DNA of 64,000 bases. Source: a virus. The translations under genes were made by a program, and so were the position numbers. Location: the IMG/VR virus record IMGVR_UViG_3300048817_000078, positions 6,072 through 70,071 of that record; one strand, 5' to 3'. Positions 1-64,000 of this stretch are shown here, one piece after another; within the stretch, counting starts at the first letter, position 1, and every line of letters begins with the position of its first letter. Under the pieces are notes generated by a model. The model did not search any database. It saw only the letters and a list, made by a program, of their open reading frames with translations, and had not been told where the DNA came from.

Positions 1-729
1 TATCCATCGACTAATGGTTGGGGATACTCAACCGCTTCCACCGCTACCACGCAGACGGTCAACTTCCCATGTCAGGGCAACGCACCGATCTTATTGGTGG
101 GAAACATCGATTCAACAACAGTCACAGGGGTGACCGACAACAACAGCAACACTTGGGCAGGACTCACCAGGGTAGACAGTTCGGGAGACGGGTTCTCAAT
201 CCAGTATTACAACACCACCAACTATCCGGCCACTTGCAATGGGACAGAAAAAGTGACCGTGACCTATGGCGCCAACCCATCCGATCTAGATCCCTTGTGG
301 GTTTTCTTCGACGTGGCAGGCGCAGCATCTGGCTATGACTCTACGGCCACTTGCAGTTCCGGGTCTACGCCGTGTGCGACAAATACTTCATGTGCGTCCA
401 GCTCGACGGCAACAGGAGCACACATCACTCCCAGCGGATTTCCGGCCCTGGTGCTGAGTTACTTTAACCAGGACTTCGATACGATCAGTGGCATCAACGT
501 GGGGCAGTTCTTAACTGCTGAGGAAATATGCCCGAATGGGACCAACACCGGCTGTGGAGCTGCTGGTACGGGTACTTTCTATAACTACCAGGGATCTGGT
601 CTGGAGCAAGATGCGGGCATCATGGCCGATAGACTGGCAAGTGGCTCAGCAGCACTCACCTGGTCGGCCCAAAATACACAGAGTCAAAACATCGGCGCGT
701 GCTTTAGTAGCACCTTGGCCGTGAAGTAA
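1..729 (+). CDS. 5'-truncated Thr/Ser/Cys-rich beta-structure protein in the tail module
   Basis: Frame 1 is open from base 1 (YPSTNGWGYSTAST...) to TAA 727-729. Composition resembles the other adhesin-like tail-region proteins. Confidence 0.7.
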   Translation, partial: YPSTNGWGYSTASTATTQTVNFPCQGNAPILLVGNIDSTTVTGVTDNNSNTWAGLTRVDSSGDGFSIQYYNTTNYPATCNGTEKVTVTYGANPSDLDPLWVFFDVAGAASGYDSTATCSSGSTPCATNTSCASSSTATGAHITPSGFPALVLSYFNQDFDTISGINVGQFLTAEEICPNGTNTGCGAAGTGTFYNYQGSGLEQDAGIMADRLASGSAALTWSAQNTQSQNIGACFSSTLAVK

Positions 730-731
730 GG

Positions 732-866
732 GTGATTCTCTTAATGACTTCGGCGGTGCTCTACACGAGCGGCACATCGGCCCAGACCTTTACGTGGACC
801 ATTCAAAACACGAATAGCCAGGGAATCGACTACTACTTCTTCCAGGCAATTTCGGTGAAACCGTGA
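732..866 (+). pseudogene. 44-aa mini-ORF, paralogous to the C-terminus of the upstream protein (gene-replacement remnant)
   Basis: Encodes TWTIQNTNSQGI...ISVKP versus TWSAQNTQSQNI...LAVK upstream. Its TGA overlaps the next GTG start (GTGA). Confidence 0.45.
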
Positions 867-1795
867 GACAGTGCATAAGCGGTGCAGGCGTTGACACAAC
901 CACATCCGTCGTCACGTATCTTGCGGGCACCGTCAACCCTCTCATTCGGCACCTGTACCTGATCGGCGACCAGGATAACCCGCAGTCCATCTTCATGACC
1001 GACCACGAGGCACCGGTCATCTATCCGCCCTGGGGAACGTTCTATCCAGCCGTGGTTTCCAAGGGGTCGATCACATGCAAGGTTGGACTCGACGTTCAGA
1101 ACACCACAGTAAGCTGGTCACCCTCAAACCAAGACTTTACTTCGAGCGCGGCGACCGCAACGCCGCTGCAGCTTGCCCGCCAGCACTTCTATGACAACTG
1201 GCCGGTAAGGATCTGGAAATGCTTCATGCCGACGCCGGGCGATGCGAGCACGCTCGGCGCCTGCGAATGGTTCGGCGGCCGGATCGCAAACACGACGCTG
1301 GGCCGAAACCAGATTCAATTTCAGATCAACTCGTTCTTGGATGTGGTGACGCAGAAGGTTCCCGCGAACGTCATCGAGAGCACGTCGACCTTGGCCGGCT
1401 ACACGGCGGCGACCATTCCTGCGGGCGACCCTTCAATCCCCATCTTCAACGTATTCGTGGGGACAACGACAAACGCCATCATTGCGGACTGCATCTCGCC
1501 GACGCCGGGGAAGATTTACGCATTCAACCTGTTCGTGGCCGGATACCTGGTCTTCGTCAGCACTAACCCGGGCTCGACGCTGGGCGGTTTCTGGAGCGCG
1601 ATCTCGACCAACAACGAGTTTGTTGACGGCAACGGCAACACGCACAGCGTCTTCGATATCTATTCGTCGATGCCGTGGGCTCCGACGCCGGGTGTCGACC
1701 AGTTTTATGTGAGCACCGCAGCGCCGATCAATCAGGGCGACTCGCCGAACTTCGCCGGCTTTCCGTTCGTGCCCAGCCCGCAGAGCGCCGTTTAG
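863..1795 (+). CDS. Tail hub/baseplate protein, DUF2163 (lambda gpL/GTA-like)
   Basis: 310 aa; position upstream of NlpC/P60 and the tail tip; LDV...VSW...FGGRI...QFQINS pattern. Confidence 0.6.
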   Translation: MRQCISGAGVDTTTSVVTYLAGTVNPLIRHLYLIGDQDNPQSIFMTDHEAPVIYPPWGTFYPAVVSKGSITCKVGLDVQNTTVSWSPSNQDFTSSAATATPLQLARQHFYDNWPVRIWKCFMPTPGDASTLGACEWFGGRIANTTLGRNQIQFQINSFLDVVTQKVPANVIESTSTLAGYTAATIPAGDPSIPIFNVFVGTTTNAIIADCISPTPGKIYAFNLFVAGYLVFVSTNPGSTLGGFWSAISTNNEFVDGNGNTHSVFDIYSSMPWAPTPGVDQFYVSTAAPINQGDSPNFAGFPFVPSPQSAV

Positions 1796-1824
1796 GTCTT
1801 TGCAATCATCTCCAAGGACATTTC

Positions 1825-4800
1825 ATGAAAAGACTCACACTGCTCCTGGGTGCGCTGCTGGCCCTCTGCGCGCCGATGGTACGCGCTCAAACCATTAATG
1901 CGGCGAGCTGCTCGGCTGCCGACGTGCAGACAGCCTTTAACTCAGTTGTCACCTCGACGACGCAGGTAAATATCCCGGCGGGGAGCTGCAACTGGACCAC
2001 TCAGGTCACACTCAATGTGCCTTCAGGAAATACCAACCTCTCCATCATTGGGGCCACCACGATAAGCGGGTCCTGCGCTCCCGGGGGAACCTGCACGGCA
2101 ACGGACAGCACAACGATTACCGACAACGATGGAGCAGACCAGAATTGCCTGATCTGTCTTGGTCCGGGCGTAGCATCATCCTTTTTCAGGCTTTCTGGGT
2201 TGACGGTAAACATTGGGTCAGGCCATGTGAAATACAACGGCATGGTCGCCGTAAGCGGATATTCGCAAAGTACTCGTCTTGATCATCTTCACCTGAATGC
2301 CGGTCCGAATACCCCGATGAGAATTGGCTCCGGCGGTTGGATGTATGGGGTCATGGACCACAGCATCATTGAAGACAGTGGAGCAGTCGACGTCTGGGAT
2401 GACAACTGGGGCAATCCCGGGGGTACGACGAATACCAATTATTTCGGCGATGATTCCTTTGCCACGGCGACGAACTTCGGTAGCGGAAACGCCTTCTTCT
2501 TTGAGAACAACGTCTTCAACAGCGGTTCGATTCCCGGGCAATCGGCCTCTTACATGAATGACTGCTATTCCGGCGGCCGACTCGTCATCCGCTATAACAC
2601 CATGAACAACGTGGGCATGGACGAGCACCCCACGGGGGGTGCCGGAGCCGACATCCGCGGCTGCCGGAGCATGGAGGTTTACGGAAACCAGTTCAACGGT
2701 GCTATTTCGCCGACGACCGAGACGTATGACTTCTTTTACATGCAGTCGGCGACGGCCCTGGTCTGGAACAATACCGCATCCGGCTACGAGCACTTTCTAG
2801 ATCTACACACCACGCGCAGTACCGATACCACCTATGCCCAGTCTCCTACCCCTGGAGGGTGGGGATATTGCGGAAGCACGTCGGGGCTCTCGGGGGATGA
2901 ATCCGCGTGGGATCAAACACCCACTTCAACCTATGGCTACAAGTGCCTGGATGAACCGGGAACCGGGCAGTCTGATCTGTTGAATGGAACGGCGCCAAGC
3001 AAAGTCGATACTGCGACAGGTACGTTAACCTGGCCAAATCAGGCGCTCGAACCACTCTATGAATGGCTGAACAGCTATACCCCCTCATCTGGCTTTCCCA
3101 GCTCGACCTATTACACCGGGTACGCTCCCGGCCTGGCTGCGAACACTGATTATTATGCGTACACCGGGAGTTTTACCGGCAGCAGCGGAACGGGCAGCGG
3201 ATTGCTCGCTTCGCGCCCCGCAAGCTGCACGACCGGCGTGGCCTACTGGGCGACCGACCAAAGCACGCTCTACAAGTGCGTGGGGACGAACAGCTGGGCA
3301 AGTTATTACACCCCTTACGTTTATCCGCATCCGCTCGACACTGGCGGGGGCAGTATCACGCTCGCCTCGATAGCGGTAACAGGAGCGAACACGACGGCCG
3401 TAGGAGGAACGGTCGATTTGACGGCAACCTGCACCTATACGGGTTCCGGGGCGCCGTCCCCGACCAATTGCACCGGACCGAGTACCGATTCTCAGGGAAA
3501 CGCAGCAACGTGGACAAGCGGCACAACCTTACATGCCACGGTGGGGTCGACGACAGGCATAGTCACGGGCGTGGCCGCCGGCACGTCCAACATCACGGCC
3601 ACTGCGGCCGGTGTCAATAGCCCGGGCTTTACTGTCACCGTTTCGTCGACCACCACGTATTACATGTCGCCCTCGGGAAGCGATTCGAATTCCGGCACAA
3701 GTTCGGGTTCGCCCTGGGCTACCCCTAACCACTCCATAGCTTGCGGCACCACGATTTCAGCGGCGGCGGGCGCTTACGGGACAGCCCTTGGCTTCGGCAA
3801 TTGGGGCACGGTAACGGGCTGCGGCTCGGGTTCATCGGAAAACATCGCGGCTGTGGTTTGCGCGACTCCATTCGCCTGCACGGTGAGCCTCACCAGCGGC
3901 TCGCCGGGCGTCGGGATAACGGCTTCCAACTGGGGCGTCTTTGGTTTCGTCGCCACGGCGACCGGCGGCACGGCATCGTGCTTCGAGGCCTACCCGCTGG
4001 GCGGCTCGACCATCCACCACATCGTTTTCGGGAACGATATCGCCAACGGCTGCAACAGTGCCGGCTTCTCGTCTCCTCCAAACGGATCTGCCGGCGTCGA
4101 TTATTTCAACGTCGTCGGATCGATCTCATACAACGGATCGCAGGAATCGTCCGAGTGCGGGAGCGGCATCTCCATCTGGGAACCGGTGCAAAGCGATACC
4201 TTGGCTGGCACCCATATTTACATTTCGCAGACGTTCGACTGGCATAACGTGAACCCGAACCCCTGCGCGGGCACGCCGCCCACCGACGGGGAAGGGATAA
4301 TCTTCGATACTTGGGATGCTAATTCGTACGCCCAGCAAGGCGTGATGGAAAACAACATCTCGCTCTACAACGGCAATACGGGACTTCGCGTTGACTCGAC
4401 CACCCTGGCCCACACCTTCATTCTGAACAACACGGCCTATGCGAACGCGCAGGATTCCGCAATGGTCTCCTCGGAGTTCGGCGAGATCTTTCTCCAGGAG
4501 GACAATAACGCAACCGCTTCCAAGAACATAGTGCAGCCGACGGTCAACACGGTTGGCGGCTACCCGGTTTACACCTATGGCCTCAGCTTCTACAGCGCCG
4601 GGTCACCGGGCACAAACACGGTATCGAATAACCAGGGCTACAGTTCGTTCGGGAACGACACGAATTGCCAGGGAACCTGCACCGGATTCACCTTCGGACC
4701 CGGGAACACGACCACGAACCCGTCATTTACCAGCGCCCCGGGAAGCGTCCCCAGCGCCCCGAGCTGCAGCTCCTACGCGACCGTGCCCGCTTGCATGGCG

Positions 4801-7800
4801 GCGCTCATCACGGACCTCACGCCGACAAACGGCAACGCCTCATGGGGCTACCAGCCGGTCTCAGGCAGCGTCGTATCCGACCCGTACTTTCCGGCGTGGC
4901 TATGCAATGTGACCCAGCTATCGGGCTTGGTCACCAGGGGATGCGCGGCAGGTCCCACCCTCAGTTCGATCGCCGTGACCACGACCGGTGGAATAACTAC
5001 CTTCGGAATCGGCGTAACGAATCAGCTCACCGCGACCTGCACGTACACCGGAAGCGGTGCGCCCTCGCCGACCAATTGCACCACGACCGATTCGCAGGGC
5101 AACCGCGCGTCCTTCACCAGCGGGACGCCGGCAACCGGAACAGTGACCTCGCCCGGCGGTCTCTTCACCGCGGTAGCGGCCGGCACGACGAACGTCACTG
5201 CCAATGTCGGCGCGGTCACCAGTTCGCCCGTCACCTTGACGGTGAGCCCATCGGTTCTCGCGGCCACGCCCAGCTTCTCACCGACCTCAGCCACGTTTAG
5301 CGGAAGCCTCTCCGTCACCATCTCGGATACGACTCCCAGCTCGACCATCTACTACACCAACGATGGCAGTACGCCTACGACGGGATCGACCGTCTATTCG
5401 AGCCCGTTGACGCTGACGGCTACCACCACGCTCAAGGCGATTGCCACGGCTTCGGGATTCGTGCAGAGCAACATCGGAACGTCTGTCTACACACTCTCAT
5501 CGGGCGGCGATACGCGCACGGTGACAGAGCCCGTCTTCCCGCCGGTATGCCAGGTGCTCAACGCGGTGCTCTCGATCGGCACAAGCACCTCGATCAATAA
5601 CGACCCCTACAACGTCACGCCTTACCTGCCGGCGAATAACTTCAGCTATGAGCCGTCGTCGGAGACGGCATTTGATACGACCCGCGTCCAGAACGCGCTC
5701 AATAGCTGCGCGAGCGGCCAAGCGGTAGAACTCGCACCCAGCACGGACGGCACCAAGTACGGCTTTCTTCTGCAACGCATCACCGTCCCCACGGGTGTGA
5801 GTCTCACGATCGACCCCGGCGTCGGCGTTTATGCCAGCAGGAACCCGGCCGACTACGGCGGGACCAATTGCGGCGTGGTAACCTCCGCGGGCGGCGGATG
5901 CAATCACTGGATCACGGGGCCGAACACAACCGGCTCCGGGATTTACGGCTATGGCCGCTTGGACGGCCGCGGATGGGACCGGCTCTTGGTCGGCGGCGTC
6001 CAGCAAAGCTATTCGTGGTACTCGAACACGATCCAGGCCTACTGCAATAAGCACAGCGGCGCAATCAACGGCTCGCCGCCTTGCACGCCGAACTCGCAGG
6101 GTGGAAATCAGTACGGCCCGAACATCTTAGCCATGGTCAACGCCAGCAGCTTCACGCTTTACAAGACGACCCTTCATGCCGGGCCGGAATTTCAATTTGA
6201 GTGGGAGGGCACTAACGGCGGTACGCAGGCAAACGGGCTGACCGTTTGGGGCGCGAAAATCATCACCCCATTTGAAACCAGCAATACCGACGGTATTGAC
6301 CCAACAAACAATTTTCAGAATGTCACGGTTGAGGACAGCTTCATATCCAATGGCGACAACCAGATGGCCATGAAGAGCACCAATGGCGGCGGCGCTGGAA
6401 AGAACGTCTCCATCCTGAATAACCATACCTATGCCGGAATCGAGATCGGCATCGGCAGCGATACGGGTGGAGGATTCAGCAACGTCGTCGTAAGCGGCCT
6501 CACGCAGAATGGCAACCTGAACAACGTCCAGAGCGCCGGCATTGGCATCAACAGCTCAACCTCCAATGGAGGCACCGTCTCAAACATCACGTTCACCGAT
6601 ATTTGCCAGGTGAACGAGCATGACACATGGAGGTTCTACACGAATTATGGCTGCGACACCGGCTCGCAGACCCCGCTCTATACCGGCATCAAGCTGTCGA
6701 ACATCACCGTCCTTCCCTCGACCGCGCCCTACACCACTGGCAACTCTGGATACTTCACCTTCCAGGGCCTCAACAGCAGCAACCTGATGGGTCTGTCGCT
6801 CAATAACATCAACATCAATGGAACCAACCAGGGCGTGACACAGCAGTGCAGCGTGACGAAGGACCAGTACGCGCAAATCGCCTTGGGCCCGAACTTTGTC
6901 GATTCCTCGCTATTGAGTCAGTTCGCAGCCGGGACGAGCGTCAACACGACCGGAAGCGGCAGCGGTGGCACGCCATACAACTGCAGCTATCCCTCAAGCT
7001 TCCAGCCCATCGTAGGCGAACTGTTGATGATGACGCCCACGGCAACCAACCAGCAATGCCGGCCGAACTGCACCTTCTCGGGTTCCACGGCAACGTACAC
7101 CTTGCAGGTAGTGATCCAGCCGGCGACTGAGATCAACTCCAAGGAGTCTTATGCGCTGACCAGCGGCCCGATCACGTTCTCTGACAATGGGACCCCGGTC
7201 GGCACGGCCACCATCGGGACCTACGGAGATAACGGAACGCTGGCGCAACTCACGCTGACCAACGTCGCCGCGGGCACCCACCACTATACGGCGACCTATC
7301 CCAGCGATGGCCATTATGCGTCGTGGACTCCATACACCTTTGGCAGTCTTAACGTCGATATCAACGGCTGCACTCCAGGCTGCACGGCGCCGCCGACATT
7401 CTCGCCGACCACCGAGGGCTTCACCGGCACGGTAACTGTCACAATCTCCGACTCCAGCCCATCGCCGACGATCTACTACACGACGGATGGAAGCGTACCA
7501 ACCACGGGCTCGTCGGTTTATTCAACTCCGCTGACCTTCAGCGCGACCACAACGTTGCGCGCCATTGCTACTTCGTCGGGACTCACCACGAGCACGTCGA
7601 GCCAAGCAGTCTATACGCTCGGATCGAACCCTGCAGCAACGCCAACCTTCTCGCCCAACTCCGAGACCTTCACCGGAAGCATCTCGGTAGTCATTAGCGA
7701 TTCGACCAGCAGTCCGACCGTCTATTACACGCTCGATGGTTCGACCCCGACGACCGCCTCCACGGTTTATTCTGGACCCCTTGCCATCTCCGCAAGCACA

Positions 7801-8382
7801 ACCGTCAAGGCAATTGCCACGGCGAGCGGCTTTACGCAAAGCGCGGTCGGAACCGCAGTCTATTCGCTGAGCGGTCCAACCGCAGCGACGCCTCTCTTTA
7901 CGCCGGGCTCGCAGGCGTTCACCGGGACGCTCTCGGTTGTGATCTCCGATACCACGCCGAGCTCGACGATCTACTACACAACCAATGGGACCACGCCCAA
8001 CACTGGCTCGACAGTCTATTCAGGCCCCATCAGCGTCTCGGCAAACACGATCATTAACGCCATTGCGGTCGCGACCGGGTACATCACGAGCGCCATGGGC
8101 ACGGCGACCTACACGCTGAGCAGCCAGACGCCGACCATCATTCCGGGCCCGCAGAAGTTCTCGACGACGCTGACGGTCAGCATCGTTAGTCCGGCGGGCG
8201 GCGTCATTCACTACACGGTGGACGGGAGCACGCCGACGAGTGCGTCGCCGCTCTATGCAGGGGCCTTTACGATCAGCGCAAGCACGACGGTGAAGGCGAT
8301 CACGATAGTCTCGGGCGTTACGAGCCTTCCGGCGACGGTGATCTATACGCAGGGGCAGTGTTTTGGGTGCTGGTGGAAATGA
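1825..8382 (+). CDS. 2185-aa Sec-exported multidomain protein: beta-helix, Ig (Big_2), beta-helix, Ig, chitobiase C-terminal repeat, GH28-like domain, Big_3, four more chitobiase repeats
   Basis: AAGGA RBS at 1814-1818, ATG 1825, signal peptide MKRLTLLLGALLALCAPMVRA|Q. GH28 hallmarks DTRTVTEP and NTDGIDP; YYTxDGSTP repeats. Confidence 0.85.
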   Translation: MKRLTLLLGALLALCAPMVRAQTINAASCSAADVQTAFNSVVTSTTQVNIPAGSCNWTTQVTLNVPSGNTNLSIIGATTISGSCAPGGTCTATDSTTITDNDGADQNCLICLGPGVASSFFRLSGLTVNIGSGHVKYNGMVAVSGYSQSTRLDHLHLNAGPNTPMRIGSGGWMYGVMDHSIIEDSGAVDVWDDNWGNPGGTTNTNYFGDDSFATATNFGSGNAFFFENNVFNSGSIPGQSASYMNDCYSGGRLVIRYNTMNNVGMDEHPTGGAGADIRGCRSMEVYGNQFNGAISPTTETYDFFYMQSATALVWNNTASGYEHFLDLHTTRSTDTTYAQSPTPGGWGYCGSTSGLSGDESAWDQTPTSTYGYKCLDEPGTGQSDLLNGTAPSKVDTATGTLTWPNQALEPLYEWLNSYTPSSGFPSSTYYTGYAPGLAANTDYYAYTGSFTGSSGTGSGLLASRPASCTTGVAYWATDQSTLYKCVGTNSWASYYTPYVYPHPLDTGGGSITLASIAVTGANTTAVGGTVDLTATCTYTGSGAPSPTNCTGPSTDSQGNAATWTSGTTLHATVGSTTGIVTGVAAGTSNITATAAGVNSPGFTVTVSSTTTYYMSPSGSDSNSGTSSGSPWATPNHSIACGTTISAAAGAYGTALGFGNWGTVTGCGSGSSENIAAVVCATPFACTVSLTSGSPGVGITASNWGVFGFVATATGGTASCFEAYPLGGSTIHHIVFGNDIANGCNSAGFSSPPNGSAGVDYFNVVGSISYNGSQESSECGSGISIWEPVQSDTLAGTHIYISQTFDWHNVNPNPCAGTPPTDGEGIIFDTWDANSYAQQGVMENNISLYNGNTGLRVDSTTLAHTFILNNTAYANAQDSAMVSSEFGEIFLQEDNNATASKNIVQPTVNTVGGYPVYTYGLSFYSAGSPGTNTVSNNQGYSSFGNDTNCQGTCTGFTFGPGNTTTNPSFTSAPGSVPSAPSCSSYATVPACMAALITDLTPTNGNASWGYQPVSGSVVSDPYFPAWLCNVTQLSGLVTRGCAAGPTLSSIAVTTTGGITTFGIGVTNQLTATCTYTGSGAPSPTNCTTTDSQGNRASFTSGTPATGTVTSPGGLFTAVAAGTTNVTANVGAVTSSPVTLTVSPSVLAATPSFSPTSATFSGSLSVTISDTTPSSTIYYTNDGSTPTTGSTVYSSPLTLTATTTLKAIATASGFVQSNIGTSVYTLSSGGDTRTVTEPVFPPVCQVLNAVLSIGTSTSINNDPYNVTPYLPANNFSYEPSSETAFDTTRVQNALNSCASGQAVELAPSTDGTKYGFLLQRITVPTGVSLTIDPGVGVYASRNPADYGGTNCGVVTSAGGGCNHWITGPNTTGSGIYGYGRLDGRGWDRLLVGGVQQSYSWYSNTIQAYCNKHSGAINGSPPCTPNSQGGNQYGPNILAMVNASSFTLYKTTLHAGPEFQFEWEGTNGGTQANGLTVWGAKIITPFETSNTDGIDPTNNFQNVTVEDSFISNGDNQMAMKSTNGGGAGKNVSILNNHTYAGIEIGIGSDTGGGFSNVVVSGLTQNGNLNNVQSAGIGINSSTSNGGTVSNITFTDICQVNEHDTWRFYTNYGCDTGSQTPLYTGIKLSNITVLPSTAPYTTGNSGYFTFQGLNSSNLMGLSLNNININGTNQGVTQQCSVTKDQYAQIALGPNFVDSSLLSQFAAGTSVNTTGSGSGGTPYNCSYPSSFQPIVGELLMMTPTATNQQCRPNCTFSGSTATYTLQVVIQPATEINSKESYALTSGPITFSDNGTPVGTATIGTYGDNGTLAQLTLTNVAAGTHHYTATYPSDGHYASWTPYTFGSLNVDINGCTPGCTAPPTFSPTTEGFTGTVTVTISDSSPSPTIYYTTDGSVPTTGSSVYSTPLTFSATTTLRAIATSSGLTTSTSSQAVYTLGSNPAATPTFSPNSETFTGSISVVISDSTSSPTVYYTLDGSTPTTASTVYSGPLAISASTTVKAIATASGFTQSAVGTAVYSLSGPTAATPLFTPGSQAFTGTLSVVISDTTPSSTIYYTTNGTTPNTGSTVYSGPISVSANTIINAIAVATGYITSAMGTATYTLSSQTPTIIPGPQKFSTTLTVSIVSPAGGVIHYTVDGSTPTSASPLYAGAFTISASTTVKAITIVSGVTSLPATVIYTQGQCFGCWWK
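3358..5244 (+). repeat. Two Ig-like (Big_2) domain copies at 3358-3642 and 4957-5244
   Basis: Both begin TLxSIAVT and share the identical peptide TATCTYTGSGAPSPTNCT. Confidence 0.8.
5260..8352 (+). repeat. Five chitobiase/beta-hexosaminidase C-terminal (Fn3-associated) repeats: 5260-5496, then four in tandem at 7384-8352
   Basis: Repeated consensus ATPxFSP...SVxISD...IYYTxDGSTPTxxSxVYSxP...TTxKAIA. Confidence 0.85.
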
Positions 8383-8576
8383 TGAACCTAAAGAGAAGAA
8401 TCCGGCAGTTCCTTACTCAGCCTCGCGAAATCAGACTGCAGCAATTCAAAGAGGCGGTCGCGCACATGGAAGAAACGATGACGCCAGAGGAGATGCGCCT
8501 CTTCGTAAAGTTCCCGTGCGGACCGCGGATGCTTGCGGAACAAAGAAAGAGACGCCTCAGTGGAAACGGCGGCTAG
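8379..8576 (+). CDS. Small hypothetical protein (65 aa)
   Basis: ATGA coupling to the giant gene; overlaps the NlpC/P60 start. Confidence 0.5.
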   Translation: MMNLKRRIRQFLTQPREIRLQQFKEAVAHMEETMTPEEMRLFVKFPCGPRMLAEQRKRRLSGNGG

Positions 8577-9090
8577 CGCGATATCCCGCGACGACGCGGT
8601 GAAGATTGCGCGGAGTTGGATTGGGACGCCGTACGTTTTAGGCGGACGGGTCAAGGGTGCAGGGACAGATTGCGCCACATGCCTGGCCGAGTACCTTCTT
8701 GAGTGCGGTTTCGCAGAGCGCGAGGATCTCGGCGTCTACTCGCACGATTGGTTCTGCCACGCGCCGGACGAGCGTTACATGCTGCGGCTGATTCGGCACG
8801 CACGCAAGACGTTGGAAGGCCGGTGCCGCGGCACGGTGGAAGCCTCGCCCGGCGACCTGATTCTCTTCAAGGTGGCGCGCTCCCGGCTCTTCAACCATGG
8901 CGGCATTGTGACCCGCTGGCCGTTCATGGTCCACGCTGCGAACCCGGTTGTGAAGGAACAGAACTGCGTGACTCACTGGATGACCGGGTATACCGAGTTC
9001 GCGGTGTTTGATCCTTGGCCTACTGAACAATCGCTAGCGCCTTCCGGTGGCTCAGCCTGTTTGGGTCCACACCTGTTAGGTACGCATTGA
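8560..9090 (+). CDS. NlpC/P60 tail-associated peptidase
   Basis: WIGTPYVLGG...GTDC...HGGIV...MVHA, with Cys/His catalytic residues; canonical position before the tail tip gene. Confidence 0.9.
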   Translation: METAASAISRDDAVKIARSWIGTPYVLGGRVKGAGTDCATCLAEYLLECGFAEREDLGVYSHDWFCHAPDERYMLRLIRHARKTLEGRCRGTVEASPGDLILFKVARSRLFNHGGIVTRWPFMVHAANPVVKEQNCVTHWMTGYTEFAVFDPWPTEQSLAPSGGSACLGPHLLGTH

Positions 9091-9247
9091 TGAATGACAG
9101 CGGCAACACCTTAGAACTCCATCCATAGGCGGCCATCAAAGGCTTCTTGTTTTGGTTATCCAGGCGGGTAGCCATTCGCTTTGTTCTGCACACCGAGACT
9201 TTAAACAGGTCACCGCGAATGTACGTAAAGACGAGCCACTTTTCCAT
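9020..9247 (-). CDS. Possible reverse-strand moron (75 aa)
   Basis: Fills the gap between NlpC/P60 and the tail tip gene; more AT-rich; no clear RBS. Confidence 0.3.
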   Translation of the reverse strand: MEKWLVFTYIRGDLFKVSVCRTKRMATRLDNQNKKPLMAAYGWSSKVLPLSFINAYLTGVDPNRLSHRKALAIVQ

Positions 9248-9277
9248 GAGCGCAATCTTACTTGGAGCGGGCCCTGA

Positions 9278-12200
9278 ATGCTAAGTGGAAAAGCAGCAGC
9301 CGCGACCAAGCCGACAGCGCTCGGGTCACTGCTCCAGGCTGCAACCTATGGGCAAACCATCCCGGTCATCTACGGGATGACGCAAAGCCCCTTGCTCGCC
9401 ATCTGGACCGCGAACATCCGCCAGGGCGGCAGCACAAAGAAGCTCAAGCAAGACATCAAGGGCGTGACCACATACGTCGAGAACATCGACTTCTTGCTCG
9501 GGCACAACCCCATCATGGGTGTCCAGCAGATGTGGAATAACGGGAGTCCCATCCCGCTCAACTTCATCACCCTCGCGGTGGGCGGGTCCGGGGCGGCCTC
9601 CTACACCATCGATGACCCGTATTTCTACTCGATCATCGCGGTCACGGTGGACCAGACATACACCGACGTGGTCTTCAACGATTACGGCGGGAACGGGCCG
9701 CAGAGCCTTTCGGGTACCATGCCCACGCCGTGTTGGAACACGCTGTTTTCCGGGCCGGCCTGGATTTCGCAGCAGCGCAACTTCCCATATACCTACCGCT
9801 GGGAGCCTTCGTACGGGTCGACGTTCTATCTCGACGGGCCGTTTTATGCCGCTCCAGGCGGCGTGGTCACGGTCTACTATACGCAGCTCAGGGCCGCCAC
9901 CAGCTACCTGCCGCCGATCCAAAAGGAGATGCTTGTCTTCGAGCCGCAGCTCGGCTCCGGGGCCGAGTACGAGGACGCCAACCTTACGGCCCAGCAGATC
10001 GTCTACCCGATGTTCGCGGGGCTTGGATCCTCAAGCATCGACCTCGGCGCGGGCGGCGTAATCCCGCAACTGCAGGTCGAGGTCCAGGGCAAGTGGGGCC
10101 TCTATCCAACCGGCGATGCCGACTTCGCCGACATGATCGAGGACGTCTTCCGCTCAGGCGTTGCCCAGGCAGCAATCGGCGACACCACCGGAACCATGCC
10201 GGGGTTTACCCAGGTTGAGCACGGGCTTTCGGGCTACGACTTTCCCGGCTGCGTGCAGAATCAATTTGCGGGCGGCGCGGATTTTCCTTCAAATCCCATC
10301 CCGTACAACCAGCCGAATACGAAGGGGAATTTCCTGGTCGTCATCGCCACTTCCGGGGCGACGGCCACGCTGGGCATATCGGACACGGCAGGGAACACAT
10401 GGACACCGCTGCTCGCCTCGGGCCTGTATATGCAGGTCTGGTGGGCACAAGCAAAAGCGTCAGGCCCAAACACCGTCGCAATCAGCGGGCCGCAGGGAAA
10501 CGACAGCGGCACGCAATTGCTCGAGATTGGAGGCGTCGACACCTTTGACAGTTCGACCATCGGAACGAGCCCGAGCGTTTCCCAGGTAACAACCAATCAG
10601 CAGGGCTTCCCGGCCTACATTCTTACCTTCTCGCTGTGGACGCCCGGCTCGCCCGGCTTTAGCACGACGCCGAATATACCGCTCTGGACGCCACTCAACG
10701 CGCCGAGCAACGTTTACGACCTGAACGCTCCCTATGAGTTAATCTTTTCGCGCACCGTGGAAACGCCGGGGACATACAAGTTCACGATGCCGCAACCCAG
10801 CTCGAATCCCAGCTACGTTTGCTCGCTGGCGTTCAAGTGCGCCATCGCGCCGCCAAGCTATCCGGCGCCGGTCGGCGACTACGTCGACAATTACTCGCTC
10901 GACACGGTACGCCTGCAATGCCGCGCCAATGGCCTCTGGGGCTCGCTCACGATGGATTCCCAGCAGGCGGCGAGCGATTGGCTGACTACGCTCTACCAGG
11001 CGGCCGACGCGGCGCCGCTGTTCATGGGGTTCAAGCTTTACAGCATCCCCTACTCGGAAGTCTCGAAGATTGGGAACGGCGCCATCTTCAACGCCTACAC
11101 GGCGTGCGGGCCGATCGCAAATCTGAGCACGGAGAACGGGGACTTCGTCGCATCGGGAAATACCCCACCGCTGACCATCAAGACGGCCGCACGCGTTGAC
11201 CAGCCAAACGTGCTGCAGATGCAGTGCATCAACCGGAGCTCGAACTACAACCCGAGCGTGGTCGAGCAACCGGACGCGGTGGGGATCTCGCTCTTCGGCA
11301 TACGCAAGGCCGACCCGGTGCAGAATTACGCCATCCAGGATGTGTCAATCGCGCGCCAGATTCTCGGCATCATGGTGCGCAAGCTCCAATACGGGGGAGA
11401 CGTTGCCAGCTTTACGGTCCCGGCCAAATGGTGCCTGCTCTCGCCGATGGATTTGATTACGGTGACGGACCCGCTCATGGGCGTCAATCAGTTACCCGTG
11501 CGCATCACCTCGATGGCCGAGCAGACCGACGGCTCGATCCAGTGCCAGGCCGAGCCCTTCGTTTACGGCATGTACGCGCCCACGCCGTTTTCAGCGAGCC
11601 AGTCCGGGGGCAGTTCGCCAAGCACGGGTGCAACCGTCACTCAGCCGATAAATCCGCCCATCATCTTCGAGCCGGTTCCGGGGCTGATCGGCTCGGCAAA
11701 TCAGGGCCAGGTGTGGCTTGTCATCTCGGACCCGGACCCGAACTTCGCCGGCGCGCAGGTCTACATCTCAACCGATGGCGGAGCGAGCTATATTTCCGCA
11801 GGTTCGCCCACCATAGGAAACGGAGTTCAGGGCGTCACCGTGGACGATTGGCCGGGTGCATCGAGCCCTGATACGACGAATAACCTCAGCGTCAACCTTA
11901 CCGAGAGCGCGGAGACACTTCAGAGCTACCCGGTCGCAACCGAGGATGGGTTCGTTTATCCCTGCTATGTAGAAAACGGGCCTCCGACGCCAGTCCTGCG
12001 TGGCTCTTCGTTTCTAACTCAGGGCCCAATTAGCAACACGATCCTCATCCCTCTCCCGGCCGGCTCAGAGGTGGGGGACCTTGCAATCCTTTTCGCTTCT
12101 GCCGGCGACAACATAGCCCCGGTCCCAGAAACCGGATGGGCGAACGCATACAGCGGGGGCGGCGGCGGCCCCTGGTCACAAATCTCCGTATATAAGCTGC

Positions 12201-12985
12201 TGATTAGCTTCGATATCACACTCGGATATGTGGAGGTCCAGTGCCCCGCAGGAGCCTTCGATATGGCTGGCGGGCTCGTCGTATTCGTTGGGCCTACTGG
12301 CGGCATACGCGAAACCGAGGGCATCGGAGGAGATGGCGGCAACATAACCCTGACCAACACGACTTCCGGGGCGGTTCTCGATACTGACGTGGCTGTTTAC
12401 TGGGCCTCTCTTCGCCAAGATGGCGGCCCCATCGATGCGCCCGTCATTACACCATCGACCGGCACAGCTAATACCCTTGGCGGTTCCGGAACGACGAATA
12501 TCTATGCCCTACTCGCAGATCAGGTTATGCCGGGTGGCGCGGTCACGGTCGAAAATAACTTTGTCGCGGCCGGCAACGGAGGCTTTGCGGTCCAAGTGAT
12601 TGTCGAGAGCGCCGCAACGCCAGAAGTGCCGTATGAGTTGATGACCTACGGCGCGGCGACGCTGACTGCGGTTTACAACTACACCCTTATGGCCACCGGG
12701 GTCGGAAACCATCTGGACCGTGCAGTTCTCGGGGCGCCGGCTACGGGCGTCGGCGTCGACCATCCAAACGGCTCTGCATTCGCCCTTCTGCCGCCGAGCG
12801 GACAGGGCATTTGCAAAGTACCGTTGCTGCCGGCCTGGGTCGGCGAAACGGTGCATTTCAAGATGCTCCCCTTCAATTCCTTCGGCGTCGTGACGGGAAC
12901 GCTCGCCGACGCAACCGCATACCCATACACGGTCCTCGGCACGAGCGGGACGGGTGCCCAAACTATCTCGGTTAATGGTTCTTAG
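9278..12985 (+). CDS. Tail tip / host-specificity protein (Phage-tail_3-like), 1235 aa
   Basis: YGQTIPVIYG N-terminal motif, LSPMDLITV/RITSM segment, GGAG RBS; follows NlpC/P60. Confidence 0.85.
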   Translation: MLSGKAAAATKPTALGSLLQAATYGQTIPVIYGMTQSPLLAIWTANIRQGGSTKKLKQDIKGVTTYVENIDFLLGHNPIMGVQQMWNNGSPIPLNFITLAVGGSGAASYTIDDPYFYSIIAVTVDQTYTDVVFNDYGGNGPQSLSGTMPTPCWNTLFSGPAWISQQRNFPYTYRWEPSYGSTFYLDGPFYAAPGGVVTVYYTQLRAATSYLPPIQKEMLVFEPQLGSGAEYEDANLTAQQIVYPMFAGLGSSSIDLGAGGVIPQLQVEVQGKWGLYPTGDADFADMIEDVFRSGVAQAAIGDTTGTMPGFTQVEHGLSGYDFPGCVQNQFAGGADFPSNPIPYNQPNTKGNFLVVIATSGATATLGISDTAGNTWTPLLASGLYMQVWWAQAKASGPNTVAISGPQGNDSGTQLLEIGGVDTFDSSTIGTSPSVSQVTTNQQGFPAYILTFSLWTPGSPGFSTTPNIPLWTPLNAPSNVYDLNAPYELIFSRTVETPGTYKFTMPQPSSNPSYVCSLAFKCAIAPPSYPAPVGDYVDNYSLDTVRLQCRANGLWGSLTMDSQQAASDWLTTLYQAADAAPLFMGFKLYSIPYSEVSKIGNGAIFNAYTACGPIANLSTENGDFVASGNTPPLTIKTAARVDQPNVLQMQCINRSSNYNPSVVEQPDAVGISLFGIRKADPVQNYAIQDVSIARQILGIMVRKLQYGGDVASFTVPAKWCLLSPMDLITVTDPLMGVNQLPVRITSMAEQTDGSIQCQAEPFVYGMYAPTPFSASQSGGSSPSTGATVTQPINPPIIFEPVPGLIGSANQGQVWLVISDPDPNFAGAQVYISTDGGASYISAGSPTIGNGVQGVTVDDWPGASSPDTTNNLSVNLTESAETLQSYPVATEDGFVYPCYVENGPPTPVLRGSSFLTQGPISNTILIPLPAGSEVGDLAILFASAGDNIAPVPETGWANAYSGGGGGPWSQISVYKLLISFDITLGYVEVQCPAGAFDMAGGLVVFVGPTGGIRETEGIGGDGGNITLTNTTSGAVLDTDVAVYWASLRQDGGPIDAPVITPSTGTANTLGGSGTTNIYALLADQVMPGGAVTVENNFVAAGNGGFAVQVIVESAATPEVPYELMTYGAATLTAVYNYTLMATGVGNHLDRAVLGAPATGVGVDHPNGSAFALLPPSGQGICKVPLLPAWVGETVHFKMLPFNSFGVVTGTLADATAYPYTVLGTSGTGAQTISVNGS

Positions 12986-13258
12986 ATGGGCGCATTCCAG
13001 GCAAATTTTTCCAACGTAACCCCGGCCGCGCCAGCGGATTACCCGAGTGTCTATTGGCAAAAGGGCCTAAGCCCTACCGGTGTAAACGCGGCGGGCCTGC
13101 CGATTTACGACGTCTCGGCCTACGTGCCGGTCGTTCTCGGCCCGGGCCCCGGCGGCACGCATGACGAGCCGCTGACCGATGGCAATGGAAACATAATCTT
13201 CGCTGCGACGCTCACGCTCGGAGGCGACGTAATCGTGGTTCTGGGAGTGCCAAATTGA
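12986..13258 (+). CDS. Hypothetical tail-module protein (90 aa)
   Basis: Abuts the tail tip stop; TTGA coupling to the next gene. Confidence 0.6.
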   Translation: MGAFQANFSNVTPAAPADYPSVYWQKGLSPTGVNAAGLPIYDVSAYVPVVLGPGPGGTHDEPLTDGNGNIIFAATLTLGGDVIVVLGVPN

Positions 13259-14454
13259 CGACCATTGCTCAAGTAATCCTTGAAGGCATCTACGCCGACA
13301 TCCCCGCCTATGGCATCCCCGGGCGCCTCTACTTCGCCACGGACACGAACATCACTTATCGCGACTCGGGTTCGGCCTGGGTCGAAGTGTTGTCCGGCGG
13401 CACCGGCACCGGAACGGTAACCAGCGTTGCGCTCACCGTGCCGGCGATTCTGTCTGTGAGCGGCTCGCCGATCACCGGTTCAGGCACGCTCGCGGTAACC
13501 CTTGCCACGGAGACGGCGAACGAAGTCTTTGCCGGCCCGGCGTCAGGATCCGCAGCAGATCCAACCTTCCGCGCATTGGCGGCGGCCGATTTGCCCTTGG
13601 CAACCACCGGCGCATTCGGAGCGGTCAAGCCCGACGGCTCTACCATCACCATTTCTGCCGGTGTCATCAGTTCGACTGCGCTCGCCAATCCGATGACGAC
13701 CGAAGGGGACATCATCTACGGCGGCGCGTCGGGTGTGCCCACCCGGTTGGCTGCTGGAACCAGCGGCGACGTTCTCCAGACGAATGGCTCCAGCTCGGCG
13801 CCCACATGGGTGACGCCCAGCGGCGGAGGCGGAGGCGGCCTATTCAGTGCCATCATGAGCGCGGTACCGACGCAGGCCGGCATCTCGCTCACAACCGCCT
13901 ACAATCAATCGGGTACCTTCACCGCAACGAACAATCCAACCGGCATCACGCTCGTCGACACAGGAACCCTCGGCGTTCATGTAGAGGGCATCCTGGGAAC
14001 GTATCCGGGGTCGGCCTTTACCCTTAACGCGCTGTTCTCGATGCCGGCCGGAATCATCAATGGGACCACGCAGCCGGTTTCGACCACGGGATTCGCCATC
14101 GTTATCGCCAATACGACAACCGGGGAGGCGCTCTATCTGGGTTTGCTCGATTACGGTGGGCCGCCATGGAACATCTACGTTGTCGAACTCACCAACCCGA
14201 CCACGCTCGGGACGCAGTTAGTACTGGCCGCGGATGGCATCCTTCAGCAAAGCCCGTTCGTATGGCTCCAGTTGCAGGACGATGGAACCAGCATCTACTT
14301 TCGCTTCTCCTACGACGGAAGCCTTTGGACGCAGGTCTACACAGTTACTAAATCTTCTAGCTATCTTGGCTCTGGTGGTTTCAACTATTTGGGTTATGCA
14401 ATTCTGCCGGACGGAGGACCGGTTGGTAACACGCTCATGAGTTGGGCGACCTAA
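13255..14454 (+). CDS. Tail fibre / receptor-binding protein
   Basis: GTVTSVALTVP...PTFRAL...DLP fibre motif, Gly linker, C-terminal lectin-like beta domain (WLQLQDDGTSIYFRFSYDG). Confidence 0.7.
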   Translation: MTTIAQVILEGIYADIPAYGIPGRLYFATDTNITYRDSGSAWVEVLSGGTGTGTVTSVALTVPAILSVSGSPITGSGTLAVTLATETANEVFAGPASGSAADPTFRALAAADLPLATTGAFGAVKPDGSTITISAGVISSTALANPMTTEGDIIYGGASGVPTRLAAGTSGDVLQTNGSSSAPTWVTPSGGGGGGLFSAIMSAVPTQAGISLTTAYNQSGTFTATNNPTGITLVDTGTLGVHVEGILGTYPGSAFTLNALFSMPAGIINGTTQPVSTTGFAIVIANTTTGEALYLGLLDYGGPPWNIYVVELTNPTTLGTQLVLAADGILQQSPFVWLQLQDDGTSIYFRFSYDGSLWTQVYTVTKSSSYLGSGGFNYLGYAILPDGGPVGNTLMSWAT

Positions 14455-14458
14455 ACAT

Positions 14459-14806
14459 TCATTTGGCCGGAATGCCGAGCGCCACGGTGCCGGTGATCGG
14501 CCAGTCCTCCACCTTGGGATTCCCTTTGTCGTCCGTCGTGAGCAACTTGATCGAGTTCTTTTCGCGACGCCCGTGGAAGATGGTGCCGCTATCCCAGGTG
14601 TGGCATGCGCTATGGCCGCGCCTCTGCACGATGAGAGCGACGGAGGCCGCAGCTTGGTCGCGCAGGCTCATGGTGCAAAAGTTGCCAATCATGAAACTGC
14701 CCACATTGCTGGTAGTAACGACAACGTATTGGGTAGGATAAGCGCCCTCGCCGGCTGACGCTACTCCACCCAAGGCGAGCATCAAAAGCATGATCTTGAT
14801 TAGCAT
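14459..14806 (-). CDS. Small exported protein (reverse-strand moron)
   Basis: GGAG RBS; signal peptide MLIKIMLLMLALGGVASA; convergent with the fibre gene. Confidence 0.7.
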   Translation of the reverse strand: MLIKIMLLMLALGGVASAGEGAYPTQYVVVTTSNVGSFMIGNFCTMSLRDQAAASVALIVQRRGHSACHTWDSGTIFHGRREKNSIKLLTTDDKGNPKVEDWPITGTVALGIPAK

Positions 14807-14967
14807 TTCAGTCTCCAGCGGGGAAGGGACCTACAATCTATCATGGCCGGCGCGAAAAGAGCGAGCCAATCACCGTTCCGGGCCATCAAAGCAAAGTAGG
14901 GCTCCAGGCCAGGGCAGGTAGTAACGAAGTACCGCGGTAACCATTCAAACTGGGGAGTGACCTGGCC

Positions 14968-15531
14968 ATGGGGGAAGACGAAGTAAGCGCGACGCGCGGT
15001 TGGGTAACCGCAGAGGTTAAAAAGCAAATGGAACCTCTAATCAAGGGAATGGAAGAGATCAAGAGGCAGAATGCCGAACAGACCCGACTTTTGAGCGAGC
15101 ATGCGACAGGCGACCAGCTTAGAATCGAGGGCATCGCGGAGCAAACCACGGGGCTAACGAAGCTTCTGGGCGACCACGCTAAGGTCGTGGACCAGTTCGA
15201 CCACTGGCGCAGGGCGCTTTGGGGAAACGGGACGGGGCCGCCAGGCTTCCTCGAGGTAGCGCGCGCGGAAGACAAACAAAAATACAGCGATCTCCTCAAG
15301 GCTGTCACCGGCCTCCAGGCCGATCGATACCGCGAGCAAGGTAAGACGGACCTGCGCAAGGAGCAAGCGGAAGACCATCTAAAGGCAGAGGGACTGTCAG
15401 ACACGAAGAAGACCAACAAGCTTCAGCGGGCGCACATTTGGCTCGCGATCGCTACTGTCTTCGCGGGCACCTGGATTCTGGACCTGATTAAGCCGCTCCT
15501 CGTCCATATGCTGGCAAATCTGACCAAGTAA
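14968..15531 (+). CDS. Coiled-coil membrane protein preceding the endolysin (holin/antiholin-like)
   Basis: GGGGAG RBS; a single C-terminal hydrophobic helix (IWLAIATVFAGTWILDLIKPLLV). Confidence 0.5.
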   Translation: MGEDEVSATRGWVTAEVKKQMEPLIKGMEEIKRQNAEQTRLLSEHATGDQLRIEGIAEQTTGLTKLLGDHAKVVDQFDHWRRALWGNGTGPPGFLEVARAEDKQKYSDLLKAVTGLQADRYREQGKTDLRKEQAEDHLKAEGLSDTKKTNKLQRAHIWLAIATVFAGTWILDLIKPLLVHMLANLTK

Positions 15532-15554
15532 AAGCGGCTAGACCGCGAAGGCAC

Positions 15555-15580
15555 AGCCCTCCCCCGGGGAGGGCTTTTCT
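15555..15580 (+). terminator. Intrinsic terminator-like hairpin
   Basis: AGCCCTCCCC/GGGGAGGGCT inverted repeat followed by TTTCT. Confidence 0.55.
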
Positions 15581-15596
15581 ATTGGTGAAAAACGGA

Positions 15597-16121
15597 ATGG
15601 CAGACGCAAAGACGGCCGTGGATTTCGTCATGCTGCAGGAAGACTCGACCCTCTCGGGGAAGCTAACGGTGGACAGGGGCGGTCGAACGCGGTTCGGGAT
15701 TGCGGAGAAGTATCATCCAGAGCTGACCGCGACGGGTTTCTATGGAGCGATGCCGAATCCGCAAGCGCAAGCGATCGCCGAGGAAACGATGGAATTGGCT
15801 TACTGGGACCACATGGACGGCGGCGCGATCGTCTCCCAGTATTTCGCGAATCGCCTGCTCTCGTTCTGCGTCAACGAGGGCACGGAGACCACCGTTCTGT
15901 TGCTCCAAAAAAGCCTGAACGCGCTCGGTGCCCGTTTGGCGGTCGATGGAGAACCGGGTCCTGAAACCGTTGCCGCCATAAACAGCGCCTGTGCGGCCCA
16001 GCAAGCGGCGCTGATGGTTCAGTGGCGCGATACCCTCACCGCGCACTACCGGGCGATTGCAGAGGCAAATCCGGCCCAGGCAGGGGAGCTAAAGGGGTGG
16101 CTTAATCGGGTGGCCGCCTAA
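15597..16121 (+). CDS. Endolysin, glycoside hydrolase family 108 with peptidoglycan-binding C-terminus
   Basis: QED...DRGGRTRFGI; LLQKSLN...VDGEPGPETVAAIN; KGWLNRV. Confidence 0.85.
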   Translation: MADAKTAVDFVMLQEDSTLSGKLTVDRGGRTRFGIAEKYHPELTATGFYGAMPNPQAQAIAEETMELAYWDHMDGGAIVSQYFANRLLSFCVNEGTETTVLLLQKSLNALGARLAVDGEPGPETVAAINSACAAQQAALMVQWRDTLTAHYRAIAEANPAQAGELKGWLNRVAA

Positions 16122-16528
16122 GCGGCAGCCGCCAACTGTTCCGCTAGCGCCTCGGCTTCCCGCTCGACCTCGGCCTGCGTCCAGTAATGCCCGCGGACAA
16201 GACTCGGGCATAGTGCTCGCAGCCGCACAGCCTCGGGTGCATCCGTGCTTGGGTCGTATGAAGAATCACCCGAATGCGCGCAGTCGAAGCCGAACCAGTA
16301 CCCACAGCCGTCTTCGTGTTCGTCGCAGGGCTCGATCTCGGCGAAGGTGAGACCGCCGTGGACGTCAACATCCACGTCATCGTAGCCCCCGCCATGTAGC
16401 GCATGGCCCGGAGGCACCCGAACGTAGCCGCAACGGTGGCCGCCCTCTTGCTGTTGGACCACGGCGCAGGATAATCCCGCATGCTTCCATTCCCGCTCAA
16501 CCCTGTATGGCGTAACCGGTAGACACAT
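16118..16528 (-). CDS. Conserved phage hypothetical protein
   Basis: GHRCGYV...VHGGLTF...WFGFDCAH motif common in phages; AAGGAG RBS. Confidence 0.75.
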   Translation of the reverse strand: MCLPVTPYRVEREWKHAGLSCAVVQQQEGGHRCGYVRVPPGHALHGGGYDDVDVDVHGGLTFAEIEPCDEHEDGCGYWFGFDCAHSGDSSYDPSTDAPEAVRLRALCPSLVRGHYWTQAEVEREAEALAEQLAAAA

Positions 16529-16562
16529 TTTCTCTCCTTTTTCTACAGCGAAAGGTCCCGCA

Positions 16563-16961
16563 ATGAAACCACTCTATATCTTCGTGCTCGCGCTGGCCGT
16601 CGCTACGACCGCAACCGCCCCGGCTCAATTCCCCGCCTTCACCTGGCAAGCGAACCCCGGATGGTCCGCGTGGCCCCCGTGCACAACGAAGGTTACCACC
16701 ATGTGCCGAACCGGCTTCGCAATCTCGGACGTCACCAAGCCATCGGCGCCCTTCAATGTCTCGAACACCATCTCGGCGACCGCCTTGTCCTACACCATGT
16801 GGAAGATGCCGACGGTCGGAGTCCACACCTTCAGCTTGGTCGCGAACGCCAAGAACCAGGCGGGAGCCGCGACGGCATCAACGCCGGTAACCCTAACGAC
16901 CACCATAAAGGCTGCTGCCGCCCCCGGGGCGCCCCTGGCTTTCGCAATCAAAACCCCGTAA
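16563..16961 (+). CDS. Exported Fn3/Ig-like protein, paralog 1
   Basis: Signal peptide; FTWQAN...WPPCTTKVTTMCRTGF. Confidence 0.7.
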   Translation: MKPLYIFVLALAVATTATAPAQFPAFTWQANPGWSAWPPCTTKVTTMCRTGFAISDVTKPSAPFNVSNTISATALSYTMWKMPTVGVHTFSLVANAKNQAGAATASTPVTLTTTIKAAAAPGAPLAFAIKTP

Positions 16962-16973
16962 CGAGGTGACTTC

Positions 16974-17363
16974 TTGAAACGACTTCTCTGGCTGCTACTT
17001 CTCGCGGCTTCGCCCGCGCTCGCGCAATCGAACAGCGTTACGTTTACCTGGCAGGCCAACTCCGCATGGGCGACGTCCTGGCCGGCCTGCTCGACAACCG
17101 TGACCACCGATTGCCTTAGTGGCTTCACCTTGAGCGACATCACGAACGCCACCAAGCCGGTGGTTATCAGCTCAACGATTGCGCCCACGGCGTTGACCTA
17201 TACCCAGACGCCTGCGGGAGCGGCCGGATCGCATACTTACTCGCTCGTGGTCAACGGCAAGGACCAGAGCGGCAATCCTGCGGCCAGTACGCCTGTCACG
17301 TCCACGGCGACCATACCGAGCAACACGCCGCCTCCGCCGGTCAACTTCAGCGTCACGCCGTAA
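16974..17363 (+). CDS. Exported Fn3/Ig-like protein, paralog 2
   Basis: GAGGT RBS, TTG start, signal peptide ...SPALA|Q; FTWQAN...WPACSTTVTTDCLSGF. Confidence 0.75.
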   Translation: MKRLLWLLLLAASPALAQSNSVTFTWQANSAWATSWPACSTTVTTDCLSGFTLSDITNATKPVVISSTIAPTALTYTQTPAGAAGSHTYSLVVNGKDQSGNPAASTPVTSTATIPSNTPPPPVNFSVTP

Positions 17364-17415
17364 CTAGTGCGAAATCACGAAATCATGATAATGCGATAAC
17401 GAAAGGAATTCTGCC

Positions 17416-17724
17416 ATGAAAGCTTTCCTCATCCACGCAATCGAGAACTGGAAGACGACCGCGAGCGGGCTTTGCTCGTTTCTGATGGTAACCGGAACCT
17501 TCGTCTCCGGTTATTTTGCCCTAAACCAGTCGCCGAAGTCGCTGGAGATTGCTGGCGCCGCGACATTCATCAGCAGCCTCGCGAAGGTCTACGTCGCCAT
17601 GCTGCAGACCGATGCCGGCAAGACGGCTGCAGTCGTTCCCGGAGAGGCCGCGGTGCAGATGGTGGCCTCGCACGAAGTTCCCGACAGGCCGGATGCCACG
17701 CCGGCGGTTAAGGTGGGGAAGTAG
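17416..17724 (+). CDS. Holin-like protein
   Basis: NWKTT motif followed by two hydrophobic helices; lies in the lysis region. Confidence 0.55.
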   Translation: MKAFLIHAIENWKTTASGLCSFLMVTGTFVSGYFALNQSPKSLEIAGAATFISSLAKVYVAMLQTDAGKTAAVVPGEAAVQMVASHEVPDRPDATPAVKVGK

Positions 17725-17727
17725 GCG

Positions 17728-17892
17728 TCAGCGTGTAAAGCGCACATACCCGCGCCAGCGATAACCAATCACCCAGCGCCCATCCATCGCACTCCTGTAC
17801 CAGCAGAGCCATCCGCGAAATCCATACGGCTGGACAAAGAAGAACCCCAAGAACGGCCTGTATTTTCGGGGCGGCCAATCCTGGCTCCTCAC
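17728..17892 (-). CDS. Small aromatic-rich hypothetical protein (54 aa)
   Basis: GTGA coupling to the upstream minus-strand gene. Confidence 0.4.
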   Translation of the reverse strand: MRSQDWPPRKYRPFLGFFFVQPYGFRGWLCWYRSAMDGRWVIGYRWRGYVRFTR

Positions 17893-18317
17893 GCCTGGAC
17901 CGCCTCCTCCGGAAGATACCCCTCGCACCCGCAACTCCCCAGCCTGCAATAACCCACCCCGCCAATATGCTCAGCCTTTGTGTGTGTGCAATCACACGGC
18001 GGAGCTATCTCTTCCGGCTCCTCCTGCATCTCCTGCACCTCTGCGGCCGGCTCGGCCAGCGCAATCTTGGGCGGCTCCGTCAGCATGCGATGGCGGATCC
18101 TAAAAGTTCCGTCCGGCAACGGCTGACAGTCGATAACCTCCTGAGCAAGATTCACGGCAGCCAAATCTATCTTCGCGAGAACGAGTTCCTTATCTTCGCC
18201 GCCGTAGGTGCGCGTGACGGCAATCAGGATGCGGAGGATATTGTCGCGGGCCCCAGAGACGGCCTGAAGCTGTTGCTGGAGTTGCATGGTATGCGATTGC
18301 ATCGTCTTGATGGACAT
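17889..18317 (-). CDS. Hypothetical protein with C-terminal Cys/His cluster
   Basis: GAGG RBS before ATG 18317; CDCTHTKAEH...C..C.C motif. Confidence 0.65.
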   Translation of the reverse strand: MSIKTMQSHTMQLQQQLQAVSGARDNILRILIAVTRTYGGEDKELVLAKIDLAAVNLAQEVIDCQPLPDGTFRIRHRMLTEPPKIALAEPAAEVQEMQEEPEEIAPPCDCTHTKAEHIGGVGYCRLGSCGCEGYLPEEAVQA

Positions 18318-18326
18318 GCGGCCTCT

Positions 18327-18356
18327 AAAAAGCGGCCTGGGCATTGCACCCAGGCC
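18327..18356 (-). terminator. Intrinsic terminator
   Basis: Minus strand reads GGCCTGGG-TGCAATG-CCCAGGCC-GC-TTTTT. Confidence 0.75.
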
Positions 18357-18779
18357 ATTCCGTGGTTGCATCTCCCAGTGGTGGGAGCTTATCGCGGCGG
18401 CCCATGGCCCGTCATGTGAGTCACCAGCCGGGTAAACTCAGAGTCGTTTTCCACTGCCGCCGCGTCCGCAGGCCATGTTGCCCTGACCTGGGGAAACTTG
18501 ATTAAAGCTTGGAGCCGGCTGGACTCTCAAAGATTAGCTAAAGCTGCGTACGCTAGCCGCGGCATCATCGATCCAATCGCCACTAAAAGGCACCGGCGTA
18601 ATCAGAATAGCGGGGCCGTTCGGACTTGCAGCTACTACCCTTCGACCGATCTTACGGGCTTGTGTTCGTGGGTTCGGCTTACTATGGCCCACTCGCGGCA
18701 TCAATCGGCTTGGCTCCGCGCCCATTTACCTCTCCAGGATTCGCTTCCTACTAGGCCCCTTCGTCGGGTGGTATCTCGG
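18327..18779 (-). ncRNA. Candidate ~450-nt structured RNA of unknown class
   Basis: Gene-free gap with many 6-8 bp complementary blocks, crossing (pseudoknot) pairings, G-U pairs only on the minus strand, and a terminal terminator. Confidence 0.5.
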
Positions 18780-19169
18780 TTAAACTGCTGGCGCCGCCGG
18801 TTTGCTCGGCGCCGGAATTGTATTCAAAAGCGCAACGAAGGCATTCGTCCAGTTCGTGATCGTGGTCGAATCCGCAGTGATGCCGCGCTGCTTGAGATAG
18901 TCGATCGCGATCGGCTCCAGCGAAGAAACCACTGCGGCCAACTTCACTGGCCCGGTTGCGGTACCGCTGGCCGCCGCCAGGCCGGTAGCCTCGGCGTTCC
19001 CGAGCATGGCCAAGGTGGATTTCAAGAGGCCGGCCATTCCAGGGAACGCCTCCTCGAGATACGGGTCCGCAGCCGCGTCAAGCTTCTCGGCAATGGGCAG
19101 GCCCTTAACGAAGATTTCCTTGATGACCGAACCGGCGTGGTCAAGGATGGATACAAATGCGTTTGCCAT
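18780..19169 (-). CDS. Ala-rich helical hypothetical protein
   Basis: AGGGGGA RBS before ATG 19169 (MANAFVS). Confidence 0.7.
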   Translation of the reverse strand: MANAFVSILDHAGSVIKEIFVKGLPIAEKLDAAADPYLEEAFPGMAGLLKSTLAMLGNAEATGLAAASGTATGPVKLAAVVSSLEPIAIDYLKQRGITADSTTITNWTNAFVALLNTIPAPSKPAAPAV

Positions 19170-19182
19170 GGAACTATTCCCC

Positions 19183-19383
19183 CTATTCAACGATCTGATA
19201 GACGACCTTTAGCCCCAACCTTTTCAACATAGCCTTGCTCGGGAAACGCTCCCCTCGAAGCACGCGCGAGACCTCCAATTCGGAGCAGCCAAGTGCCTCG
19301 GCGAACTCCTTTCTCGACCGCGCGCCCATCTTGTGTTGCACGAACAAAATCATGTTTTCGGGCTGAACGACGTTCATTGGCAT
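19183..19383 (-). CDS. XRE/Cro-like HTH regulator
   Basis: SRKEFAEALGCSELEVSRVLRGERFPS; divergent from the early operon. Confidence 0.8.
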   Translation of the reverse strand: MPMNVVQPENMILFVQHKMGARSRKEFAEALGCSELEVSRVLRGERFPSKAMLKRLGLKVVYQIVE

Positions 19384-19390
19384 GGCTATC

Positions 19391-19420
19391 ATCTTAAAAA
19401 CCTGGGCCGTTTTCCGTCAA
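19391..19420 (-). promoter_or_regulatory. Sigma70-type leftward promoter (leaderless)
   Basis: TTGACG-N18-TAAGAT, 7 nt upstream of ATG 19383. Confidence 0.65.
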
Positions 19421-19534
19421 ATAGGTTTTACCACACTTTGCGGCTAATAATACAGAAATGTTTTTCAGGCAGCCGTGAACCCTATAAATACAGGGGAAAA
19501 TCGACTTAGTCACAAAAAATAATCCAAAAATGGA

Positions 19535-19564
19535 TTGACAACGGTCTAGCGCCGTGGCTATAGT
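19535..19564 (+). promoter_or_regulatory. Sigma70-type rightward promoter (leaderless)
   Basis: TTGACA-N18-TATAGT with an upstream A-tract, 7 nt before ATG 19572. Confidence 0.7.
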
Positions 19565-19571
19565 TACCGAA

Positions 19572-19796
19572 ATGAGCATCACGGCCCAGGTCGTTTGCGA
19601 TGTCTGCGGGAAACCCAAGGGCGTAGTCAATCACTGGTGGCTGGCTTACGAATCAGTGCGGACGGCATCGATCTATCTAACGCCGTGGAGCGAGGAAAAC
19701 TCCCGGATATGCGGTACCAAGCATCTCTGCGGCCAGCAGTGCGCAAATGTTTTGCAGAATCAGTGGATGGAAAGGAATATATGTCAGTCGCTCTAG
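19572..19796 (+). CDS. Small zinc-finger-like protein
   Basis: CDVCG...NHWW...HLCGQQC. Confidence 0.65.
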   Translation: MSITAQVVCDVCGKPKGVVNHWWLAYESVRTASIYLTPWSEENSRICGTKHLCGQQCANVLQNQWMERNICQSL

Positions 19797-20755
19797 AAGT
19801 ACTTCAGCCGCAGCAGCAGCTTCAGCGCCGCACCCTTGAACCCAACACGATGGCCGAGGCCAAGGAGTTCGCAGAGCTCGCCGCGAAGTCCGACCTGGTC
19901 CCAAAGGACTACAAGGGCAACGCCTTCAATATTCTCATCGCCATTCAGTTCGGCAAGGAACTCGGCGTGCAACCGATGCAGGCGCTCCAGGGGATTGCGG
20001 TTATCAACGGTCGGCCTTCCGTGTGGGGAGACTTGCAGCTCGCCATCGTAAAGTCGCACCCTGAGTGCGAGGACGTTGAAGAAGACGACATGGCCGACAT
20101 CCGGACCCACGAGAAGGCGACCTGCATCGTCAAGCGCAAGGGAAAGAAGCCGGTAAAGCGCAGCTTCTCAAAGGCCGACGCTGTTACGGCGAAGCTTTGG
20201 GACAAGGATGGCCCATGGAAGACCTATCCCTACCGCATGCTCCAGATGCGCGCCCGCGGCTTCGCCTTGCGCGATGCGTTCCCCGATGCGCTGAAGGGGC
20301 TCATAAGCGTTGAGGAGGCTGGCGACTATGAAGGCCCAACGATTGAAGGCCCGTTCCGGTCCATCGCAGAGATGCCACCGCTCGACGAGCCCATTACCCA
20401 GGACGAGGCACGCGAGTTCGGCAAGGCCTGGAAGGCCAGCGGGCGGACGATTGAACAGGCGAAGGCCTGGCTCAAGGAAGCACTAAGCACCGATTCATCG
20501 CTGAAAATTCGCAAGAGCCAACTCCAGAAGGCGATGGCATGGGCCAAGAACGAGCAGCCGGCACCCGCAGAGCAAAACGGCAACGGCAACGCGGAACCGC
20601 ACGACAAGAAGCTCGTCTTCGAGCTGTTCGGGATCTTGCGTTATGACGACGTCCAGCGGGCCCAGGCCGTTAAGGACCACACGGTTCAGGGCGCGAGCAC
20701 GGATTGGAAGACGCTGGCGCTTGAGCTTGAGAAGCAGTTGCCCGTTGAAGGGTAG
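19781..20755 (+). CDS. recT: RecT/Red-beta-like single-strand annealing protein
   Basis: GKELGVQPMQALQGIAVINGRPSVWGD; WKTYPYRMLQMRARGFALRDAFPDAL. Confidence 0.8.
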   Translation: MSVALEVLQPQQQLQRRTLEPNTMAEAKEFAELAAKSDLVPKDYKGNAFNILIAIQFGKELGVQPMQALQGIAVINGRPSVWGDLQLAIVKSHPECEDVEEDDMADIRTHEKATCIVKRKGKKPVKRSFSKADAVTAKLWDKDGPWKTYPYRMLQMRARGFALRDAFPDALKGLISVEEAGDYEGPTIEGPFRSIAEMPPLDEPITQDEAREFGKAWKASGRTIEQAKAWLKEALSTDSSLKIRKSQLQKAMAWAKNEQPAPAEQNGNGNAEPHDKKLVFELFGILRYDDVQRAQAVKDHTVQGASTDWKTLALELEKQLPVEG

Positions 20756-20760
20756 AGAAC

Positions 20761-20903
20761 TCCTGCGGCGACCCGGTGTCGCGCCCGGGGTTGAAACGCT
20801 AGTGGCACCCACATAGCGCGTGAGCCGACGGCTAAGCATGCGGCCTATATAAGCGGCGAATTAAGCGTGGGGCGGTCGGTGAATTTTAATCCGGCCCGCA
20901 GGA
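20761..20903 (+). ncRNA. Candidate 143-nt closed structured RNA
   Basis: Ends pair (TCCTGCG/CGCAGGA) and stack on a 6-bp 3' hairpin; internal hairpins present. Confidence 0.35.
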
Positions 20904-20913
20904 AAAGGATTTT

Positions 20914-21591
20914 ATGGAAGACCTGGCATTCTCATTCGAAGAAGACCGGCACATCTACCGCAACGCCGCGGGCATTGAGCGGCCATCGGTGACCGGCTCG
21001 CTGACGGCGCAGGGCATCTTCAACTTTTCCATGGTGCCTGCAGACGTCTTGGAGAATGCGCGCCGCCGCGGGCGCAACGTCCACAAATGGTGCGCAGAGT
21101 ACGACATCCACGGCTTCATCGACGACACCTGGATGGCAGACGACGAGATCCCATATTTCGAGGCGTGGCTAAAATTTCGCCGCGAAGTTAAGCCCAGGAT
21201 AATCGCCGTCGAGCAGCCCATGCTTGGCTTAATCTGCGGGGTTGAGGTTGGCGGGACTCCAGATGTTGAGGCCTGGATAGGGCCAGTGAGATACATTATC
21301 GACCGAAAGTGTTGCGCCTCAAGGCATCCCGGATGGGCGCTGCAGACTGCGGATTACGAGCTCTTGAAAACCGGCCGCCCGCGCTGCGGCCATTTGGGCC
21401 GAATGTCTGTGCAGCTGTTTCCCACGGGAAGATATGCGGCCATCTGCTACGAAGATCCACGCGACGCGGACGCCGCGATTGCTGCGGTAACGCTCACCGC
21501 CTGGGACGACCAGGCTAACGAAGCCAACGCGGACCATGCCCGCGCAACCCTGAACGCATGGAAGAAGAACCACGGCATAAAGGCCGCGTAG
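20914..21591 (+). CDS. PD-(D/E)XK exonuclease-like protein (RecT partner)
   Basis: PSVTGSL N-terminal motif; GTPD...IIDRK...QTADY. Confidence 0.7.
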   Translation: MEDLAFSFEEDRHIYRNAAGIERPSVTGSLTAQGIFNFSMVPADVLENARRRGRNVHKWCAEYDIHGFIDDTWMADDEIPYFEAWLKFRREVKPRIIAVEQPMLGLICGVEVGGTPDVEAWIGPVRYIIDRKCCASRHPGWALQTADYELLKTGRPRCGHLGRMSVQLFPTGRYAAICYEDPRDADAAIAAVTLTAWDDQANEANADHARATLNAWKKNHGIKAA

Positions 21592-21600
21592 GAGAAGGCT

Positions 21601-22617
21601 ATGACAACTGCAACCGTCATCGAGCTCAAGGATGTTGAATCTGGGCGAATCAAGCAGGCCGGGTACGACGAAGAAAACTTCGTCCTGTATCTCCGGTTCC
21701 ATCCGACCAAGAAGGAGCCCGCCGGGGCGGTCTACGGATACCCAAACGTCGGCGAAGAAATGGCAGATGATTTCTTCCATGCCGATTCCCTTGGCACTTA
21801 CTTCGCCGCGCATCTGCTCAAGAATCCAGACCACCCGTCCTTTAAGGTCGAGGGCGAGCCCGCGGCGGTAGAAGATGAGCCGCAGGTTCCCGCGCAAGCC
21901 GCCGGCATCCCGGAGATCCCGGAGGACGAGGACGAGCTCAAGCTCCAAGCCCTCGCGGTGGCCGTCCAAGTGAAGGCGCTGAGCATCGTCTCGTCCGATG
22001 AGTACCTGGTCGCCGGAAACGAACTGGTGCGCCTGCGCGAGATGCGCAAGCGGGCCCAGGAGCGCGTTGACCGGCTACGCAAGCCGGCCTATGACGCCTA
22101 TCAGGCCACGCTCGAATTGCAGCGCGATGTGATGAAGCCCTATGACGAGGCTGAGGCTTTTCTCGACCGCGGCATGGCGGGATATCGCCAGCGGGAGAAG
22201 AACGAGCGCCTGCGCCTGGAGGCAGAAGAGAACCGCAGGCGCCGCGAAGAGGCCGAGGCTGAAGCCAAGCGCAAAGCGAAGGAGCTGGCCGAGGCTGACG
22301 CCAAAGTGGCCGAGGCGCAAGGCCAGCCGGAAGTAGCTGCGCAGATTCGCCAGCAGCCTTTGCCGTTGACTCCGGTGCGCGTGCAAAATGTAGTCCTGCC
22401 GAAAGATGTCCCGAAGGTAAAGGGCATCATCGAGCGGGCTCCGGTGTGGAAGTGGCGCGTGCGACCGGGCGAAGATCATCTGGTGCCCCGCGAGTATCTC
22501 ACGCTCAACGAGAAGGCCATCAACGCGGCCGTGACTAACCAGAAGAGCTTAACGAACATTGCCGGGATCGAAGTGTGGGACGAGGAAGCGCGGGTTGGGG
22601 TTAAGGCTGCCAAGTGA
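21601..22617 (+). CDS. KTSC domain fused to a Gp157/Gam-like coiled coil
   Basis: VESGRIKQAGYD...YGYPNV...ADSLGTYF N-terminus; long charged helix and a WKWRV...VPREYLTLNEKAI C-terminus. Confidence 0.65.
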   Translation: MTTATVIELKDVESGRIKQAGYDEENFVLYLRFHPTKKEPAGAVYGYPNVGEEMADDFFHADSLGTYFAAHLLKNPDHPSFKVEGEPAAVEDEPQVPAQAAGIPEIPEDEDELKLQALAVAVQVKALSIVSSDEYLVAGNELVRLREMRKRAQERVDRLRKPAYDAYQATLELQRDVMKPYDEAEAFLDRGMAGYRQREKNERLRLEAEENRRRREEAEAEAKRKAKELAEADAKVAEAQGQPEVAAQIRQQPLPLTPVRVQNVVLPKDVPKVKGIIERAPVWKWRVRPGEDHLVPREYLTLNEKAINAAVTNQKSLTNIAGIEVWDEEARVGVKAAK

Positions 22618-22763
22618 CCTATATTTTTCGCTGGAACCGCATGAACCGCAAAGGTCAGCGCTGCCGAGTCCTGGCGCGGGGGAAGATGAACAGTTGCCTC
22701 GTCATCTTCGAGGATGGCTATCTTGCGGTGACGAGCCGCAACGCACTGCGAAGGGAGAAATGA
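22614..22763 (+). CDS. Small conserved phage protein (49 aa)
   Basis: RKGQRCRVLARGKMNSCLVIFEDG...VTSRNAL; GTGA coupling. Not in the provided ORF track. Confidence 0.6.
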   Translation: MTYIFRWNRMNRKGQRCRVLARGKMNSCLVIFEDGYLAVTSRNALRREK

Positions 22764-24086
22764 TTGCCAATTATTAATCTGAACTACACGATGTGGGACG
22801 CGGCCACGCAGGCGAAGGTAGTCGGCTGGCCGCTGCCTGCAACTCCAACCGATCTCTGGGCATACCAGAGGATTGCAGCGGGCGCTGCGGAATATAAGGC
22901 AGCCGGTTTCGATGCTGCCCTCTTCATGCCTTCCACGCTCGGCGCCGGCGGCATCTATAGCGACGGGTATGACCTAAAAGACAATTACACCCTTGATGGC
23001 ACAGCCTGGGGCTCGCAGGCTCAACTGGTGGCGGCGCTGAGCGCTCTACACGCGCAAGGCATGAGCGTTTATGGCGATGTCGTGCTGCACCAGATGGACG
23101 GCTATCCGAACCAGCAGTATAAGACGGCCAAGTTTCCCAAGACGCCACCGTGCTTTGCCCAGGTGCCTGGGCTTCTTGGCTATCCAGGCAACGTGGCCCC
23201 GGACTCCGTGCCTGATCCTTCTGGAGGCTGGCCGGATGGAGACCTGTGCGCCTACGACCAACCCGACCGCTATATGTGGAATGGGGCGATTGCCGCAGCC
23301 CAGTATCTCGCCAGCCTGGGGTTTAACGGCTTTCGCATCGACGAAGCTAAAGACATGCATGCGCCATTCGTGCTCGATCTGATGAACTCCGACACGCTAA
23401 AAGACCTGTTCTTCTTTGCGGAATACTTTGACGGCAATCCATACGCGCTGGCCGGCTACGTAAACTATTGGACCGCGCGCCGCTGCTCGGTGCTGGATTT
23501 CATGTTTAAGTTCAATGTCGGTACTATCTGCAACAACAACAGCCAAGTATGGATGGGCCAGCTATCCCAGATTGGCTACAACATGATCGATTCGATGAAG
23601 GCCGTCACCTTCGTTGAGAACGCCGACAGCGATACCAGTCCGGGCGAGCAGACGATCTGGAACAAGCAACTCGGCTATGACATCATGTTTAGCTTCCCCG
23701 GTGAGCCGATGACCTATTACCGGGACTGGTCTACCGATCCCAACTGCTATGGATTAAAAGCCGGCATCAACAATGGACTCTGGAGATGGAAGAACCTGGC
23801 CCAAGGCGGCTTTGTTACCCGGAATGCCGAATACCAGACCTTTGCGCATGAGCGGCTTGGCTATGGCAGCGCACCTGGGTGCGTCTGCCTATTCAACAAT
23901 GACCAATGGTCCGAACACAGCGTAACCGTGCAGACCCGCTATCCACGTGGCACAAGACTTCATGAATTTACTGGCAACAGTGGATATAATGCTGATAAGT
24001 GGACTGATTGGTGGGGTTGTATCACTGTAACTATCCCTAGAAACGTAAATGGCTGTAACTCTCTGGTTTATGGGGTATACCTATGA
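22764..24086 (+). CDS. GH13 alpha-amylase-family glycoside hydrolase (no signal peptide)
   Basis: GYD..D.Y; GDVVL; GFRIDEAK (nucleophile); FAEYFD (acid/base); FVENADSD; C-terminal beta domain. Confidence 0.85.
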   Translation: MPIINLNYTMWDAATQAKVVGWPLPATPTDLWAYQRIAAGAAEYKAAGFDAALFMPSTLGAGGIYSDGYDLKDNYTLDGTAWGSQAQLVAALSALHAQGMSVYGDVVLHQMDGYPNQQYKTAKFPKTPPCFAQVPGLLGYPGNVAPDSVPDPSGGWPDGDLCAYDQPDRYMWNGAIAAAQYLASLGFNGFRIDEAKDMHAPFVLDLMNSDTLKDLFFFAEYFDGNPYALAGYVNYWTARRCSVLDFMFKFNVGTICNNNSQVWMGQLSQIGYNMIDSMKAVTFVENADSDTSPGEQTIWNKQLGYDIMFSFPGEPMTYYRDWSTDPNCYGLKAGINNGLWRWKNLAQGGFVTRNAEYQTFAHERLGYGSAPGCVCLFNNDQWSEHSVTVQTRYPRGTRLHEFTGNSGYNADKWTDWWGCITVTIPRNVNGCNSLVYGVYL

Positions 24087-24602
24087 CACAAAGGCAGTGG
24101 CTCTCTATCCCAGGATTTTCTAAATACAATGTCAGCGACGATGGGCAGATAGTCCGCGTTGCTGGCGGCCCAGGTTCGCGAGCTGGGCTAATCATGAAGG
24201 CCAGGTTATTCAACGGGTATCTTTCGAATAAAATTGTCGGATGACCAAGGGGTTGTTCGCGAGCGCGGAGTTCATTTCCTTGTAGCTACTGCATTTATTG
24301 GCCCGCGTCCTTCCCAGCATCACGAGGTCGCACATGGAGACGGGCACCGGGCTAATAACGTTGTCGGCAATTTACGTTGGGCAACCAAGATAGAGAATTG
24401 GGCAGACCGCTATATCCATGGCACAGATGCGACCGGAATTCGCAACGGACGCGCAAAGCTAACCGAAGAAAACGTGGCTGCGATCAAGGCCGAGCTTAAA
24501 TCGCCACACCGCCGTGAATTCAGGGATATCGCTCGCCATTACGGCGTCTCTCATGGCCTTATCGGACACATCAATCGGGGCAGGCTTTGGAGCCACATGT
24601 GA
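24083..24602 (+). pseudogene. NUMOD4-HNH homing endonuclease split by a one-base frameshift
   Basis: WLSIPGFSKYNVSDDG...GYL continues as RIKLSDD...VHFLVATAF...H.DG...NN...NL.W after skipping T24224. Confidence 0.75.
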
Positions 24603-24651
24603 TTCCTCGCAACGTCAACGGCTGTAATTCGCTTTGCTACGGAGTTTACCT

Positions 24652-25047
24652 ATGAGCCGGAAGCCAATCCCGGAGCGGTGGCGCGAAAACCTCCTGAGCT
24701 TTTACGATGATCGTCGCCTGATCAAAGAAGAACTGTACGAAGCAGAGAGCGCCGTCGAATCCTTAAAGGCAAACGTTGGATTCTTGAGCGGATCCATCTT
24801 AGCGTACGAGGCGAAGCTGGGCGCAGCCGAGGCCGAGAGGGATGCGCTGCGGGAAGAGCGCAACACGGCGAACAACTACATCCTGGATGGTTGCGGAGGT
24901 CAGGAATATCTCGACGCTCGACTGGCCGCGCTCCAAGCGCAGAACCGGGAACTGCGGGAAGCGCTGGAGTGGATTCGTGAGCACGCGAACTGGTCTTTCG
25001 ATGTCAGGAAGCAAGCCGAAGCAGCGATCGCCAAGACCCACCCATGA
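24652..25047 (+). CDS. Coiled-coil hypothetical protein
   Basis: GGAG RBS; ATGA coupling downstream. Confidence 0.55.
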   Translation: MSRKPIPERWRENLLSFYDDRRLIKEELYEAESAVESLKANVGFLSGSILAYEAKLGAAEAERDALREERNTANNYILDGCGGQEYLDARLAALQAQNRELREALEWIREHANWSFDVRKQAEAAIAKTHP

Positions 25048-25214
25048 GCGATAAAGTATTCAGGTCTTATGAAATAGTCCGGGACAATGAAGGCATGCCT
25101 ACAAGGCTGCTTTGGAACGGCGATTACCGCCTGCCTGCATTGCAAGCAAAGGCTGAGAGGGATCAGAAAAAGCTAGAGGAATATCAGCGAATTTACGGTA
25201 AGAGGAAGCCATGA
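25044..25214 (+). CDS. Hypothetical protein (56 aa)
   Basis: ATGA-coupled at both ends; not in the ORF track. Confidence 0.5.
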   Translation: MSDKVFRSYEIVRDNEGMPTRLLWNGDYRLPALQAKAERDQKKLEEYQRIYGKRKP

Positions 25215-25396
25215 GCGATAAGCTAGATGAAAACTGTCGAGAGGTGTCCCCAGAGGTGAGCTGGATGCGGAATGAGGATGAGGAAATGAACGATGCCATA
25301 TCGATGACTGCGGCAATTCCATGGGGAATAGTGATTGCCCTGGTATCTTTTATTGCTGGATTCCTGGTAGCTGCGCAGAATTGCCCGAAGCCATGA
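25211..25396 (+). CDS. Small membrane protein (61 aa)
   Basis: One hydrophobic helix; ATGA couplings. Confidence 0.5.
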   Translation: MSDKLDENCREVSPEVSWMRNEDEEMNDAISMTAAIPWGIVIALVSFIAGFLVAAQNCPKP

Positions 25397-25641
25397 GCTA
25401 CCGCACCCGGCCCACGCATCACGATTGCGGAGTATGCAACGACAAAGGCTTCGTGCTCCTGGCAGGCGAAGTTTCCCCGTGCCCCGGCTGTAATCCAGAT
25501 AGCGGATATGAGCCGGGAGAGTACCGAGCCGAAATAGTTAAGATTAAGGGGCGCTGCGGCTTTGCGAAGGGCGGGGGCGGGCGAACCTGCCCACTGGAGA
25601 AAGGCCACACCGATGACCATATCTTCGCCTGCGGGCGGTAA
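25393..25641 (+). CDS. Small Cys/His-rich (zinc-binding-like) protein
   Basis: CGVC...CPGC...C...C.L..GH...H. Confidence 0.5.
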   Translation: MSYRTRPTHHDCGVCNDKGFVLLAGEVSPCPGCNPDSGYEPGEYRAEIVKIKGRCGFAKGGGGRTCPLEKGHTDDHIFACGR

Positions 25642-25644
25642 GCC

Positions 25645-25794
25645 ATGAGCTACCGAACGCACCCGACGCATCACGAGATAGCGATGCTGGCGCATGAACT
25701 CTGGGTTAGCCTGGGCAGGCTAAATTGCTCGCAGGAAGTTACGGATGGCATCTGGTGCTGGGCGGAGAGACTTTTGATGGGGAGGGAACCATGA
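25645..25794 (+). CDS. DUF2934-like small protein
   Basis: EIAMLAHELW...W.WAERLL pattern. Confidence 0.5.
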   Translation: MSYRTHPTHHEIAMLAHELWVSLGRLNCSQEVTDGIWCWAERLLMGREP

Positions 25795-25876
25795 TGTGGG
25801 CAATCAAGATGTTGTTTCTGTGGCGATGGCGCCTCGGGTATTGGGACTGGGATGCGTTCCTCGCGGCGGTGAAACC

Positions 25877-27688
25877 ATGAACCGCCGCGAAATGCTTCAG
25901 CTATCCGCCCTTTCTCTCGCTGCCGGGGCGCTCCCGGCAAGAGCACAAGCGCCGCAATCGGGTGTTATGGCTCCGGTGCTCAAGCGCGGCTACGACCTCG
26001 CGAACACCGGCTGCAATCTTTCGGAGACGACGCTGACACTCGCCAAGGTCAAGGCGACCGGCGTCCGTTTGCTCGGAACGCTGCAGATGACCGGGGACAA
26101 GGTTGGCGCCGAAGCCCAGATACTCATCGTTCCCGCGGTGCTCATGTCCGATGGCTTCAAGCATGACATCGCGGTCCTGCCCGACATGGCCGGCCAGGTC
26201 TGGTGCTGGGACGCAATCACCTACCAGCTGCTGTGGAAGCAGACGATTTGCCTGCCCATCATGGGAACCACGGCGATCGATGCGTGGATGATTAATCAGC
26301 ACTGGGCCACGCTCTCGACCGGCGTAATCGATCCGGCAACGAATCTTCTGTATCTATGCGCCTGGCACTCGCAGGATGGCACTGCGGCCACAGCGATGCA
26401 TTACCTGCACTGCCTGCGGCTCTTCGATGGCTCACAGCCGAATCCTGCTATCGATCTAGCCTCAACCACGTATCAGCCCGCCAGCGGCCCCCTGCAGAGC
26501 TACAACGCGACGATGCGCAAGCAGCGCTCAAGCCTGACGCTCGAAACCTTTGGCGATAATAAGACGGTCCTGTGGGCTGCAGGCACAGTAGCCGAAACAA
26601 GCTCAACGGCGAGCGGATGGGTATTCGCCTACGACATCGCGAGCGGTAAGATTACAGCGCGCACGCTCTCCGATGCGAATTACGGCGCGGGCGTCTGGAT
26701 GGCCGGCGCCTCTATATCGATTGACAGCAAGGGGCGAATTTACTTGGTGACCGGCAACGGCACGTTTGACGGGGTGGGCAGCTTTGGGGAGTGCGCGGTA
26801 AAACTGCTGTATCTACCGCCAACATCTACGGCGGCCGGCTCATTCCAGGTGGTCGATTGGTTCTGTCCCTACACCGATCAGCAGCGCGAAGGACAAACGA
26901 TTCCCGACGAGACCAAGATAGCCGGAGTATCGGGGCCATCTGCGGCCATGGCGATGCAGGTCGCAGTGAGCGATACCGGCTATAACGACCAGGATTTGGG
27001 GTCCGCTCCCGGATGTCTGCTCGAATCGCTGGGACTCTACTTGGCATGCGGCAAAGACGGAATTTTGTACGCCACAAAGATCGGCAACATGGGCCAGACC
27101 ACGCTGGCGCAGCTCGCTGCCGGTCAGCAGTATGCAGCGCTGGCCTTCCCGCCGATCTACTTCACATATTTCCCCGGCTACAGCGTAAGTCCGGATCCGC
27201 TGAACCCAGATGCGCTCGACGTGATGGGCGGCGGAAAGACACGGCACAATCATTCCCAAATCGTGCAGTATCTCTCTGCGACTCACGGTCAGATGGTTTT
27301 CTGTGCGGGCGAGAACTCGCCTGTTCGGGCCTGGACCGTTACTGCGACCGGCATAACATTCCTCGCGCAATCGAACGAGATATCCAGCGCGCAGGTTACG
27401 GCACCGGGCGGGGGAATGCCTGGGATGCAGATGACCTTGGCGGCGAGTCCGGGCGGCGGCGCAATTCTTGTTTGCTCGTGCCCGTATCTCAACGCCAACC
27501 AAGTCGTGTCGAATGGCCGCCTGTTGATCTATGACGCGAACAACTTCGTTAACGGCGTCATGCAGCTAATCTGGGACTCGCAGGCGGAAGGGATTCCATA
27601 TCTCTATAACAAATTTTGCCCGCCGGTCATCGATGGCGGCAAGATTTGGCTGAACACCTATGGGGATCAGGTTTTGATTTTGGGGTAA
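25877..27688 (+). CDS. Tat-exported PQQ-like beta-propeller protein (603 aa)
   Basis: MNRREMLQL...ARA|Q twin-Arg signal; GVWMAG...IYLVTGNGTFD and DQDLGS motifs. Confidence 0.75.
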   Translation: MNRREMLQLSALSLAAGALPARAQAPQSGVMAPVLKRGYDLANTGCNLSETTLTLAKVKATGVRLLGTLQMTGDKVGAEAQILIVPAVLMSDGFKHDIAVLPDMAGQVWCWDAITYQLLWKQTICLPIMGTTAIDAWMINQHWATLSTGVIDPATNLLYLCAWHSQDGTAATAMHYLHCLRLFDGSQPNPAIDLASTTYQPASGPLQSYNATMRKQRSSLTLETFGDNKTVLWAAGTVAETSSTASGWVFAYDIASGKITARTLSDANYGAGVWMAGASISIDSKGRIYLVTGNGTFDGVGSFGECAVKLLYLPPTSTAAGSFQVVDWFCPYTDQQREGQTIPDETKIAGVSGPSAAMAMQVAVSDTGYNDQDLGSAPGCLLESLGLYLACGKDGILYATKIGNMGQTTLAQLAAGQQYAALAFPPIYFTYFPGYSVSPDPLNPDALDVMGGGKTRHNHSQIVQYLSATHGQMVFCAGENSPVRAWTVTATGITFLAQSNEISSAQVTAPGGGMPGMQMTLAASPGGGAILVCSCPYLNANQVVSNGRLLIYDANNFVNGVMQLIWDSQAEGIPYLYNKFCPPVIDGGKIWLNTYGDQVLILG

Positions 27689-27903
27689 GAAAGGGAACCT
27701 ATGAACGCGCCGCAACCCGTCCCCAGGCCCGAACCAAACCGCTGCTGTTGCAGAAGCGAGCACATCATAAACGCTGGCTGCAAAATCCACGGCGTGCATA
27801 CCCTGTGGCAGGCGGCGAGCGAGGAGCTGGCGAGCCGGCGGCAGATGTACCGCGAGCGACGGGTGGGGGAAGAGTAGATGAGCGCAGTAAATGAGGAATA
27901 GCA

Positions 27904-28650
27904 ATGGGTAGAGAAACAACTATCGCCTGGGCCAACGCAACGTACAACCCGTGGTGGGGCTGCACGAAGGTGAGTCCCGGTTGCGATAACTGCTATGCCG
28001 AGGCCTTTGACAAGCGCGTGGGCGGCGCGCACTGGGGCAAAGGACAGCCGCGCCGCACGTTCGGAGATAAGCATTGGGCCGAGCCCCTCAAATGGGAGCG
28101 CGACGCCGCGAAGACCGGCGAGCAAATCCGCGTCTTCTGCGCGTCGATGGCCGACGTTATGGACGACGAGGCACCGGCCGGCGAGCGTGAACGCCTGTGG
28201 CAACTCATCGACGCAACGCCGCACCTTACCTGGCTGCTACTGACCAAGAGGCCGCATCGATACGAACGGTATCTTCCGTTTCAGTTCAAACACAAAAACG
28301 TGTGGCTCGGCACGAGCGCGGGGAATCAGCGCTTCTACGATGCCCGATGGCCAATCCTGGGCGAGATAGCGGAACGCTTCGGACTTGTGAGCTGGATCAG
28401 CTATGAGCCGGCCCTCGGGCCGCTGAACATGGGCGGTTTCCATGGCAACCCAAACTGGATTATCTGCGGCGGCGAAAGTGGTCCTGGGCACCGGCCAATG
28501 CGGCAGGAGTGGGCTGAGAACCTGCGGCGCGAATGCTTAGCCACCGGTACCGCGTTCTTCGTGAAACAGATGAGCGCGAGAACGCCGGCCGCTGGAGCTG
28601 TACTCATACCGGCACATCTGCTGGTGCGCGAGTTCCCCGATGCCGGATGA
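27904..28650 (+). CDS. DUF5131 (Gp37/Gp68) family protein
   Basis: NPWWGCTKVSPGCDNCYAE; RVFCASMAD; LLLTKRP; WIICGGESG; FFVKQM. Confidence 0.9.
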   Translation: MGRETTIAWANATYNPWWGCTKVSPGCDNCYAEAFDKRVGGAHWGKGQPRRTFGDKHWAEPLKWERDAAKTGEQIRVFCASMADVMDDEAPAGERERLWQLIDATPHLTWLLLTKRPHRYERYLPFQFKHKNVWLGTSAGNQRFYDARWPILGEIAERFGLVSWISYEPALGPLNMGGFHGNPNWIICGGESGPGHRPMRQEWAENLRRECLATGTAFFVKQMSARTPAAGAVLIPAHLLVREFPDAG

Positions 28651-28753
28651 GGTTGAAGGTGCAACGGGCCGGCGTGTTTGTATCTCGGATTAAAACGGAA
28701 GAAAACTCCGCGATTGAGCGAATGTTGAGCCTCGCGGGAGGGTCAGGCAGAAA

Positions 28754-29059
28754 ATGAACGACCGGTATGAGTTTCTTCGCGAGAAGTTTCTTGAAGCAAT
28801 GAACGACATAGGACGATATGGGTTTCAAAAGTACGGTCGCGATAGCTTTCAGTTCAGAGCGGCCAGCGGAGACGCCTCGCGAGGTTCCCTGCAAAGGTGC
28901 CAACCGGAAAGCGTATGTTTGCACGGGAAGATACACTTTGACGCCTATTTGCATGGTGAGCCACACGACCATTTTCGGACCCGAAAGCATCAGTTGGCTG
29001 CTGCCGCATTCAACGCGATGATGGAGTTTTACTTCGCCGGCCTTGAGGATGAGCTATGA
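28754..29059 (+). CDS. DUF5664-like (dATP/dGTP diphosphohydrolase-type) protein
   Basis: GFQKYGRDSF...H...HQLAAAAFNAMM. Confidence 0.5.
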   Translation: MNDRYEFLREKFLEAMNDIGRYGFQKYGRDSFQFRAASGDASRGSLQRCQPESVCLHGKIHFDAYLHGEPHDHFRTRKHQLAAAAFNAMMEFYFAGLEDEL

Positions 29060-29404
29060 CCACCCGCCAAACCCTAACCGAAGCCATCCGCGACTGCCGG
29101 GCGAAGGCGCTGTTCTGGAAGAAATACGATGCGCTCACGCCGGCACAGAAAGAGCGCGTCGACGAACTGATGGCGCGATCGACCAAGTACGCGAAGGGCG
29201 TCCCGCATACGCAACACTAGACCCAATAAAGGGCCAGAATAGCCGATTTCCCCAAGAGAAGTAACCAAGCCGCCTCTGTTTCGTATCCGCAACAAACCGG
29301 TTACCGAATAACCAAGAAACAAGCCCCGAAGGCCAATAGCAAATGCCGTTAAGCGGCGCGTAGGCTTCCTGTCATAGCACTTTCGGAACTAGACGGGTAC
29401 CGGT

Positions 29405-30484
29405 ATGCGCGATATTGTCAGCCATACTCCCCCACAGAAACAAGAGACTCACAGCCAGCTAGATCCGGCGCGATGTGAGCGGGAACGCCTTGCTGCCATG
29501 GATGAAGTTGTCTTGGATTCTCTGCCCTTCAGCCGAGCTGCGCACTTGTGGCTCGACCAGCATAAACGCTACATCAAACCCAACACAGCCAACGGATACC
29601 AGGCCGCAGTAAAGCTCCTAACGCGGTTCCTGGGCGAGACCATCGTCAAGGAGATCCACATCGGGCACATACGCGCCTACCAAGCCGAGCGGAGCAAGAA
29701 GGCCGGTCCGTACCTGCTCAACAGCGAGCTGAGCGTCTTGCAACAGATCCTCAAGGAAGCCCGGTGCTGGGCGCCACTGAAGGACCTCTACCGCCCCATG
29801 CGGGTCCCCAAGCGCAAGGCGGGCCATTCTATAAGCGCAGACGAAGAGCGGATTCTTCGCGAGGTCGCCTTCAGCCGCCCAAAATGGCGCCTGGCCGCCC
29901 ATTGCATGATGGTCATGCTCTCGACCACCATGGGATTCGGCGAGTTGCGGCACGTTCGGCGCCGGGATGTGGACCTGCGGCGGGGCTGCGTTTTGGTCCG
30001 GGAGGGCGCTAAGAACGATTTCCGGGACCGAACCATTCCCTTGAATGCGGCCGCGTTTGACTCGATGAGCTGGCTGCTAGATCGCTGGGACGACCTCGGC
30101 GGAACGCGGGAGGACCAGTTCATCCTGCCGCATCGCCCGCGGAAGCCAAATGGCCCGTGGATCTTCGACGAGCCCATGACGGCGATCCGGAGCGCCTTCA
30201 GTAGCATCAAGAAGCAGGCCGGGCTGCCCTACTTTCGGGTGTATGATTGCCGGGTTCAGGCCATCACCAAGTTACTAAGCAACCCGATGGTAAGTCCCCA
30301 GGTGTCCAAGGAGATTGCCGGCCACATCAGCCAGGCGATGCAGAATCGCTATAGTATCCAGCAGTTTGACACCAAGAAAGCTGCCCTGGACGCCCTTGAT
30401 ATACCCCGCGATCCGCCCAAAAAGCCTGTTGAAAAAATAAGTGATTTAGGACTTGCGTTTGTACGGATGCGAGGCGTAAGGTGA
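29405..30484 (+). CDS. int: Tyrosine recombinase/integrase (atypical active site)
   Basis: GELRHV...DVDL; GAKN...RTIPLN; YDCR; AGH; NRY. The first catalytic Arg position reads Gly. Confidence 0.85.
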   Translation: MRDIVSHTPPQKQETHSQLDPARCERERLAAMDEVVLDSLPFSRAAHLWLDQHKRYIKPNTANGYQAAVKLLTRFLGETIVKEIHIGHIRAYQAERSKKAGPYLLNSELSVLQQILKEARCWAPLKDLYRPMRVPKRKAGHSISADEERILREVAFSRPKWRLAAHCMMVMLSTTMGFGELRHVRRRDVDLRRGCVLVREGAKNDFRDRTIPLNAAAFDSMSWLLDRWDDLGGTREDQFILPHRPRKPNGPWIFDEPMTAIRSAFSSIKKQAGLPYFRVYDCRVQAITKLLSNPMVSPQVSKEIAGHISQAMQNRYSIQQFDTKKAALDALDIPRDPPKKPVEKISDLGLAFVRMRGVR

Positions 30485-30488
30485 TTTC

Positions 30489-30755
30489 GTGATGAATACG
30501 TATAACTACACCGAAGATGAGGTTAAGGCTGAAATGCGGCGGGAGTTCGCAAAGTCTTCAATGAGCCAGGTTGCGCGGGAAAAGGGTATCAGCGTCTCTT
30601 TCCTGAGCGACATAGTTAATGACCGCCCCGGAACGTGGGTCAGCGAGGCCGTCGCCCAGGCGTTCGGGTTTGTTCGCGAAGTGACAACCGAAGTTACGTT
30701 TAGAAAAGCAAGCGAGGGGCCGGTAGCTCAGTCGGATAGAGCGACGGTTTCCTAA
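30489..30755 (+). CDS. HTH DNA-binding protein whose 3' end overlaps the tRNA
   Basis: SMSQVAREKGISVSFLSDIVN; stop TAA 30753-30755 lies in the anticodon loop. Confidence 0.7.
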   Translation: MMNTYNYTEDEVKAEMRREFAKSSMSQVAREKGISVSFLSDIVNDRPGTWVSEAVAQAFGFVREVTTEVTFRKASEGPVAQSDRATVS

Positions 30756-30793
30756 ACCGTAGGTCGGCGGTTCAATTCCGCCCCGGCCCACCA
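30717..30793 (+). tRNA. trnR-CCT: tRNA-Arg (anticodon CCT)
   Basis: GGGCCGG/CCGGCCC acceptor stem, D-arm, ACGGT-TTCCTAA-ACCGT anticodon arm, GGCGG-TTCAATT-CCGCC T-arm, encoded CCA. Confidence 0.95.
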
Positions 30794-30834
30794 AAGTTTA
30801 AAGTAGCTGCACTACAACAGCTGAAGACATAGGT

Positions 30835-33743
30835 TTGGAAATGATCACTTCCATGCTAACTGTTCCTAAAATATCGCACGCAAACGAGCCCGTCACAGCT
30901 ACAGTTGACGGCGAGTCCCTTCCCGAAATTCCCCCCTACGAAAAGCGCCATTCCTTCGCCTATTCGCTCTGGTGCAGCCTGTGCCGTACGGAGCAGGCGC
31001 ACACGCTAACCCAGCACTGCGTTGACATCGCCATCAGCAAGCAGCAGGCGAAGCGGACCAGCGCTCCCTGCAGGCACGACTACCGGGATGGCGACCTGTG
31101 CTCGAAGTGCGACCAGATTCGGCCGCTGGGCGGTGCGCGATGACGATCGATCTCAGCCAGGAGGACTTTGAGTTGCTGCTACTGGCCCTAGGTATCGCAA
31201 CCGGTTTCGTCCGCAAGGAGCCGGAGGGCCTCGGCACGTTGACCACAAACCGCATGCTCCGTCTTGCTAATCAGGTCAACAAAAACAACCCTAATTGGAC
31301 GCCGTACAGGGTGCAGCAATGAAGCAACCCCCCTTCATCACGGCCGCGAAGGTATGGCCCGGCGAATCCTTCCCCACGCCGGCAGCCAAGACGACGGCTC
31401 TCGAGCTGGCCTCAAAGCGGCTAGCGGCTATCAATCCCCCAGAGGCGAGGCGTATCAAGCGGCTCGCTGGAGGTGTGAAGTGACTCTGGAAATCTCTCTC
31501 GACTATGGCCACATTGAGCGTCAGTACGACGCGGAAGGTTTTACTTTCCATCCTGTGATGGCCAGTGACTGGACCTCGGATGCCGGAGTCAAGCTCTGGA
31601 CGAAGTACCAAGAGGAGGGCCGCGGATCCGAGGAACTCGTCAACATCGATCTCGCTCGAATCAAAATTGACGACATCACGATTATCGACGGAAGGCTTTG
31701 CTTGTTCGGAAAGACGCTTGCTGGGGGTGCCGCATGAAGTTCGTCATCAGCTCGTACACTCTGGCGTTTGTCATCTGTGCAGCCCTGGCGACCGCCGGCC
31801 TCCATCACCTGTTCTCGGGTATCGGGCAGGCGCTGATGAGCGCGATTGCGGGGCTGGCGCGATGAAACATTCTTACGACCCCAAATGCGAAGAGTTGGCC
31901 ATCTACTTCCTATCCGAGGTAAGTCATCCCTCGCGGCAAGAGATCGCGGAACTCGCTCAGGTAATCCAAGACGCAATCGAGGATGAGTTGCACGTATACG
32001 AAGAACTGGGGCGTACCGAATGACCACCCTAGCCGAACCCATCCGCACGGTCGACGCCATCATCCGCGAGCTATCCGTGCTCACCGACGAGCAGCGTTCG
32101 CTTGCCTGGTGCCCCTGCCCGCGATACGAACCGGCTGGCGCTCACGACTGCCGGCCTGGGGGCGATTGCGGATTAGATTTCAGCGGGGAGACACGGCTGT
32201 CGCGCTGGAGGGTCGCGCGGTACCGCATGGCACGCGAACAGCGGAGGATACATGCCGGTTGAGCATTTGACACAACTCCAGTATTCGACGGACCTGCGCG
32301 GCCCGTTCGCTCTCTACGTCTACGGCTCGGACGGCTATCACAGCGGTAAACAGTGGTTCTCGAAGACCATCCGCTATCCCGACGAGGAGATTTCTGTCCC
32401 CCTCGCCAAGTCGCGGGCGCTGAAGGCTGTCGCAGAAAAGAGAGAGGTTCGCATCACCGACGGCGGCGACATGCTCGTCTACCACGCGCGAGGCGGCGTT
32501 CAACTCTACCCGTCAAACGGCTTAGATTTCTGGAAGGCTGTCGAGGACGGCGCGATATGAGCACCCTACACGTAGCCCCCTCTGACGTAGCCCGCAAGCT
32601 GGCAGTGATGACCGCGGCCGAGGACCTGCTGGCGGCACTGAAGAATCTGCGGCTGCTCCAGTATTGTGAGCGCGCGCCGTCTCGACATCGCTGCCAAGCC
32701 TGCATTCAGGCCGATGAAGCAATCGCGCTTGCTGAAGGAAGGAAACCGAAATGACCACCACTCCCCCATACGTAACCGAAGAATTTCGCGCCGGGCTGCA
32801 CGTCGTCCCGGACGAGTACCAATTTGACCCCAGTGACGGCCTCGGATGCGCGCGCGGAGTCATGTTTGCGCTTCCCGCGAGCCTGTTTCTGTTCGCGTGC
32901 TTCGGCCTTGCGTTCTGGCTGCTATGAGGCTATGTGCCATGAGAAACAGGCCTGTGTTTCTGGGCGACGGCGTCTTTGTGGAGTTCGTGAAGGATGGCGT
33001 GCGGCTAACCGCTTCGAATGGCCCGGAGATGATACACACGATTTGTCTCCGGCCGGCGGTACTGATGGCGTTGTTTAGGTTTTGCCGGAGGGCACCGTGA
33101 GGCGCCTGTGGGTCGCTACGCTGCTCCTGGCGGGCTGCCTGGACCATCAGGCCCTCCAGCGGCACCGGCAGGCTTACGTGCGATCTCACGATTGTGTGGC
33201 GACGTGGCACCAATCGGCCGCGCAGTGGTTCGACAAGGGCAGGCTTATCGAAAGCGCTGGTTATACGCTGTTTGACTGCGACAGCGATAGTGTTGGCAAC
33301 CCCGGCAGTAAGCAGATCTTGATTGAGGATGTGGACGGAAAGCCGTGGAGGCCGTAGATGGGGTACAAGCACAAGCGCAAACCGGTTATCAAAACAATGG
33401 AAGCGGCGGCGACGGAACTGTTTTGGAGGAGCCGAATTTTAGCCGAAATTATCGTGGGCCTGGAAATGCCGCCGCAGGTTGAGGAGCCGCTTAGGCGGAT
33501 GCTGTGGGCGCTGGATGATTACGAGGCGTCCAATGCGGACATCATCCCATGACACTCGAAGCCGAGTTCCAGGCGCACATCGCAACCCACTTCCCGCCCG
33601 CCAGCTACGACCTGGACGCGGGCCAACTCGCAGACCTCCGCCGCATCTTCTTCGCCGGCTGCTGGCTGGCTTACTCGTCTAATGAGAACTACCGGCAGGA
33701 GCTGGTTAAGTTTTATGAGGCTGAAAAGCGGGGGGCGGCATGA
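30835..33743 (+). other. Array of ~15 small, translationally coupled hypothetical ORFs (early accessory region)
   Basis: Chain of ATGA/GTGA overlaps, e.g. 31140, 31480, 31734, 31862, 32020, 32557, 33549. Confidence 0.6.
33097..33357 (+). CDS. Small lipoprotein
   Basis: GGAGG RBS, GTG start, lipobox LLLAG|C. Confidence 0.65.
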   Translation: MRRLWVATLLLAGCLDHQALQRHRQAYVRSHDCVATWHQSAAQWFDKGRLIESAGYTLFDCDSDSVGNPGSKQILIEDVDGKPWRP

Positions 33744-34768
33744 TGGCGAAGGAAGTCGTTGGCCTAGGGCTCGTTCGCTACGACGCAATGGTGCTAGCCA
33801 TTGACGCGTGTGAGCGCGTGGACGAGGCAAAGGAAATCCGCGACAAGGCCCGCGCCCTAGAGGTTTACGCGAAACAAGCGATGAATCTTGGGGCTGAGAG
33901 CAAGGCAGCAAAGGTGCGGATCCGCGCCGAAAAGAAGGCTGGCGAGTTAGTGCTGTCAGCGGCCAAACATAAGGGCGGTCGTCCCGGAAACCGGTCGAAC
34001 GAGACGACCGGTTTAAAACTCTCTGATATCGGCATTAGCAAGGACCAATCCTCGAAGTGGCAGAAGCTCGCGGAGATCCCGAAAGAACAATTCGAGAAGG
34101 CTCTTGAGGTCGATAGTGTTCCCACCACAAAGGGCGTATTGCGGACTGTGGCTGTTGCGAAGAAACATGCTCACCGCGAGTCCCTTGCGATTCGCGATGT
34201 GGATACCTGCACCATAGCAGACCTGACGCTGCTCGCTGGGAAAGACTTCGGAACTATCTATGCAGATCCGCCGTGGCTCTATGGCAACCAGGGCACGCGG
34301 GCGGCGACAGGGAACCACTACGGCGGCCTGACGGTCGAGGAGATATGTGCTCTGCCCGTGCAGGCTACAGCCGCGCAAGACGCGCACCTTCACCTGTGGA
34401 CGACTAACGCTTTCCTGTTTGAAGCGAAGCGCGTCCTTGAGGCCTGGGGATTTGAGTACAAGAGCTGCTTCGTGTGGGTGAAGCCATCGATGGGCATCGG
34501 TAACTATTGGCGCGTCTCCCACGAGTTCTTGCTGTTGGGCACGCGCGGCAAAGCTGAGTTCCGAAATCACTCACTGATGAGTTGGGGTAATTTCCCGCGA
34601 ACCAAGCATAGTTCAAAGCCGGGGGCGGTGAGAAAGCAGATCGAAAGCGCGAGTCCGGGCCCCTATCTGGAGCTCTTCGGCCGAAGAGTGGCTACCGGCT
34701 GGGCCGTGTGGGGTGACCAGATCAGGCGGGACGTATTTGACCAGGAAGTGGAAGAGGTCACGGCGTGA
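33740..34768 (+). CDS. MT-A70 family adenine methyltransferase with N-terminal helical/HTH extension
   Basis: IYADPPW; LHLWTTN; WGFEYK...WVK; HSSKP; YLELFGR. Confidence 0.9.
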   Translation: MMAKEVVGLGLVRYDAMVLAIDACERVDEAKEIRDKARALEVYAKQAMNLGAESKAAKVRIRAEKKAGELVLSAAKHKGGRPGNRSNETTGLKLSDIGISKDQSSKWQKLAEIPKEQFEKALEVDSVPTTKGVLRTVAVAKKHAHRESLAIRDVDTCTIADLTLLAGKDFGTIYADPPWLYGNQGTRAATGNHYGGLTVEEICALPVQATAAQDAHLHLWTTNAFLFEAKRVLEAWGFEYKSCFVWVKPSMGIGNYWRVSHEFLLLGTRGKAEFRNHSLMSWGNFPRTKHSSKPGAVRKQIESASPGPYLELFGRRVATGWAVWGDQIRRDVFDQEVEEVTA

Positions 34769-35310
34769 AGTCCTACTCTTGGCAGGACACCTTTGAGGTC
34801 GAGCGGAAAGGGAACGACATCCTAGATGCGATGTACGGTTCCGGGGGATACATCATCGTTCACGGAACCAGGGCCCATCAGCGGCAGGAGGTTGATCGCG
34901 TTCACATAAACAAGGGCGACGCGCGTGATATTCGGCGGGTTGAGTACAAGGTGGACGACGTAGCCGGAAGAACCGGGAACCTCGCGCTTGAGCACGTATC
35001 GGTCAGACGCGGCGAGAAGATTGTGAAGCGCGGATGGGTTCACACCACCGAAGCGGATTTGCTCGTCTGTTACGTCCCTGCGGTCGACATCGCTTACGAA
35101 ATGAAGATTGAAGCGATCCGAGAACGCTGGCGCGACATTCAATTTGTTTTCGATTTAAGACATACGTCGAGTCATGGCTTGAAGGGCGACTACTGCACCG
35201 ATTTTTACGCCGTGCCACTCAAGTGGCTCAAGGGTAATGGATTAATCAGCAAAGAGCGGTCGGCAATCGGGGCACAGCTAAGGTTCGACCTAAAGGTGCC
35301 GCGTGGGTAA
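34765..35310 (+). CDS. PD-(D/E)XK nuclease-like protein
   Basis: D...VEYKVD...TGNLALE motif; GTGA-coupled to the methyltransferase. Confidence 0.55.
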   Translation: MKSYSWQDTFEVERKGNDILDAMYGSGGYIIVHGTRAHQRQEVDRVHINKGDARDIRRVEYKVDDVAGRTGNLALEHVSVRRGEKIVKRGWVHTTEADLLVCYVPAVDIAYEMKIEAIRERWRDIQFVFDLRHTSSHGLKGDYCTDFYAVPLKWLKGNGLISKERSAIGAQLRFDLKVPRG

Positions 35311-36379
35311 GGTTCCTGCCTCTCTCTTCTATTGGGGAGATGCGATGCGCGACCCGGACCTGCGGCGCTGTACTCATGCCGAGGTCGGGGTGTGGTTCCG
35401 CATCCTCTGCCTCATGTACGAGTCGGAATTCAAGGGAATGCTTGCAACTAAAGGAGTTCCGTGGACCGACGACGAAATCGCTTGTGCGGTCGGCGGTAAT
35501 CAAGCCGAGGCCAAAAAGTGTGTAGCGGGACTTGTAACAAAAGGTGTCGCGTCGCGTACAGAGGAAGGAGCGCTCATCAATAGACGTATGTATCGTGAGC
35601 ATTCCGAAAGACTTGCAACGCGCAAAAGGGTTCACGACTTTCGTGAGCGCCAGAAGGTTAACAGCAATTGTAACGGCGAAGAAGCGCCAAATGTTACGCA
35701 CTGTACTGAAACTGAATATGAAGAACACTCTCTCTTTCAAGAAGAGCTAAATAAAGAAACCACTACGCGCGAAAATCTGTCGACCGAAGAGCAGGAAGAG
35801 AGAATCTACGACGCATACCCGCGGAAGGCTTCGCGCGGCACCGCACTAAAAGCCATCCGCGCCGCAGTTGGCAAGCTCGTCATAGGCAGCGTAAAGAAGC
35901 CGCCCATGAACGCGCGCGAGGCGAGGCGGTGGCTCTGGGAGCGTGCAGCCGAGTACGCGGCATCGCCGGCCGGGCAGAAGGCTCCTGGCGAAGAAGAATG
36001 GCGACCGTACGCGGCCACGTGGTTCAATGGCGAGCGGTATTTTGACGACGACTCAGAGTGGCAACAGGGTGGAGGCAAACGTGGAGCGAGTGGGGGAAAT
36101 AATCAAGGCGCAGCAGCAGCCAGGGTCAAACGCACTGGCTCTGCCTGGGACACAGCAATTGAGCAGAGACTCGCTGGTCCAACTGGGAACGATGCTGCGC
36201 CAGATGTCGGCAGCATTTCCCCATCAGGAATACGACAGCGAGACGACGAAGGTCTTTCTGCTGACCTTCGAGGACCTAGCGATGGAGTACGGCATGCAAA
36301 GCCTCGAGACGGCCCTCCGCTCGTTCCTGACGCGCCAGAAATTCTTTCCCCACCCCAGCGAGGTCCGCGAGGTACTTGA
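35303..36379 (+). CDS. Replication initiator (lambda O-like)
   Basis: N-terminal HTH-like region; YPRK...ALKA...ATWFNGERY C-terminal motif. Confidence 0.75.
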   Translation: MGKVPASLFYWGDAMRDPDLRRCTHAEVGVWFRILCLMYESEFKGMLATKGVPWTDDEIACAVGGNQAEAKKCVAGLVTKGVASRTEEGALINRRMYREHSERLATRKRVHDFRERQKVNSNCNGEEAPNVTHCTETEYEEHSLFQEELNKETTTRENLSTEEQEERIYDAYPRKASRGTALKAIRAAVGKLVIGSVKKPPMNAREARRWLWERAAEYAASPAGQKAPGEEEWRPYAATWFNGERYFDDDSEWQQGGGKRGASGGNNQGAAAARVKRTGSAWDTAIEQRLAGPTGNDAAPDVGSISPSGIRQRDDEGLSADLRGPSDGVRHAKPRDGPPLVPDAPEILSPPQRGPRGT

Positions 36380-36566
36380 CGAAATGGCCACAAAAGCAAA
36401 GCAGAAAGCAACCGCCGCACTCCCGAAGGTGGGTTGCCCCAAATGCCACGAACAGCCGGCCGCGGGCTATATCTGGCACAAGAACGAGAAGGGCGACACG
36501 TACGTGACCGAGTGCGACTGCCTGCTTGAGCGGCGCCGGGCCAAGAAGGCGATGGCGAGCGCATGA
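36081..36566 (+). CDS. Helicase loader / lambda P-like replication protein
   Basis: GGAGG RBS before GTG 36081; FFPHPSEVRE; C-terminal CPKC...C.C. Confidence 0.6.
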   Translation: MERVGEIIKAQQQPGSNALALPGTQQLSRDSLVQLGTMLRQMSAAFPHQEYDSETTKVFLLTFEDLAMEYGMQSLETALRSFLTRQKFFPHPSEVREVLDEMATKAKQKATAALPKVGCPKCHEQPAAGYIWHKNEKGDTYVTECDCLLERRRAKKAMASA

Positions 36567-36759
36567 GCACGCACAAGTTCGCCCCGGACCCAGACCACCC
36601 GGCGTACTGCTTGTGCAGTTTCCATAAGAACCATCGCGCCCACGGCCTTGAGGCGGAGCGAGACAAACTCATCGAAGCCCTGACCCGCTGCCGCCTGCTG
36701 GGCAACGCGCATGTGAGGAAAGTGGTGGACGAAGCGCTGGGTATGGCGAAGGGGAAAGC

Positions 36760-37293
36760 ATGACCACCGCCTCCCTCTTCCCCAACCACCAAAAGTCCCG
36801 CTTCCTGGAGATTACCGGCCAGCGCTACAGGGCCATGCACGTGCGCCTCCAGCGCAAGAATCTGCCGCCGCCGCCGTTCACGCTGGCGCAACTACGCACC
36901 TACCTCCTCGACGCCATGGGCGACCGCTATGACGGCGCGATGAAATGCCGGTACTGCGGCCGTGTCTGTGACATATCCGAAGTGGAACTCGACCACGAAA
37001 TCCCGCTCAGCCGCGGAGGTGGCCTCGGCCTCGATAACATCGGCACGCCTTGCGCCCGCTGTAACGCGGCAAAAGGGCAATCTACCAGCGAAGAGTGGAC
37101 GCTGTTTATGCAATTCCTCGAAAAGAACCTCCCCTTTGCGCGTGCAGACATCCTGGACCGGCTGTCGAAGTACGGGAAGCTTGTATCAGCCAAACGCCAA
37201 GCGGAGATGCTGGCGCGGTCCAAGGGCGAACCAACAAAGAAACGAAAGCCGGGTAAACCGCCGCTTGTGGCGGCAATCGAGGAGGTTTTCTGA
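36760..37293 (+). CDS. HNH endonuclease
   Basis: CRYCG...ELDHEIPLSRGG...DN...CARCNAAKG. Confidence 0.85.
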   Translation: MTTASLFPNHQKSRFLEITGQRYRAMHVRLQRKNLPPPPFTLAQLRTYLLDAMGDRYDGAMKCRYCGRVCDISEVELDHEIPLSRGGGLGLDNIGTPCARCNAAKGQSTSEEWTLFMQFLEKNLPFARADILDRLSKYGKLVSAKRQAEMLARSKGEPTKKRKPGKPPLVAAIEEVF

Positions 37294-37646
37294 TGAAGCC
37301 ATTCAACCTAGAGCGGGCGCTCGCGGGCGACCCGGTAATTACACGCGATGGGACGGCAGTAGAGCAAATCGTCCACTTCGAGAGCCTGCGATTTCCGCAC
37401 GCCCAGCTCGTCTACGGCGTGGTAGATCGCACCGTCTACTCGTGGTATGGGGACGGCAGGTATATGTCAAACAGTTCTAGCTCCAAAGATCTCTTCATGG
37501 CTCCGCGCAAGCGCACGGTTTGGGTGAATCTCTATAGCGATAACGCCAGACACGCATGGCACTACGAAAGCCAGGAGAAGGCCGATAGAAACATCGGGCC
37601 CGGCCGCATCGGCGACCGCGCGTACCCAATTGAGATCGAGGAATAG
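37293..37646 (+). CDS. Hypothetical phage protein
   Basis: KPFNLERALAGDPVITRDG...DLFM motif common in phages. Confidence 0.6.
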   Translation: MKPFNLERALAGDPVITRDGTAVEQIVHFESLRFPHAQLVYGVVDRTVYSWYGDGRYMSNSSSSKDLFMAPRKRTVWVNLYSDNARHAWHYESQEKADRNIGPGRIGDRAYPIEIEE

Positions 37647-38060
37647 ATGGCCATCCACATAGACTTTGCCTGCAACAACCCCGACTGCGGGCACCCGGTC
37701 GGCAAGTTCCACCGACTCAACGTCGAAGTCGGAGCCGACTTCATGGAGTTCGAGGGCCCCATTTACCAAAGCGACGGCGTAACGCTGATGGTCGACAGCA
37801 GCGGGCGCTTTGCCAAGATAGGACGGCTCACGGTGGACATCCTCGGCTATCACGCCTGGGCCGGTAACTGGTGCTGGGACCGCATCTCGGTCGCGTGGCC
37901 CGAAGCGCTCAAAATAATCAACTACCTCGGCAGTCTCGAGAAGCAGGGCTGGCACATGTCCTGCGGGCCCACGGAACTATTCGACGCTTTCAACGCACGC
38001 CACGCCATCACGCCGGCAGAGTGGAAGGCAAACAACGAACAGCGACACGCAACGCGGTGA
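37647..38060 (+). CDS. Hypothetical protein
   Basis: Abuts the upstream stop; coding-like composition. Confidence 0.55.
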   Translation: MAIHIDFACNNPDCGHPVGKFHRLNVEVGADFMEFEGPIYQSDGVTLMVDSSGRFAKIGRLTVDILGYHAWAGNWCWDRISVAWPEALKIINYLGSLEKQGWHMSCGPTELFDAFNARHAITPAEWKANNEQRHATR

Positions 38061-38069
38061 AAGGAAACA

Positions 38070-38690
38070 ATGACTGACGCAGAATTGGCACGCTGCTTTT
38101 TTCCGCAAGTGAGGAAAGAGCTAATCATCGAAACCCTCAGCCTCCTGCAAACCCGTGCAGGCGAATCCCGCATCAAACTCGGGCTGGTTATGCCGCTCAG
38201 CGACGGCAAGCTGGTAGGAATGCCTTCCTGGCTTGGGGATTCGTACGATGTAATCGCCCGCGAAGGAAGCCTCCTCGGCGCGGATAAGTGGACGCACGAC
38301 CTCAAGGAAATGACGCTGACTATCTACTCGACCGAAGACTCGCAGAAGCCGGCACAGCTGGCCGTGGCGCCGCTCATCAACGCGTTCATTCTGCGGCGCG
38401 ACCCGCAGGAAGAAGACGCCGAAGAACTGTCAGACGTAAACCTGCATTTCGTCGCGTACGTGACCGCAAACACGGAACTGTGGGCATGGTTCTATCTGCA
38501 CTTTCGCAAGAGCATCTTCACGAAGTTTGAGACGACGCAGATGGACTTGCCGATGGCGCCTCCGGCCGAGCAGCAGCTCCCCCTGGTCGGCGACCAATTC
38601 GACGGCGAGCGCCGGCAGGACCTCAGCCCGGCGAAAGATGCGGAGTTCGAGAAGCCGGCAAAGGGCAAGAAAGAGCCGGTGCTGCAGTAG
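38070..38690 (+). CDS. Hypothetical protein (206 aa)
   Basis: AAGGA RBS; coupled to the C5 methyltransferase. Confidence 0.65.
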   Translation: MTDAELARCFFPQVRKELIIETLSLLQTRAGESRIKLGLVMPLSDGKLVGMPSWLGDSYDVIAREGSLLGADKWTHDLKEMTLTIYSTEDSQKPAQLAVAPLINAFILRRDPQEEDAEELSDVNLHFVAYVTANTELWAWFYLHFRKSIFTKFETTQMDLPMAPPAEQQLPLVGDQFDGERRQDLSPAKDAEFEKPAKGKKEPVLQ

Positions 38691-39595
38691 TGATGAAGCC
38701 GATTTGCTACGACCTTTTTTGCGGGCTTGGCGGATGGAGCACAGCGTTCCTCGCGGAGGGATACGAGTGCGTCGGCTTCGACATCGAGGCGCATGACTAC
38801 GGCACAGGCGGCTATCCTGGCACGCTGATCATTCGCGACGTGCGATCGATTCACGGCTCGGAACTGAAAGACGCTGCCGTGATCGTTGCGAGCCCGCCGT
38901 GCCAAGCGTATAGCTACCGGGCGATGCCATGGAAGCGAGCCAAGGCGCTTCCGCCGCCAGACAACACCCTGTTCAACGAGTGCTTTCGCATCCAGCGTGA
39001 GGCCAGCGAAGCGGCAGGGCATTACATCCCGCTGATCGTCGAGAATGTGCGCGGTGCTCAGAAGTGGGTAGGTCGGGCACGCTGGAATTACGGCAGCTTC
39101 TATCTTTGGGGCGACGTGCCGGCACTTATGCCGATGACGATTGCGCGAAAGGTTTCCGGTTTTCGTTTCGACGGTGAGAGCCACGGCTCATTCCAGACTG
39201 CGGCGGTGAATGAAGCAATCAAAAACGGCGGCGGCTCGTGGTTCGCGGTGGCGCACAACACGGCGAGTGGAAAGGGGCAGAATCCAGATGGGCGCAAGGG
39301 AATTCCGCATCGCACTGCTGGCCACTGGACGAACCCGGCAGAACACGAGGGTGTAAAGCAGGGCGGCAGCGGCGCGGCATGGTTCGATAAACTCCTGGAC
39401 GAACGAAGAAAAGAAGCCACTGCGATCAAAAACGGCGGCGACTGGTTTTCGTCGGGCGAGAATTGCTCGCTCCAGCGCCGGCAATCGAGTAGGGGCACAT
39501 CCCGCAAGGCCGCATCCGCCCACATCGCCAAAATCCCTTTCCCGCTGGCGCAGCACATCGCCCGCTGTTTCCTGCCTGTCGAGGTGCCCGCGTGA
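38690..39595 (+). CDS. DNA cytosine-5 methyltransferase-like protein
   Basis: Motif I DLFCGLGG, motif IV SPPC, motif VI ENV, C-terminal KIPFPLA. Confidence 0.8.
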   Translation: MMKPICYDLFCGLGGWSTAFLAEGYECVGFDIEAHDYGTGGYPGTLIIRDVRSIHGSELKDAAVIVASPPCQAYSYRAMPWKRAKALPPPDNTLFNECFRIQREASEAAGHYIPLIVENVRGAQKWVGRARWNYGSFYLWGDVPALMPMTIARKVSGFRFDGESHGSFQTAAVNEAIKNGGGSWFAVAHNTASGKGQNPDGRKGIPHRTAGHWTNPAEHEGVKQGGSGAAWFDKLLDERRKEATAIKNGGDWFSSGENCSLQRRQSSRGTSRKAASAHIAKIPFPLAQHIARCFLPVEVPA

Positions 39596-39806
39596 CCCCC
39601 AAACCGGACCCCTACACGACCGTCTGCATCCACTGCCCCGGTGGCCCGAAGCGGAAGCCAAACGGCCTTTTTACCCCAGGCGAGCTGCAACGCCGACACC
39701 CCAAATGCCGCGCCTGCATCTCGGATATCAACAGCCGGAGGGGCCGGGGTAGAAGCAGGACGATAGCCGGCGAGGTACGGGATTCACTGGGAAAACGAAA
39801 AAAAAC

Positions 39807-39835
39807 TTGACAGGATTTTCGGGGTGTCATCGAAT
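39807..39835 (+). promoter_or_regulatory. Possible sigma70-type promoter
   Basis: A-tract, then TTGACA-N17-TCGAAT (weak -10). Confidence 0.35.
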
Positions 39836-39953
39836 CCCGAATTGAGGACCAATCCCTCCGCTGCTGCTGGTAACCGGGGCTTCTCGAGCCCCGTCCAGCA
39901 CTCCCGCTGCGAAAGTGCCGGGCTGGTGTGCGGTAGGCGTAGCCATCGAAAAA

Positions 39954-40220
39954 ATGAACAGACGGCGGTTTTTCTCACTCTTCGGGTTGGCTGCTGCTGG
40001 AGCAATCGTTGCGGCACCAAAGAGCTATTTCTTCGCGCCGGTCGGTGGCTGGCATAGGCCCGGATTGGTATGGCATCGGATGCCTAGCAATCTTCCGAGC
40101 ACCCCATTCCTACAGTCGTCCGTAAAAGGCGGCAGTCTGGTCCTCTCGTTACCCCAAGGCCCAGTAATCAGCCTTTACCCGAAAAGCGCTTGGCGCATCC
40201 TCGAAGATCTAGCCGGCTAA
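39954..40220 (+). CDS. Small protein with twin-Arg signal-like N-terminus
   Basis: MNRRRFFSLFGLAAAGAIVAA. Confidence 0.55.
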   Translation: MNRRRFFSLFGLAAAGAIVAAPKSYFFAPVGGWHRPGLVWHRMPSNLPSTPFLQSSVKGGSLVLSLPQGPVISLYPKSAWRILEDLAG

Positions 40221-40251
40221 ATTCCAACCCACAACCGAGGGCCTAAAAAGC

Positions 40252-40563
40252 ATGGGAACGCGCTGTTACCCGCAAGTGGAAAACTGTCGCCTAGTCGAAG
40301 CTTTCACGGGCAGGCTTATTGCACGGCTCACCCGCTCAGAAGGCGAAAGCATGGTGCGAGCAGGCACAGCTAGGCGCAACGGCCACAAGTACACCCTGAT
40401 AACGCACCCGCACCCCTCAAACTCGGGAGAAACGGCCCCCTCGCTCATGAAGTACGACACCATGGTGGTCGCAAGCGGCGGCGCTCCGACGATCGAGGAA
40501 TTCGAGCGGCTCGCGGGGTGGGGATTCCATGTGTCCCGGCCGCAGAGTCCGCAGCTGGCCTAG
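40252..40563 (+). CDS. Hypothetical protein
   Basis: GAGG RBS; 103 aa. Confidence 0.5.
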   Translation: MGTRCYPQVENCRLVEAFTGRLIARLTRSEGESMVRAGTARRNGHKYTLITHPHPSNSGETAPSLMKYDTMVVASGGAPTIEEFERLAGWGFHVSRPQSPQLA

Positions 40564-40768
40564 ATTCTGTCCTGGCATTTGTGGCGGCGCATTTCGCGCG
40601 CGCCCAAGAAGGCCCCGCAGCCGTTCTTGCAGGGCCTCAACTTCGCAGGCCGACCGCCAAGCTGGTCGGGCTTCCGTCTCGCGGCATTACGCCGGGCGAG
40701 TTCCGAGGCCAAGAGCGGGTAGGGCACGGTGCGGAGTTGCTCGCGGATGAGGTCTTCGTCGGTCATGA

Positions 40769-41062
40769 CTAGAGCCTCCGTGCGGGAACAAAGCCGGCGC
40801 GTGCGACCGTGGACGGCGGGATGCGCTTATGGCAATGAGGGCACTTTATGCTCGGAGAGGCGCTGGGCTTAAAGCTGTGTTGCTGCATTTTTTCGCGGCG
40901 CAGACAGCCGCAAGATTTCGTGTCACCCCCGCGAAGCTGAGTCGCCGTGGTCGTTATTTTATCCCCGCAGTCGCATTGGCACAGGTAGCGCGCATGCGGA
41001 TGTGGACCTGGTGATGGGACGCGACGAAGCACGAGCAAGCGGGTAAAACGTGAGCCGCTCAA
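40769..41062 (-). CDS. Stand-alone N-terminal module of HNH/AP2-type homing endonucleases
   Basis: GSRFTRLLV...YLCQCDCG...LRGGDTKSCGC; no nuclease domain follows. Confidence 0.6.
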   Translation of the reverse strand: MSGSRFTRLLVLRRVPSPGPHPHARYLCQCDCGDKITTTATQLRGGDTKSCGCLRREKMQQHSFKPSASPSIKCPHCHKRIPPSTVARAGFVPARRL

Positions 41063-41511
41063 GTCGGCGGCCCGCGGCGCGGCGTCTCAATCATGAGAGC
41101 GCAAAGACGTTCATTGTCCTGGGGTTATAAATAGAAACGCCTGCGCGTTTCCCCGGACCTGGCTGTTGCGGGACTCGAGGAGATTTTGAATGCGATACTC
41201 GTGTTCCTCCAACCGAAGCTCGCTCTTCTAGGATTCAAATTGGAGATATCGGCTGCGCGCATCACCCCCGATGTCGCCCAGGCAAAACGCGGAAAAGTGC
41301 CTATACCAAGTGGACTTCTCAGCGGCATAAAGGGAGGGGTTACCCTCAAATCTACCGCAGACAAACCTAAAAACTAGGTTCATCATTGTCGTCTCGGGTA
41401 CAGACGGTGTAGGCCCTCGCAGAGAAGCGCTGATCACTCACAACACAGCAACGAAAACGCAAGCTTCGCGCGAAGGCGCTTGCGAGGGGTCTACGGTCTC
41501 CTTGCATTGCT

Positions 41512-41877
41512 GTGGATTACTGTCATTTTATCGCCTCGCTCGAACCCGAAGGGCGCCCGCCGAAAGAACTGCTCTTTCCGGGGCTGACGCCGGAACAAGT
41601 GACGGTCGCATTCATTCGCGCGTGCCAGGCCGCGAGCATCGAGGATTTCTCCCTCCATGACCTGCGGCACACGTTCGCGTCGCAGTTACGAATGAAGGGT
41701 GCCGACCTGCACACCGTCGGCCAACTGCTCGGGCACAAGGACCTTCGCATGACCGCCCGCTATTCGCACCTGAACCCTGAATTTCTAGGCGCCGCGGGCA
41801 GCAAACTCGATGACGTCTTCACGGACCTCACCCCGTCCGACGGATTCAAATGGGTTGTCGAACCGATCTTCAAGTGA
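41512..41877 (+). pseudogene. C-terminal fragment of a second tyrosine integrase
   Basis: LHDLRHTFAS...VGQLLGH...MTARYSH; N-terminal two-thirds absent. Confidence 0.85.
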
Positions 41878-41899
41878 GTCCGGCGGTGTTCACAAACCA

Positions 41900-42275
41900 C
41901 ATGGTTACGTCACGCCCAAAGAGGTCCCGAAGAAGCCGGTTACGAAGCTGGGAGACCTGTATCTCCTGGGCAAGCATCGGTTGCTGTGCGGGGACAGTAC
42001 GAAGGCAAAGGACGTCGAGAGGGTGCTTGGTGGGCAATAAGCTGCACCCGACGCCAAAGCAGGTAAAGCTGTGGGCGGCCATGATTGAAGATTTCACCGA
42101 TGCTGACGACCTAATATTCGAGCCATTCGGCGGCTCGGGCACGGCCACGATTGCCGCTGAAAAGACCGGGCGGCGGTGCTCCAGCATAGAGATCGAGCCC
42201 AAGTATTGTGACGTCATCCGGTTGCGCTGGGAAGGCGCCACAGGCCAGAAGGCGAAGAAGGTAGCCGGTGGCTAG
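41900..42275 (+). pseudogene. Internally deleted, frameshifted N6/N4 DNA methyltransferase
   Basis: PVTKLGDLYLLGKHRLLCGDST joined out of frame to HPTPK...EPFGGSGT..IAAEKTGR...EIEPKYCDVI; the DPPY catalytic part is missing. Confidence 0.85.
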
Positions 42276-42729
42276 CAAAAAGAAGGCCAAGCCCGCACAG
42301 GGCAACGTGGCGCGAAGTGCAGGCAACCCTGGTAACAGGGAGCAGAACAGGGCAAAACGGCCTACCCAGAAGCAGCTAGACGCCCTGAAGGCGACGCAGT
42401 TCAAGCCCGGTGAGTCAGGAAACCCCTCGGGCCGCCCAAAAAGCCCCTTCACAGACGCCGCCCGCCGCCTAGCCGACCAGATAGTCAAGGCCGACGCGGA
42501 AAAGCGGACCTTTGCAGACCTGGCCGTCCGCGGCATGTACAACGAGGCAATTAAGGGCAACGTCCAGGCGTTCTCGGCGCTGGCTGACCGGTTGGAAGGA
42601 AAGCCGATGCAAGCCCACGAAGTCAGCGGTCCCGGCGGCGGTGCCATCCCGCTCACGTCGATGACCCCGGAAGAGAACGAGAAGCGCATCGCGGAGCTGC
42701 AGGCAAAGCACGGTGGATTCAAAGAGTAA
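42268..42729 (+). CDS. terS: Terminase small subunit
   Basis: TQFKPGESGNPSGRPK; upstream of terL. Confidence 0.85.
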   Translation: MASKKKAKPAQGNVARSAGNPGNREQNRAKRPTQKQLDALKATQFKPGESGNPSGRPKSPFTDAARRLADQIVKADAEKRTFADLAVRGMYNEAIKGNVQAFSALADRLEGKPMQAHEVSGPGGGAIPLTSMTPEENEKRIAELQAKHGGFKE

Positions 42730-43040
42730 AGCGTCATGCTATGCTGAGCCCGAGTGCGACAGGCTAGGGCGAAGCATGACATCCGCGCCCCGCTTTTTGT
42801 TTACTGGATAGAGGGAAGCTTATGCGGAGTGTGATAACCCGAGAGGAAGTCATCGAGTCCGCGCTGCACTGGGGCCTGGATATGCGCGAATGGGAAGAAG
42901 TCCGCATCCAGCAAATCGTGGACATCGTAAACACCCCGATCGAGTTCCCCGCGTTGCCGCTGGGGATGAAAGTGGAGCTTGATCCATCGATGCCGGTCGG
43001 CGCACTGCGGTTCCACTACCCCCGCTACCCAGGTGTCTAG

Positions 43041-44867
43041 GTGGCCACCGCCTCAACCCTCAGCCCGGAAGAGTGGGAGGAATGGCGACAACGCAAGGAG
43101 TTGTCTCACCCGGTAGGTTTCGCCGAGAGATGGCTCGCGTCCGACGTCTGGGGCATTCAGAAAGACATTCTTGAGGCAATTGCCAGCGGCTCAAAAATAG
43201 CCGTGAAAGCCTGCCACTCCAGCGGAAAGACATACATCGCCGCAGTCGCCGTTCTGTGGTTTCTATCTCGCCATAGCGAGGCGATTGTTGTCACGACGGC
43301 ACCCACGCACAACCAGGTCGAGAAGCTGCTCTGGGGAGAAATCCACTCGGCTCTGGCCAGATCGAGTTACCCGTTCCCGAAAGCGACCCTCACCGAGCTA
43401 AAGTTTGGCCCGAAACGTTACGCGCTCGGATTCACGACCAGCGTCACCAAGCAGGACGAAGGCGTAAAGTTTCAGGGTTTCCACGCTGAAAACATTCTCG
43501 TGGTTCTGGACGAGGCACCTGGCGTAGACGCAAAAATCTGGGAAGCCATCGAAGGCGCACGAGCCGGCGGGAACGTCTCCATCCTGGCGCTGGGCAATCC
43601 GACAATCGCATCCGGCCCGTTCCACGAATCCTTCCACGGTAACCGGGAGGCTTGGAAGCTATTCACAATCTCGGCTTTCGATACGCCGAACTTTGATGGC
43701 GTAAGCCTCACTTACCGGGGCGACGATGGCAGGCCGGTTACGCTGGGGCACGGCAGTACGGACCTCCTGGACCTCAAGGAGGAAGAACTCGATACCAACA
43801 TTCGCCCGTATCTCACAACGCGGCGGTGGGTGAAGGAGAAGTTCTTCGAGTGGGGGCCAGGACATCCGCTCTGGGAATCCCGCGTGTGCGGCAACTTCCC
43901 GGCGCAGGCTGAAGATGCGCTGCTATCGCTGGCATGGTTGGAGCGTGCCAAGAATTCCGAACGCATAGGCGTCGGCAAAGTTACTGCTGGCCTCGACGTT
44001 GCTGGACCTGGCGAGGATGAGACGGTTCTCACAATTCGACGCGGTCCTCAAATCCTGTTGCAGAAGTCGTGGCCGCAAGCGGATCCACGTGGTTCGGTTA
44101 TCGCAGAGTTGAATCCGTACAAGCCCGAACTCGAAGCCGTCAACGTTGATTCAATCGGCATCGGCTGGGGAATGTATCAGCATCTCCTGGACCATAAGTT
44201 TCCGGCGCGAGCGGTCAACGTCGGCGAAAGTCCGCTGGACGACGAGAAGTATGCAAACCGAAAGGCCGAACTCTATTGGGGCTTGCGGATGCGGCTGCAG
44301 GCTGGCGACATGTCCGGGCTCATGGACGAACGCTGCATAGGCCAACTCGCCGGGATTCGCTATAAACACAATGCGCGCGGACAGGTCCAGATTGAAAGCA
44401 AAGACGACGCCCGGAAGCGCGGAGTGAAATCGCCGGATAGGGCGGAGTCGGTAATGCTCGCCTTTGCGAGTAATAATCAAACCTACGGACTCATCGAGTA
44501 CATGAAGCAACTCGACAAGGATCTTATGGCGAAGCGACTGTGCAAGAGAACGAACGGGCACGACAACGGGAAGAAAGAAAGCCCGCTAGGCTCGTTGAAA
44601 GGCGTGCTCGCCGAACCGGGCGACGAGATAGCGCCAAACATCAATCCGCTGGCGAAGACGAACGGGCACGCACCCGACGCTGAGACGCCCCATACCGACG
44701 AGAAGATCGCGGTTGACATCCCCAGCAACGTAGACCGGTGCCCGGAGTGCAAGAGCGTTCTTGTGCAGCGCGTGGCCGGCGGCAAGCGGTGCGGGCAATG
44801 CGCTCACCAGTGGCAGCAACCGGGCTTGCGAATGGGCCAGGTTAGCCCGGGGCAGTTGAGGAAATAG
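43041..44867 (+). CDS. terL: Terminase large subunit with C-terminal zinc-ribbon extension
   Basis: Walker A ACHSSGKT, Walker B VVLDEA, nuclease GLDVA...D, SPDRAES. Confidence 0.95.
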   Translation: MATASTLSPEEWEEWRQRKELSHPVGFAERWLASDVWGIQKDILEAIASGSKIAVKACHSSGKTYIAAVAVLWFLSRHSEAIVVTTAPTHNQVEKLLWGEIHSALARSSYPFPKATLTELKFGPKRYALGFTTSVTKQDEGVKFQGFHAENILVVLDEAPGVDAKIWEAIEGARAGGNVSILALGNPTIASGPFHESFHGNREAWKLFTISAFDTPNFDGVSLTYRGDDGRPVTLGHGSTDLLDLKEEELDTNIRPYLTTRRWVKEKFFEWGPGHPLWESRVCGNFPAQAEDALLSLAWLERAKNSERIGVGKVTAGLDVAGPGEDETVLTIRRGPQILLQKSWPQADPRGSVIAELNPYKPELEAVNVDSIGIGWGMYQHLLDHKFPARAVNVGESPLDDEKYANRKAELYWGLRMRLQAGDMSGLMDERCIGQLAGIRYKHNARGQVQIESKDDARKRGVKSPDRAESVMLAFASNNQTYGLIEYMKQLDKDLMAKRLCKRTNGHDNGKKESPLGSLKGVLAEPGDEIAPNINPLAKTNGHAPDAETPHTDEKIAVDIPSNVDRCPECKSVLVQRVAGGKRCGQCAHQWQQPGLRMGQVSPGQLRK

Positions 44868-44885
44868 AAAGGCCAAAGCCAGCCA

Positions 44886-45164
44886 ATGATCGACGACCAC
44901 GTCATCGGCGACATCATCGGCTTCGCCACAACCATTGCGGTTACAATCACCAATCAGATTTTCGTGGAACGCCGCGCCGACCGCGCGCGAAGGGCAGTCG
45001 CGCATACGGTGGTTGCGAGCGAGGCAAAGATAGCCACCGCCCTCGACGTGCATCAGTCCGTCGTGGACGGAAACCTCAAAGAGATTCGGGACACGGCGAC
45101 GGCCAACAATAAGTCGATCGCTGTAGTCCAGGCCACGCTCGACGCCAAGGGAGGTTACGAATGA
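44886..45164 (+). CDS. Small membrane/coiled-coil protein
   Basis: N-terminal hydrophobic helix; ATGA coupling. Confidence 0.5.
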   Translation: MIDDHVIGDIIGFATTIAVTITNQIFVERRADRARRAVAHTVVASEAKIATALDVHQSVVDGNLKEIRDTATANNKSIAVVQATLDAKGGYE

Positions 45165-45325
45165 TCTTCATCCTACTGCTCGTGCTGATCGTCGCCGGCA
45201 TCCTGATGTACGCGCTCTGCACCAGGGACAAGCTGGCCGAGATTGGCCGCATCATGTTCGGCATCGGGCTGTTCTTCCTGGCGTGGACGCTGTTGACCGG
45301 GCACGGGATTTCGCTGCCGAAGTAG
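45161..45325 (+). CDS. Two-helix membrane microprotein (54 aa)
   Basis: GGAGG RBS; almost fully hydrophobic. Not in the ORF track. Confidence 0.6.
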   Translation: MIFILLLVLIVAGILMYALCTRDKLAEIGRIMFGIGLFFLAWTLLTGHGISLPK

Positions 45326-45753
45326 ATTATGATCCTCGATGCCATCGCCTCGTTCTTGGGCGTTCAGGAGCAACCTGGGCGTGTGCGGTGCGTGCGGATG
45401 GAATGAAGGTCAGGAATGAGCGAAGTAGACCGACAATCCCCGGAATTACTGCAGGTCTACCTTTGGCATTACCGTAACGCAGCACCAGACTTGACCGTGC
45501 CGTTTCACCCCGAACTTGCTAAGAACTTGCTGAAAAACTATGGCGCCCCGCCGACAGATTGGGCCGCCATAAGGACCTGGGACCAAGATTCTCGACACTA
45601 TAAAATCGTGGAAATCGCCTCACTCTCAAACGAGGATCTGGTTGCTGAATACGCGGCAGAGGAAGCATCTGAAGACCGGAGTATTCCCGGGGACGATCCC
45701 AGCCCAAGGTATGAACTAAGGGCCGAAATTCTCAGGCGCATGGAGAAAGCCAA

Positions 45754-45939
45754 ATGTTGAGTATCGTCCTGCTGTTAATCGCGTTCATCTGCTTCGCGCT
45801 CGCGGCGTTTCGTCTTCCGCCGGACCCACACAAGATTGACTTTATCGCGGCCGGGCTAATGTTCTGGGTGCTGGCGATCCTGTTACCGGCTCTCGAATCG
45901 CTACCGCACTCCGCAGCGCTGCATCACCACTGGCTTTAG
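45754..45939 (+). CDS. Two-helix membrane microprotein (61 aa)
   Basis: MLSIVLLLIAFICFALAAF...IDFIAAGLMFWVLAILL. Confidence 0.6.
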   Translation: MLSIVLLLIAFICFALAAFRLPPDPHKIDFIAAGLMFWVLAILLPALESLPHSAALHHHWL

Positions 45940-46189
45940 ATAGCGATGCTTGACGGCGTCCTCTCCTTTTTCGGCGTAAACAAAATCCGCAACGCTGTGA
46001 TCTTCGGGAAAAATCACTACTCCCCCACCGCGGAGACGAACCTTCCCGGCGACGTAACTATCGCGGCATCGGATGAAAGCTGGTCGCTGATCGTCCGCGG
46101 CACCGGAAGGTTCGGCGGGGCAACCAAGCAAGAGGTCTACGTCGAGCAAATGGACTGGAACAACGCCGAAGTTGGAGACGCGTGGCCGC

Positions 46190-46594
46190 ATGCCTGAAAA
46201 TACTCATTCCCTCCTCGCCGAATTGGTGGCAAAAGTGCGCTGCAAGCCTGAATGGTTCTTCAGGCTTCGAGATGAAGAAGGGGCTCTCAGGCTCGTCATA
46301 ACCGTGGGCGGCTACGACTCTTACAACGAGGGAGGTGGGCGGCTGCGCGTTGCCCATTGCTTTCCCGTTCCGATGGCTACATACAACGAAAAGAGCTGGT
46401 GCCGCTGGATTTTTGAGATGTGTCGTCGGGTTGAAAATCATGAGTTAGGCGAATGGTTCAAAGTTGGCGAGAAAAGACCCTTTGCCCCGTTACACGGCCC
46501 CGGCGAAGATCCCTATACCGTGCATGAATTCCGAGATAAAGTTGATGCGCAGACACTGCAAGACGGCTCTGTTGCGGAGGTAATCAAATGCTGA
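46190..46594 (+). CDS. Conserved phage hypothetical protein
   Basis: FPVP...W..WIFE....VENHELGEWF...RPFAPLHGPG.DPY motif. Confidence 0.65.
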   Translation: MPENTHSLLAELVAKVRCKPEWFFRLRDEEGALRLVITVGGYDSYNEGGGRLRVAHCFPVPMATYNEKSWCRWIFEMCRRVENHELGEWFKVGEKRPFAPLHGPGEDPYTVHEFRDKVDAQTLQDGSVAEVIKC

Positions 46595-46758
46595 TACTTC
46601 TCATCGTTCTCCTGCTCGTCTTCGGATTCGGCGGCTACCACTATGGCTGGCGAGGCCCGGCTGAAAACAGGAATCCTGTTGTCGGGTATGGCGGCGGCGG
46701 AATGTCACTGCTCCTGCTCATTCTCATCATCCTGTTACTGGCGGGATATCTCCGGTGA
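46588..46758 (+). CDS. DUF3309-like Gly-rich membrane microprotein (56 aa)
   Basis: MLILLIVLLLVFGFGGYHYG...GYGGGGMSLLLLILIILLLAG; GGAGG RBS. Not in the ORF track. Confidence 0.65.
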   Translation: MLILLIVLLLVFGFGGYHYGWRGPAENRNPVVGYGGGGMSLLLLILIILLLAGYLR

Positions 46759-47516
46759 TAATCGAAGGCCCAAAGATAGACGCCAATGCCATCGCAGAGA
46801 TCGTCGCTCGCCTTCGCGAATGCGCGGATAAGATTGAGGGCGGCGTTATCACCCTTCAAGGTGTTTGTTTTACCCGTGTCGGTATTACTGTAGACTTCGA
46901 CCGAAACATGGAATATCCGATACCAGCGCTGACAGCAGGGCTGATCGATGCGGATCTGATTACCACATGATCTGGACCTGGCTCAAGCTGGCGCTGGTGT
47001 TCGTGGGCCGGCTGTTGATACCGGGGCCGCCGCAGCCAGTCTTTCCGAAGATTGATCCGTGCGCGATGTGTCCATCGTGCGGCCACACCGACGGCGTCAT
47101 CCGCGCCCACGATGAGCAGGGCAAGCCGCTAGTTCAGCATACCTGCAAAGTATGCCTCGCGAAATGGTACGAATTGCCGGTCCTGCGGACGAAGCAGCCC
47201 GCGCTCATCAACGCCAAAACGACCGAGGCAAAGCCTGAATTGGTCAAGCCGGCGTAGTAGTCTTCTCGGGGCGGCTATCCAGGCGGCTGTTGTACTCAAC
47301 TCGTTCTCGGAAGTAGTCCCAAAATAACCGCTCGATCGCCGCCGAAAGCTGAAACTCGTCGGAAACCGTGTCCTCGGTTTCGCGGCTCAACTCATGTGCA
47401 TCTTTGTAGATTCGCTTGAGCCGGTCGTCCTCCAGCTTAGCCACCGCAGCCTCTAGCTGGTCCTTGGTCATTTTTGTGTCGATCATGCGGCCAGTATACA
47501 AGCGGGAGTGATATGA

Positions 47517-49901
47517 ATGGCCAACTCACAGACCGCAATCATGCGGCCGCTTGCGGGGCTTGCTCGTGCGTTTGCGGCCATGCAGAGCAGGTTGTATCAA
47601 CCGCCGCCGGTCACGATTGCGGGAGTAAACGAACAGAACTGGCCGAGCGCATTACAGCCGGTGCAGCCGGTAGGCCCTCCAGGCAGTCAGCCGCTGCTAT
47701 GGTCGTTCTGGCAAGGCGTCAATCAAAATATTACCCCGCGGCCCGATGCGGAGCTAAGCTTTGGTCAACTCCGCGGGCTTGCAACGTATCCGCTGGCACG
47801 CATCTGCATTGAGAACATCAAGGACCAGGTCTCATCGCTGAAGTGGACTTACCAACTTCGGGAGACGCCGGGCGAATCGCTGAAGGATCGACGCAAGCGC
47901 CAGGAGAACGACAAAAACATCCCGATGCTGGCCGAGTTCTTCGCGTTCCCGGACGGCGATACACCGTGGTCCGATTGGGTGCGCCCGCTGCTCGAGGATT
48001 TGCTGGTCATCGATGCGGGTTGCATCTTGGTTCAGCGAACGCTATCCGGCAAGGTCGTCAAGCTTCGCGTACCAGACGGCGCCGACATTTTGCGGCTGAT
48101 CGACGACCAGGGCTATACGCCAGCACCGCCATCACCGGCCTACACGCAGCTGTGGGAAGGCATCCCGCGTGTACTGCTGACGACAGACCAGCTTGTCTAC
48201 CGGCCGCGAAATATCGTGCGCCGCGGCACGGTCGCATCCCAGCTTTACGGCTTCGGCCCGACGGAGGGCATTAGAACCGAACTCGAATGCGGCATCGAGC
48301 GCCTGCGCTACGTTCTGGCCTACTACACGGATGGCTCTGTACCCGGCATCGTGCAGATGGTGCCGCCGGGCGTCAGCGTGGACGCAATCCTCGAAGGCAT
48401 GCAGTGGATGAACTCGGACCTCGCTGGCCAGCTTGCCAAGCGCCGGCAATGGCGCAACGTGCAGAGCTTTTCGGGCAATGTCGCCGAAGGGCCGAAGGAC
48501 CAAGTCCACCAACTCAAGGAGCCCGTTCTCGCGGACGTTTACGACGACCTGCACATCCGCAAGGTAGCCTTCGCGTACGGGGCATCGGCACAGCGGTTGC
48601 TCCGCATGATGAACCGGGCCTCCGCGATGGCCGGCCAGGAGGCAGCCCAAGAAGAAGGCACCATCCCCTGGGTGCAATGGCTCAAGGCGACGATCGACAT
48701 CGTCATCCAGCGCAAGATGGGCTTGCCGGGTTACGAGGCGATTCCGGACACGGCGGTTGAACTCGATCCCACGAAGCAGATGGAAATCGATACTGGCTAT
48801 GTGAAGTCCGGCGTCTTCACTATCAACGAGCGGCGGGATATGCGTGGCGCCGAACCGCGGCCCGAGCCCGAAGCAAACGGCCTGATGGTCATCACGGCAA
48901 CCGGCGCCATTCCGTTGGCTGGCGCAATCGAGAGAACAGCCGAGCAGCACACGGCGGACATTCAGCCAGCGCCGACGCCGGTCATCTCGCCACCAGGCGG
49001 AGGTGGAGCGGCACCGAAGAAGCCGGCAGCTAAACCGGCCGCAAAAGCCGATGACGAAAGCGTAAAAAAAAAAGTAGCTGAAGCCCCGGCCATCAGCCCG
49101 GTGCCGCACACGCCGTCTTTGGCGCTGGCGAAGACCAAGCTTTACTCGCACGTCGCCCACTTCCTATTTGAGGCCGGGAAGAAAGCCGCAACGGTCAAGG
49201 TTGAGAAGCGGCTGCGCAAGGCAACCAACCCAACACCCGACGACATCGACCAGCTCGTCACCGCAGCACTCGGCGCGGTCAACTGGGAAGAACTGGTCGG
49301 CCTGACGGAGCCGGAGATTGAAGCCGCTGCGATCGAGGGCGCGAGAGTCGGGCTGGCCGAGGAAGGCATCGAGATCACGCCGGGCGTTATCCCGACGACG
49401 GAAGTCCGGGCGCTGATCAGCGAGGTGAACGCAACGGCCCGTGACTGGGCACAGCAACGCGCCGCCGAAATGGTGGGGATGAAGTATGTCGACGGCAAAC
49501 TCGCTGAGAATCCAAACGCCAAGTGGCGTATTGATTTGGCAACCCGTTCGATGCTCCAACGCGACATTACTGCGGCGTTTGCAGGCAACACGCCACTCAG
49601 TGATTTGGCAGCAACGATTAGAGCATCCGGTGCGTTTGACCAAGCCCGAGCCGATCTGATCGCGACGACCGAAGTCAGCAACGCCCAGATGCGAGGCAAC
49701 GCTGAGGCTTGGCTGAAGAACGGCAACGTCCAGGAATTCAAGTGGCAGCTGAGCGCGGACCACGTTTGCTGCGATGAATGCGACATCATGGCGATCAACA
49801 GCCCGTACCCGGTGGGGAAGGTCTTAGAGTTGCTGGACCAGCGCCACCCGCGTTGTCAATGCGCGGTGATCGGCACCAAGATTAAAGGCGTCGATTTGTG
49901 A
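47517..49901 (+). CDS. Portal protein fused to a MuF/SPP1 gp7-type head morphogenesis domain
   Basis: Portal-type N-terminus (YG.GP.E, GSVPG); MuF-type C-terminus RADLIATTE...KW...CDEC...HPRCQC; A10 run at the junction. Confidence 0.85.
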   Translation: MANSQTAIMRPLAGLARAFAAMQSRLYQPPPVTIAGVNEQNWPSALQPVQPVGPPGSQPLLWSFWQGVNQNITPRPDAELSFGQLRGLATYPLARICIENIKDQVSSLKWTYQLRETPGESLKDRRKRQENDKNIPMLAEFFAFPDGDTPWSDWVRPLLEDLLVIDAGCILVQRTLSGKVVKLRVPDGADILRLIDDQGYTPAPPSPAYTQLWEGIPRVLLTTDQLVYRPRNIVRRGTVASQLYGFGPTEGIRTELECGIERLRYVLAYYTDGSVPGIVQMVPPGVSVDAILEGMQWMNSDLAGQLAKRRQWRNVQSFSGNVAEGPKDQVHQLKEPVLADVYDDLHIRKVAFAYGASAQRLLRMMNRASAMAGQEAAQEEGTIPWVQWLKATIDIVIQRKMGLPGYEAIPDTAVELDPTKQMEIDTGYVKSGVFTINERRDMRGAEPRPEPEANGLMVITATGAIPLAGAIERTAEQHTADIQPAPTPVISPPGGGGAAPKKPAAKPAAKADDESVKKKVAEAPAISPVPHTPSLALAKTKLYSHVAHFLFEAGKKAATVKVEKRLRKATNPTPDDIDQLVTAALGAVNWEELVGLTEPEIEAAAIEGARVGLAEEGIEITPGVIPTTEVRALISEVNATARDWAQQRAAEMVGMKYVDGKLAENPNAKWRIDLATRSMLQRDITAAFAGNTPLSDLAATIRASGAFDQARADLIATTEVSNAQMRGNAEAWLKNGNVQEFKWQLSADHVCCDECDIMAINSPYPVGKVLELLDQRHPRCQCAVIGTKIKGVDL

Positions 49902-50155
49902 AGGGTGAGCAGTGCTGGGTCCCTGATTGCAAGGTCTGCGCAATAGCGCAGGAGTATCGCTTCTCGGCCAAGGACATCCACCAAATCGCGCTGATTTGCC
50001 TCGGCATGAACCGGAAGCAAATCCGCGCTGTTACCGCCGAGCTGTCCGACATCAGCCGGGAGCGCACGGCAGATATACGGAAGAAGCTGGGCGTTCGCAC
50101 GGCGCATGGCATTCGGGCCTGGGCGCGCGAGCGTGGCTTGGCGACACACACATGA
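49898..50155 (+). CDS. LuxR-like HTH protein 1
   Basis: FSAKDIHQIALICLGMNRKQI...IRKKLGVRT. Confidence 0.55.
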   Translation: MKGEQCWVPDCKVCAIAQEYRFSAKDIHQIALICLGMNRKQIRAVTAELSDISRERTADIRKKLGVRTAHGIRAWARERGLATHT

Positions 50156-50400
50156 CCCCAACCCCAACCGGCGAGCGAGTTCTCGGTAAATTAACGGCCC
50201 GCCAACGCGAAGCGCTCACATGGCTCTGCAGCGGCCTAACCAACAAGCAGATCGCGGAAAAGATGGGCATCGGCGAACAGCCGGTTAAGAACTACATGCG
50301 CGTAATCCTGCTTATGGCGGGCATGACCAACCGGCTGGAATTAATGATCTTTGCGTTTCGCCACGGCATGGTTGAATGTCCGTGCGGCTCCGATGATTGA
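50152..50400 (+). CDS. LuxR/NarL-type HTH protein 2
   Basis: LTARQREALTWLCSGLTNKQIAEKMGI...VKNY...GMTNRLEL. Confidence 0.85.
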   Translation: MTPTPTGERVLGKLTARQREALTWLCSGLTNKQIAEKMGIGEQPVKNYMRVILLMAGMTNRLELMIFAFRHGMVECPCGSDD

Positions 50401-50957
50401 CCCCGACGAATACCTGGACGACCCGAAGATGCGGAAGTTCGGCAGGCTGTCGCGGCAGATGCAGCGCGAATGGCGCGAGGAGCGGGACACGACGGAAGAC
50501 AAGTATCCGCGGCAGCGACAGGACGACGATGACAGACAACCCGCTTGATAACATCCCGACCCACAAGATGCCCGACGTTAAGCGGGTACCGCTGACCAGC
50601 GAGACGACCAAGAAGCCTGATCGCTGCCCGCAGTGCGGGATGCCGGCGAAGTCCGGCCTTGCGTGCGAGTTGTGCGGATACATTTTCGGGCTGGCTGAGA
50701 GGTAAAAATGCAAGCTAGAGACTTCTCAATCGAGCATGGCGCCATCAACGGTGTTGGGTTCTACTTTGGAATCAAGAACCGCGATGGCTTTGCGGACGCG
50801 CTCATAAGGCTGGCTGGCCAGATACGCAGCGGTGAATTGAATCCGCAGAAGATCAGCGTTGCCGAAACCGCCACCTCGGACGACTACGTCATCCAGACAG
50901 TCACGATTGAGTTGTCCCCTTGCAAGATTCAGGAGCCAGATATCGGAGCATGACCAC

Positions 50958-51341
50958 ATGCTCTTCAACGACGGACAGCTAATGACCGAGCCCCAGCAAA
51001 TCAACCTCACTGTAACCGCGCAAGGTAAGATCAAGAACGCGGCAGGCATCGCGCCCGAGATGCTCGCGCAACTGCAAAGCCCGGAAGGCGTGGCGCGCAT
51101 TCGAAAGATGTACAAGGACGCGAACGGAACGGGCCGCCGCGACCTTCGCAAGAAAGAGAAGGCGCCGGAAGTAAAGGCCGAGCAGCGCAACTTCTCGGCA
51201 ATGAAGCCGCCGGGCATGAGCAGCAAAGAGTTCCGCAGGCTTCGCCGGGCGACGCTGAAGAGTTACACTAAGCAGGCGCTCAAGATGCAAAGGGCGGAGC
51301 GCAATAAGTTTGCGGCGGCGTTGGGATGCCAGAGTGGCTGA
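50958..51341 (+). CDS. Basic hypothetical protein ending inside the tRNA-like element
   Basis: GGAG RBS; Lys/Arg-rich; TGA 51339-51341 lies in the D-loop. Confidence 0.55.
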   Translation: MLFNDGQLMTEPQQINLTVTAQGKIKNAAGIAPEMLAQLQSPEGVARIRKMYKDANGTGRRDLRKKEKAPEVKAEQRNFSAMKPPGMSSKEFRRLRRATLKSYTKQALKMQRAERNKFAAALGCQSG

Positions 51342-51427
51342 ATGGTGACCCGCGCAAGAGCTGGTCGGTGGACGCGCATAGGGGTCCAATACCGGGCGGC
51401 TCGCTGGTTCGAATCCAGTTCCCAGCA
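51320..51427 (+). tRNA. Non-canonical tRNA-like element (Ser/Leu-type scaffold, aberrant anticodon arm)
   Basis: GTTGGGA/TCCCAGC acceptor stem; CCA-GAGTGGCTGAA-TGG D-arm; GCTGG-TTCGAAT-CCAGT T-arm; 57 nt between D- and T-arms. Confidence 0.65.
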
Positions 51428-51626
51428 CTGCCGCAAATGCAAAGGAGACAACGCCATGGCCAACACGACACCGCCGGAAGTGAATCAGATTCAGGTAACG
51501 GTTCCGAACCGCGCGAGCAGCTCGGCAACGCTTCCGCTCAATCAGCCGGTGAATGTTAGCCGGCCGGTCATCGCGCCGCTGCCGTTCAGCCCCACCCCGA
51601 TTACTCCGGTGCGGAGGAAGTAGGCG

Positions 51627-51983
51627 ATGGCAGCGCGCCTCTGGCTCCTCTCGCTGTTTCTGGCCCTGCCCATGTGGGCGCAGACATACCCGTGCAAGAT
51701 TATTGCGGACAGCGGTGGCATCAAAGACGCCAAGTGCGTCGCACTCAAAATGGCTGCTATGGTACCAGCCTCGCTCTGCGGCGGCCCGGGCACAAGCTGC
51801 ATGGTGGACGACGACCCCAAGCTCCTTGAGCAGCCGACTGTTGACGGCGAATATGAGCTTTATCTTCATAATCCGGATAGGGCCGAGACAGTGACCATGC
51901 CGGCGAATACGGTGTGCGAGTTCGCCGAAGACCATGTGGTGTGCCACATTCCGCCATCTTCCCCCAGTTCCGCATCTTACTAA
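51627..51983 (+). CDS. Small exported Cys-rich protein
   Basis: Signal peptide MAARLWLLSLFLALPMWA|Q; six Cys in the mature part. Confidence 0.65.
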   Translation: MAARLWLLSLFLALPMWAQTYPCKIIADSGGIKDAKCVALKMAAMVPASLCGGPGTSCMVDDDPKLLEQPTVDGEYELYLHNPDRAETVTMPANTVCEFAEDHVVCHIPPSSPSSASY

Positions 51984-52001
51984 CTCAGAGGAACCCTCAC
52001 C

Positions 52002-52565
52002 ATGCAAGTATCCGACCCAGTCATCTACAACAACATCTCGCCCGCACAGTTTGAATTCTTCAAGAACCTCGCCAAGGGCAAGGGCGCCAGCATCAACGGC
52101 AACAAGGACGACGTAACCCTCGACCTGATTCCGGTTGGCGTTGACTACAACCCAGACACCAAGGTGCTCACGCTTCGAGCCCAGGAACCCTTCTGGATTA
52201 CACCTGGCGCCGTAACGGGAGCGCTGCACCAAATGGTCGCTCAAGCCGCTGCATCGAATCAGGAAACCAAGCCCGTCGAAGCAGTGAAGAGCAGTGGTTC
52301 GGCGAGATCGCCCGAAGGCGGACGCCTGCCCGAGCCGGCACCCAAGCCAGCGCTTGGACCATGGACACCGGATACCGTCTACATAACCGGATCGCAAGTC
52401 TATGGGGCTGGTTACGTCCAGCAGGCGACCCTCAAGCCCGGCGTCTCTAGCTGGACTTCAGGCAAAACCGCACCGGCATTCAGCGGCACCGCTGGCGGAA
52501 CAGTCAACGAGGGCCCGGATATGGTCTGGAGAAACACAGGGCTTGCGCAGGCAAAAGCAGCTTAG
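52002..52565 (+). CDS. Hypothetical protein with C-terminal CBM5/12-like module
   Basis: GAGGA RBS; WTPDTVYITGSQV...APAFSGTAGGTVNEG. Confidence 0.65.
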   Translation: MQVSDPVIYNNISPAQFEFFKNLAKGKGASINGNKDDVTLDLIPVGVDYNPDTKVLTLRAQEPFWITPGAVTGALHQMVAQAAASNQETKPVEAVKSSGSARSPEGGRLPEPAPKPALGPWTPDTVYITGSQVYGAGYVQQATLKPGVSSWTSGKTAPAFSGTAGGTVNEGPDMVWRNTGLAQAKAA

Positions 52566-52588
52566 CTAAGTAGTACGGCAATTTCAAG

Positions 52589-52619
52589 AAGGTCAGCTTT
52601 CGAGCTGGCCTTTTCCTTT
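52589..52619 (+). terminator. Intrinsic terminator
   Basis: AAGGTCAGCT-TTCG-AGCTGGCCTT hairpin followed by TTCCTTT. Confidence 0.8.
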
Positions 52620-52629
52620 GGAGCCAAAC

Positions 52630-53499
52630 ATGACGACATCCGTCACCGCTGCGGCAATTCAGAATGGCTCCGGGGGCCTGCTCTCCTCCGGCACTTGGAA
52701 ATTCGCAGGGCAATCGCTAACTGTGGCCTCGGGCGCTATCTCCGGTCCGGTCACCGGCCCGTTTGGCGATGTGCTGATTACCGATGCCTCCGGGAATCAT
52801 CTGCTGCACGTTCCGGATGTGAATATCAGCGGCGCGGCGTTCGATTGGGACAATTACGTCCAGCCGTCCTGGATAACGTCTGATGGTCTGGGCGCACCGT
52901 ATATCCTGGCCCAGCAGGGCGCGCAGTACATTCAGACAAATGCTCAGGGAGCGATCCGGTCCTGGGTGATGTCGTATGTCCAAGGGCTTGGCTTTTGGGT
53001 ACTGCAGAGCGCTCCGCAGCCTACGCCGATACAGCAAGCCGCTTGGCAACCTCCCGCCGCATCGCAGCCGCTTATTCAGCGCGCATCCGTAAAGATCACG
53101 TCCGCCGAAATCCTGGCGATGACCACGATTAACTCGAATCCCATCCAGATTGTGGCGGCTCCGGGTCCAGGGCTGGCCATCATCCCGCTGGCGCTCTTCT
53201 TCCAGTATCTTCCCGGCTCGATCGGCTACACCGACGGCGGGTTTACCTTCGGCATCTACCCGGCTGGCAATGCGGCCGATTCGCTTGTGTCGGGTGGCGT
53301 GACTGCAACCGTGTTGGGCATGGCAGGCACAACGCCGTTCTTCACCACGGAGAGCGACCTCGCGTTCTCGGACGACCTCAGCAAGATTGAGAATCTCGGC
53401 TACTCGTTCGGCTATGTCACCGACGTGGGCGCGGTTGTATCGGCCGGCAACGGCAACCTCGTGGTCACGATGCTGTATGACACGTTCCAGGTGAGCTAA
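52630..53499 (+). CDS. Probable virion structural/decoration protein
   Basis: Head-operon position; beta-rich; KITSAEILAM...IVAAPGPG motif seen in phage structural proteins. Confidence 0.5.
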   Translation: MTTSVTAAAIQNGSGGLLSSGTWKFAGQSLTVASGAISGPVTGPFGDVLITDASGNHLLHVPDVNISGAAFDWDNYVQPSWITSDGLGAPYILAQQGAQYIQTNAQGAIRSWVMSYVQGLGFWVLQSAPQPTPIQQAAWQPPAASQPLIQRASVKITSAEILAMTTINSNPIQIVAAPGPGLAIIPLALFFQYLPGSIGYTDGGFTFGIYPAGNAADSLVSGGVTATVLGMAGTTPFFTTESDLAFSDDLSKIENLGYSFGYVTDVGAVVSAGNGNLVVTMLYDTFQVS

Positions 53500-55403
53500 T
53501 GGCGACAGCAGATTTCCTGAAGTTCCAGCAGTTCACCAAGGTTGAGGAAACCAAGGACGGTGCCGTCATCGTTTGGGGAATCGCCACCGAGCAAAAGCCG
53601 GACTTAGACGCCGAAGTCTGTGACTACGACACGGCGGTCCCGGTCTACAAACAGTGGTCCGACGCCGCGGCAAAGCGCACGAAGAAAGCCGGCCAGGAAG
53701 TCTCGCTGGGAAATGTCCGCTTGCAGCACTCGCTCGACATCGGCGGCAAAGCGACAAAGATCGAGTTTGATGACGACGAGAAGGCCATCTATCTCGGATC
53801 CGTTCCGCTGAACGACCAAATCAAAGAAGACCTCCGCTCGGGCTATTACACCGGCTACTCACAAGGCGGCTCTTACGCCTGGCGCAAGTGCTCCGACTGC
53901 GGCAAGGGCCTTCCGCTCCAGCAGGCGACGAACTGGTGCGGCGACTGCAAGAAGAACGTCACCGTTCTCTACGGCCTCAGGCGGCTGTCCGAAGTCAGCT
54001 ACGTTGACTCGCCCTGCAGCGGCGTCGGCTTCGAGTACGTGAAGTTCAATGGTTCCCGCGAGATAGTCAAATTCGCCAAACGAGGTAACGAAGAAATGAA
54101 CCTATCGCCCGCCCAGATTCAGGAGATTGCCGATGCGATCGCCAAGAAAGACGCCAAGACGAAGCGGGTTGCGGGGAAGGATCTCCATGCTTCCGACTTC
54201 GCGTATGTCGGGGATGAAAATGACACGTCGACCTGGAAGCTCCCCATCCACGATGCCTCGCACTGCCGTAATGCGCTCGCCCGGTTCAACCAAACCGAAG
54301 GCATCCCGGCAGGCGAGAAACCAAAGGTAAAGGCCAAGATTGTCGCGGCCGCGAAGCGGTTCGGTGTCGAGGTATCCGACGAAGGCGAGACGAAGGCCTA
54401 CCAGGATTTCATGGCGGCAATCAACAAGGCCGTTGAAGCCAAGGGTTTGAGCAAGGACCTCTATGACGTCTCCGAGCTCGCCAGGCTACTCAATAACCTC
54501 GCGTTCACCTATCAGAGTTCAGTCTTCGAGCGCGACATGGAGGGCGACGACTCAGATGTTCCCGACGAGCTAAAAGAGCTGCTCGAGGGAATGGTGGAAA
54601 CATTCATCCACATGGCCGAGGAAGAAGCGCGGGAACTCGCCGCAGCCGTGGATTCAAGTAAGGCAGCAAAACCTCAACCCGAAGGAGGGTCTATGACCCC
54701 TGAAGAGAAAGTAGCAGCTGAACAGGCCGCAGCGACGGCAGAGCTGGCGAAGAAGAAGGGCATGGCTTCTCACTTCGCCAAGAGCGCGGCCCATCACGAG
54801 AAGATGGCTGCGCACCACGAGAAAATGGCCGACCACCACGCAACCATGTGCGACGCCTGCAAAGCGGATGTCGGCGAGAAGGCTGACGTTGGCGATGAAA
54901 CCCGCAATGCCGCTGTCGCGAATGCCCCTTACTATAAGGCGGCCGGCGCGCACCACAAGGCGATGGGCGCAACCCACGAGAAGTGCGCGAAGGCCCACGG
55001 CGCCATGGCGGAGCACTGCCACGGAATGGCCGAGAGCCACGACGCCGAAGAGCACGCCAAGGTGAGCAAGGCCATCAAGGATGCCGATGCGGTGGAAGCC
55101 GCAAAGGAGCCGACGCCGGTGGTCAAGGCTGCTGCACCGCAAACGCTCGACGCCGATGTTGCTGCACAGGTCGAAGTGCACCGCGCATCGCCCGAGTACA
55201 AGCAGGCCATCAGCGACATTGCGAAACGCAAAGTCGAGGAAGAGGTCGCAGCCCTTCGCGAGAAGACGCTGGCACCAGACGGCGTCCACCTGGTGGCCGC
55301 CGCAACCGGTGCGGACGGCATTCGCATCGTCAAGCGCGATGGTGCAACGGACGGCTTCAAGTTCGCCTCGAATGAATCCACGGTTTCAAGCGCTGGCATC
55401 TAG
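53499..55403 (+). CDS. Prohead protease fused to an extended His-rich scaffold
   Basis: VWGIAT...D...LQH...GYSQGG protease motifs; directly upstream of the capsid gene. Confidence 0.8.
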   Translation: MATADFLKFQQFTKVEETKDGAVIVWGIATEQKPDLDAEVCDYDTAVPVYKQWSDAAAKRTKKAGQEVSLGNVRLQHSLDIGGKATKIEFDDDEKAIYLGSVPLNDQIKEDLRSGYYTGYSQGGSYAWRKCSDCGKGLPLQQATNWCGDCKKNVTVLYGLRRLSEVSYVDSPCSGVGFEYVKFNGSREIVKFAKRGNEEMNLSPAQIQEIADAIAKKDAKTKRVAGKDLHASDFAYVGDENDTSTWKLPIHDASHCRNALARFNQTEGIPAGEKPKVKAKIVAAAKRFGVEVSDEGETKAYQDFMAAINKAVEAKGLSKDLYDVSELARLLNNLAFTYQSSVFERDMEGDDSDVPDELKELLEGMVETFIHMAEEEARELAAAVDSSKAAKPQPEGGSMTPEEKVAAEQAAATAELAKKKGMASHFAKSAAHHEKMAAHHEKMADHHATMCDACKADVGEKADVGDETRNAAVANAPYYKAAGAHHKAMGATHEKCAKAHGAMAEHCHGMAESHDAEEHAKVSKAIKDADAVEAAKEPTPVVKAAAPQTLDADVAAQVEVHRASPEYKQAISDIAKRKVEEEVAALREKTLAPDGVHLVAAATGADGIRIVKRDGATDGFKFASNESTVSSAGI

Positions 55404-55455
55404 GCGCTAACCCACTCCCTGCCCTGGGGCCGGCCATAAACGGCCCCGCGTTCCG

Positions 55456-55511
55456 CCTTGTGCGGATAAACCCACCCAGCATCACCCCCGAAACAAAAGA
55501 GCCGCACAAGG
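55456..55511 (+). promoter_or_regulatory. 10-bp stem occluding the capsid Shine-Dalgarno
   Basis: CCTTGTGCGG (55456-55465) is the exact reverse complement of CCGCACAAGG (55502-55511), which overlaps AAGGAG. Confidence 0.5.
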
Positions 55512-55514
55512 AGA

Positions 55515-57317
55515 ATGTTTATGGACATGCGTGTCAGCTATGCAGGGCAGGGCTTCGATCCAACAGTAGAGAAGCTTTGCAAGCAAAATTCGGCGTACTT
55601 GACGAAATTCAAGGGAGCCGCAGCCAAGTCAAAGGATATGGCTTGGCTGCCCACCAACATCGACAAATTCAAGCGTGACACCTCGAAGCCGAGCAACTTC
55701 TTCGCGGCCATTAAAAAGGGCGTGGAGCAGGAATCGGAAGAGCGCCAGCGCACCGCCGAAGCCATCATGAAGCAGCTCGTCGCCGGAACTTACAACGGCG
55801 ACCTGGGCTTCCAGAAGGCCGGCGTCACGACCTCGCTCGGTTACAACTTCTACGACCTCCGCGGCCCGGCACTGTTGATCTATCCCGTCAACACGCCGTT
55901 CCGCAACCAGATTGCCCGCACAGGCGCTGTGAACGCCGGAACCGGCATCATGGCGAACTGGAAGTACACCTCCGCGGTCGGCTCGCAGTATGCGGGCGTC
56001 CCCGAAGGTCAACGCGCACAGCTCAGCGTGCCCAACGAGAACAACGCGGCCGCAACCTACAAGGCGCTCGGCGTTGAGCGCAACGTCACAGTAGAAGCAG
56101 AGTGGGCGGGCGAAGGGTTCACCGGGAACCTCTCAGACGAACACTTGCGCGGCCTGCAATCGCTATGGCTGCAAGAGGAAGGCATTCTCATCCTCGGCAA
56201 CGACGGCACCGGCTCTCTGGGCCAGAACGGGTTCGCACTTGGAACCGCGCCGGCTCCGGTCGCTGCGTTGGTTACCGGCGGCGCCGTCACCACGGCGACC
56301 CTGCTTACCGGCTATGTCGTGCTGCTTACCGCGCTCGGCAATCCGGTCAATGCGCAGTACGGCTATCAGGCAGCGCCAAGCGTGGCGGCCGGCCTCGTTC
56401 CGTCCTTCAGCTACAACGCTCCTGGAACCGGAACCGCGGTCACCTACACGGGCGGCATGTCGGCAGTCTCGGCGGCCTCTAACTCCGTCACCACAACCGG
56501 CAGCACGCTTGCGGCGAGCTTCACCGTGAGCCCGGCTGCTACCGTAGGCTCCGGCGGATATCCAAACGGCACCTTCGGGTTCGCGTGGTTTATTAGCAAG
56601 AACGCCTCGCCCACCACGGCGAATGCGTATCTGACGGCCATCACGCAATTCCCCACCTTCACCCTCTTGGTCAATCCTCCGACCTCGGGTCAACTGGCGA
56701 ATGCTACCGGGCTGAGCACCGACAACAGCGCGCAGGCAACAGACTTTACCGGTCTGTTGAGCTGGGCGGCTACCTACGGCTATTGGAAGGATCTGGCCGG
56801 CGGAACGTTGACCGGCGCACAAGGCGGCCAATGCACTCAGGTTGAAGCCGCGCTCGAATACTTCTTCACGAAGTACCAGGCCGGCGTCGACGGCATTTGG
56901 GGGTCCGCAGACGCAATCAAGTCCTTCAGCGACACAATTCTCGCGAATGGCGGCCAAACCGCCAGCGGGTACACGGTCTACATGACCCGAGACAACCAGA
57001 ACAACATCATCGGCGGCATGATCGTCTCGGGCTATACGAGCCGTTATGCCGTGGATTCTCCGATGGGCGCGAACGTGATCCCGTTGAAGATCCATCCCAT
57101 GATCCCGCCCGGGACGCTGTATTTCGACATCTCGAAGAACCCTTATCCGACCAGCCGCATTCCGGCAACGCGGGAAGTCTTCCTGATGCGCGATTACTAC
57201 GGGTATGAGTGGCCGGCAATCCAACGCGCATGGAGCTTCGGCACCTACGCGAACGAGACCCTGGCTCATTACACACCATGGTTGACTGGGGTTATCACCG
57301 GCATCGGCACCAGTTAG
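55515..57317 (+). CDS. Major capsid protein (HK97 fold) with a large internal insertion
   Basis: 600 aa after the protease; YDLRGPALLIYPVNTPFRN; C-terminal HPMIPPGT...DYY..EW...YA.ETLAHY. Confidence 0.85.
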   Translation: MFMDMRVSYAGQGFDPTVEKLCKQNSAYLTKFKGAAAKSKDMAWLPTNIDKFKRDTSKPSNFFAAIKKGVEQESEERQRTAEAIMKQLVAGTYNGDLGFQKAGVTTSLGYNFYDLRGPALLIYPVNTPFRNQIARTGAVNAGTGIMANWKYTSAVGSQYAGVPEGQRAQLSVPNENNAAATYKALGVERNVTVEAEWAGEGFTGNLSDEHLRGLQSLWLQEEGILILGNDGTGSLGQNGFALGTAPAPVAALVTGGAVTTATLLTGYVVLLTALGNPVNAQYGYQAAPSVAAGLVPSFSYNAPGTGTAVTYTGGMSAVSAASNSVTTTGSTLAASFTVSPAATVGSGGYPNGTFGFAWFISKNASPTTANAYLTAITQFPTFTLLVNPPTSGQLANATGLSTDNSAQATDFTGLLSWAATYGYWKDLAGGTLTGAQGGQCTQVEAALEYFFTKYQAGVDGIWGSADAIKSFSDTILANGGQTASGYTVYMTRDNQNNIIGGMIVSGYTSRYAVDSPMGANVIPLKIHPMIPPGTLYFDISKNPYPTSRIPATREVFLMRDYYGYEWPAIQRAWSFGTYANETLAHYTPWLTGVITGIGTS

Positions 57318-57325
57318 TTCGGCCT

Positions 57326-57358
57326 GGGGCTTCGTCTCAACGGGGAGCCCCACTTTTT
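57326..57358 (+). terminator. Intrinsic terminator after the capsid gene
   Basis: GGGGCTTC...GGAGCCCC followed by ACTTTTT. Confidence 0.7.
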
Positions 57359-57644
57359 CACCAAAAGCTGACGCGTGGTTTATGGATCACGCGTCTTCCC
57401 GCGGCGCGTCGACTTGCCCAGGCCGGCGCGCATGGGAATCCTCAGAGCAGGTAAATCGCAAGGGCAGCTAACGCCAATCCGGCTGCGGCGCTTACCAAAA
57501 GAAGCGTTACCCAGAATGAGATCGGAAACGGCTCGTCGTTATCCATGGCCAGAATTATAGATGCAGCAAACCGGAGGCCTCGCCATGACGCTAAAGCCGA
57601 TCATGACGTCAGTTGTCTTTTCGCAACGCGGGCTGGTGCACTAA

Positions 57645-58766
57645 ATGCCGCCGAGTCCGATAGACCTCTGTACCTTGCAGCAAGTGCGTTCATGGATGCC
57701 CGGCGTTCCCGCACCCGACAACACGTCGACCGACACGGTAATCCAGGCGGCCATCACCGCCGCATCGCTCGACATGCTTCGCCGCACTGGCCGCGGTCCG
57801 CGCGATTGGCAAGTCCCGGCAACGTCGCCCTATAACCAACCGGTTCAGTACACCGAGACCTACGACGGCACGGGCACGCCGCGGATGTTTCTGCGCAACT
57901 GGCCGATTATCTCGGTCTCAAGTCTGACAGTGTTCGGGAGCAACGTTCAGGCCTCGACTTCGCAAGCCTCGCCCGGCTACGTCATCGACGGCACAGCCAA
58001 GAGCATTTCGCTCATAAGCCCGTTTAGCGGGCCCGGAAACTGGTCAGGCAGCTACTACGGTACCGGACGCTGGCCGGCCTTCGGTCTGGGCATCCTGGCG
58101 CGATTCCCGGTGGGCGTGCAGAACATCACCATCACGTATCTGGCGGGGTTCAATTCGCTGCCCGTCACCGAACTGCAGACCATTCCGACGCTGCCGAGTG
58201 CGTGGATAACCGCGACGGCCTACTCGAACGGCTCGCAGGTATTCGACGGCATTTACATTCAGACCGCCAGCCTCAAGGGCGGAGTAAGCAGCGGCATTTC
58301 GGGCGCATCGGTACCGCCGTTCAACCAATCGCCTGGCGGCATAGTTACGGACGGCCAGAACATCATCTGGACAAACAGCGGCTATCCGTACACGGTGAAC
58401 GCAAGCGTTCTGCCGTGGCTGGCGGATGGCGGCGTGACTTACTTCTCGACCGGCAACCCATTTGTGCCGGTCAATACGGCCCCAATCATCGGGCAGTATT
58501 TCATTCAGAACCCGGGCTCGTATCTGTTCAGTTCGTCCGATGCGGAACAGAAGATCCTCATGGCCTACACCGCAGCCGGGACGCCAGCGGATATCCAGCT
58601 TGCCGTGACGAAGATGGTCTATCTCACGTACAAGCGCCGCGGCTGGGAAGGCTTGCGATCGACCTCGCAGAAGGATGTCGGCCAGACCAATTACTCGGCG
58701 TGGGAAGTCGACCCCACGGTTTTGCAGGTCATTGAGAACTACCGCAGAAGGGCACTGACAGGATGA
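57645..58766 (+). CDS. Head-tail connector (gp6-like) with an inserted CBM-like module
   Basis: DLCTLQQVR N-terminus; YTETYDG...LRNWPIISV; YTAAGTPADIQLAV...YRR C-terminus. Confidence 0.75.
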   Translation: MPPSPIDLCTLQQVRSWMPGVPAPDNTSTDTVIQAAITAASLDMLRRTGRGPRDWQVPATSPYNQPVQYTETYDGTGTPRMFLRNWPIISVSSLTVFGSNVQASTSQASPGYVIDGTAKSISLISPFSGPGNWSGSYYGTGRWPAFGLGILARFPVGVQNITITYLAGFNSLPVTELQTIPTLPSAWITATAYSNGSQVFDGIYIQTASLKGGVSSGISGASVPPFNQSPGGIVTDGQNIIWTNSGYPYTVNASVLPWLADGGVTYFSTGNPFVPVNTAPIIGQYFIQNPGSYLFSSSDAEQKILMAYTAAGTPADIQLAVTKMVYLTYKRRGWEGLRSTSQKDVGQTNYSAWEVDPTVLQVIENYRRRALTG

Positions 58767-58911
58767 CGACGCTGCATATCCTCGGTCTGACTGCTCTCAT
58801 CCTGAGCATTGGCCTGTGTGCTGATTCGCTGGCGATATGGTTCCTCATTCGAAGAGTGCGCGAACTCGAAGCCCGCATGGACTGCAGGTGGGAGCCATAG
58901 GGAGGAACCAC

Positions 58912-59259
58912 ATGAAAACAAAAGAAAAATCGAAGAGTAGGATCGCCAAACTTGAGCAGGAAATCGAGAAGTACCGCCTTGCCATTGCTTCCCAGCTTTA
59001 TGGCAACTCTGGTGGGTGTGTGGCACAACTACGAGCGACTGCAGCCGAGTTTGGCATAAACAAAGAAATGGGGACTTCAGATTACGGCGGCGATCCACGC
59101 GGGCGGCATCCAGAAAAATGGGCCAAGATAAGGCGTCTTCAGGAAGAGATGGCCGAAATCAATGCTCGATTCAGCGAGGAAGCGCAGAGGGAAGTTGCGA
59201 GAGTTCAGGCCAAGATCAACAAAATATGGCAGGAAATGCAGTGCAAAGCGGTGGCCTAG
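58912..59259 (+). CDS. Coiled-coil hypothetical protein
   Basis: GGAGG RBS; abuts the next gene. Confidence 0.5.
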   Translation: MKTKEKSKSRIAKLEQEIEKYRLAIASQLYGNSGGCVAQLRATAAEFGINKEMGTSDYGGDPRGRHPEKWAKIRRLQEEMAEINARFSEEAQREVARVQAKINKIWQEMQCKAVA

Positions 59260-59739
59260 ATGGGCACCGTCTCTTTCACCGTCGACACAACCGGCGTCGA
59301 GGCTGCACTGCAAGGCCGGGCCGACCGCATCATCCAGTCGCTCATCCGACGCACGACCGCGATCAACGAATCCCTTCAGGCGAAGATCACCGGCGAGAAG
59401 CTATCCGGCCAGGTGCTGCATCAGCGCACCGGCAAGCTCATCGGCAGCGTGCGAACCATCCCGGTAACGAATGACGGCAGCACCATCGCGGGTGGCGTGC
59501 AGGCTGGCGGGGGGCCGGCCTACTATGCAAAGTTCCAAAATTACGGCACGGCGGGCCCATACGAGATTCGCCCGAAGGATCCCAAGGGTGTGCTGGCCTT
59601 CATGGTCGACGGCAAGATGGCATTTGCGAAGGTGGTCAGACATCCAGGGCTGCCGGCGCGCAACTTCATGGAGTCGACGCTTGAAGAGAGCCGCGCGGGC
59701 ATCGTGGCGGCGCTTCAGGAGGCGGTTGACGAGGCGTAG
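59260..59739 (+). CDS. HK97 gp10-like neck/tail completion protein
   Basis: RTGKLIGS...YYAKFQNYGT...HPG.PARNFM. Confidence 0.8.
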   Translation: MGTVSFTVDTTGVEAALQGRADRIIQSLIRRTTAINESLQAKITGEKLSGQVLHQRTGKLIGSVRTIPVTNDGSTIAGGVQAGGGPAYYAKFQNYGTAGPYEIRPKDPKGVLAFMVDGKMAFAKVVRHPGLPARNFMESTLEESRAGIVAALQEAVDEA

Positions 59740-59954
59740 ATGCCGATTAAGACTGTCTTCGGAGTCCATCCCACAGCACCGCACTCGTCGCTCGTCGAGG
59801 TAATGGACCACGCCCCGCGGGGCAAAGGCAACGGCAAAGGTTACCGTAGTGAATACCCTCAACCCGCGGCGGAAACAAAATTCTGTAGCCGCGGCAAGCA
59901 TTGCTACTGCTTTAGCTTGCGCTGCAACTGTTACTGCCACGGGGGCAACAGGAA

Positions 59955-60416
59955 ATGACCCGTTACCCCCGCGAGGAAATCTTCGCCGCGCTCTTCGCCC
60001 AGGCCCAACTCGCCAGTACGGCCACGACGCCGTTCGCGGTTCTGTCGCGCCGCTACGTGCCGTTCTCGGAGCGCACTAACCTCGAAGCCGCGGAACTCTA
60101 CCAGGTCGAGCTGAATCAGAGCGGAAAACAAACGGGGCACTTCGGCCTGACCAAATGGGACATGAAAGCGCTTTGGGTTTGCTATTTCCCCGTAAACACG
60201 GACGACCTGAAAACGCCGACGTCGCCAACATTGAACAACTATCTCGACGCGCTCGAAGCCGCGTTGCAGCCGGTCACGGGTGCAGGCCCGAAGCAAACAC
60301 TCGGCGGCCTGGTCAATAACGCCTTCATTGACGGCGAAGTAATCATCGATGAAGGCCTGAACAGCGGACCGCCCGCACTTATCTCAATCCCAATCACCAT
60401 CAACGTAGGTATGTGA
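59955..60416 (+). CDS. Tail terminator protein
   Basis: REEIFAALF N-terminus; LDALEAAL...TLGGLV; position before the tail tube gene. Confidence 0.7.
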   Translation: MTRYPREEIFAALFAQAQLASTATTPFAVLSRRYVPFSERTNLEAAELYQVELNQSGKQTGHFGLTKWDMKALWVCYFPVNTDDLKTPTSPTLNNYLDALEAALQPVTGAGPKQTLGGLVNNAFIDGEVIIDEGLNSGPPALISIPITINVGM

Positions 60417-60433
60417 AATTTAGGAGTAACCGC

Positions 60434-60625
60434 ATGCTGCAGTTTCCACACGAACAAATCGCATACGTCGCTTACATGCTCTGGCTCGCAGAAACCGAGA
60501 TAGGCACTGTCGAGGACGCCGAAACCAACTGGTACAAAGCGGAAGAGCTCCTTCGTGCCGAAGCGGAGGAGGGCGCCGCAGTAGTGGAACAGGTAGCCGG
60601 CATCGAGGCAACCCCCGCAATCTAA
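60434..60625 (+). CDS. DUF2934-like small protein
   Basis: HEQIAYVAYMLW...NWYKAEELL; AGGAG RBS. Confidence 0.7.
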   Translation: MLQFPHEQIAYVAYMLWLAETEIGTVEDAETNWYKAEELLRAEAEEGAAVVEQVAGIEATPAI

Positions 60626-60728
60626 ATCGTTCTGTCAAACCGCGCGGAATTTTATTAGCAATGGGCACTAATAAGATTCCGCGCTTTCGCCACATCACCC
60701 GACAAAAACTTCACAAGGAGTCACGCCC

Positions 60729-61493
60729 ATGGCACTCTACCCCGGTCTAGGCTTTGGCGCGGGCCAGCTGCTCGCAGCCCCTCAAGCTACCTCTGGCAAT
60801 CCCGCCCCAAACCCCACGCCGCTGCAGATTGGCGCCGTGCAGAACGTAAAATGCACCTTCGGCGGAGATATCAAGGAGCTGTACAGCCAGAACCAGTGGG
60901 CCATCGACTCCGCAGTGGGCAAGCGTTCGATCAAGGGCAGCTTTGAGTTTGCCCAGATGTCGAACGAGTTCTTCTCGCAAATGTTCTTTGCCGATGCGGT
61001 CACTGTCGGATCAGTTGAGACGGCCATCAACGAGCCGCACACGATTCCCGCCACGCCCTTCTCCGTAACCACAAACAACGCGGCGCACTTCACGCTCGAC
61101 CTCGGCGTAACATACGCAGCGAGCGGAATACCGCTTCAGAACGTCGAAACGTTGACCGGGGGCGGCCAGTACACCTATGTTGAGTCCACCGGAGTTTATA
61201 CGTTCGACGCGGCCGATACGCTCGTGCTGGTGCTCATCAATTACATGTACTCGAACTCGACGCTTGGCACGAGCATGGTTGCCGGCAATCATCCGATGGG
61301 CTGGGGCCCGGTCATGCAACTGGATGTCGTGTTCCCGTACGAAGGCGGCGGGATTGGATTCTTGTTTCCGAATGTGCGGTTGGGCAAGATCGACCTGACG
61401 ACGAAGCTCGATGATTATTTAATGATGCAAACTGACTTCCAAGCCTTTGTAGGTTCTGGAACGAGCCCGTTTACCTCATACCAAGCGTTCTAA
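60729..61493 (+). CDS. Major tail tube protein
   Basis: AAGGAG RBS; IGAVQNVKCTFGGDIKELY...; precedes the chaperone and tape measure. Confidence 0.8.
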   Translation: MALYPGLGFGAGQLLAAPQATSGNPAPNPTPLQIGAVQNVKCTFGGDIKELYSQNQWAIDSAVGKRSIKGSFEFAQMSNEFFSQMFFADAVTVGSVETAINEPHTIPATPFSVTTNNAAHFTLDLGVTYAASGIPLQNVETLTGGGQYTYVESTGVYTFDAADTLVLVLINYMYSNSTLGTSMVAGNHPMGWGPVMQLDVVFPYEGGGIGFLFPNVRLGKIDLTTKLDDYLMMQTDFQAFVGSGTSPFTSYQAF

Positions 61494-61562
61494 AGTATAG
61501 CCTGACTTACTAAGTCGAGTTACAATGGAGGCTGAGTTACAACGCCGTTGGAGCGGCATCGC

Positions 61563-62099
61563 ATGACCCTGATTCAGCAGGATTCTCAGCCCCCACTCCC
61601 ATTCTATCGCTTCATCAAACTAACCAAAGGCCAGTACGCGCTGGTCGATGAGAAAGACTATAAGCGCGTTGCCCGACACAAGTGGTGTGCGCAATGGGCA
61701 CCCCGCAAAAACGGCGGTGGCGTTTACTATGCCGTCCGCCATGTAAGGTTGGTACCCGGTGGGAAGCAACACCGGATCAGCATGCACCGCTTCATCATGA
61801 ACGCACCGGACGGGCTCGACGTAGACCACATCCGGCCCATGGACACCCTGGACAATCGCCGCTCTAATCTCCGCTTGGCCACAGAATCGCAGAACGCAAT
61901 GAACCGCAGAATTCAGTCCAATAGCGAGACTGGCTGTAAGGGTGTTTCGCGCACCGCCAAAAGCGGCAACTACAGAGCGCGCATAACCATAAACGGCGAG
62001 GTGATTTGTCTCGGCACCCGTAAAACGAAGAAAGCGGCGTCCGCGCTTTACTGGGAGGCCGCTCTCAAGTATCACGGCGAGTTCGCAAGACTCGCCTAA
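61563..62099 (+). CDS. HNH-AP2 homing endonuclease
   Basis: ALVDEKD...MHR.IM...VDHI...LDNRRSNLRLAT.SQN...GCKGVS...YRARI...LG. Confidence 0.9.
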   Translation: MTLIQQDSQPPLPFYRFIKLTKGQYALVDEKDYKRVARHKWCAQWAPRKNGGGVYYAVRHVRLVPGGKQHRISMHRFIMNAPDGLDVDHIRPMDTLDNRRSNLRLATESQNAMNRRIQSNSETGCKGVSRTAKSGNYRARITINGEVICLGTRKTKKAASALYWEAALKYHGEFARLA

Positions 62100-62116
62100 C
62101 CCGAAAGGAAAATATC

Positions 62117-62440
62117 GTGGAACCCGAAACAAAAACCATCACCATAAACGGCAAGGATTACACCCTCGGCGTCATCAAAACGGGCCTGGGCCGCAAACTC
62201 CAGGCTCACGCGAAGGGCGACTCGTCCGAATTCAGCGTCGCCTTTCTCGCTGCATCCCTCAACGCCGGCGGCCACAAGGACGCGACGATTGAATGGGTGG
62301 ACGATAACATCCCCTTCTACGGAGCATTTAACGAGCTTTGGGCTGCAGCACTTGAGCTCAACGGTATGAAGAAACCAACGGGGGACGCTCGGCCGGAGCC
62401 CGGGCCGGCATCGACTTCGCCTACCACTACGCTTCAGTAG
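62117..62440 (+). CDS. Tail assembly chaperone (G)
   Basis: AAGGA RBS; position between tail tube and tape measure; slippery GGGGGAC near the 3' end. Confidence 0.75.
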   Translation: MEPETKTITINGKDYTLGVIKTGLGRKLQAHAKGDSSEFSVAFLAASLNAGGHKDATIEWVDDNIPFYGAFNELWAAALELNGMKKPTGDARPEPGPASTSPTTTLQ

Positions 62441-62754
62441 CACGCTATTTCCACTTCTCCTTCTCGCAGATTGACGACCTTTACCTAACCGAACTCTGGG
62501 ATCTGCAAGAGGACCTCGCCCAGCATCCGCCCGCCGACTGGCTTATCGCCGGATACCTCGGTTACAAAGCACCAGGCAGCAAGTCCCGCAATGCCCGTGA
62601 AGCCGCGCAAGCCAACAGCGCCGTACTCGGCGACATGGGCAAGAGCGGCGTCAAGCTGCAACGCAAGAACCTGCTCCAAATGCCCGCCTATCTCCGTTCC
62701 CCGGAAAAGCTCGCCATGATCGAGAAAATGAAGGCTGAATGGCAGACGAAATAA
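62380..62754 (+). CDS. -1 frame extension of the tail chaperone (G-T)
   Basis: The -1 frame is open from GGGGGAC (62380-62386) to TAA 62752-62754, has no own start, and overlaps the tape-measure ATG. Confidence 0.7.
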   Translation, partial: GGRSAGARAGIDFAYHYASVARYFHFSFSQIDDLYLTELWDLQEDLAQHPPADWLIAGYLGYKAPGSKSRNAREAAQANSAVLGDMGKSGVKLQRKNLLQMPAYLRSPEKLAMIEKMKAEWQTK

Positions 62755-64000
62755 GAATAGGCGTTGCCACCGACATTTCGGCGCTAAAGGCCGGCTTGGC
62801 CGAAGCACAGGCTGCTGTCCAGGCTGCGGCCTCGAACATGGCCGACGCCCAAGCTGCGTTCGGCAAAGCAGCCGAACAGGGCAGCGAACAGGCCGCGGCG
62901 GCGCTGGCCGAATACACGGCTGGTGTAGATGCTGCGCGGGAAAAACTGGAGGCACTAAGGAACACGGCTGCGGAAGCCGGTGTGCTGCTTGGTCGTCCCA
63001 GGGCGGCCACGGCGGGGGTCGCTGTTGCCGCCCCTCCGACGGGGTTGGCCGCAGCAGGCGAGCAGGAGAGCGAAGGGCAGCTCGAGGTCGCTGCCGCCAC
63101 CCTTGAGCAGGTAGCCGCACGCAAAGCATTAAACGAAGTCATCGCCGAAACCATCAAGGCCGAAATCGATGACGACGCTGCCCTATCCTCCATAGCGGCT
63201 GCCCAAGAACGCCTCATTGCTGCGACCGAAGCGCTCGTCGAAGCCCAGGCGAATCTAGCCGCCTCGGAAGACTTCGCGGCGTTAAGCGCCCAGCAGGAGG
63301 TTGGCACCACCGAAGAGCTGAGCGCGGCAGAGCTACAGCTGGCAGAGGCCACCTTAGAGGCCAAGGCCGCAAAGTCGGCACTTAGCGACGCCGTAGCGCA
63401 ACTTCAGGGGCGCCGCGACGCGGAGTCCGCTGCGGTGGTTGCTGCCGCGCAACGACGGGAAGCCGAGGCCGCCGAGCAGTTAGCGCTGGCCAAGAAGAAC
63501 CTCGCCGACGTTCGCGAGTACGAAATCGCCGTTGCCAATAAAGAAGTCGCGGTATCCACAGAGGTAGCTGCCGCGTCGGAAGTCGAAGCCGGGGCCATGA
63601 ACGCCGTCGCAGCGGCATCGGCCCGCAGCGTATCGGAAATGACCGCAGCCACAACTGGTGCCAGGCTGGTTACCGGTTCGATGATGGGAGCCTCCAGAGG
63701 CGCGGCAGCGTTCGCGGTGACCAGCCTCGGCCTCGGTCCCATCCTGCAAGCGGCCTTCCCCATCATTGGCGCCGTCGCTCTTATCTCCATCCTCATTGAC
63801 CTCGGCGAGAAGCTCTATGACGTCGAGAAGAAGGCCAACGAGGCCACGGACGCGATTGGCCGCGAGTTTGACGTAGCCAACCAGAAGATGCAGGTCAACC
63901 TCGACGATATCGAGCTGACCAACTCCAAGCTGCAGGACCAGATTGACAAACTGGAGCATCATCCGGGCAACGGGCTGCAGACGGCGCTACTCGAAGCGAT
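62739..64000 (+). CDS. Tape measure protein (3'-truncated)
   Basis: MADEIRIGVATDISALKAGL; Ala/Glu-rich helical; read by eye as open to the window end. Confidence 0.85.
   Translation, partial: MADEIRIGVATDISALKAGLAEAQAAVQAAASNMADAQAAFGKAAEQGSEQAAAALAEYTAGVDAAREKLEALRNTAAEAGVLLGRPRAATAGVAVAAPPTGLAAAGEQESEGQLEVAAATLEQVAARKALNEVIAETIKAEIDDDAALSSIAAAQERLIAATEALVEAQANLAASEDFAALSAQQEVGTTEELSAAELQLAEATLEAKAAKSALSDAVAQLQGRRDAESAAVVAAAQRREAEAAEQLALAKKNLADVREYEIAVANKEVAVSTEVAAASEVEAGAMNAVAAASARSVSEMTAATTGARLVTGSMMGASRGAAAFAVTSLGLGPILQAAFPIIGAVALISILIDLGEKLYDVEKKANEATDAIGREFDVANQKMQVNLDDIELTNSKLQDQIDKLEHHPGNGLQTALLEA

Follow-up and report, generated by a model that had tools for sequence, protein, structure and literature searches.

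A giant Sec-exported multi-module protein encoded inside the tail-tip operon of a peat-soil phage: a possible free depolymerase of host exopolysaccharide

A phage from peat soil with an Acidobacteriota host carries, amid its tail-tip genes, a giant gene whose product may be a multi-enzyme depolymerase that is expressed late, exported by Sec, stabilised by disulfides and directed at the host's own exopolysaccharide, working free and not as an assembled tail component; we put the probability of this reading at about 0.5. The gene (ATG at 1825 to TGA at 8380-8382, on the plus strand like all features below) encodes 2185 amino acids and occupies 6558 nt, or 10.2% of the window (the whole 64,000-nt stretch of DNA analysed), close to the tenth given in a preliminary description of this sequence. 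The PHROG search returned no family matching the protein, and the literature search found no paper describing such an exported giant protein in a phage tail operon.

The gene and its export signal

The start codon is preceded by a ribosome-binding site, AAGGA at 1814-1818, read directly from the sequence 6 nt 5' of the ATG, and is separated by a 29-nt gap from the upstream hub gene (stop codon at 1793-1795). By inspection and a hydropathy/charge rule, residues 1-21 (1825-1887) are called as a Sec-type signal peptide, MKRLTLLLGALLALCAPMVRA followed by Q, with the n-region MKR, a 14-residue hydrophobic core and predicted cleavage between VRA and Q. Alignment places this predicted signal over the N-terminal signal peptides of 76 stand-alone members of the D1 family described below, and Gln likewise begins the mature form of most other proteins that the phage exports. 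The protein contains 47 Cys, of which an even number, 46, remain after cleavage. No second hydrophobic segment or membrane anchor is present in the 2185 residues, and the C-terminus QGQCFGCWWK (QCFGCWWK with the TGA stop, 8356-8382) holds no known sorting tag; the C-termini differ among relatives. The clear ribosome-binding site, signal peptide, abundant cysteines and anchorless terminal CFGC of the preliminary description are all in place.

An artefact, either a wrong start codon or host DNA chimerically assembled into the phage contig, might be suspected from the unusual content and from an in-frame GTG at 1675 that would yield a signal-less 2235-aa ORF. Both doubts had been raised beforehand and are refuted, leaving this explanation a negligible chance: the GTG extension overlaps the hub gene (ending at 1795), only the ATG product of 2185 aa was picked by gene callers on five assemblies, the identical protein occurs in identical context on at least nine independently assembled contigs, the stretch is present in 16 DNA runs, and the RSCU of the giant gene correlates with that of phage core genes at r = 0.95.

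The tail-tip locus

As previously described, the gene lies between the genes for the tail hub (863-1795; 310 aa; PF09931 Phage_phiJL001_Gp84_N, E 5.9e-6; phrog_778, tail) and an NlpC/P60 tail peptidase (8560-9090; 176 aa; PF00877, E 7.7e-4; phrog_329); a J-like host-specificity or tail-tip protein follows (9278-12985; 1235 aa; PF13550 Phage-tail_3, E 5.9e-16). The hub protein is 39-65% identical to the hubs of 20 related loci, and the NlpC/P60 protein 36-63% identical to the product of the gene directly after the hub in the relatives. The supposition that these two genes are normally adjacent is borne out by synteny, since each of the 20 related tail loci examined has hub, NlpC/P60 and J side by side without interruption; the giant gene is therefore an insertion. 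No promoter-like or terminator-like sites were detected on its flanks. A 65-aa ORF at 8379-8576, whose ATG overlaps the giant-gene stop (ATGA), is of uncertain reality: it has no signal peptide, belongs to no family and is absent from the relatives.

The giant gene is one of five exported genes around the hub. The other four, also Cys-rich, follow the distal-tail gene and precede the hub; they all start upstream of the window and lie mostly beyond it. One of them, SP528, enters the window with its 3' part (1-729; whole gene at genome positions 5214-6800) and encodes a 528-aa exported protein with 14 Cys and the predicted signal peptide MKKLLWALMAACCMLPAIALG followed by Q. Four other phage-like contigs carry relatives of it (41-62% identity) directly upstream of D1-family genes, and on this comparative evidence SP528 is a conserved partner of D1-family genes. 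Mature Cys counts are even in all five exported tail-region proteins; Cys is absent from the distal-tail protein, p129, p90 and the fibre.

Module architecture

Three beta-helix modules are fused head to tail in the giant protein, with Ig-like and chitobiase-type modules as spacers. The first right-handed beta-helix, D1 (residues 22-504; 1888-3336), represents an unnamed family of approximately 530-aa secreted proteins with invariant D/H/R/Y/E columns in the family alignment; its AlphaFold2 model (pLDDT 85) aligns (VIA-align Z 20-24) to alginate lyase/epimerase, RbmB, Geobacillus virus E2 ORF18 and polygalacturonases. The second, D2 (residues 610-1043; 3652-4953), comes from another unnamed family, of approximately 470-aa secreted proteins; its model (pLDDT 91) has chondroitinase B (E 1.6e-4), BT_1002 and AlgE4 as best Foldseek matches, with Pel9A further down the list. 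The two beta-helices proposed earlier are thus recovered in the models, together with structural matches to polysaccharide-active enzymes.

The GH28-like domain, also recognised earlier, is the third beta-helix module (residues 1227-1705; 5503-6939). It is homologous over about 360 residues to the GH28 polygalacturonase PehA of Erwinia (PDB 1BHE, E 5e-37, with residue alignment), and PF00295 scores 64 bits on the piece scanned alone. NTD (6283-6291) and the first Asp of GDD are kept, but GDD has become GDN (6352-6360), GHG is replaced by GIE and RIK by GIN. The GDN is invariant in two phage relatives of 46-49% identity. Because the signature residues are altered, the activity of this module is uncertain; judged from its motifs, it is a distinct subfamily with another predicted substrate and perhaps altered catalysis.

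Among the spacers, the five chitobiase repeats are confirmed as five CHB_HEX_C_1 stretches (PF13290, E 1.1e-74), repeat 1 at residues 1147-1226 (5263-5502; E 1.2e-17 on the piece) and repeats 2-5 at residues 1855-2177 (7387-8355). The Big_3 assignment holds as a Big_3_5 Ig-like module at residues about 1758-1848 (7096-7368; PF16640, E 1e-8, 36.1 bits against a cut-off of 35.5). The two supposed Big_2 domains, module 1 at residues 510-607 (3352-3645) and module 2 at residues 1044-1141 (4954-5247), are real repeated Ig-like segments, the first recognised by inspection as a repeat of the second, but their family assignment stays below Pfam cut-offs (Big_2 E 0.022, for module 1, and 1.2; PF22359 Big-like, for module 2, E 2.2e-4 and 21.8 bits against 27). 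The label "glycan-binding" understates a protein of carbohydrate-active-type modules, three of which have a predicted enzyme-type beta-helix fold.

Relatives of the modules in cells and other phages

The D1 family has 3033 representatives at E<=1e-3, and D2 has 439 relatives (up to 71% identity), with signal peptides in all of the sample checked. Each of the three beta-helix modules is found elsewhere as a separate secreted protein: the signal peptide is kept in 76 D1-family and 75 D2-family stand-alone proteins, and in an Acidobacteria prophage (L103) the GH28-like module is encoded by itself close to the integrase, as an exported 671-aa product whose gene has an upstream spacer of its own. 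The nearest cellular relatives of D1 (P0122, P0123) and D2 (P0373) are encoded among genes for Wzy, a Wzx-type flippase and glycosyltransferases, so that all three cellular copies checked are housed in exopolysaccharide-synthesis loci; these exopolysaccharide/O-antigen-type loci belong to soil bacteria. The beta-helix modules of the giant protein probably originate from loci of this kind.

On viral contigs, 39 of 43 D1 relatives have a signal peptide, which, together with the stand-alone families, suggests that export is selected in phages and is not a relic. Such D1 relatives, with exported genes alongside, recur on many viral contigs, and numerous phages, an unrelated SU10-like podovirus among them, show the exported-gene pattern beside head, tail and lysis genes.

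Possible function of the giant protein

Phage tail proteins are assembled in the cytoplasm, and thus the giant protein most likely works outside the cell and is not an ordinary tail part. The preliminary description offered either a protein loaded onto virions at lysis or a secreted protein co-expressed with late genes. The evidence leans to secretion, because the mature N-terminus is colinear with stand-alone cellular D1 enzymes, leaving no room for a particle-binding domain, the modules are separately secreted elsewhere, and the related loci, 20 of 20, build a hub-NlpC/P60-J tip without the giant protein. A free enzyme is also consistent with the signal peptide, the 46 mature Cys, the enzyme-type folds, the exopolysaccharide-locus relatives, the lack of a PHROG match and the retention by the phage of J and a signal-less, Cys-free fibre (p90 plus 399 aa). 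Pieces of the giant, hub and J genes co-occur in four peat/permafrost metatranscriptome assemblies; these are contigs, so DNA carry-over is possible and a single transcript is not demonstrable.

Several observations point the other way. The gene is tightly spaced within the tail-tip operon itself and does not just adjoin it. The slot after J, the usual fibre position, is filled by exported proteins in L030 and L103. Shaft segments of the signal-less fibre of this phage recur, at 40-46% identity, in exported neighbours in other phages, and SP289 has a mature N-terminal domain that matches p129, a tail-operon protein with no signal peptide, at 50% identity. Arrays of Ig-like domains typically decorate virions, a 230-kDa protein would have to pass the outer membrane before lysis, and the GH28 signature residues are altered.

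The same location without transcription signals, the occupied fibre slot, the mosaicism with signal-less fibre and tail proteins, the recurrence beside head, tail and lysis genes and the multi-Ig-like architecture would all suit a virion accessory matured in the periplasm. The giant and the other exported fibre-like proteins would fold and form disulfides there, and dock on finished tails as hardened depolymerase side-arms once holin and endolysin merge the compartments. We consider this main rival possible but doubtful: no docking domain was found and the mature protein begins like free cellular enzymes, the giant protein itself lacks fibre-shaft segments, related cassettes also take a cargo position after lysis genes near the integrase (L114, L103), the relatives do not need such a part, and the literature searched yielded no tailed-phage precedent.

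A lysogenic-conversion or exclusion factor, expressed from the prophage and trimming or remodelling the surface polysaccharide of the lysogen, would block superinfection or alter biofilm behaviour. The phage has tyrosine-recombinase genes, its relatives are integrated in Acidobacteriota chromosomes, the GH28-like gene of L103 stands separately near an integrase, and exported genes next to tail genes have precedents in Lom, Cor and Llp. Such a role is nevertheless unlikely, as the 29-nt gap is too short for a promoter, codon usage matches the late genes, and tail genes are also present in all four RNA libraries holding the giant gene. Still less probable is an auxiliary metabolic gene for a secreted hydrolase of plant (pectin-type) polymers feeding the infected host, despite the GH28 match and the phage and prophage CAZymes reported as carbon-cycling genes (PMC13507307), given the replacement of the galacturonate-carboxylate-binding RIK, the GHG His and one catalytic Asp, the occurrence of D1/D2 relatives in bacterial exopolysaccharide loci and not in polysaccharide-utilisation loci, and the location in the tail operon, not among early or metabolic genes.

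Comparison with known systems

The D1 model shares the right-handed beta-helix fold of RbmB of Vibrio cholerae (PDB 9ozd/9ozl; Z 22.3), WceF of Pantoea stewartii (Z 18.5; PMC7949094) and VexL (PDB 6fi2; Z 17.1), but at only 10-14% sequence identity and without family membership. All three are exported glycanases that are encoded in loci for polysaccharide synthesis and degrade the polymer of their own cell; WceF differs in its Tat signal and tailspike-like head domain (PMC7949094). The giant protein, by contrast, is encoded by a phage, is five times their size and combines three such modules in one chain. The virion tailspikes of P22, CBA120 (TSP1-4) and Klebsiella and Acinetobacter phages (depolymerases) are similar in fold (Z 17-22), in their place among tail genes and in the likely target, a host surface glycan. 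However, they have an N-terminal particle-binding domain and no signal peptide, are Cys-poor, fold in the cytoplasm and contain one beta-helix per chain, whereas the giant protein has a predicted signal peptide, 46 Cys, three beta-helices, no anchor domain and no PHROG match.

Lom of lambda, Llp of T5 and Cor of phi80, T1 and N15 come from signal-peptide genes that alternate with tail or receptor-binding genes, and their site of action is the envelope of an infected cell or lysogen. Each is a small (<25 kDa) lipoprotein or protein of the outer membrane and blocks a protein receptor, in contrast to the predicted soluble 230-kDa multi-enzyme. Cor is mentioned in PMC4936722. Adaptation of phage genes to the host Sec pathway is also seen in prophage and phage CAZymes, 5% of which have signal peptides (PMC13507307), and in Porphyromonas gingivalis phage genes, which follow a "Q-rule" (PMC10367356) recalling the first mature Gln here. 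Both studies are catalogue-level, with tail-module genes excluded or left aside, and describe no giant multi-module proteins or exported clusters. New here are the four additional exported Cys-rich genes, the unnamed secreted families D1 and D2 with their cellular copies in exopolysaccharide-synthesis loci, and the recurrence of D1 relatives with signal peptides on viral contigs.

As a free depolymerase, the giant protein would be made from a gene co-transcribed with the tail genes late in infection, threaded through SecYEG, and folded with disulfide formation in the periplasm; the other four exported proteins of the hub region, and SP528 in particular, are probably its partners. It would cut the host's own exopolysaccharide or capsule in the periplasm and, after lysis, in the matrix. 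The logic would be that of the small exported receptor-blocking genes beside coliphage tail genes (Llp, Cor), here enzymatic: cutting the polymer may release progeny from the slime, give them access to neighbouring cells and eliminate receptors left on debris.

The phage and its tail-tip module

The source contig (IMG/VR) is linear, 71,979 bp long and 82% complete by the CheckV estimate, and nearly all long ORFs lie on the plus strand. At its left end the window has a siphovirus tail-tip module of RcGTA/phiJL001 type. The end of the tape-measure gene and the DUF2460 distal-tail gene immediately precede the window, which itself carries the hub gene (863-1795, stop codon at 1793-1795; PF09931), the NlpC/P60 gene (8560-9090) and a gene for a J-like tail-tip host-specificity protein (9278-12985; Phage-tail_3); after J come a 90-aa ORF (p90), a 399-aa fibre and the endolysin. 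The 187-nt gap between NlpC/P60 and J (9091-9277), with a weak terminator-like hairpin at 9153-9174, is unlike the arrangement in most relatives, where the two genes overlap or abut. The tail fibre is apparently split between p90 (12986-13258), which matches the N-terminus of a single 703-aa fibre of the related locus L013 (38% over 58 aa), and the 399-aa ORF (13255-14454), residues 59-108 of which match residues 190-239 of the same L013 protein (60%). In the related loci L030 and L103 a p90-like ORF is followed by exported proteins, where the signal-less fibre would stand.

PF00589, the tyrosine recombinase family, is matched twice, in a 359-aa ORF (29405-30484) and, partially, in a 147-aa open frame (about 41557-41778), which suggests a temperate lifestyle. 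Single-sequence searches of species genomes found no relatives of J, and these appeared once an alignment was used as the query. The more distant ones reside in metagenome-assembled genomes of Candidatus Angelobacter, Acidiferrales, an 'Acidobacteria bacterium' (638-kb contig) and Bryobacterales, from which we infer that the host is very probably an acidobacterium. DNA of the phage is contained in 16 peat or permafrost metagenome runs.

Export signal of the giant protein

The gene located between hub and NlpC/P60 (1825-8382, plus strand) encodes a giant protein of 2185 aa. Its ATG at 1825 is preceded by AAGGA at 6-nt spacing, and the N-terminus reads MKRLTLLLGALLALCAPMVRA|QT. Gene callers chose the 2185-aa product on five independent assemblies, which speaks against a misplaced start; the alternative GTG at 1675 was rejected, as the extended frame would overlap the hub gene. 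The layout MKR / LTLLLGALLALCAP / VRA|Q has a positively charged n-region, a hydrophobic core within the 7-15 residues required and small residues at -3 and -1, the features by which we recognized Sec (SPase I) substrates. The 10-residue hydropathy maximum falls among residues 1-20, like that of the other flagged proteins. The giant protein is thus a predicted Sec (SPase I) secretory protein, in line with the ribosome-binding site and signal peptide reported in the preliminary description. Lipidation at Cys15 was considered and ruled out: there is no canonical lipobox (Leu at -1), and this Cys is not conserved among relatives of the N-terminal domain.

The protein contains 47 Cys residues, 46 of them after the predicted cleavage site. 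Beyond the signal peptide no second hydrophobic segment was found, and the C-terminus reads QGQCFGCWWK, so that the many cysteines and the anchorless CFGC end noticed earlier are confirmed. We established no common C-terminal sorting motif: relatives end in varied short beta-strand-like tails, and the giant protein in CFGCWWK.

An identical protein with the same neighbours is present on at least nine contigs from ENA, JGI and Logan assemblies. The gene has a GC3 of 0.74, and its codon usage (RSCU) correlates with that of the core structural genes at r = 0.95. It is not an artefact, and its composition is that of the phage; a chimeric host insertion, raised at the outset as a possible source of error, is contradicted by both observations.

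Insertion into the tail operon and flanking exported genes

We collected 20 related tail loci: J led to three in viral contigs, the N-terminal domain of the giant protein to one (L030), the J alignment to six in species genomes and hub to ten. Across these loci hub is 39-65% and NlpC/P60 36-63% identical to the proteins of the phage. In all 20 the order hub, NlpC/P60, J is uninterrupted, the gap being 0-430 nt. The giant gene is therefore an insertion between genes adjacent in relatives, as had been supposed from the usual gene order. It is tightly fitted, with a gap of 29 nt upstream and an ATGA overlap downstream. Morons of the lambda lom/bor type are likewise extra genes between genes adjacent in related phages, but the giant gene has no detectable promoter or terminator of its own and no deviant composition.

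A second difference from the relatives lies upstream of hub. There the distal-tail gene abuts hub, whereas here about 4.4 kb separate them. Genome positions 2438-6800 hold a five-gene run absent from relatives: a gene for the signal-less 129-aa protein p129, then genes for four proteins with signal peptides, predicted to be exported and named by length, SP289, SP263, SP233 and SP528, the last extending into window positions 1-729. Five exported genes, the giant included, thus flank hub, the four upstream ones not being visible to a reader of the window. The mature proteins have six (SP289), four (SP263), four (SP233) and 12 (SP528) Cys residues; no Cys occurs in the distal-tail protein, p129, p90 or the 399-aa fibre. 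The mature N-terminal domain of SP289 is 50% identical to p129, starting from p129 residue 1, and SP289 shares a C-terminal domain with SP263. Pfam and PHROGs returned nothing above threshold for the four upstream exported proteins and a 65-aa ORF, and no family for p129.

Relatives of SP528 (41-62% identity) occur only on a few phage-like contigs. On four of these (L029, L113, L114 and L115) the gene immediately downstream, abutting or overlapping, belongs to the family of the giant's N-terminal domain; this conserved pair is split by the hub gene in the present phage. SP263 (genome 3729-4520) has a GC3 of 0.62 and a codon-usage correlation of 0.31 to core genes, and SP528 (genome 5214-6800) values of 0.58 and 0.13, compared with r = 0.95 for the giant gene; SP263 and SP528 may have been acquired more recently.

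Tandem paralogues (50% identity) at window 16563-16961 and 16974-17363, immediately following the endolysin region, encode two small exported proteins (132 and 129 aa, two Cys each) with a weak Ig-like (Big_1) hint and no obvious resemblance to spanins. Seven exported proteins (window 1825, 16563 and 16974; genome 2841, 3729, 4513 and 5214) were compared at the predicted signal-peptidase site, and in all seven the first residue after it is Gln, as in most exported proteins of this phage. The predicted mature start is also Gln in the family consensus of the giant's first domain, and Thr in that of its second. The 'Q-rule' refers to the pyroglutamate N-termini of Bacteroidetes. Our Gln-first proteins recall this rule, which is obeyed by exported genes of unknown function in Porphyromonas phages (PMC10367356).

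Domain architecture

The preliminary description had listed beta-helices, a GH28-like domain, five chitobiase repeats and Big_3. Three enzyme-type beta-helices were indeed found, together with Pfam matches to the repeats: five CHB_HEX_C_1/Fn3_assoc stretches score above cut-off (PF13290, 246.7 bits; PF13287, 221 bits). In scans of pieces of the protein Big_3_5 lies just above its cut-off, and the two Big_2/Big-like matches, although present as described, stay below theirs. No PHROG family matched the giant protein at E<=1e-3, and tblastn against 50,697 phage records gave nothing but one 75-residue match to a chitobiase repeat. The whole-protein homologue search was swamped by these repeats; a single protein, P0036, was covered beyond them.

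Neither the first (D1, residues 22-504) nor the second (D2, residues 610-1043) N-terminal module has a Pfam match. D1 has 3033 cluster representatives at E<=1e-3, mostly stand-alone proteins of about 530 aa whose alignment begins in their own signal peptide, and the mature start AQTI.AASC is common to the giant protein and the family consensus. D1 thus directly follows the signal peptide and is colinear with stand-alone cellular enzymes from mature residue 1. An AlphaFold2 model built with the family alignment is a right-handed beta-helix (pLDDT 85). Its VIA-align matches at Z 20-24 are an alginate epimerase/lyase, ORF18 of Geobacillus virus E2, RbmB (a biofilm lyase of Vibrio), polygalacturonases and tailspikes; WceF (Z 18.5) and VexL (Z 17.1) score lower. 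D2 has 439 relatives with up to 71% identity, which are likewise stand-alone, some 470 aa long and provided with signal peptides, and its model is also a beta-helix (pLDDT 91), with chondroitinase B, BT_1002 and AlgE4 as top Foldseek matches and Pel9A lower. D1 and D2 each represent a large secreted beta-helix family that has no name, that of D1 exceeding 3000 cluster representatives. As modelled, both would share the polysaccharide-active right-handed beta-helix fold with virion tailspikes and depolymerases; the giant protein differs from the latter in having an export signal and no N-terminal particle-binding domain. Complex prediction for D1 and SP528, chosen for the adjacency of this gene pair in four other phage lineages, scored under the mark and counts neither for nor against pairing.

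The third module (residues 1227-1705) resembles GH28. The profile PF00295 scores 64 bits against a cut-off of 22.9 when residues 1240-1710 are scanned alone, and is absent from the Pfam scan of the whole protein; a sequence search of PDB retrieved Erwinia polygalacturonase 1BHE (E 5e-37). Aligned with 1BHE, the module retains NTD but has GDN for GDD, so that the three catalytic Asp of GH28 are incomplete, and it lacks the galacturonate-holding His of GHG (GIE) and Arg/Lys of RIK (GIN). GDN is invariant in two relatives at 46-49% identity, P0036 and a 671-aa protein of the Acidobacteria prophage L103, which argues for a constrained subfamily rather than decay. The L103 protein, comprising the GH28-like module and Big_3, is encoded by a separate exported gene near an integrase, with the same GDTRTVTEP start and its own upstream spacer.

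Probable origin in exopolysaccharide loci

The nearest cellular relatives of D1 are P0122 and P0123 (50% identity), and a cellular relative of D2 is P0373 (44%). Their neighbours encode Wzy_C polymerase, Polysacc_synt/Wzx-type flippase, GT2/GT4, WecG and sugar-nucleotide enzymes, a polysaccharide-biosynthesis context in all three cellular cases looked up; the fourth, P0275 (D2), is phage-like. P0003, the best-scoring giant chitobiase-repeat protein in the whole-protein search, lies within a Wzz/Poly_export locus. WceF, RbmB, PslG and AlgL have the same locus setting and trim the cell's own polymer. Across the three contexts, the cellular members combine this setting with export signals, as in a role like that of WceF, RbmB or PslG; WceF is a Tat-exported, tailspike-like stewartan hydrolase (PMC7949094). 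As D1, D2 and the GH28-like module each occur as separate secreted proteins, the giant protein appears to be a fusion of three independently existing secreted enzymes.

Exported genes in other phages

Scanning IMG/VR with the D1 alignment, we confirmed 161 stretches. By a simple hydropathy and charge rule, 39 of the 43 full-length D1 genes examined have a signal-peptide-like N-terminus; most of the 43 are Cys-rich and many are 1000-2400 aa long. Such N-termini also occur in 72 of 289 neighbouring plus-strand ORFs within 7 kb, typically in the genes immediately upstream and in a downstream gene of 130-160 aa. The D1-bearing contigs are phage genomes, since signal-less neighbours of the viral D1 genes match PHROG head, portal, terminase, sheath and endolysin families. 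In L030, J and a p90-like ORF are followed by genes for two exported proteins, first a D1 protein of 1368 aa and next one of 790 aa bearing an SGNH-like motif, and then by the endolysin. P0036 is 46% identical to the giant protein from the GH28-like module onward and adjoins another exported protein of 975 aa within the structural gene module of an unrelated SU10-like podovirus. Several phages have exported neighbours with shaft segments 40-46% identical to the signal-less fibre of the present phage. The exported-gene pattern thus recurs in many uncultured soil phages and is apparently undescribed: the literature searched does not describe giant depolymerases or fibres that are exported by Sec and encoded within tail operons.

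On three phage-like contigs (L010 7063-15181, L106 3558-13037 and L113 3554-19052) between three and six exported Cys-rich genes follow one another next to genes for head, adaptor or lysozyme proteins; their products include proteins of 1259-2143 aa, an esterase of GDSL type and D1 or D2 modules. On L029 a gene at 170-6412, directly upstream of an exported pair of SP530 and D1 genes, encodes a 2080-aa protein with 40 Cys, a fibre-like N-terminus and no signal peptide; Cys-richness is therefore not strictly tied to export in these phages.

Expression and possible role

A promoter and terminator scan gave counts at or below those of shuffled sequences and nothing flanking the giant gene, with a consensus that may not fit Acidobacteriota; the first convincing terminator, at 15555, precedes the endolysin. 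Four peat or permafrost metatranscriptome assemblies contain short contigs 95-100% identical to the giant gene, and the same runs contain contigs of the hub, J and fibre genes. This fits late co-expression with the tail genes, though such contigs indicate presence rather than level, strand or a single transcript, and may include DNA carry-over.

Phage depolymerases are known, and so are exported genes in tail modules. The preliminary description had offered loading onto virions or free secretion, and an export-signal gene inserted in the tail-tip operon is borne out; as to the choice, we give a probability of about 0.5 to a free enzyme. The protein would be made late, exported by Sec and oxidized in the periplasm, where, as well as after lysis, it would cut the exopolysaccharide or capsule of the host itself. 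Several points favour this reading. From its first mature residue the protein aligns with free cellular enzymes, so that no particle-binding domain is left; D1, D2 and the GH28-like module each occur elsewhere as a secreted protein of their own; relatives lacking the giant have the same tail tip; the phage keeps a normal signal-less fibre and J; and related cassettes also occupy cargo positions near integrases.

The main rival, loading of the giant protein onto tails at lysis, draws on the position of its gene in the operon, on fibre slots taken by exported proteins in relatives and on mosaicism between exported and signal-less tail proteins; set against the points just listed, it seems to us doubtful. 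Equally tentative is its extension, that soil phages of Acidobacteriota and other phyla route a set of fibre-like or depolymerase proteins (here the giant, SP528 and the three smaller exported proteins flanking hub) via Sec, form their disulfides in the periplasm and join them to the tail tip only at lysis, which if true would be an extracytoplasmic step of tailed-phage virion maturation. Lysogenic conversion fits less well than a free enzyme and is improbable, and a metabolic role in plant-polymer use, which also fits less well, is still less credible.

Host-recognition and depolymerase proteins of tailed phages are taken as cytoplasmic, signal-less virion parts, and the usual view of phage 'CAZymes' from soil viromes is that they help metabolism. 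Among 64,678 prophage CAZymes 5% had signal peptides, tail-fibre-linked genes being excluded by design (PMC13507307). In the present phage the five exported genes encode at least 3,498 residues and take up about 15% of the 72-kb contig, so that a large share of late coding capacity goes into exported enzymes of the disulfide type, built from enzymes with which the host trims its own slime. If the proteins ride on virions, tail assembly would have an unrecognized extracellular step. If they act free, they would be receptor-destroying or matrix-clearing enzymes with a logic comparable to that of viral neuraminidase and a source of robust biofilm-degrading enzymes, and the reading of viral glycoside hydrolases in soil carbon studies would change.

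Follow-up and report, generated by a model that had tools for sequence, protein, structure and literature searches.

Host-type export signals on fibre-like and other proteins of a 72-kb soil phage with a GTA-like tail tip

Why does a tailed phage devote much of its coding capacity to proteins with host-type export signals, and do these proteins form one system? We have addressed this question in a soil phage represented by a 71,979-bp record (about 95 proteins), using a window of 64,000 nucleotides, the whole stretch of DNA analysed, which covers most of the nearly complete genome, together with the genes adjoining it upstream. This is a temperate-type siphophage with a GTA-like tail tip; its identification as a phage is supported by genes for terminase, portal-MuF, capsid, adaptor, tape measure, GTA-type tail tip, integrase and RecT.

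An Acidobacteriota (Terriglobia) bacterium is the most likely host, as suggested by where homologues occur and by a single shared fibre motif. The family of the Tat-signal propeller (protein I) occurs overwhelmingly in Acidobacteriaceae and Terriglobales genomes, and the motif is common to the Acidobacteriota phage Tunturi_4; the phylum named in the original prediction thus stays the best guess. Compared with the Acidobacteriaceae genomes tested, the phage tRNA is just 81–82% identical, and a search of genomes for related prophages found none.

Inventory of predicted export signals

Export signals were scored with a rule-based test of n/h/c-regions and positions −3/−1, supplemented by comparative evidence; the heuristic is crude, and its false positives in controls include a holin and a protease-like protein. 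All eight ORFs originally named as exported exist as written, and seven have convincing signals: Sec at 1825, 14806 (minus strand), 16563, 16974 and 51627, Tat at 25877 and a lipobox at 33097 (Table 1). The eighth, at 39954, has a Tat-like look, but its coding score is −5.0, its GC3 0.60, and it has no homologue. Four further consecutive Sec proteins start upstream of the window (window positions −3230, −2342, −1558 and −857), the last being protein D (MKKLLWALMAACCMLPAIALG↓QY; the arrow marks the predicted cut). Altogether, 11 proteins of 4,681 aa (nine Sec/SPase I, one Tat and one lipoprotein) account for 19.5% of the record, so that a fifth of the genome seems to act outside the cytoplasm in which particles are built.

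Table 1. Signal-bearing genes and their neighbours, in window coordinates
Feature	Position	Strand	Remarks
Protein D, C-terminal 242 aa	1..729	+	full protein 528 aa; 12 Cys in mature part
Tail hub (GTA g13-like, Phage_phiJL001_Gp84_N)	863..1795	+	no signal
Protein E, 2185 aa	1825..8382	+	Sec signal MKRLTLLLGALLALCAPMVRA↓QT; 46 Cys in mature part
NlpC/P60 tail peptidase (GTA g14-like)	8533..9090	+	no signal
Phage-tail_3 host-specificity protein (GTA g15/lambda J-like)	9278..12985	+	no signal
Conventional fibre-like protein, 399 aa	13255..14454	+	no signal, no Cys
Protein F, 115 aa	14459..14806	-	antisense to late operon; Sec signal MLIKIMLLMLALGGVASA↓GE (...GGVASA↓GE); coding score +25.9
GH108 + PG_binding_3 endolysin	15585..16121	+	no signal; context only
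Protein G, 132 aa	16563..16961	+	Sec signal ...ATAPA↓QF; 2 Cys; small beta-rich protein
Protein H, 129 aa	16974..17363	+	Sec signal ...SPALA↓QS; 2 Cys
GH13-like protein, 440 aa	22764..24086	+	no signal; partner gene of Tat propeller
Protein I, 603 aa	25877..27688	+	Tat signal MNRREMLQL..PARA↓QA; eight-bladed beta-propeller
Tyrosine integrase, small ORF, tRNA-Arg(CCT)	29405..30793	+	context: temperate-type phage
tRNA-Arg(CCT)	30717–30793
Protein J, 86-aa lipoprotein	33097..33357	+	lipobox LLAG↓C
ORF K, 88 aa	39954..40220	+	RRRFF N-terminus; doubtful gene, left out of count
Protein L, 118 aa	51627..51983	+	head module; Sec signal ...LPMWA↓QT; 6 Cys; GGAGG ribosome-binding site

The signals have textbook n/h/c regions and AxA sites, and the claim that Gln mostly follows the cleavage site was correct: it does so at nine of the ten Sec/Tat sites, protein F having the only Sec site without it. 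Hydrophobic N-termini of this kind could instead be segments that a phage protease takes off, helices for assembly or trimerisation, or start-codon artefacts on ordinary cytoplasmic virion parts; signal-peptide predictors flag some phage capsid proteins (PMC10367356), and our heuristic erred on the two proteins given above. We consider this highly improbable, since the positive n-region, an h-region of 10–15 residues and A-x-A↓Q are conserved across divergent homologues. Homologues of protein D at 40% identity or more mostly have ..A↓Q signals; those of protein A have signals in at least 37 of 50 cases, kept while the signal sequences diverge, and in an alignment of 32 A-family proteins the sole invariant column is the +1 Gln. 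Some signal-less members of the D family begin M-ATPTLVQ, exactly at the predicted cut point of the signal-bearing ones, which also speaks against the non-export reading, as do the Cys residues. Signal-bearing proteins contain 2.24% Cys versus 1.12% in the other proteins, with even counts in the mature parts of nine of the ten Sec/Tat proteins (6, 4, 4, 12, 46, 2, 2, 2 and 6; the propeller has 13), unlike other virion proteins; Cys is absent from the tape measure, the distal tail protein, the adaptor and the 399-aa fibre. Moreover, host chromosomal exported proteins show the same A↓Q pattern. We infer that the signal-bearing proteins are exported.

The +1 Gln of the phage signals apparently follows a host tendency, shared by about a third of Acidobacteriota signal peptides. 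In heuristic calls for that phylum, Gln occupies +1 in 33–36% of cases against a Gln background of 4%; set beside 4 of 22 in an E. coli control, this is a moderate host excess, and it comes from small samples. All three Acidobacteriaceae genomes tested encode a glutaminyl cyclase. Similarly, phages of Porphyromonas gingivalis carry genes with Sec signals of host type that leave Gln exposed after cleavage (the ‘Bacteroidetes Q-rule’; PMC10367356; for the rule, PMC5837995, PMC10653852), interpreted as adaptation to host secretion and its glutaminyl-cyclase system (PMC10367356). That case concerns Bacteroidota prophages and five of their proteins, which are of unknown function, whereas here the host is most likely from Acidobacteriota, a phylum outside the analyses of the Q-rule papers (PMC5837995, PMC10653852), and the proteins take up a fifth of the genome, most of them being large, similar to fibres or depolymerases and encoded in a tail-tip operon.

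Signal-bearing cassettes in the tail-tip operon

Most of the exported mass is encoded by two cassettes in a GTA-type tail-tip operon, and the products, rich in Cys, resemble fibres or depolymerases. All four genes of the RcGTA tail tip (g12 DUF2460, g13 hub, g14 NlpC/P60 and g15 Phage-tail_3) are present in canonical order, but the order is split by two insertions of signal-bearing genes: about 4.4 kb at the g12/g13 junction, with four ORFs of 233–528 aa between distal tail protein and hub, and about 6.6 kb at the g13/g14 junction, consisting of the 2185-aa ORF between hub and NlpC/P60. Both are tightly packed and oriented as the late tail-tip operon, in which no internal terminator was found before position 15555. 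Among the loci examined, both insertions are shared by L028 only, where the counterpart of protein E has the same position, with signals. In ten relatives (L004–L013), distal tail protein (DUF2460), hub, P60 and Phage-tail_3 genes are directly adjacent, without insertions, and signal-bearing fibre-position proteins come after the tail gene, as in the cultured Tunturi_4.

Protein E has its Sec signal at aa 1–21 (nt 1825–1887; ..VRA↓QT), a GH28-like right-handed beta-helix at aa 1268–1629 (about nt 5626–6711) and five CHB_HEX_C_1/Fn3_assoc repeats (E = 1e-74; best copy aa 1944–2010). The helix is homologous over about 360 aa to PehA (1BHE, GH28 endo-polygalacturonase; E about 1e-35 to 1e-37); unlike in PehA, it forms part of a multidomain protein of 2185 aa with a signal. 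The helix retains NTDGIDP and the first Asp of GDD, but three of the four signature motifs are lost (GDD to GDN, GHG to GIE and RIK to GIN), so enzymatic depolymerisation stays putative. To our knowledge, classical tailspikes have no signal peptide. The C-terminal domain of protein A confidently matches phage fibre-tip and minor-tail proteins (BFVD), and a fibre repeat motif is 70% identical over 57 aa to the Tunturi_4 ‘tail protein’ gp113. A signal-less 129-aa paralogue of the A N-domain lies directly after the distal tail protein and is devoid of Cys, whereas A has a Cys pair there.

Exported genes outside the cassettes

Proteins G and H are paralogues (49% identity) beside the endolysin gene, and H is weakly related to small signal-bearing pairs that come after a big exported protein in relatives. 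XepA, the ‘PBSX exported protein’ from the late/lysis region of Bacillus subtilis PBSX, is likewise exported and encoded next to lysis genes where a phage-like late operon ends; its host is monoderm and its fold probably different. The lipobox and C-terminal motif of protein J are conserved in phage contig L014 (ORF 9224–9481), with the lipobox in the same place. Proteins F and J resemble lambda Lom, Bor and the spanins Rz/Rz1, which have Sec or lipoprotein signals next to tail or lysis genes. Lambda, however, has 3–4 such proteins, small, located in the envelope and provided with expression signals of their own, against 11 proteins here. Unlike lambda morons, the largest of these 11 are encoded in the direction of the late operon that contains them, and we detected no terminator belonging to them.

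The GH13-like protein matches 3qgv over its full length (E = 3e-21), and bacterial chromosomes, too, keep its gene paired with that of the Tat propeller (33 of 80 loci); the twin-Arg is preserved in nearly all close homologues of protein I. The original prediction combined such genes into a coordinated system remodelling the host envelope and carbohydrate stores, read here as a single phage programme with glycogen as the store, acting in infection or lysogeny. The GH13, GH28-like and CBM-like modules it listed do exist, the last as five CHB_HEX_C repeats, alongside many exported proteins, and the antisense F and the small lipoprotein J would suit lysogenic-conversion or exclusion genes. Coordination itself is unsupported: the exported genes occupy at least five unrelated contexts (tail operon, antisense ORF, endolysin side, early region and head module) and separate expression classes, relatives have the same gene kinds at other positions, and the largest proteins of the exported set look like fibres rather than enzymes of envelope biogenesis. 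Nor is the GH13-like protein evidently glycogen-directed, being paired with the propeller in no glycogen pathway context here. We therefore regard a single programme as very unlikely.

The genes rather fall into five groups. The first is the two tail-operon cassettes, built from phage tail-fibre and glycan modules (fibre repeat motif, fibre-tip C-terminal domain, GH28-like beta-helix with altered active site and CHB_HEX_C repeats). The others are the pair of small beta-rich proteins adjoining the endolysin, a putative antisense moron, the small lipoprotein, and an early-region pair of signal-less GH13-like enzyme and predicted Tat-exported eight-bladed propeller, also found in host chromosomes.

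Export load in relatives and the probable site of action

Baselines were obtained with the same rule-based heuristic. Lambda gave Lom, Rz and one false hit, plus the Bor lipobox; related phages gave 2–4 hits per 33–41 kb and Tunturi_4 seven per 88 kb. The export load here (19.5%) compares with about 8–10% of sequence in related phages and Tunturi_4. As the ten relatives and Tunturi_4 have signal-bearing fibre-position proteins, the trait is clade-typical and amplified about twofold in this phage; the original prediction, which an export density typical of related phages would have refuted, is thereby half refuted.

According to the mechanism we propose, the late proteins would be translocated by Sec, be cut at A-x-A↓Q, and in the periplasm form disulfides and probably cyclise their N-terminal Gln to pyroglutamate; as lectin-like or depolymerase-like agents they would act on host surface polysaccharide and be released at lysis. 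We lean towards exported fibres working apart from the cytoplasm-built particle, the main rival being attachment to virions at lysis, and give an even chance to disulfide-bonded late proteins acting extracytoplasmically on surface polysaccharide, probably apart from the particle. The tail-operon position and the fibre-tip domain fit virion components at least as well, and in G002 and Tunturi_4 signal-bearing proteins are the main large fibre-like genes.

Virion assembly in two compartments, where receptor-binding fibre and spike proteins, exported and then oxidised and N-terminally cyclised in the periplasm, dock on the cytoplasm-built tail tip only once lysis by holin and endolysin lets the compartments mingle, is a weighty though less probable explanation. 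The cassettes are encoded amid essential tail-tip genes in an arrangement conserved in L028, a fibre repeat motif and fibre-tip fold are present, and the Cys-free paralogue of the A N-domain is a possible stub or adaptor. In G001/G002 and Tunturi_4 the large fibre-position proteins all have signals, and a podovirus-like contig has signal-bearing members of the A and D families at the end of its structural operon. Against such docking, our literature search found no tailed phage reported to assemble in this way, the signal-less fibre and Phage-tail_3 protein could suffice for adsorption, the Tunturi paper (PMC11924767) contains no virion proteomics, and the ‘tail assembly protein’ between Tunturi_4 gp111 and gp113 is signal-less.

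Tunturi_4 (PP885687; PMC11924767) is a siphophage of Tunturiibacter with a prolate head and an 88-kb genome, otherwise unrelated to this phage; its fibre genes close the structural region, whereas those here are placed between hub genes. The paper is silent on signal peptides (PMC11924767), and the signal of gp111 appears solely with the upstream start proposed here. The consecutive large fibre-region proteins gp111, gp113 and gp114 have Sec-type signals and 12, 8 and 20 Cys, respectively.

Genome organisation and predicted exported proteins

In the linear virus record of 71,979 bp (59% GC), of which the window takes in bases 6072-70071, nearly all genes are carried on the plus strand. Besides the features in the table below, the phage encodes a head-tail adaptor, a DUF2460 distal tail protein belonging to the same RcGTA-type tail tip, a GH108 endolysin, RecT, two DNA methylases, a tyrosine integrase and a tRNA-Arg(CCT), the sole match of an Rfam scan. 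Tape-measure sequence with internal repeats is found at both record ends (the second at L002:4-1076). As both contig ends lie inside the tape-measure gene, the genome is near complete and merely opened within that gene; the CheckV completeness of 82% is probably an underestimate. Of three tiny, highly hydrophobic ORFs (43-56 aa, one or two predicted membrane spans each), two sit between the terminase and portal genes.

Features of the phage genome in window coordinates (negative positions lie upstream of the window)
Feature	Position	Strand	Length	Description
A	from -3230		289 aa	tail operon, predicted Sec signal
B	from -2342		263 aa	tail operon, predicted Sec signal
C	from -1558		233 aa	tail operon, predicted Sec signal
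D	from -857, into 1-729		528 aa	tail operon, predicted Sec signal
Hub	863-1795			phiJL001_Gp84-like, RcGTA-type tail tip
E	1825-8382	+	2185 aa	tail operon, predicted Sec signal
P60	8533-9090			NlpC/P60, RcGTA-type tail tip
Phage-tail_3	9278-12985			RcGTA-type tail tip
F	14459-14806	-		antisense, predicted Sec signal
G	16563-16961	+		3' of endolysin gene, paralogue of H, predicted Sec signal
H	16974-17363	+		3' of endolysin gene, paralogue of G, predicted Sec signal
GH13-like	22764-24086		440 aa	alpha-amylase-like protein
I	25877-27688	+		early region, propeller with Tat signal
Hydrophobic ORF	31734-31865			predicted membrane span(s)
J	33097-33357	+		early region, lipoprotein
K	39954-40220	+		doubtful ORF
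Terminase	43041-44867
Hydrophobic ORF	45161-45325			predicted membrane span(s)
Hydrophobic ORF	46588-46758			predicted membrane span(s)
Portal-MuF	47517-49901		794 aa	one ORF; Pfam Phage_portal aa 95-444, Phage_Mu_F aa 681-758
L	51627-51983	+		head module, predicted Sec signal
Capsid	55521-57317			probable capsid protein
Tape measure	62739-64000 onward			internal repeats

Genes were called with a self-trained codon-usage caller, and signals were sought with our own rule set, which asks for a charged n-region, a hydrophobic core free of charges, and small -3/-1 residues. Sec/SPase I substrates were defined by a positive n-region, an h-region of 8-15 hydrophobic residues and small -3/-1 residues within the first 15-40 residues; Tat substrates by an S/T-R-R-x-F-L-K-like motif followed by an h-region of weak hydrophobicity and an AxA site; and lipoproteins by the lipobox [LVI][ASTVI][GAS]C at the end of the signal peptide. 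All eight ORF starts for which the original prediction claimed export signals are present in the sequence, that of F on the minus strand, and the five Sec candidates among them (E, F, G, H and L) have textbook-type predicted signals. The rule-based Sec test was passed by A, C, D, E, F, G and H; for B (SMA↓Q) and L (MWA↓Q) the signal was assigned on inspection (↓, predicted cut).

The Tat assignments held for one of two proteins. The N-terminus of the propeller protein I (MNRREMLQLSALSLAAGALPARA↓Q; MNRREMLQL...PARA↓QA) combines a twin-arginine motif with a weak h-region and an AxA site; the RR pair is retained in almost all homologues at ≥43% identity, and remoter chromosomal homologues have Sec-type signals. 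The other candidate, K, carries RRRFF in its N-terminus but scores negative for coding and lacks homologues; it was rejected as a gene and excluded from the count. The lipobox proposed for J is present (MRRLWVATLLLAG↓C, with LLAG↓C). In a phage contig that is unrelated (L014), a homologue of 85 aa has VWVIG↓C in the matching position and an identical C-terminal motif.

Directly upstream of the window lie four additional consecutive Sec ORFs (A-D), and the tally amounts to 11 predicted exported proteins with 4,681 aa, or 19.5% of the record. Of the ten Sec/Tat proteins, nine would expose Gln at +1 on cleavage, a residue that the original prediction had noted for most of its candidates. No Pfam or PHROGs match was found for A-D, F, G, H and L. 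The exported genes are scattered over the tail operon (A-E), an antisense position (F), the region past the endolysin (G and H), the early region (I and J) and the head module (L). This distribution speaks against a single coordinated system remodelling the host envelope and carbohydrate stores, which we consider improbable; the observation behind that interpretation is confirmed, and the interpretation as a whole is partly supported.

Conservation of the signals and host affiliation

At the level of sequence, export signals of all three kinds (Sec, Tat and lipoprotein), their conservation, the Cys pattern, the fibre and glycan modules and the places of the genes in the operon can be regarded as demonstrated. 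Of 50 A homologues, at least 37 have a signal, and in a 32-sequence alignment of the A family the +1 Gln is the sole invariant column. Closer homologues of D mostly have ..A↓Q signals, and signal-less members of the D family start with M-ATPTLVQ, precisely at the predicted cut of the signal-bearing ones (..A↓ATPTLVQ). All but one of the ten Sec/Tat proteins have an even number of Cys residues in the mature part (6, 4, 4, 12, 46, 2, 2, 2 and 6), and Cys accounts for 2.24% of residues in the exported set versus 1.12% in the remaining proteins. The tape measure, distal tail protein, adaptor and a conventional 399-aa fibre contain no Cys at all; nor does the signal-less paralogue of A's N-domain, at positions where A has a pair. 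Since the signals are conserved despite sequence turnover, modular in the D family, accompanied by a disulfide-type Cys pattern and matched to the host, we take them to be real. That these N-terminal segments are not export signals at all is improbable.

The match to the host concerns the residue after the cut. With the same heuristic, Gln occupied +1 in 42 of 119 calls from 1.4 Mb of Acidobacteriota chromosomal DNA (21 of 63 families after de-replication); the Gln background is about 4%. Granulicella aggregans gave 8/22 in a 360 kb sample, versus 4/22 for E. coli K-12. Taken together, the Acidobacteriota samples give an estimated rate of 33-36% of signal calls for the phylum. The phage figure (9/10, or about 7/8 independent families) is above even the host rate. 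A Glu_cyclase_2 glutaminyl cyclase gene was found in all three Acidobacteriaceae genomes tested and also in two non-acidobacterial genomes, so its presence is permissive rather than diagnostic. The Q-rule, under which SPase I substrates have Gln at +1 that is cyclised to pyroGlu, has been described for Bacteroidota only, with Acidobacteria outside its analyses (PMC5837995, PMC10653852), and P. gingivalis phages have five signal-peptide genes that obey it (PMC10367356). Our phage resembles Bacteroidota substrates in its +1 Gln but differs in its host, which homologue distribution and the link to Tunturi_4 place in Acidobacteriota with some probability; the near-universal Gln suggests that Q-rule-like N-terminal protection may extend beyond Bacteroidota.

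A host in Acidobacteriota, as originally proposed, and there in Terriglobia, is supported by the taxonomic distribution of the propeller family, a fibre motif common to this phage and the Tunturiibacter phage Tunturi_4, the A↓Q signal style and the GC content. The tRNA-Arg(CCT) was 75-82% identical to sequences in five genomes (81-82% in three Acidobacteriaceae genomes), which yielded no attP and no host assignment. A scan of genome contigs with a hub-protein alignment found no prophage relatives.

Signal-bearing proteins of the tail operon

In ten related IMG/VR loci (hub 50-56% identical), the genes for the distal tail protein, hub, P60 and Phage-tail_3 are immediately adjacent. The present phage has two insertions: a 129-aa signal-less ORF with A, B, C and D at the junction of distal tail protein and hub, and E at that of hub and P60. 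In a Logan contig of equivalent architecture, signal-bearing ORFs of 312 and 272 aa precede the hub, and two CHB_HEX_C proteins with signals (766 and 1478 aa) come after it, every one with a predicted A↓Q cut; this indicates that the arrangement was inherited and maintained. The exported-protein ORFs are packed tightly with the tail genes. A scan of 1-18000 for promoters and terminators remained at or under shuffle expectation; only a terminator at 15555-15575 looked strong, and no strong one was seen upstream of it. The late operon closes just 5' of this hairpin with a 187-aa protein (14968-15531) with a C-terminal hydrophobic segment, and the endolysin gene begins 10 nt past it; no spanin pair was recognised around that gene.

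A and B have a C-terminal domain in common, and the N-domain of A is 50% identical to the adjacent upstream 129-aa ORF. The motif LTGDV.AGPG.GSQ..TLATVN...G.CGDATHV.Q.T.NAKG of A is 70% identical in Tunturi_4 gp113, annotated as 'tail protein', and occurs in several copies in some homologues. An AF2 model of A is confident in the C-terminal domain only; in BFVD the matches of this domain are minor-tail proteins, fibres and 'tail fibre C-terminal domain' proteins of phages. Carrying fibre modules and encoded within the tail operon, two features expected of fibre or receptor-binding proteins, these are proteins of the fibre/spike type and not typical morons.

The predicted GH13, GH28-like and CBM-like modules were recovered, through homology to 3qgv (the GH13-like protein) and 1BHE and as five CHB_HEX_C_1/Fn3_assoc repeats (both in E). 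Residues 1268-1629 of E are homologous to the polygalacturonase 1BHE (E-values 3.9e-35 and 3.1e-37) and have the beta-helix of GH28. Among the GH28 signatures (NTD, (G)DD, GHG and RIK), NTDGIDP alone is intact, the rest reading GDN, GIE and GIN, and the helix may bind or cut a non-pectin glycan. A homologue search with E, in which CHB_HEX_C repeats of numerous large secreted proteins made up most of the matches, pointed to no particular origin.

Phage-exported proteins are usually few and small, being morons or lysis factors. The same heuristic found Lom, Rz, one false match and the Bor lipobox in lambda, and 2-4 signal matches in each of four related phage genomes of 33-41 kb. Just 3' of the Phage-tail_3 gene, these relatives encode a large Cys-rich signal-bearing protein (580-1118 aa; nothing in Pfam or PHROGs) and two small signal-bearing beta-rich proteins, distant kin of G and H. 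Tunturi_4, a cultured phage, has three consecutive large fibre-region proteins with predicted signals and even Cys counts. For gp111, a 'tail fiber protein' (PP885687.1 80076-83171; L027/W01) with GTG at 80433 as annotated start, the signal is visible only with our proposed in-frame start 119 codons upstream, which gives MNRISKAIGLCALALSVGSSYG↓QT, Sec-type like gp113 and gp114; the Tunturi paper is silent on signal peptides and virion proteomics (PMC11924767). In a podovirus-like contig the structural operon closes with A-family and D-family proteins, signal-bearing too. The trait is therefore clade-typical and apparently also characteristic of Acidobacteriota phages. The unusual export density noted originally stands in part: related phages have the trait as well, but signal-bearing proteins make up 19.5% of sequence here versus about 8-10% in relatives, roughly a twofold load. 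One relative with direct terminal repeats (IMGVR_UViG_3300032895_000009) has only 40.7 kb; the present phage is about 30 kb bigger, and about 11 kb of this excess are the two tail-operon insertions.

A fifth of the genome, including the largest fibre- or depolymerase-like genes among the core tail-tip genes, is predicted to be addressed to the periplasm by host-matched signals. This extends a known kind, phage-encoded exported proteins, to fibre/spike proteins within the tail operon and to a Q-rule-like style outside Bacteroidota. Late in infection, the fibre-type proteins would be translocated, lose their signals at A-x-A↓Q, become oxidised and probably have their N-termini cyclised, and would then act on surface glycans beyond the cytoplasm. 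In the prevailing view, assembly of tailed-phage particles is wholly cytoplasmic. We lean slightly, at about even odds, to lectin- or depolymerase-like proteins freed at lysis and acting apart from the cytoplasm-built particle, because a conventional fibre without a signal is encoded as well and a route for docking exported proteins is not known. Phages of EPS-rich soil bacteria would then place glycan-active proteins outside the cell ahead of lysis. The genes lie among core tail genes, and in relatives and Tunturi_4 the main large fibre genes are signal-bearing; both points fit true virion receptor-binding proteins, Cys-rich fibres and spikes that fold in the periplasm with disulfides and a pyroglutamate cap and are added to the tail, itself assembled in the cytoplasm, no earlier than lysis. 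With the same signal-less fibre and missing docking route against it, this second reading is tentative, though a serious contender; if true, tailed-phage assembly would require an extra branch, and assembly in two compartments would seem to be common in Acidobacteriota phages. Tunturi 4 and its Tunturiibacter host offer a cultured model for asking whether assembly spans two compartments.

The GH13-like gene and the Tat propeller

The GH13-like protein can be aligned over its full length to archaeal alpha-amylases (3qgv, E-value 3e-21 over aa 31-425), and all 15 family members compared keep the catalytic D193, E220 and D288/D290. The conserved His of regions I, II and IV is absent (D-V-LHQ, RIDEAKD and ENAD, respectively); the substitutions in regions I and II are common to the whole subfamily, and region IV has NPD or NAD, not NHD. 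The propeller I has >300 homologues and is encoded in 324 species genomes, overwhelmingly Acidobacteriaceae, Terracidiphilus, Granulicella and Sulfotelmatobacter, at ≤46% identity; copies on phage contigs are 63-98% identical. No PDB match was obtained by sequence search. The AF2 model (pLDDT 85) has eight blades and matches only generic PQQ-dehydrogenase/BamB-like eight-bladed propellers at 10-14% identity, folds that point to no particular function. A glutaminyl cyclase was considered and dropped, as there is no Glu_cyclase_2 match and eight blades are present instead of five.

The GH13-like gene lies about 1.7 kb upstream of the propeller gene, an arrangement repeated on two phage contigs that are otherwise unrelated. 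The two genes adjoin in 33 of 80 chromosomal loci, mostly of Acidobacteriaceae. The GH13-like partner is never signal-bearing, and the phage copies lack a C-terminal domain of ~125 aa found in the chromosomal ones. Given this pairing in chromosomes and phages and the family-wide replacement of His in regions I and II, the genes form a conserved, uncharacterised two-gene module, a separate Acidobacteriota unit acquired by phages; the role in carbohydrate (glycogen) stores that had been proposed is not evident. In an Acidisarcina sp. chromosome (L029, 5671-11950), the propeller gene and a 564-aa upstream partner adjoin a GH78 alpha-L-rhamnosidase gene, a neighbourhood that hints at a polysaccharide-related role.

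Follow-up and report, generated by a model that had tools for sequence, protein, structure and literature searches.

A phage-borne GH13-fold gene without the classical active-site histidines appears to be one member of a mobile gene pair for sugar processing

Introduction

Few enzyme families have been studied as much as GH13, in which three His residues of the active site are treated as near-universal. A viral open reading frame that keeps the catalytic acids of an alpha-amylase, with all three of these positions replaced, therefore raises the question of what its product does and why a phage would carry it. The original prediction offered two answers: an auxiliary metabolic gene (AMG) that mobilises host glycogen, or an enzyme of altered specificity such as a transglycosylase. 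We examined the reading frame, its active-site motifs, its homologs and its genomic neighborhood to decide between them.

Results

The window, a 64,000-nt stretch of viral DNA, is part of a 72-kb IMG/VR virus record. Within it, the GH13-like open reading frame has exactly the position originally predicted; it lies on the plus strand and encodes 440 aa (Table 1). An in-frame TGA lies immediately upstream of its TTG start, and the N-terminus MPI(L/I)(N/D)LN is common to the protein and its homologs, leaving no space for a signal peptide. The maximum 15-aa hydropathy of this N-terminus is 0.51, compared with 1.4 for the neighboring Tat leader, in agreement with the predicted lack of a signal peptide.

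Table 1. Features of the GH13-like locus (positions in the window).
Feature	Position	Strand	Remarks
Sigma-70-like promoter TTGACA-18-TATAGT	19535..19564	+	11/12, upstream of recT; consensus match only
Ribosome-binding site GGGAG	22753..22757	+	6 nt 5' of the TTG start of the GH13-like gene
GH13-like ORF	22764..24086	+	440 aa, TTG start; leaderless GH13-fold "HQ-type" enzyme (predicted)
Region I DVVLHQ	23076..23093	+	Asp105; His109-Gln110 instead of canonical Asn-His
Region II RIDEAKD	23334..23354	+	Arg191, nucleophile Asp193, Lys196, Asp197 at His position
Region III AEYFD	23418..23432	+	General acid/base Glu220
Region IV FVENADSD	23610..23633	+	Ala287 at His position, then Asp288
Recoded last 18 codons and stop of GH13-like ORF	24030..24086	+	Came with the HNH cassette
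Free-standing HNH_3 homing-endonuclease gene	24083..24602	+	Two frames, split at an A-run near 24230
Remnant of native 3' end of GH13-like gene	24599..24655	+	Same end as closest relative L016
132-aa gene	24649..25047	+	ATG overlaps stop of native 3' end (ATGA)
Conserved partner	25877..27688	+	603 aa, PQQ-dehydrogenase/BamB-type eight-bladed beta-propeller, twin-arginine leader MNRREML...ARAQA

The AlphaFold model of the protein (pLDDT 80.6, pTM 0.85) adopts a GH13 (beta/alpha)8 barrel in which domain B is inserted after beta3, together with a beta-sandwich at the C-terminus; confidence is low within domain B (residues 110-120 and 137-161), the region shaping the substrate cleft. Foldseek returned 3qgv as the best fold match (E 2e-27, TM 0.76), and the top 50 matches were all GH13. 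The protein does not match the Pfam GH13 model PF00128 at E ≤ 0.01, and its best profile match, the NCBIfam alpha-amylase NF006970 (E 1.8e-45, residues 30-428), reaches 155.5 bits against an equivalog cut-off of 516, so that the curated thresholds of PF00128 and of the NCBIfam alpha-amylase equivalogs are not attained. The GH13 assignment therefore rests on structure prediction and on alignment to PDB sequences, which extends over the full length of GH13_7 amylases (E 3e-21) at an identity of only 19-25% to GH13_7 and GH13_5 structures. By both approaches, the reading frame encodes a GH13-fold protein. A match to the GH70 model PF02324 covers only residues 64-122 and stays below the cut-off (20.2 versus 24 bits), which does not place the protein in GH70.

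We also considered the active site. Aligned with the Pyrococcus and Thermococcus alpha-amylases (1mwo, 3qgv), D193, E220 and D288 coincide with the nucleophile, the acid/base and the third Asp, as expected from the original prediction, and Q110, D197 and A287 occupy the three classical His positions, in the motifs where these replacements had been located. The conserved His of GH13 regions I, II and IV are thus absent from this protein, while R191, the invariant GH13 Arg two residues before the nucleophile, is present. One detail needed correction: a further replacement, of Asn by His, directly precedes the region I position and turns "NH" into "HQ". Moreover, only regions I and IV are special, because the region II position is already Gly in the nearest solved relatives (GH13_7, DYVKG) and in most of the family; the claimed His loss holds as a lineage-specific trait for the former two regions but not for region II. 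H109 and Q110 are invariant in the homolog alignments A1 and A3 and, together with D193, E220 and D288, in homologs down to 33% identity. The region IV position varies within the family (A, P or H), and a seven-member subclade has regained His there and carries Ile or Leu instead of the region II Arg.

Nor are the replacements a phage peculiarity, but lineage-wide: "HQ" is found in region I of 104 of the 116 full-length homologs and marks a deep lineage of the alpha-amylase clan, here named HQ-type. HQ combined with the lack of a leader occurs in 41 of 85 full-length cluster representatives, whereas NH-type relatives mostly carry signal peptides. The catalytic Asp/Glu/Asp is invariant in more than 100 homologs of 33-83% identity. 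Among seven phage copies, pN is 0.10-0.32 against a saturated pS of 0.66-0.78, giving dN/dS values of at most 0.03-0.17, which are upper bounds because dS is saturated. Selection on the phage homologs is therefore strongly purifying (≤0.17), and the relaxed selection that would have spoken against a functional enzyme was not borne out. The HQ lineage, the invariant triad, the low dN/dS and exact copies in independent peat assemblies together indicate that the gene is strongly conserved and not a degenerate copy.

The lineage has few known members. We found no match for the protein in 50,697 INPHARED phage records or in PHROGs, so the HQ-type lineage is rare among isolated phages; a set of 1.84 billion cluster representatives contains only 332 with a match at E ≤ 0.001, and strong matches occur in 2 of 301 sampled Acidobacteriota species genomes. 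In long-form relatives, the C-terminal beta-sandwich domain gave a weak PPC-like signal in an Atlas search (0.87), which we regard as a lead only. As for the original remark that GH13 enzymes are rare in phages, virus-encoded GH13 alpha-amylase AMGs have been reported in virome surveys (PMC6460857). Those genes resemble ours as GH13-family members in viral genomes with cellular homologs; they differ in being annotation-level reports of ordinary amylases, whereas the HQ-type gene belongs to a two-gene cassette. The main text of a paper on soil-prophage CAZymes (PMC13507307) does not mention GH13.

Phage genes flank the GH13-like gene on both sides, as predicted: RecT, an exonuclease and a KTSC protein upstream; HNH, DUF5131, integrase and tRNA-Arg downstream, with the portal gene at 47517. 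Given this position inside a viral genome and its chromosomal homologs in L010 and L015, the gene qualifies as viral cargo. The promoter-like sequence upstream of recT is a possible start of the co-directional array containing the gene, and no convincing plus-strand terminator was found between it and the integrase. Misassembly, a concern raised originally, is excluded by a 2815-bp contig from outside the source assembly, which covers 22764-25578 with zero differences; the gene is also reproduced exactly in independent peat assemblies. Contigs from RNA libraries (peat metatranscriptome) overlap the reading frame, covering only short parts of the region and possibly reflecting DNA carry-over.

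The 3' end of the GH13-like gene has been rebuilt by an HNH cassette, which entered it 54 nt upstream of the stop codon. The reading frame is preserved because the cassette brings a recoded replacement of the last 18 codons, which matches the downstream copy at 40 of 57 nt; third codon positions account for 12 of the 17 differences. The displaced native end encodes SLCYGVYL followed by a stop, as in L016. The sequence of the HNH_3 gene is identical in independent contigs. The 132-aa gene, which overlaps the native stop, was coupled to the GH13-like gene before the insertion; a weak homolog of it follows the GH13-like gene in L017.

A further gene downstream proved to be a constant companion. 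An HQ-type gene and a homolog of the propeller gene are paired in all 11 loci (the window, L003, L005, L006, L009, L010, L014, L015/G212, L017, L018 and L019), which comprise phages, prophages and chromosomes (33-83% identity), among them a 5.2-Mb genome (L010) and Lichenicoccus (L014). A profile search of genome contigs with alignment A1 contributed only three loci. Overlaps of 4 bp join the pair in L014, L015 and L019, and in L009 a small gene bridges them with a 4-bp overlap at each end; in phage loci, they are often 1.7-2.4 kb apart rather than adjacent. The partner occurs without an HQ-type gene in L011, and no partner was found beside canonical NH-type and intermediate NQ-type relatives. 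Other chromosomal neighbors are inconsistent and point to no particular substrate: a GH78 rhamnosidase in L010, an ECF sigma factor and efflux genes in L015, and MntP in L018 and L019.

The GH13-like protein is leaderless at every locus, and the partner carries a Tat or Sec leader in most. RR leaders (MNRRxF...) are found throughout the phage clade of partners; the leader is of the Sec type in L003 and L009 and absent in L006, L018 and L019. The fold of the partner matches PQQ alcohol dehydrogenases (E 1e-10, TM only ~0.5), Pfam PQQ matches are sub-threshold, and sequence searches against PDB and NCBIfam found nothing. In L019, pqqB, C, D and E lie directly upstream of the pair, all above curated cut-offs. 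From this one locus and the fold similarity, the partner is probably a quinoprotein oxidoreductase. A complex prediction for the homologous L005 pair scored 0.00 without controls and speaks neither for nor against binding. PADLOC lent no support to a known defence role: it assigned the GH13-like protein only a generic 20-bit GlgB-like match and had none for its partner.

Discussion

We think it rather probable, though well short of certain, that the GH13-like protein is a catalytically active, retaining alpha-glycosidase or transglycosylase whose -1 subsite has been remodelled, and that it acts in one pathway with the propeller and is carried as phage cargo. By homology, the reaction would be a double displacement in which Asp193 serves as the nucleophile and Glu220 as the acid/base, while Asp288 stabilises the transition state. 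Gln110 replaces the region I His, as in GH70, and His109 the Ca-site Asn, while Ala287 takes away the region IV His, which normally contacts O2/O3. Such a subsite should weaken hydrolysis of starch or glycogen and favor transfer, or an alpha-glycoside modified at the -1 sugar. The enzyme would stay in the cytoplasm and the propeller is predicted to be Tat-exported in the window phage, but the two most likely share a pathway and the same carbohydrate; because the partner is in a different compartment at most loci, a common pathway requires intermediate transport. The cassette appears to be of cellular origin (Acidobacteriota, some Acetobacteraceae) and to have been captured by temperate peat-soil phages, in which it would travel as cargo, with the recombination module on one side and the integrase on the other.

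The nearest characterized enzymes are the GH13_7 amylases of Pyrococcus woesei (1mwo/1mxd) and Thermococcus (3qgv) and the GH13_5 "Termamyl-like" amylases. They share the three-domain GH13 fold of ~435 aa and a similar beta8 motif (YYRDW versus FYRDY), and they align over the full length so that the catalytic Asp/Glu/Asp and the region II Arg coincide. HQ-type proteins differ from them by an identity of only 24-25%, HQ instead of NH in region I, Ala instead of His in region IV, a divergent domain B with invariant motifs of its own, the lack of a leader and the constant link to the propeller. The NF006970 group (PRK09441.1-3) and the NH-type relatives P0100-P0104 have in common with the HQ-type an Asp/Glu immediately following the nucleophile (R-x-D-D-x-K-G) and the EYFD motif. 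Unlike the HQ-type, P0100-P0104 keep both His, possess signal peptides and reside in carbohydrate-utilisation loci without the partner.

For the altered specificity suggested originally, two analogies are in agreement. In GH70 glucansucrases and 4,6-alpha-glucanotransferases, region I ends in Gln instead of His, as in the HQ-type, and this conserved Gln hydrogen-bonds the 6-OH of the sugar at subsite -1 in GH70 transglycosylases (PMC9732880). Residues 26-121 of the GH13-like protein match dextransucrase chains, a likeness limited to the beta2-beta3 stretch; the protein lacks the circular permutation and domains IV and V of GH70, its fold matches non-permuted GH13 amylases, and GH70 retains the region IV His where the window protein has Ala287. 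The fungal GPI-anchored Agt alpha-glucanotransferases (AgtA/AmyD) are a functional precedent for a GH13 enzyme naturally without the region I His, showing weak hydrolysis and strong transglycosylation (PMC10512346). In contrast to the HQ-type, they are eukaryotic, secreted members of another subfamily, with Asn rather than Gln at this position and without a propeller partner.

The other original answer now seems unlikely, namely that a cytoplasmic alpha-amylase breaks down glycogen or maltodextrin of the infected host and thereby fuels phage replication. It would account for a leaderless protein whose amylase fold is nearest to alpha-amylases and for a gene in an early, recombination-proximal array; viral "alpha-amylase" AMGs are known (PMC6460857), and the exact-match metatranscriptome contigs are a weak hint in its favor, subject to the possible carry-over of DNA. 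It does not fit a -1 subsite deprived of both substrate-binding His; characterised GH13 enzymes that lose the region I His have less amylase activity and a different reaction type (PMC10512346). It also ignores the conserved pair: strict linkage (11/11) to a mostly exported, PQQ-like propeller has no place in glycogen catabolism. The same pair also stands beside housekeeping genes in ordinary chromosomal contexts, and the rarity of the lineage (2/301 genomes) argues in the same direction.

Could the GH13-like protein instead leave the cytoplasm with its partner? If it folded there, bound the Tat-leader propeller and were co-exported, the pair could remodel an alpha-glucan in the periplasm or on the surface of the lysogen, as a form of lysogenic conversion. 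The RR leaders of the whole phage partner clade, a GH13-like protein that never has its own leader, 4-bp overlaps suggestive of stoichiometric co-production and, as a lead only, the PPC-like signal typical of secreted proteins are compatible with this scenario, which we nevertheless consider quite unlikely. The Sec-type or missing leaders of the partner in five loci mean that co-export cannot be the general mechanism of the family, and PQQ enzymes normally acquire their cofactor in the periplasm.

We see very little chance that the protein is a non-catalytic pseudo-enzyme or carbohydrate-binding protein which lost amylase function along with its His residues. All three His positions are substituted and seven relatives lack the region II Arg, but known inactive GH13 members (4F2hc/rBAT group) have lost catalytic residues and not His alone, and both the triad invariant in more than 100 homologs and a dN/dS of at most 0.17 contradict decay. 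Hardly credible, too, is a lysis-released or virion-associated depolymerase that would attack the exopolysaccharide or capsule of the host from without. In L014, a glycine-rich tail-fibre-type gene is found near the pair, but the window gene is far from structural genes (tail genes 1-14454, portal 47517), is not fused to a tail or fibre domain, and has chromosomal copies outside prophages.

An active alpha-glycosidase or transglycosylase paired with the propeller thus remains our preferred reading. A bolder version of it, to which we give only a modest chance, is a previously undescribed two-enzyme system in which a PQQ oxidoreductase and a His-less alpha-glycosidase/transglycosylase act in sequence on the same alpha-linked carbohydrate. 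This would represent a new GH13 subfamily and specificity, and a phage-mobilised conversion cassette among soil Acidobacteriota. For instance, a sugar might be oxidised and, in a coupled step, the modified glycoside cleaved or transferred.

Because the propeller, exported in the window phage, accompanies it in every genome checked, the GH13-like gene appears to belong to a mobile gene pair for processing sugars and not to be a mere helper in glycogen digestion. The HQ-type lineage drops the GH13 His yet is under strong selection, and its genes are linked to that of a quinoprotein-like propeller. These traits point to a specificity that has not been described, and perhaps to a new connection between the oxidative and the glycosidic chemistry of carbohydrates. 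Temperate phages apparently carry the pair from one acidobacterial host to another in peat and permafrost soils. It is thus a concrete example, open to experiment, of how phages take part in carbohydrate metabolism in a habitat relevant to climate, and it is more specific than an annotation-level "viral amylase AMG".

A leaderless GH13-like protein with an altered active site

Directly before the TTG start of the GH13-like ORF, sequence inspection revealed a TGA codon, with GGGAG located 6 nt upstream, and seven phage homologs share the start MPI(L/I)(N/D)LN. The N-terminus is therefore fixed and leaves no room for a signal peptide, in agreement with the original prediction of a cytoplasmic α-amylase; its maximum 15-residue hydropathy is 0.51, compared with 1.4 for the neighboring Tat leader.

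The protein stays below the curated GH13 profile thresholds of Pfam and NCBIfam: the only Pfam match is a sub-threshold hit to GH70 (residues 64–122), and the NCBIfam α-amylase model NF006970 matches residues 30–428 (E 1.8e-45), far under its equivalog cut-off. A PDB sequence search aligned the whole protein to Pyrococcus/Thermococcus α-amylases of GH13_7 (E 3e-21 and 4e-20) and its N-terminal quarter also to GH70 dextransucrases. For an AlphaFold model based on 31 homologs (pLDDT 80.6, pTM 0.85), all structural matches are GH13 enzymes, the closest being 3qgv (E 2e-27, TM 0.76).

Residue positions were assigned by alignment to 1mwo and 3qgv, both from the GH13_7 group, and by a 120-sequence family alignment. 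As had been proposed, the catalytic D/E/D is retained: Asp193 (nucleophile position), Glu220 (acid/base), and Asp288 (third carboxylate) are in register with both structures, and Arg191 and Lys196 are also kept. The claim that all three conserved His are replaced is correct for the residues themselves (Gln110, Asp197, and Ala287), but the region II change is not distinctive, because the nearest solved enzymes already lack this His (DYVKG). Region I has His-Gln where Asn-His is canonical.

Conservation and selection within the lineage

Protein homology searches recovered 130 relatives. Region I of the 116 near-full-length proteins is HQ in 104 cases, intermediate (NQ) in five, and canonical (NH) in five; region IV carries Ala (in 53), Pro (in 28), or His. 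H109, Q110, D193, K196, E220, D288, and D290 are invariant, with homologs as low as 33% identity. When 1.84 billion cluster representatives were searched exhaustively with HMMER, just 332 reached E ≤ 0.001 and 42 reached ≤ 1e-30. Almost half of the full-length representatives (41 of 85) are HQ-type and leaderless, and most NH-type representatives carry signal peptides. Neither PHROGs nor a set of 50,697 deposited phage genomes contained a match for this lineage. Among 301 sampled species genomes of Acidobacteriota, only 2 have strong matches to the HQ-type gene; such rarity is consistent with an accessory, mobile cassette. Finding a GH13 gene in a phage has precedent, since viral GH13 "α-amylases" from soil and rumen viromes have been listed as auxiliary metabolic genes (PMC6460857).

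The short forms (434–459 aa), among them the window protein, group into a single well-supported clade within long forms of ~580 aa that have an additional C-terminal domain of ~130 aa. A seven-member short-form subclade has exchanged the region II Arg for Ile or Leu and regained the region IV His. This Arg belongs to a set of four residues considered invariant across GH13. Judged from sequence, these exchanges suggest that the lineage is trading contacts with the –1 sugar on its O2/O3 side.

Seven phage copies show a non-synonymous divergence of 0.10–0.32, and their dN/dS of at most 0.03–0.17 is only an upper bound because synonymous sites are saturated (0.66–0.78). Several results agree that the GH13-like gene is not a decaying copy. 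The lineage is best regarded as a new variant inside the GH13 clan and probably deserves its own subfamily.

Independent contigs and possible transcripts

Seventeen metagenome runs from peat and permafrost (2018–2025) contain the 2.6-kb stretch almost completely. We checked for misassembly: a non-source contig spanning 22764–25578 and another spanning 23243–24789 show zero differences to the window. Short exact-match contigs inside the ORF (23232–23382 and 23452–23602) from a peat metatranscriptome library give a weak hint of its expression. A second such library (X18) contains exact-match contigs from parts of the HNH gene (24257–24406) and of the downstream 132-aa gene (24738–24934), for which DNA carry-over is possible.

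Phage context and an HNH cassette at the 3′ end

The window comprises bases 6072–70071 of a 72-kb linear IMG/VR virus record. A strong σ70-like promoter lies ahead of recT, and the + strand has no convincing terminator from there to the integrase gene. The GH13-like gene can fairly be called early or lysogeny-proximal cargo of a temperate phage. The gene beside the integrase codes for a DUF5131 protein (Gp37/Gp68-type) with matches to the PADLOC defence candidates PDC-M41B and PDC-M30B (E about 1e-43).

Genes of the window, HQ-type loci with the propeller partner, and the subclade lacking the region II Arg
Sequence	Feature	Position	Arrangement
Window	Tail genes	1–14454	
Window	RecT	19595	
Window	Exonuclease	20914	
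Window	KTSC-domain protein	21601	GH13-like gene next in order
Window	GH13-like ORF, 440 aa, TTG start	22764–24086 (+)	Only long ORF there (ORF listing)
Window	HNH endonuclease, then small ORFs		Between GH13-like gene and 25877
Window	603-aa exported protein (partner)	25877–27688	
Window	DUF5131 protein	27904–28650	
Window	Integrase	29405	
Window	tRNA-Arg	30717	
Window	MT-A70 methylase		Between tRNA-Arg and portal
Window	Portal	47517	
Window (phage)	Partner		About 1.8 kb downstream
L003 (61.6-kb phage)	Partner		Adjacent
L005 (71-kb phage)	Partner		2.4 kb downstream
L006 (prophage-like region, 300-kb contig)	Partner		Upstream, 79-nt gap
L009 (130-kb contig)	Partner		Linked via 89-aa gene, 4-bp overlap at each junction
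L010 (5.2-Mb genome; by Rho, GH78 rhamnosidase, PDH E1)	Partner		30-nt gap
L014 (Lichenicoccus)	Partner		4-bp overlap
L015/G212 (Acidobacteriota chromosome)	Partner		4-bp overlap
L017 (70-kb phage)	Partner		1.7 kb downstream
L018 (chromosomal contig)	Partner		Upstream, 35-nt gap
L019 (chromosomal contig)	Partner		4-bp overlap
P0004, P0008, P0011, P0012, P0015, P0016, P0019	Region II Arg-less subclade	Example: L005 8001–9314	

The ORF's final 18 codons recur at 24599–24655, with an HNH_3 endonuclease gene in between; a homing-type cassette has therefore entered 54 nt ahead of the stop. In L016, the closest relative, the protein ends as encoded by the downstream copy. The upstream copy, now the ORF end, deviates from the downstream one at 17 of 57 nt, of which 12 are third codon positions. 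The cassette (24030–24655) supplied a synonymously recoded end and kept the enzyme intact. The downstream remnant is the native 3′ end, whose stop shares bases with the ATG of the following gene. An A-run near 24230 marks where the HNH gene breaks into two frames, and independent contigs carry the same sequence. In Lichenicoccus (L014), a further HNH_3 gene (7338–7934) directly precedes the GH13-like gene, and in the 70-kb relative L017 another one (6789–7292) is embedded in the ERF/YqaJ recombination module. These phages carry several free-standing homing endonucleases.

Pairing with a propeller protein

All 11 HQ-type loci with enough flanking DNA (see table) contain a partner homolog, which is absent from the canonical NH-type locus L008 and the NQ-type relative P0115. 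The partner can stand alone, since L011 harbors it without an HQ-type gene. We found no description of a GH13-quinoprotein pairing in the literature. On the phage-like contig of L009, a gene ~1.2 kb upstream of the GH13-like gene (4512–6815) encodes a protein of 767 aa that has a Cas12f1-like TnpB domain.

More than 300 partner homologs exist, none of them named. The partner model (pLDDT 84, pTM 0.87) is an eight-bladed propeller with PQQ-dependent alcohol, sorbose, and polyvinyl-alcohol dehydrogenases and BamB as nearest structures (TM about 0.5). In L019, the pair is located directly downstream of pqqB, pqqC, pqqD, and pqqE, each exceeding its NCBIfam curated cut-off; this context, seen in one locus only, supports the partner as a genuine quinoprotein. 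In this stretch of L019 (533–9569), the pqqBCDE operon is complete, a preceding 31-aa ORF could be pqqA, and an animal-type haem peroxidase homolog and an MntP-like protein follow before the leaderless GH13-like/propeller pair. An MntP-like gene is also found upstream of the pair in L018.

Partner leaders vary by clade, being twin-arginine (MNRRxF...) in the window and its phage clade and Sec-type in others; three loci show no leader. For the phage clade, Tat co-export of the GH13-like protein with its partner is a possible rival reading. The GH13-like protein itself never carries a leader and the two proteins are therefore often in different compartments, which favors a shared pathway over an obligate complex.

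Expected reaction

By analogy to its family, the enzyme would act by retaining double displacement through Asp193 and Glu220. Two known systems provide precedents for the pocket change. GH70 enzymes hold the 6-OH of the –1 sugar by a conserved Gln (PMC9732880), comparable to Gln110 at the region I His position. As in the GH13-like protein, this His is replaced in fungal Agt proteins, which show very low hydrolytic activity and pronounced transglycosylation, and mutants at this position are reported to be less active and to catalyze a different type of reaction (PMC10512346). Without the region IV His and, in some members, the region II Arg, contacts on the O2/O3 side are lost. Based on these lost contacts and the precedents, we expect an enzyme that either leans toward transfer or accepts a –1 sugar modified at O2/O3-side positions, a modification that may be made by the partner.
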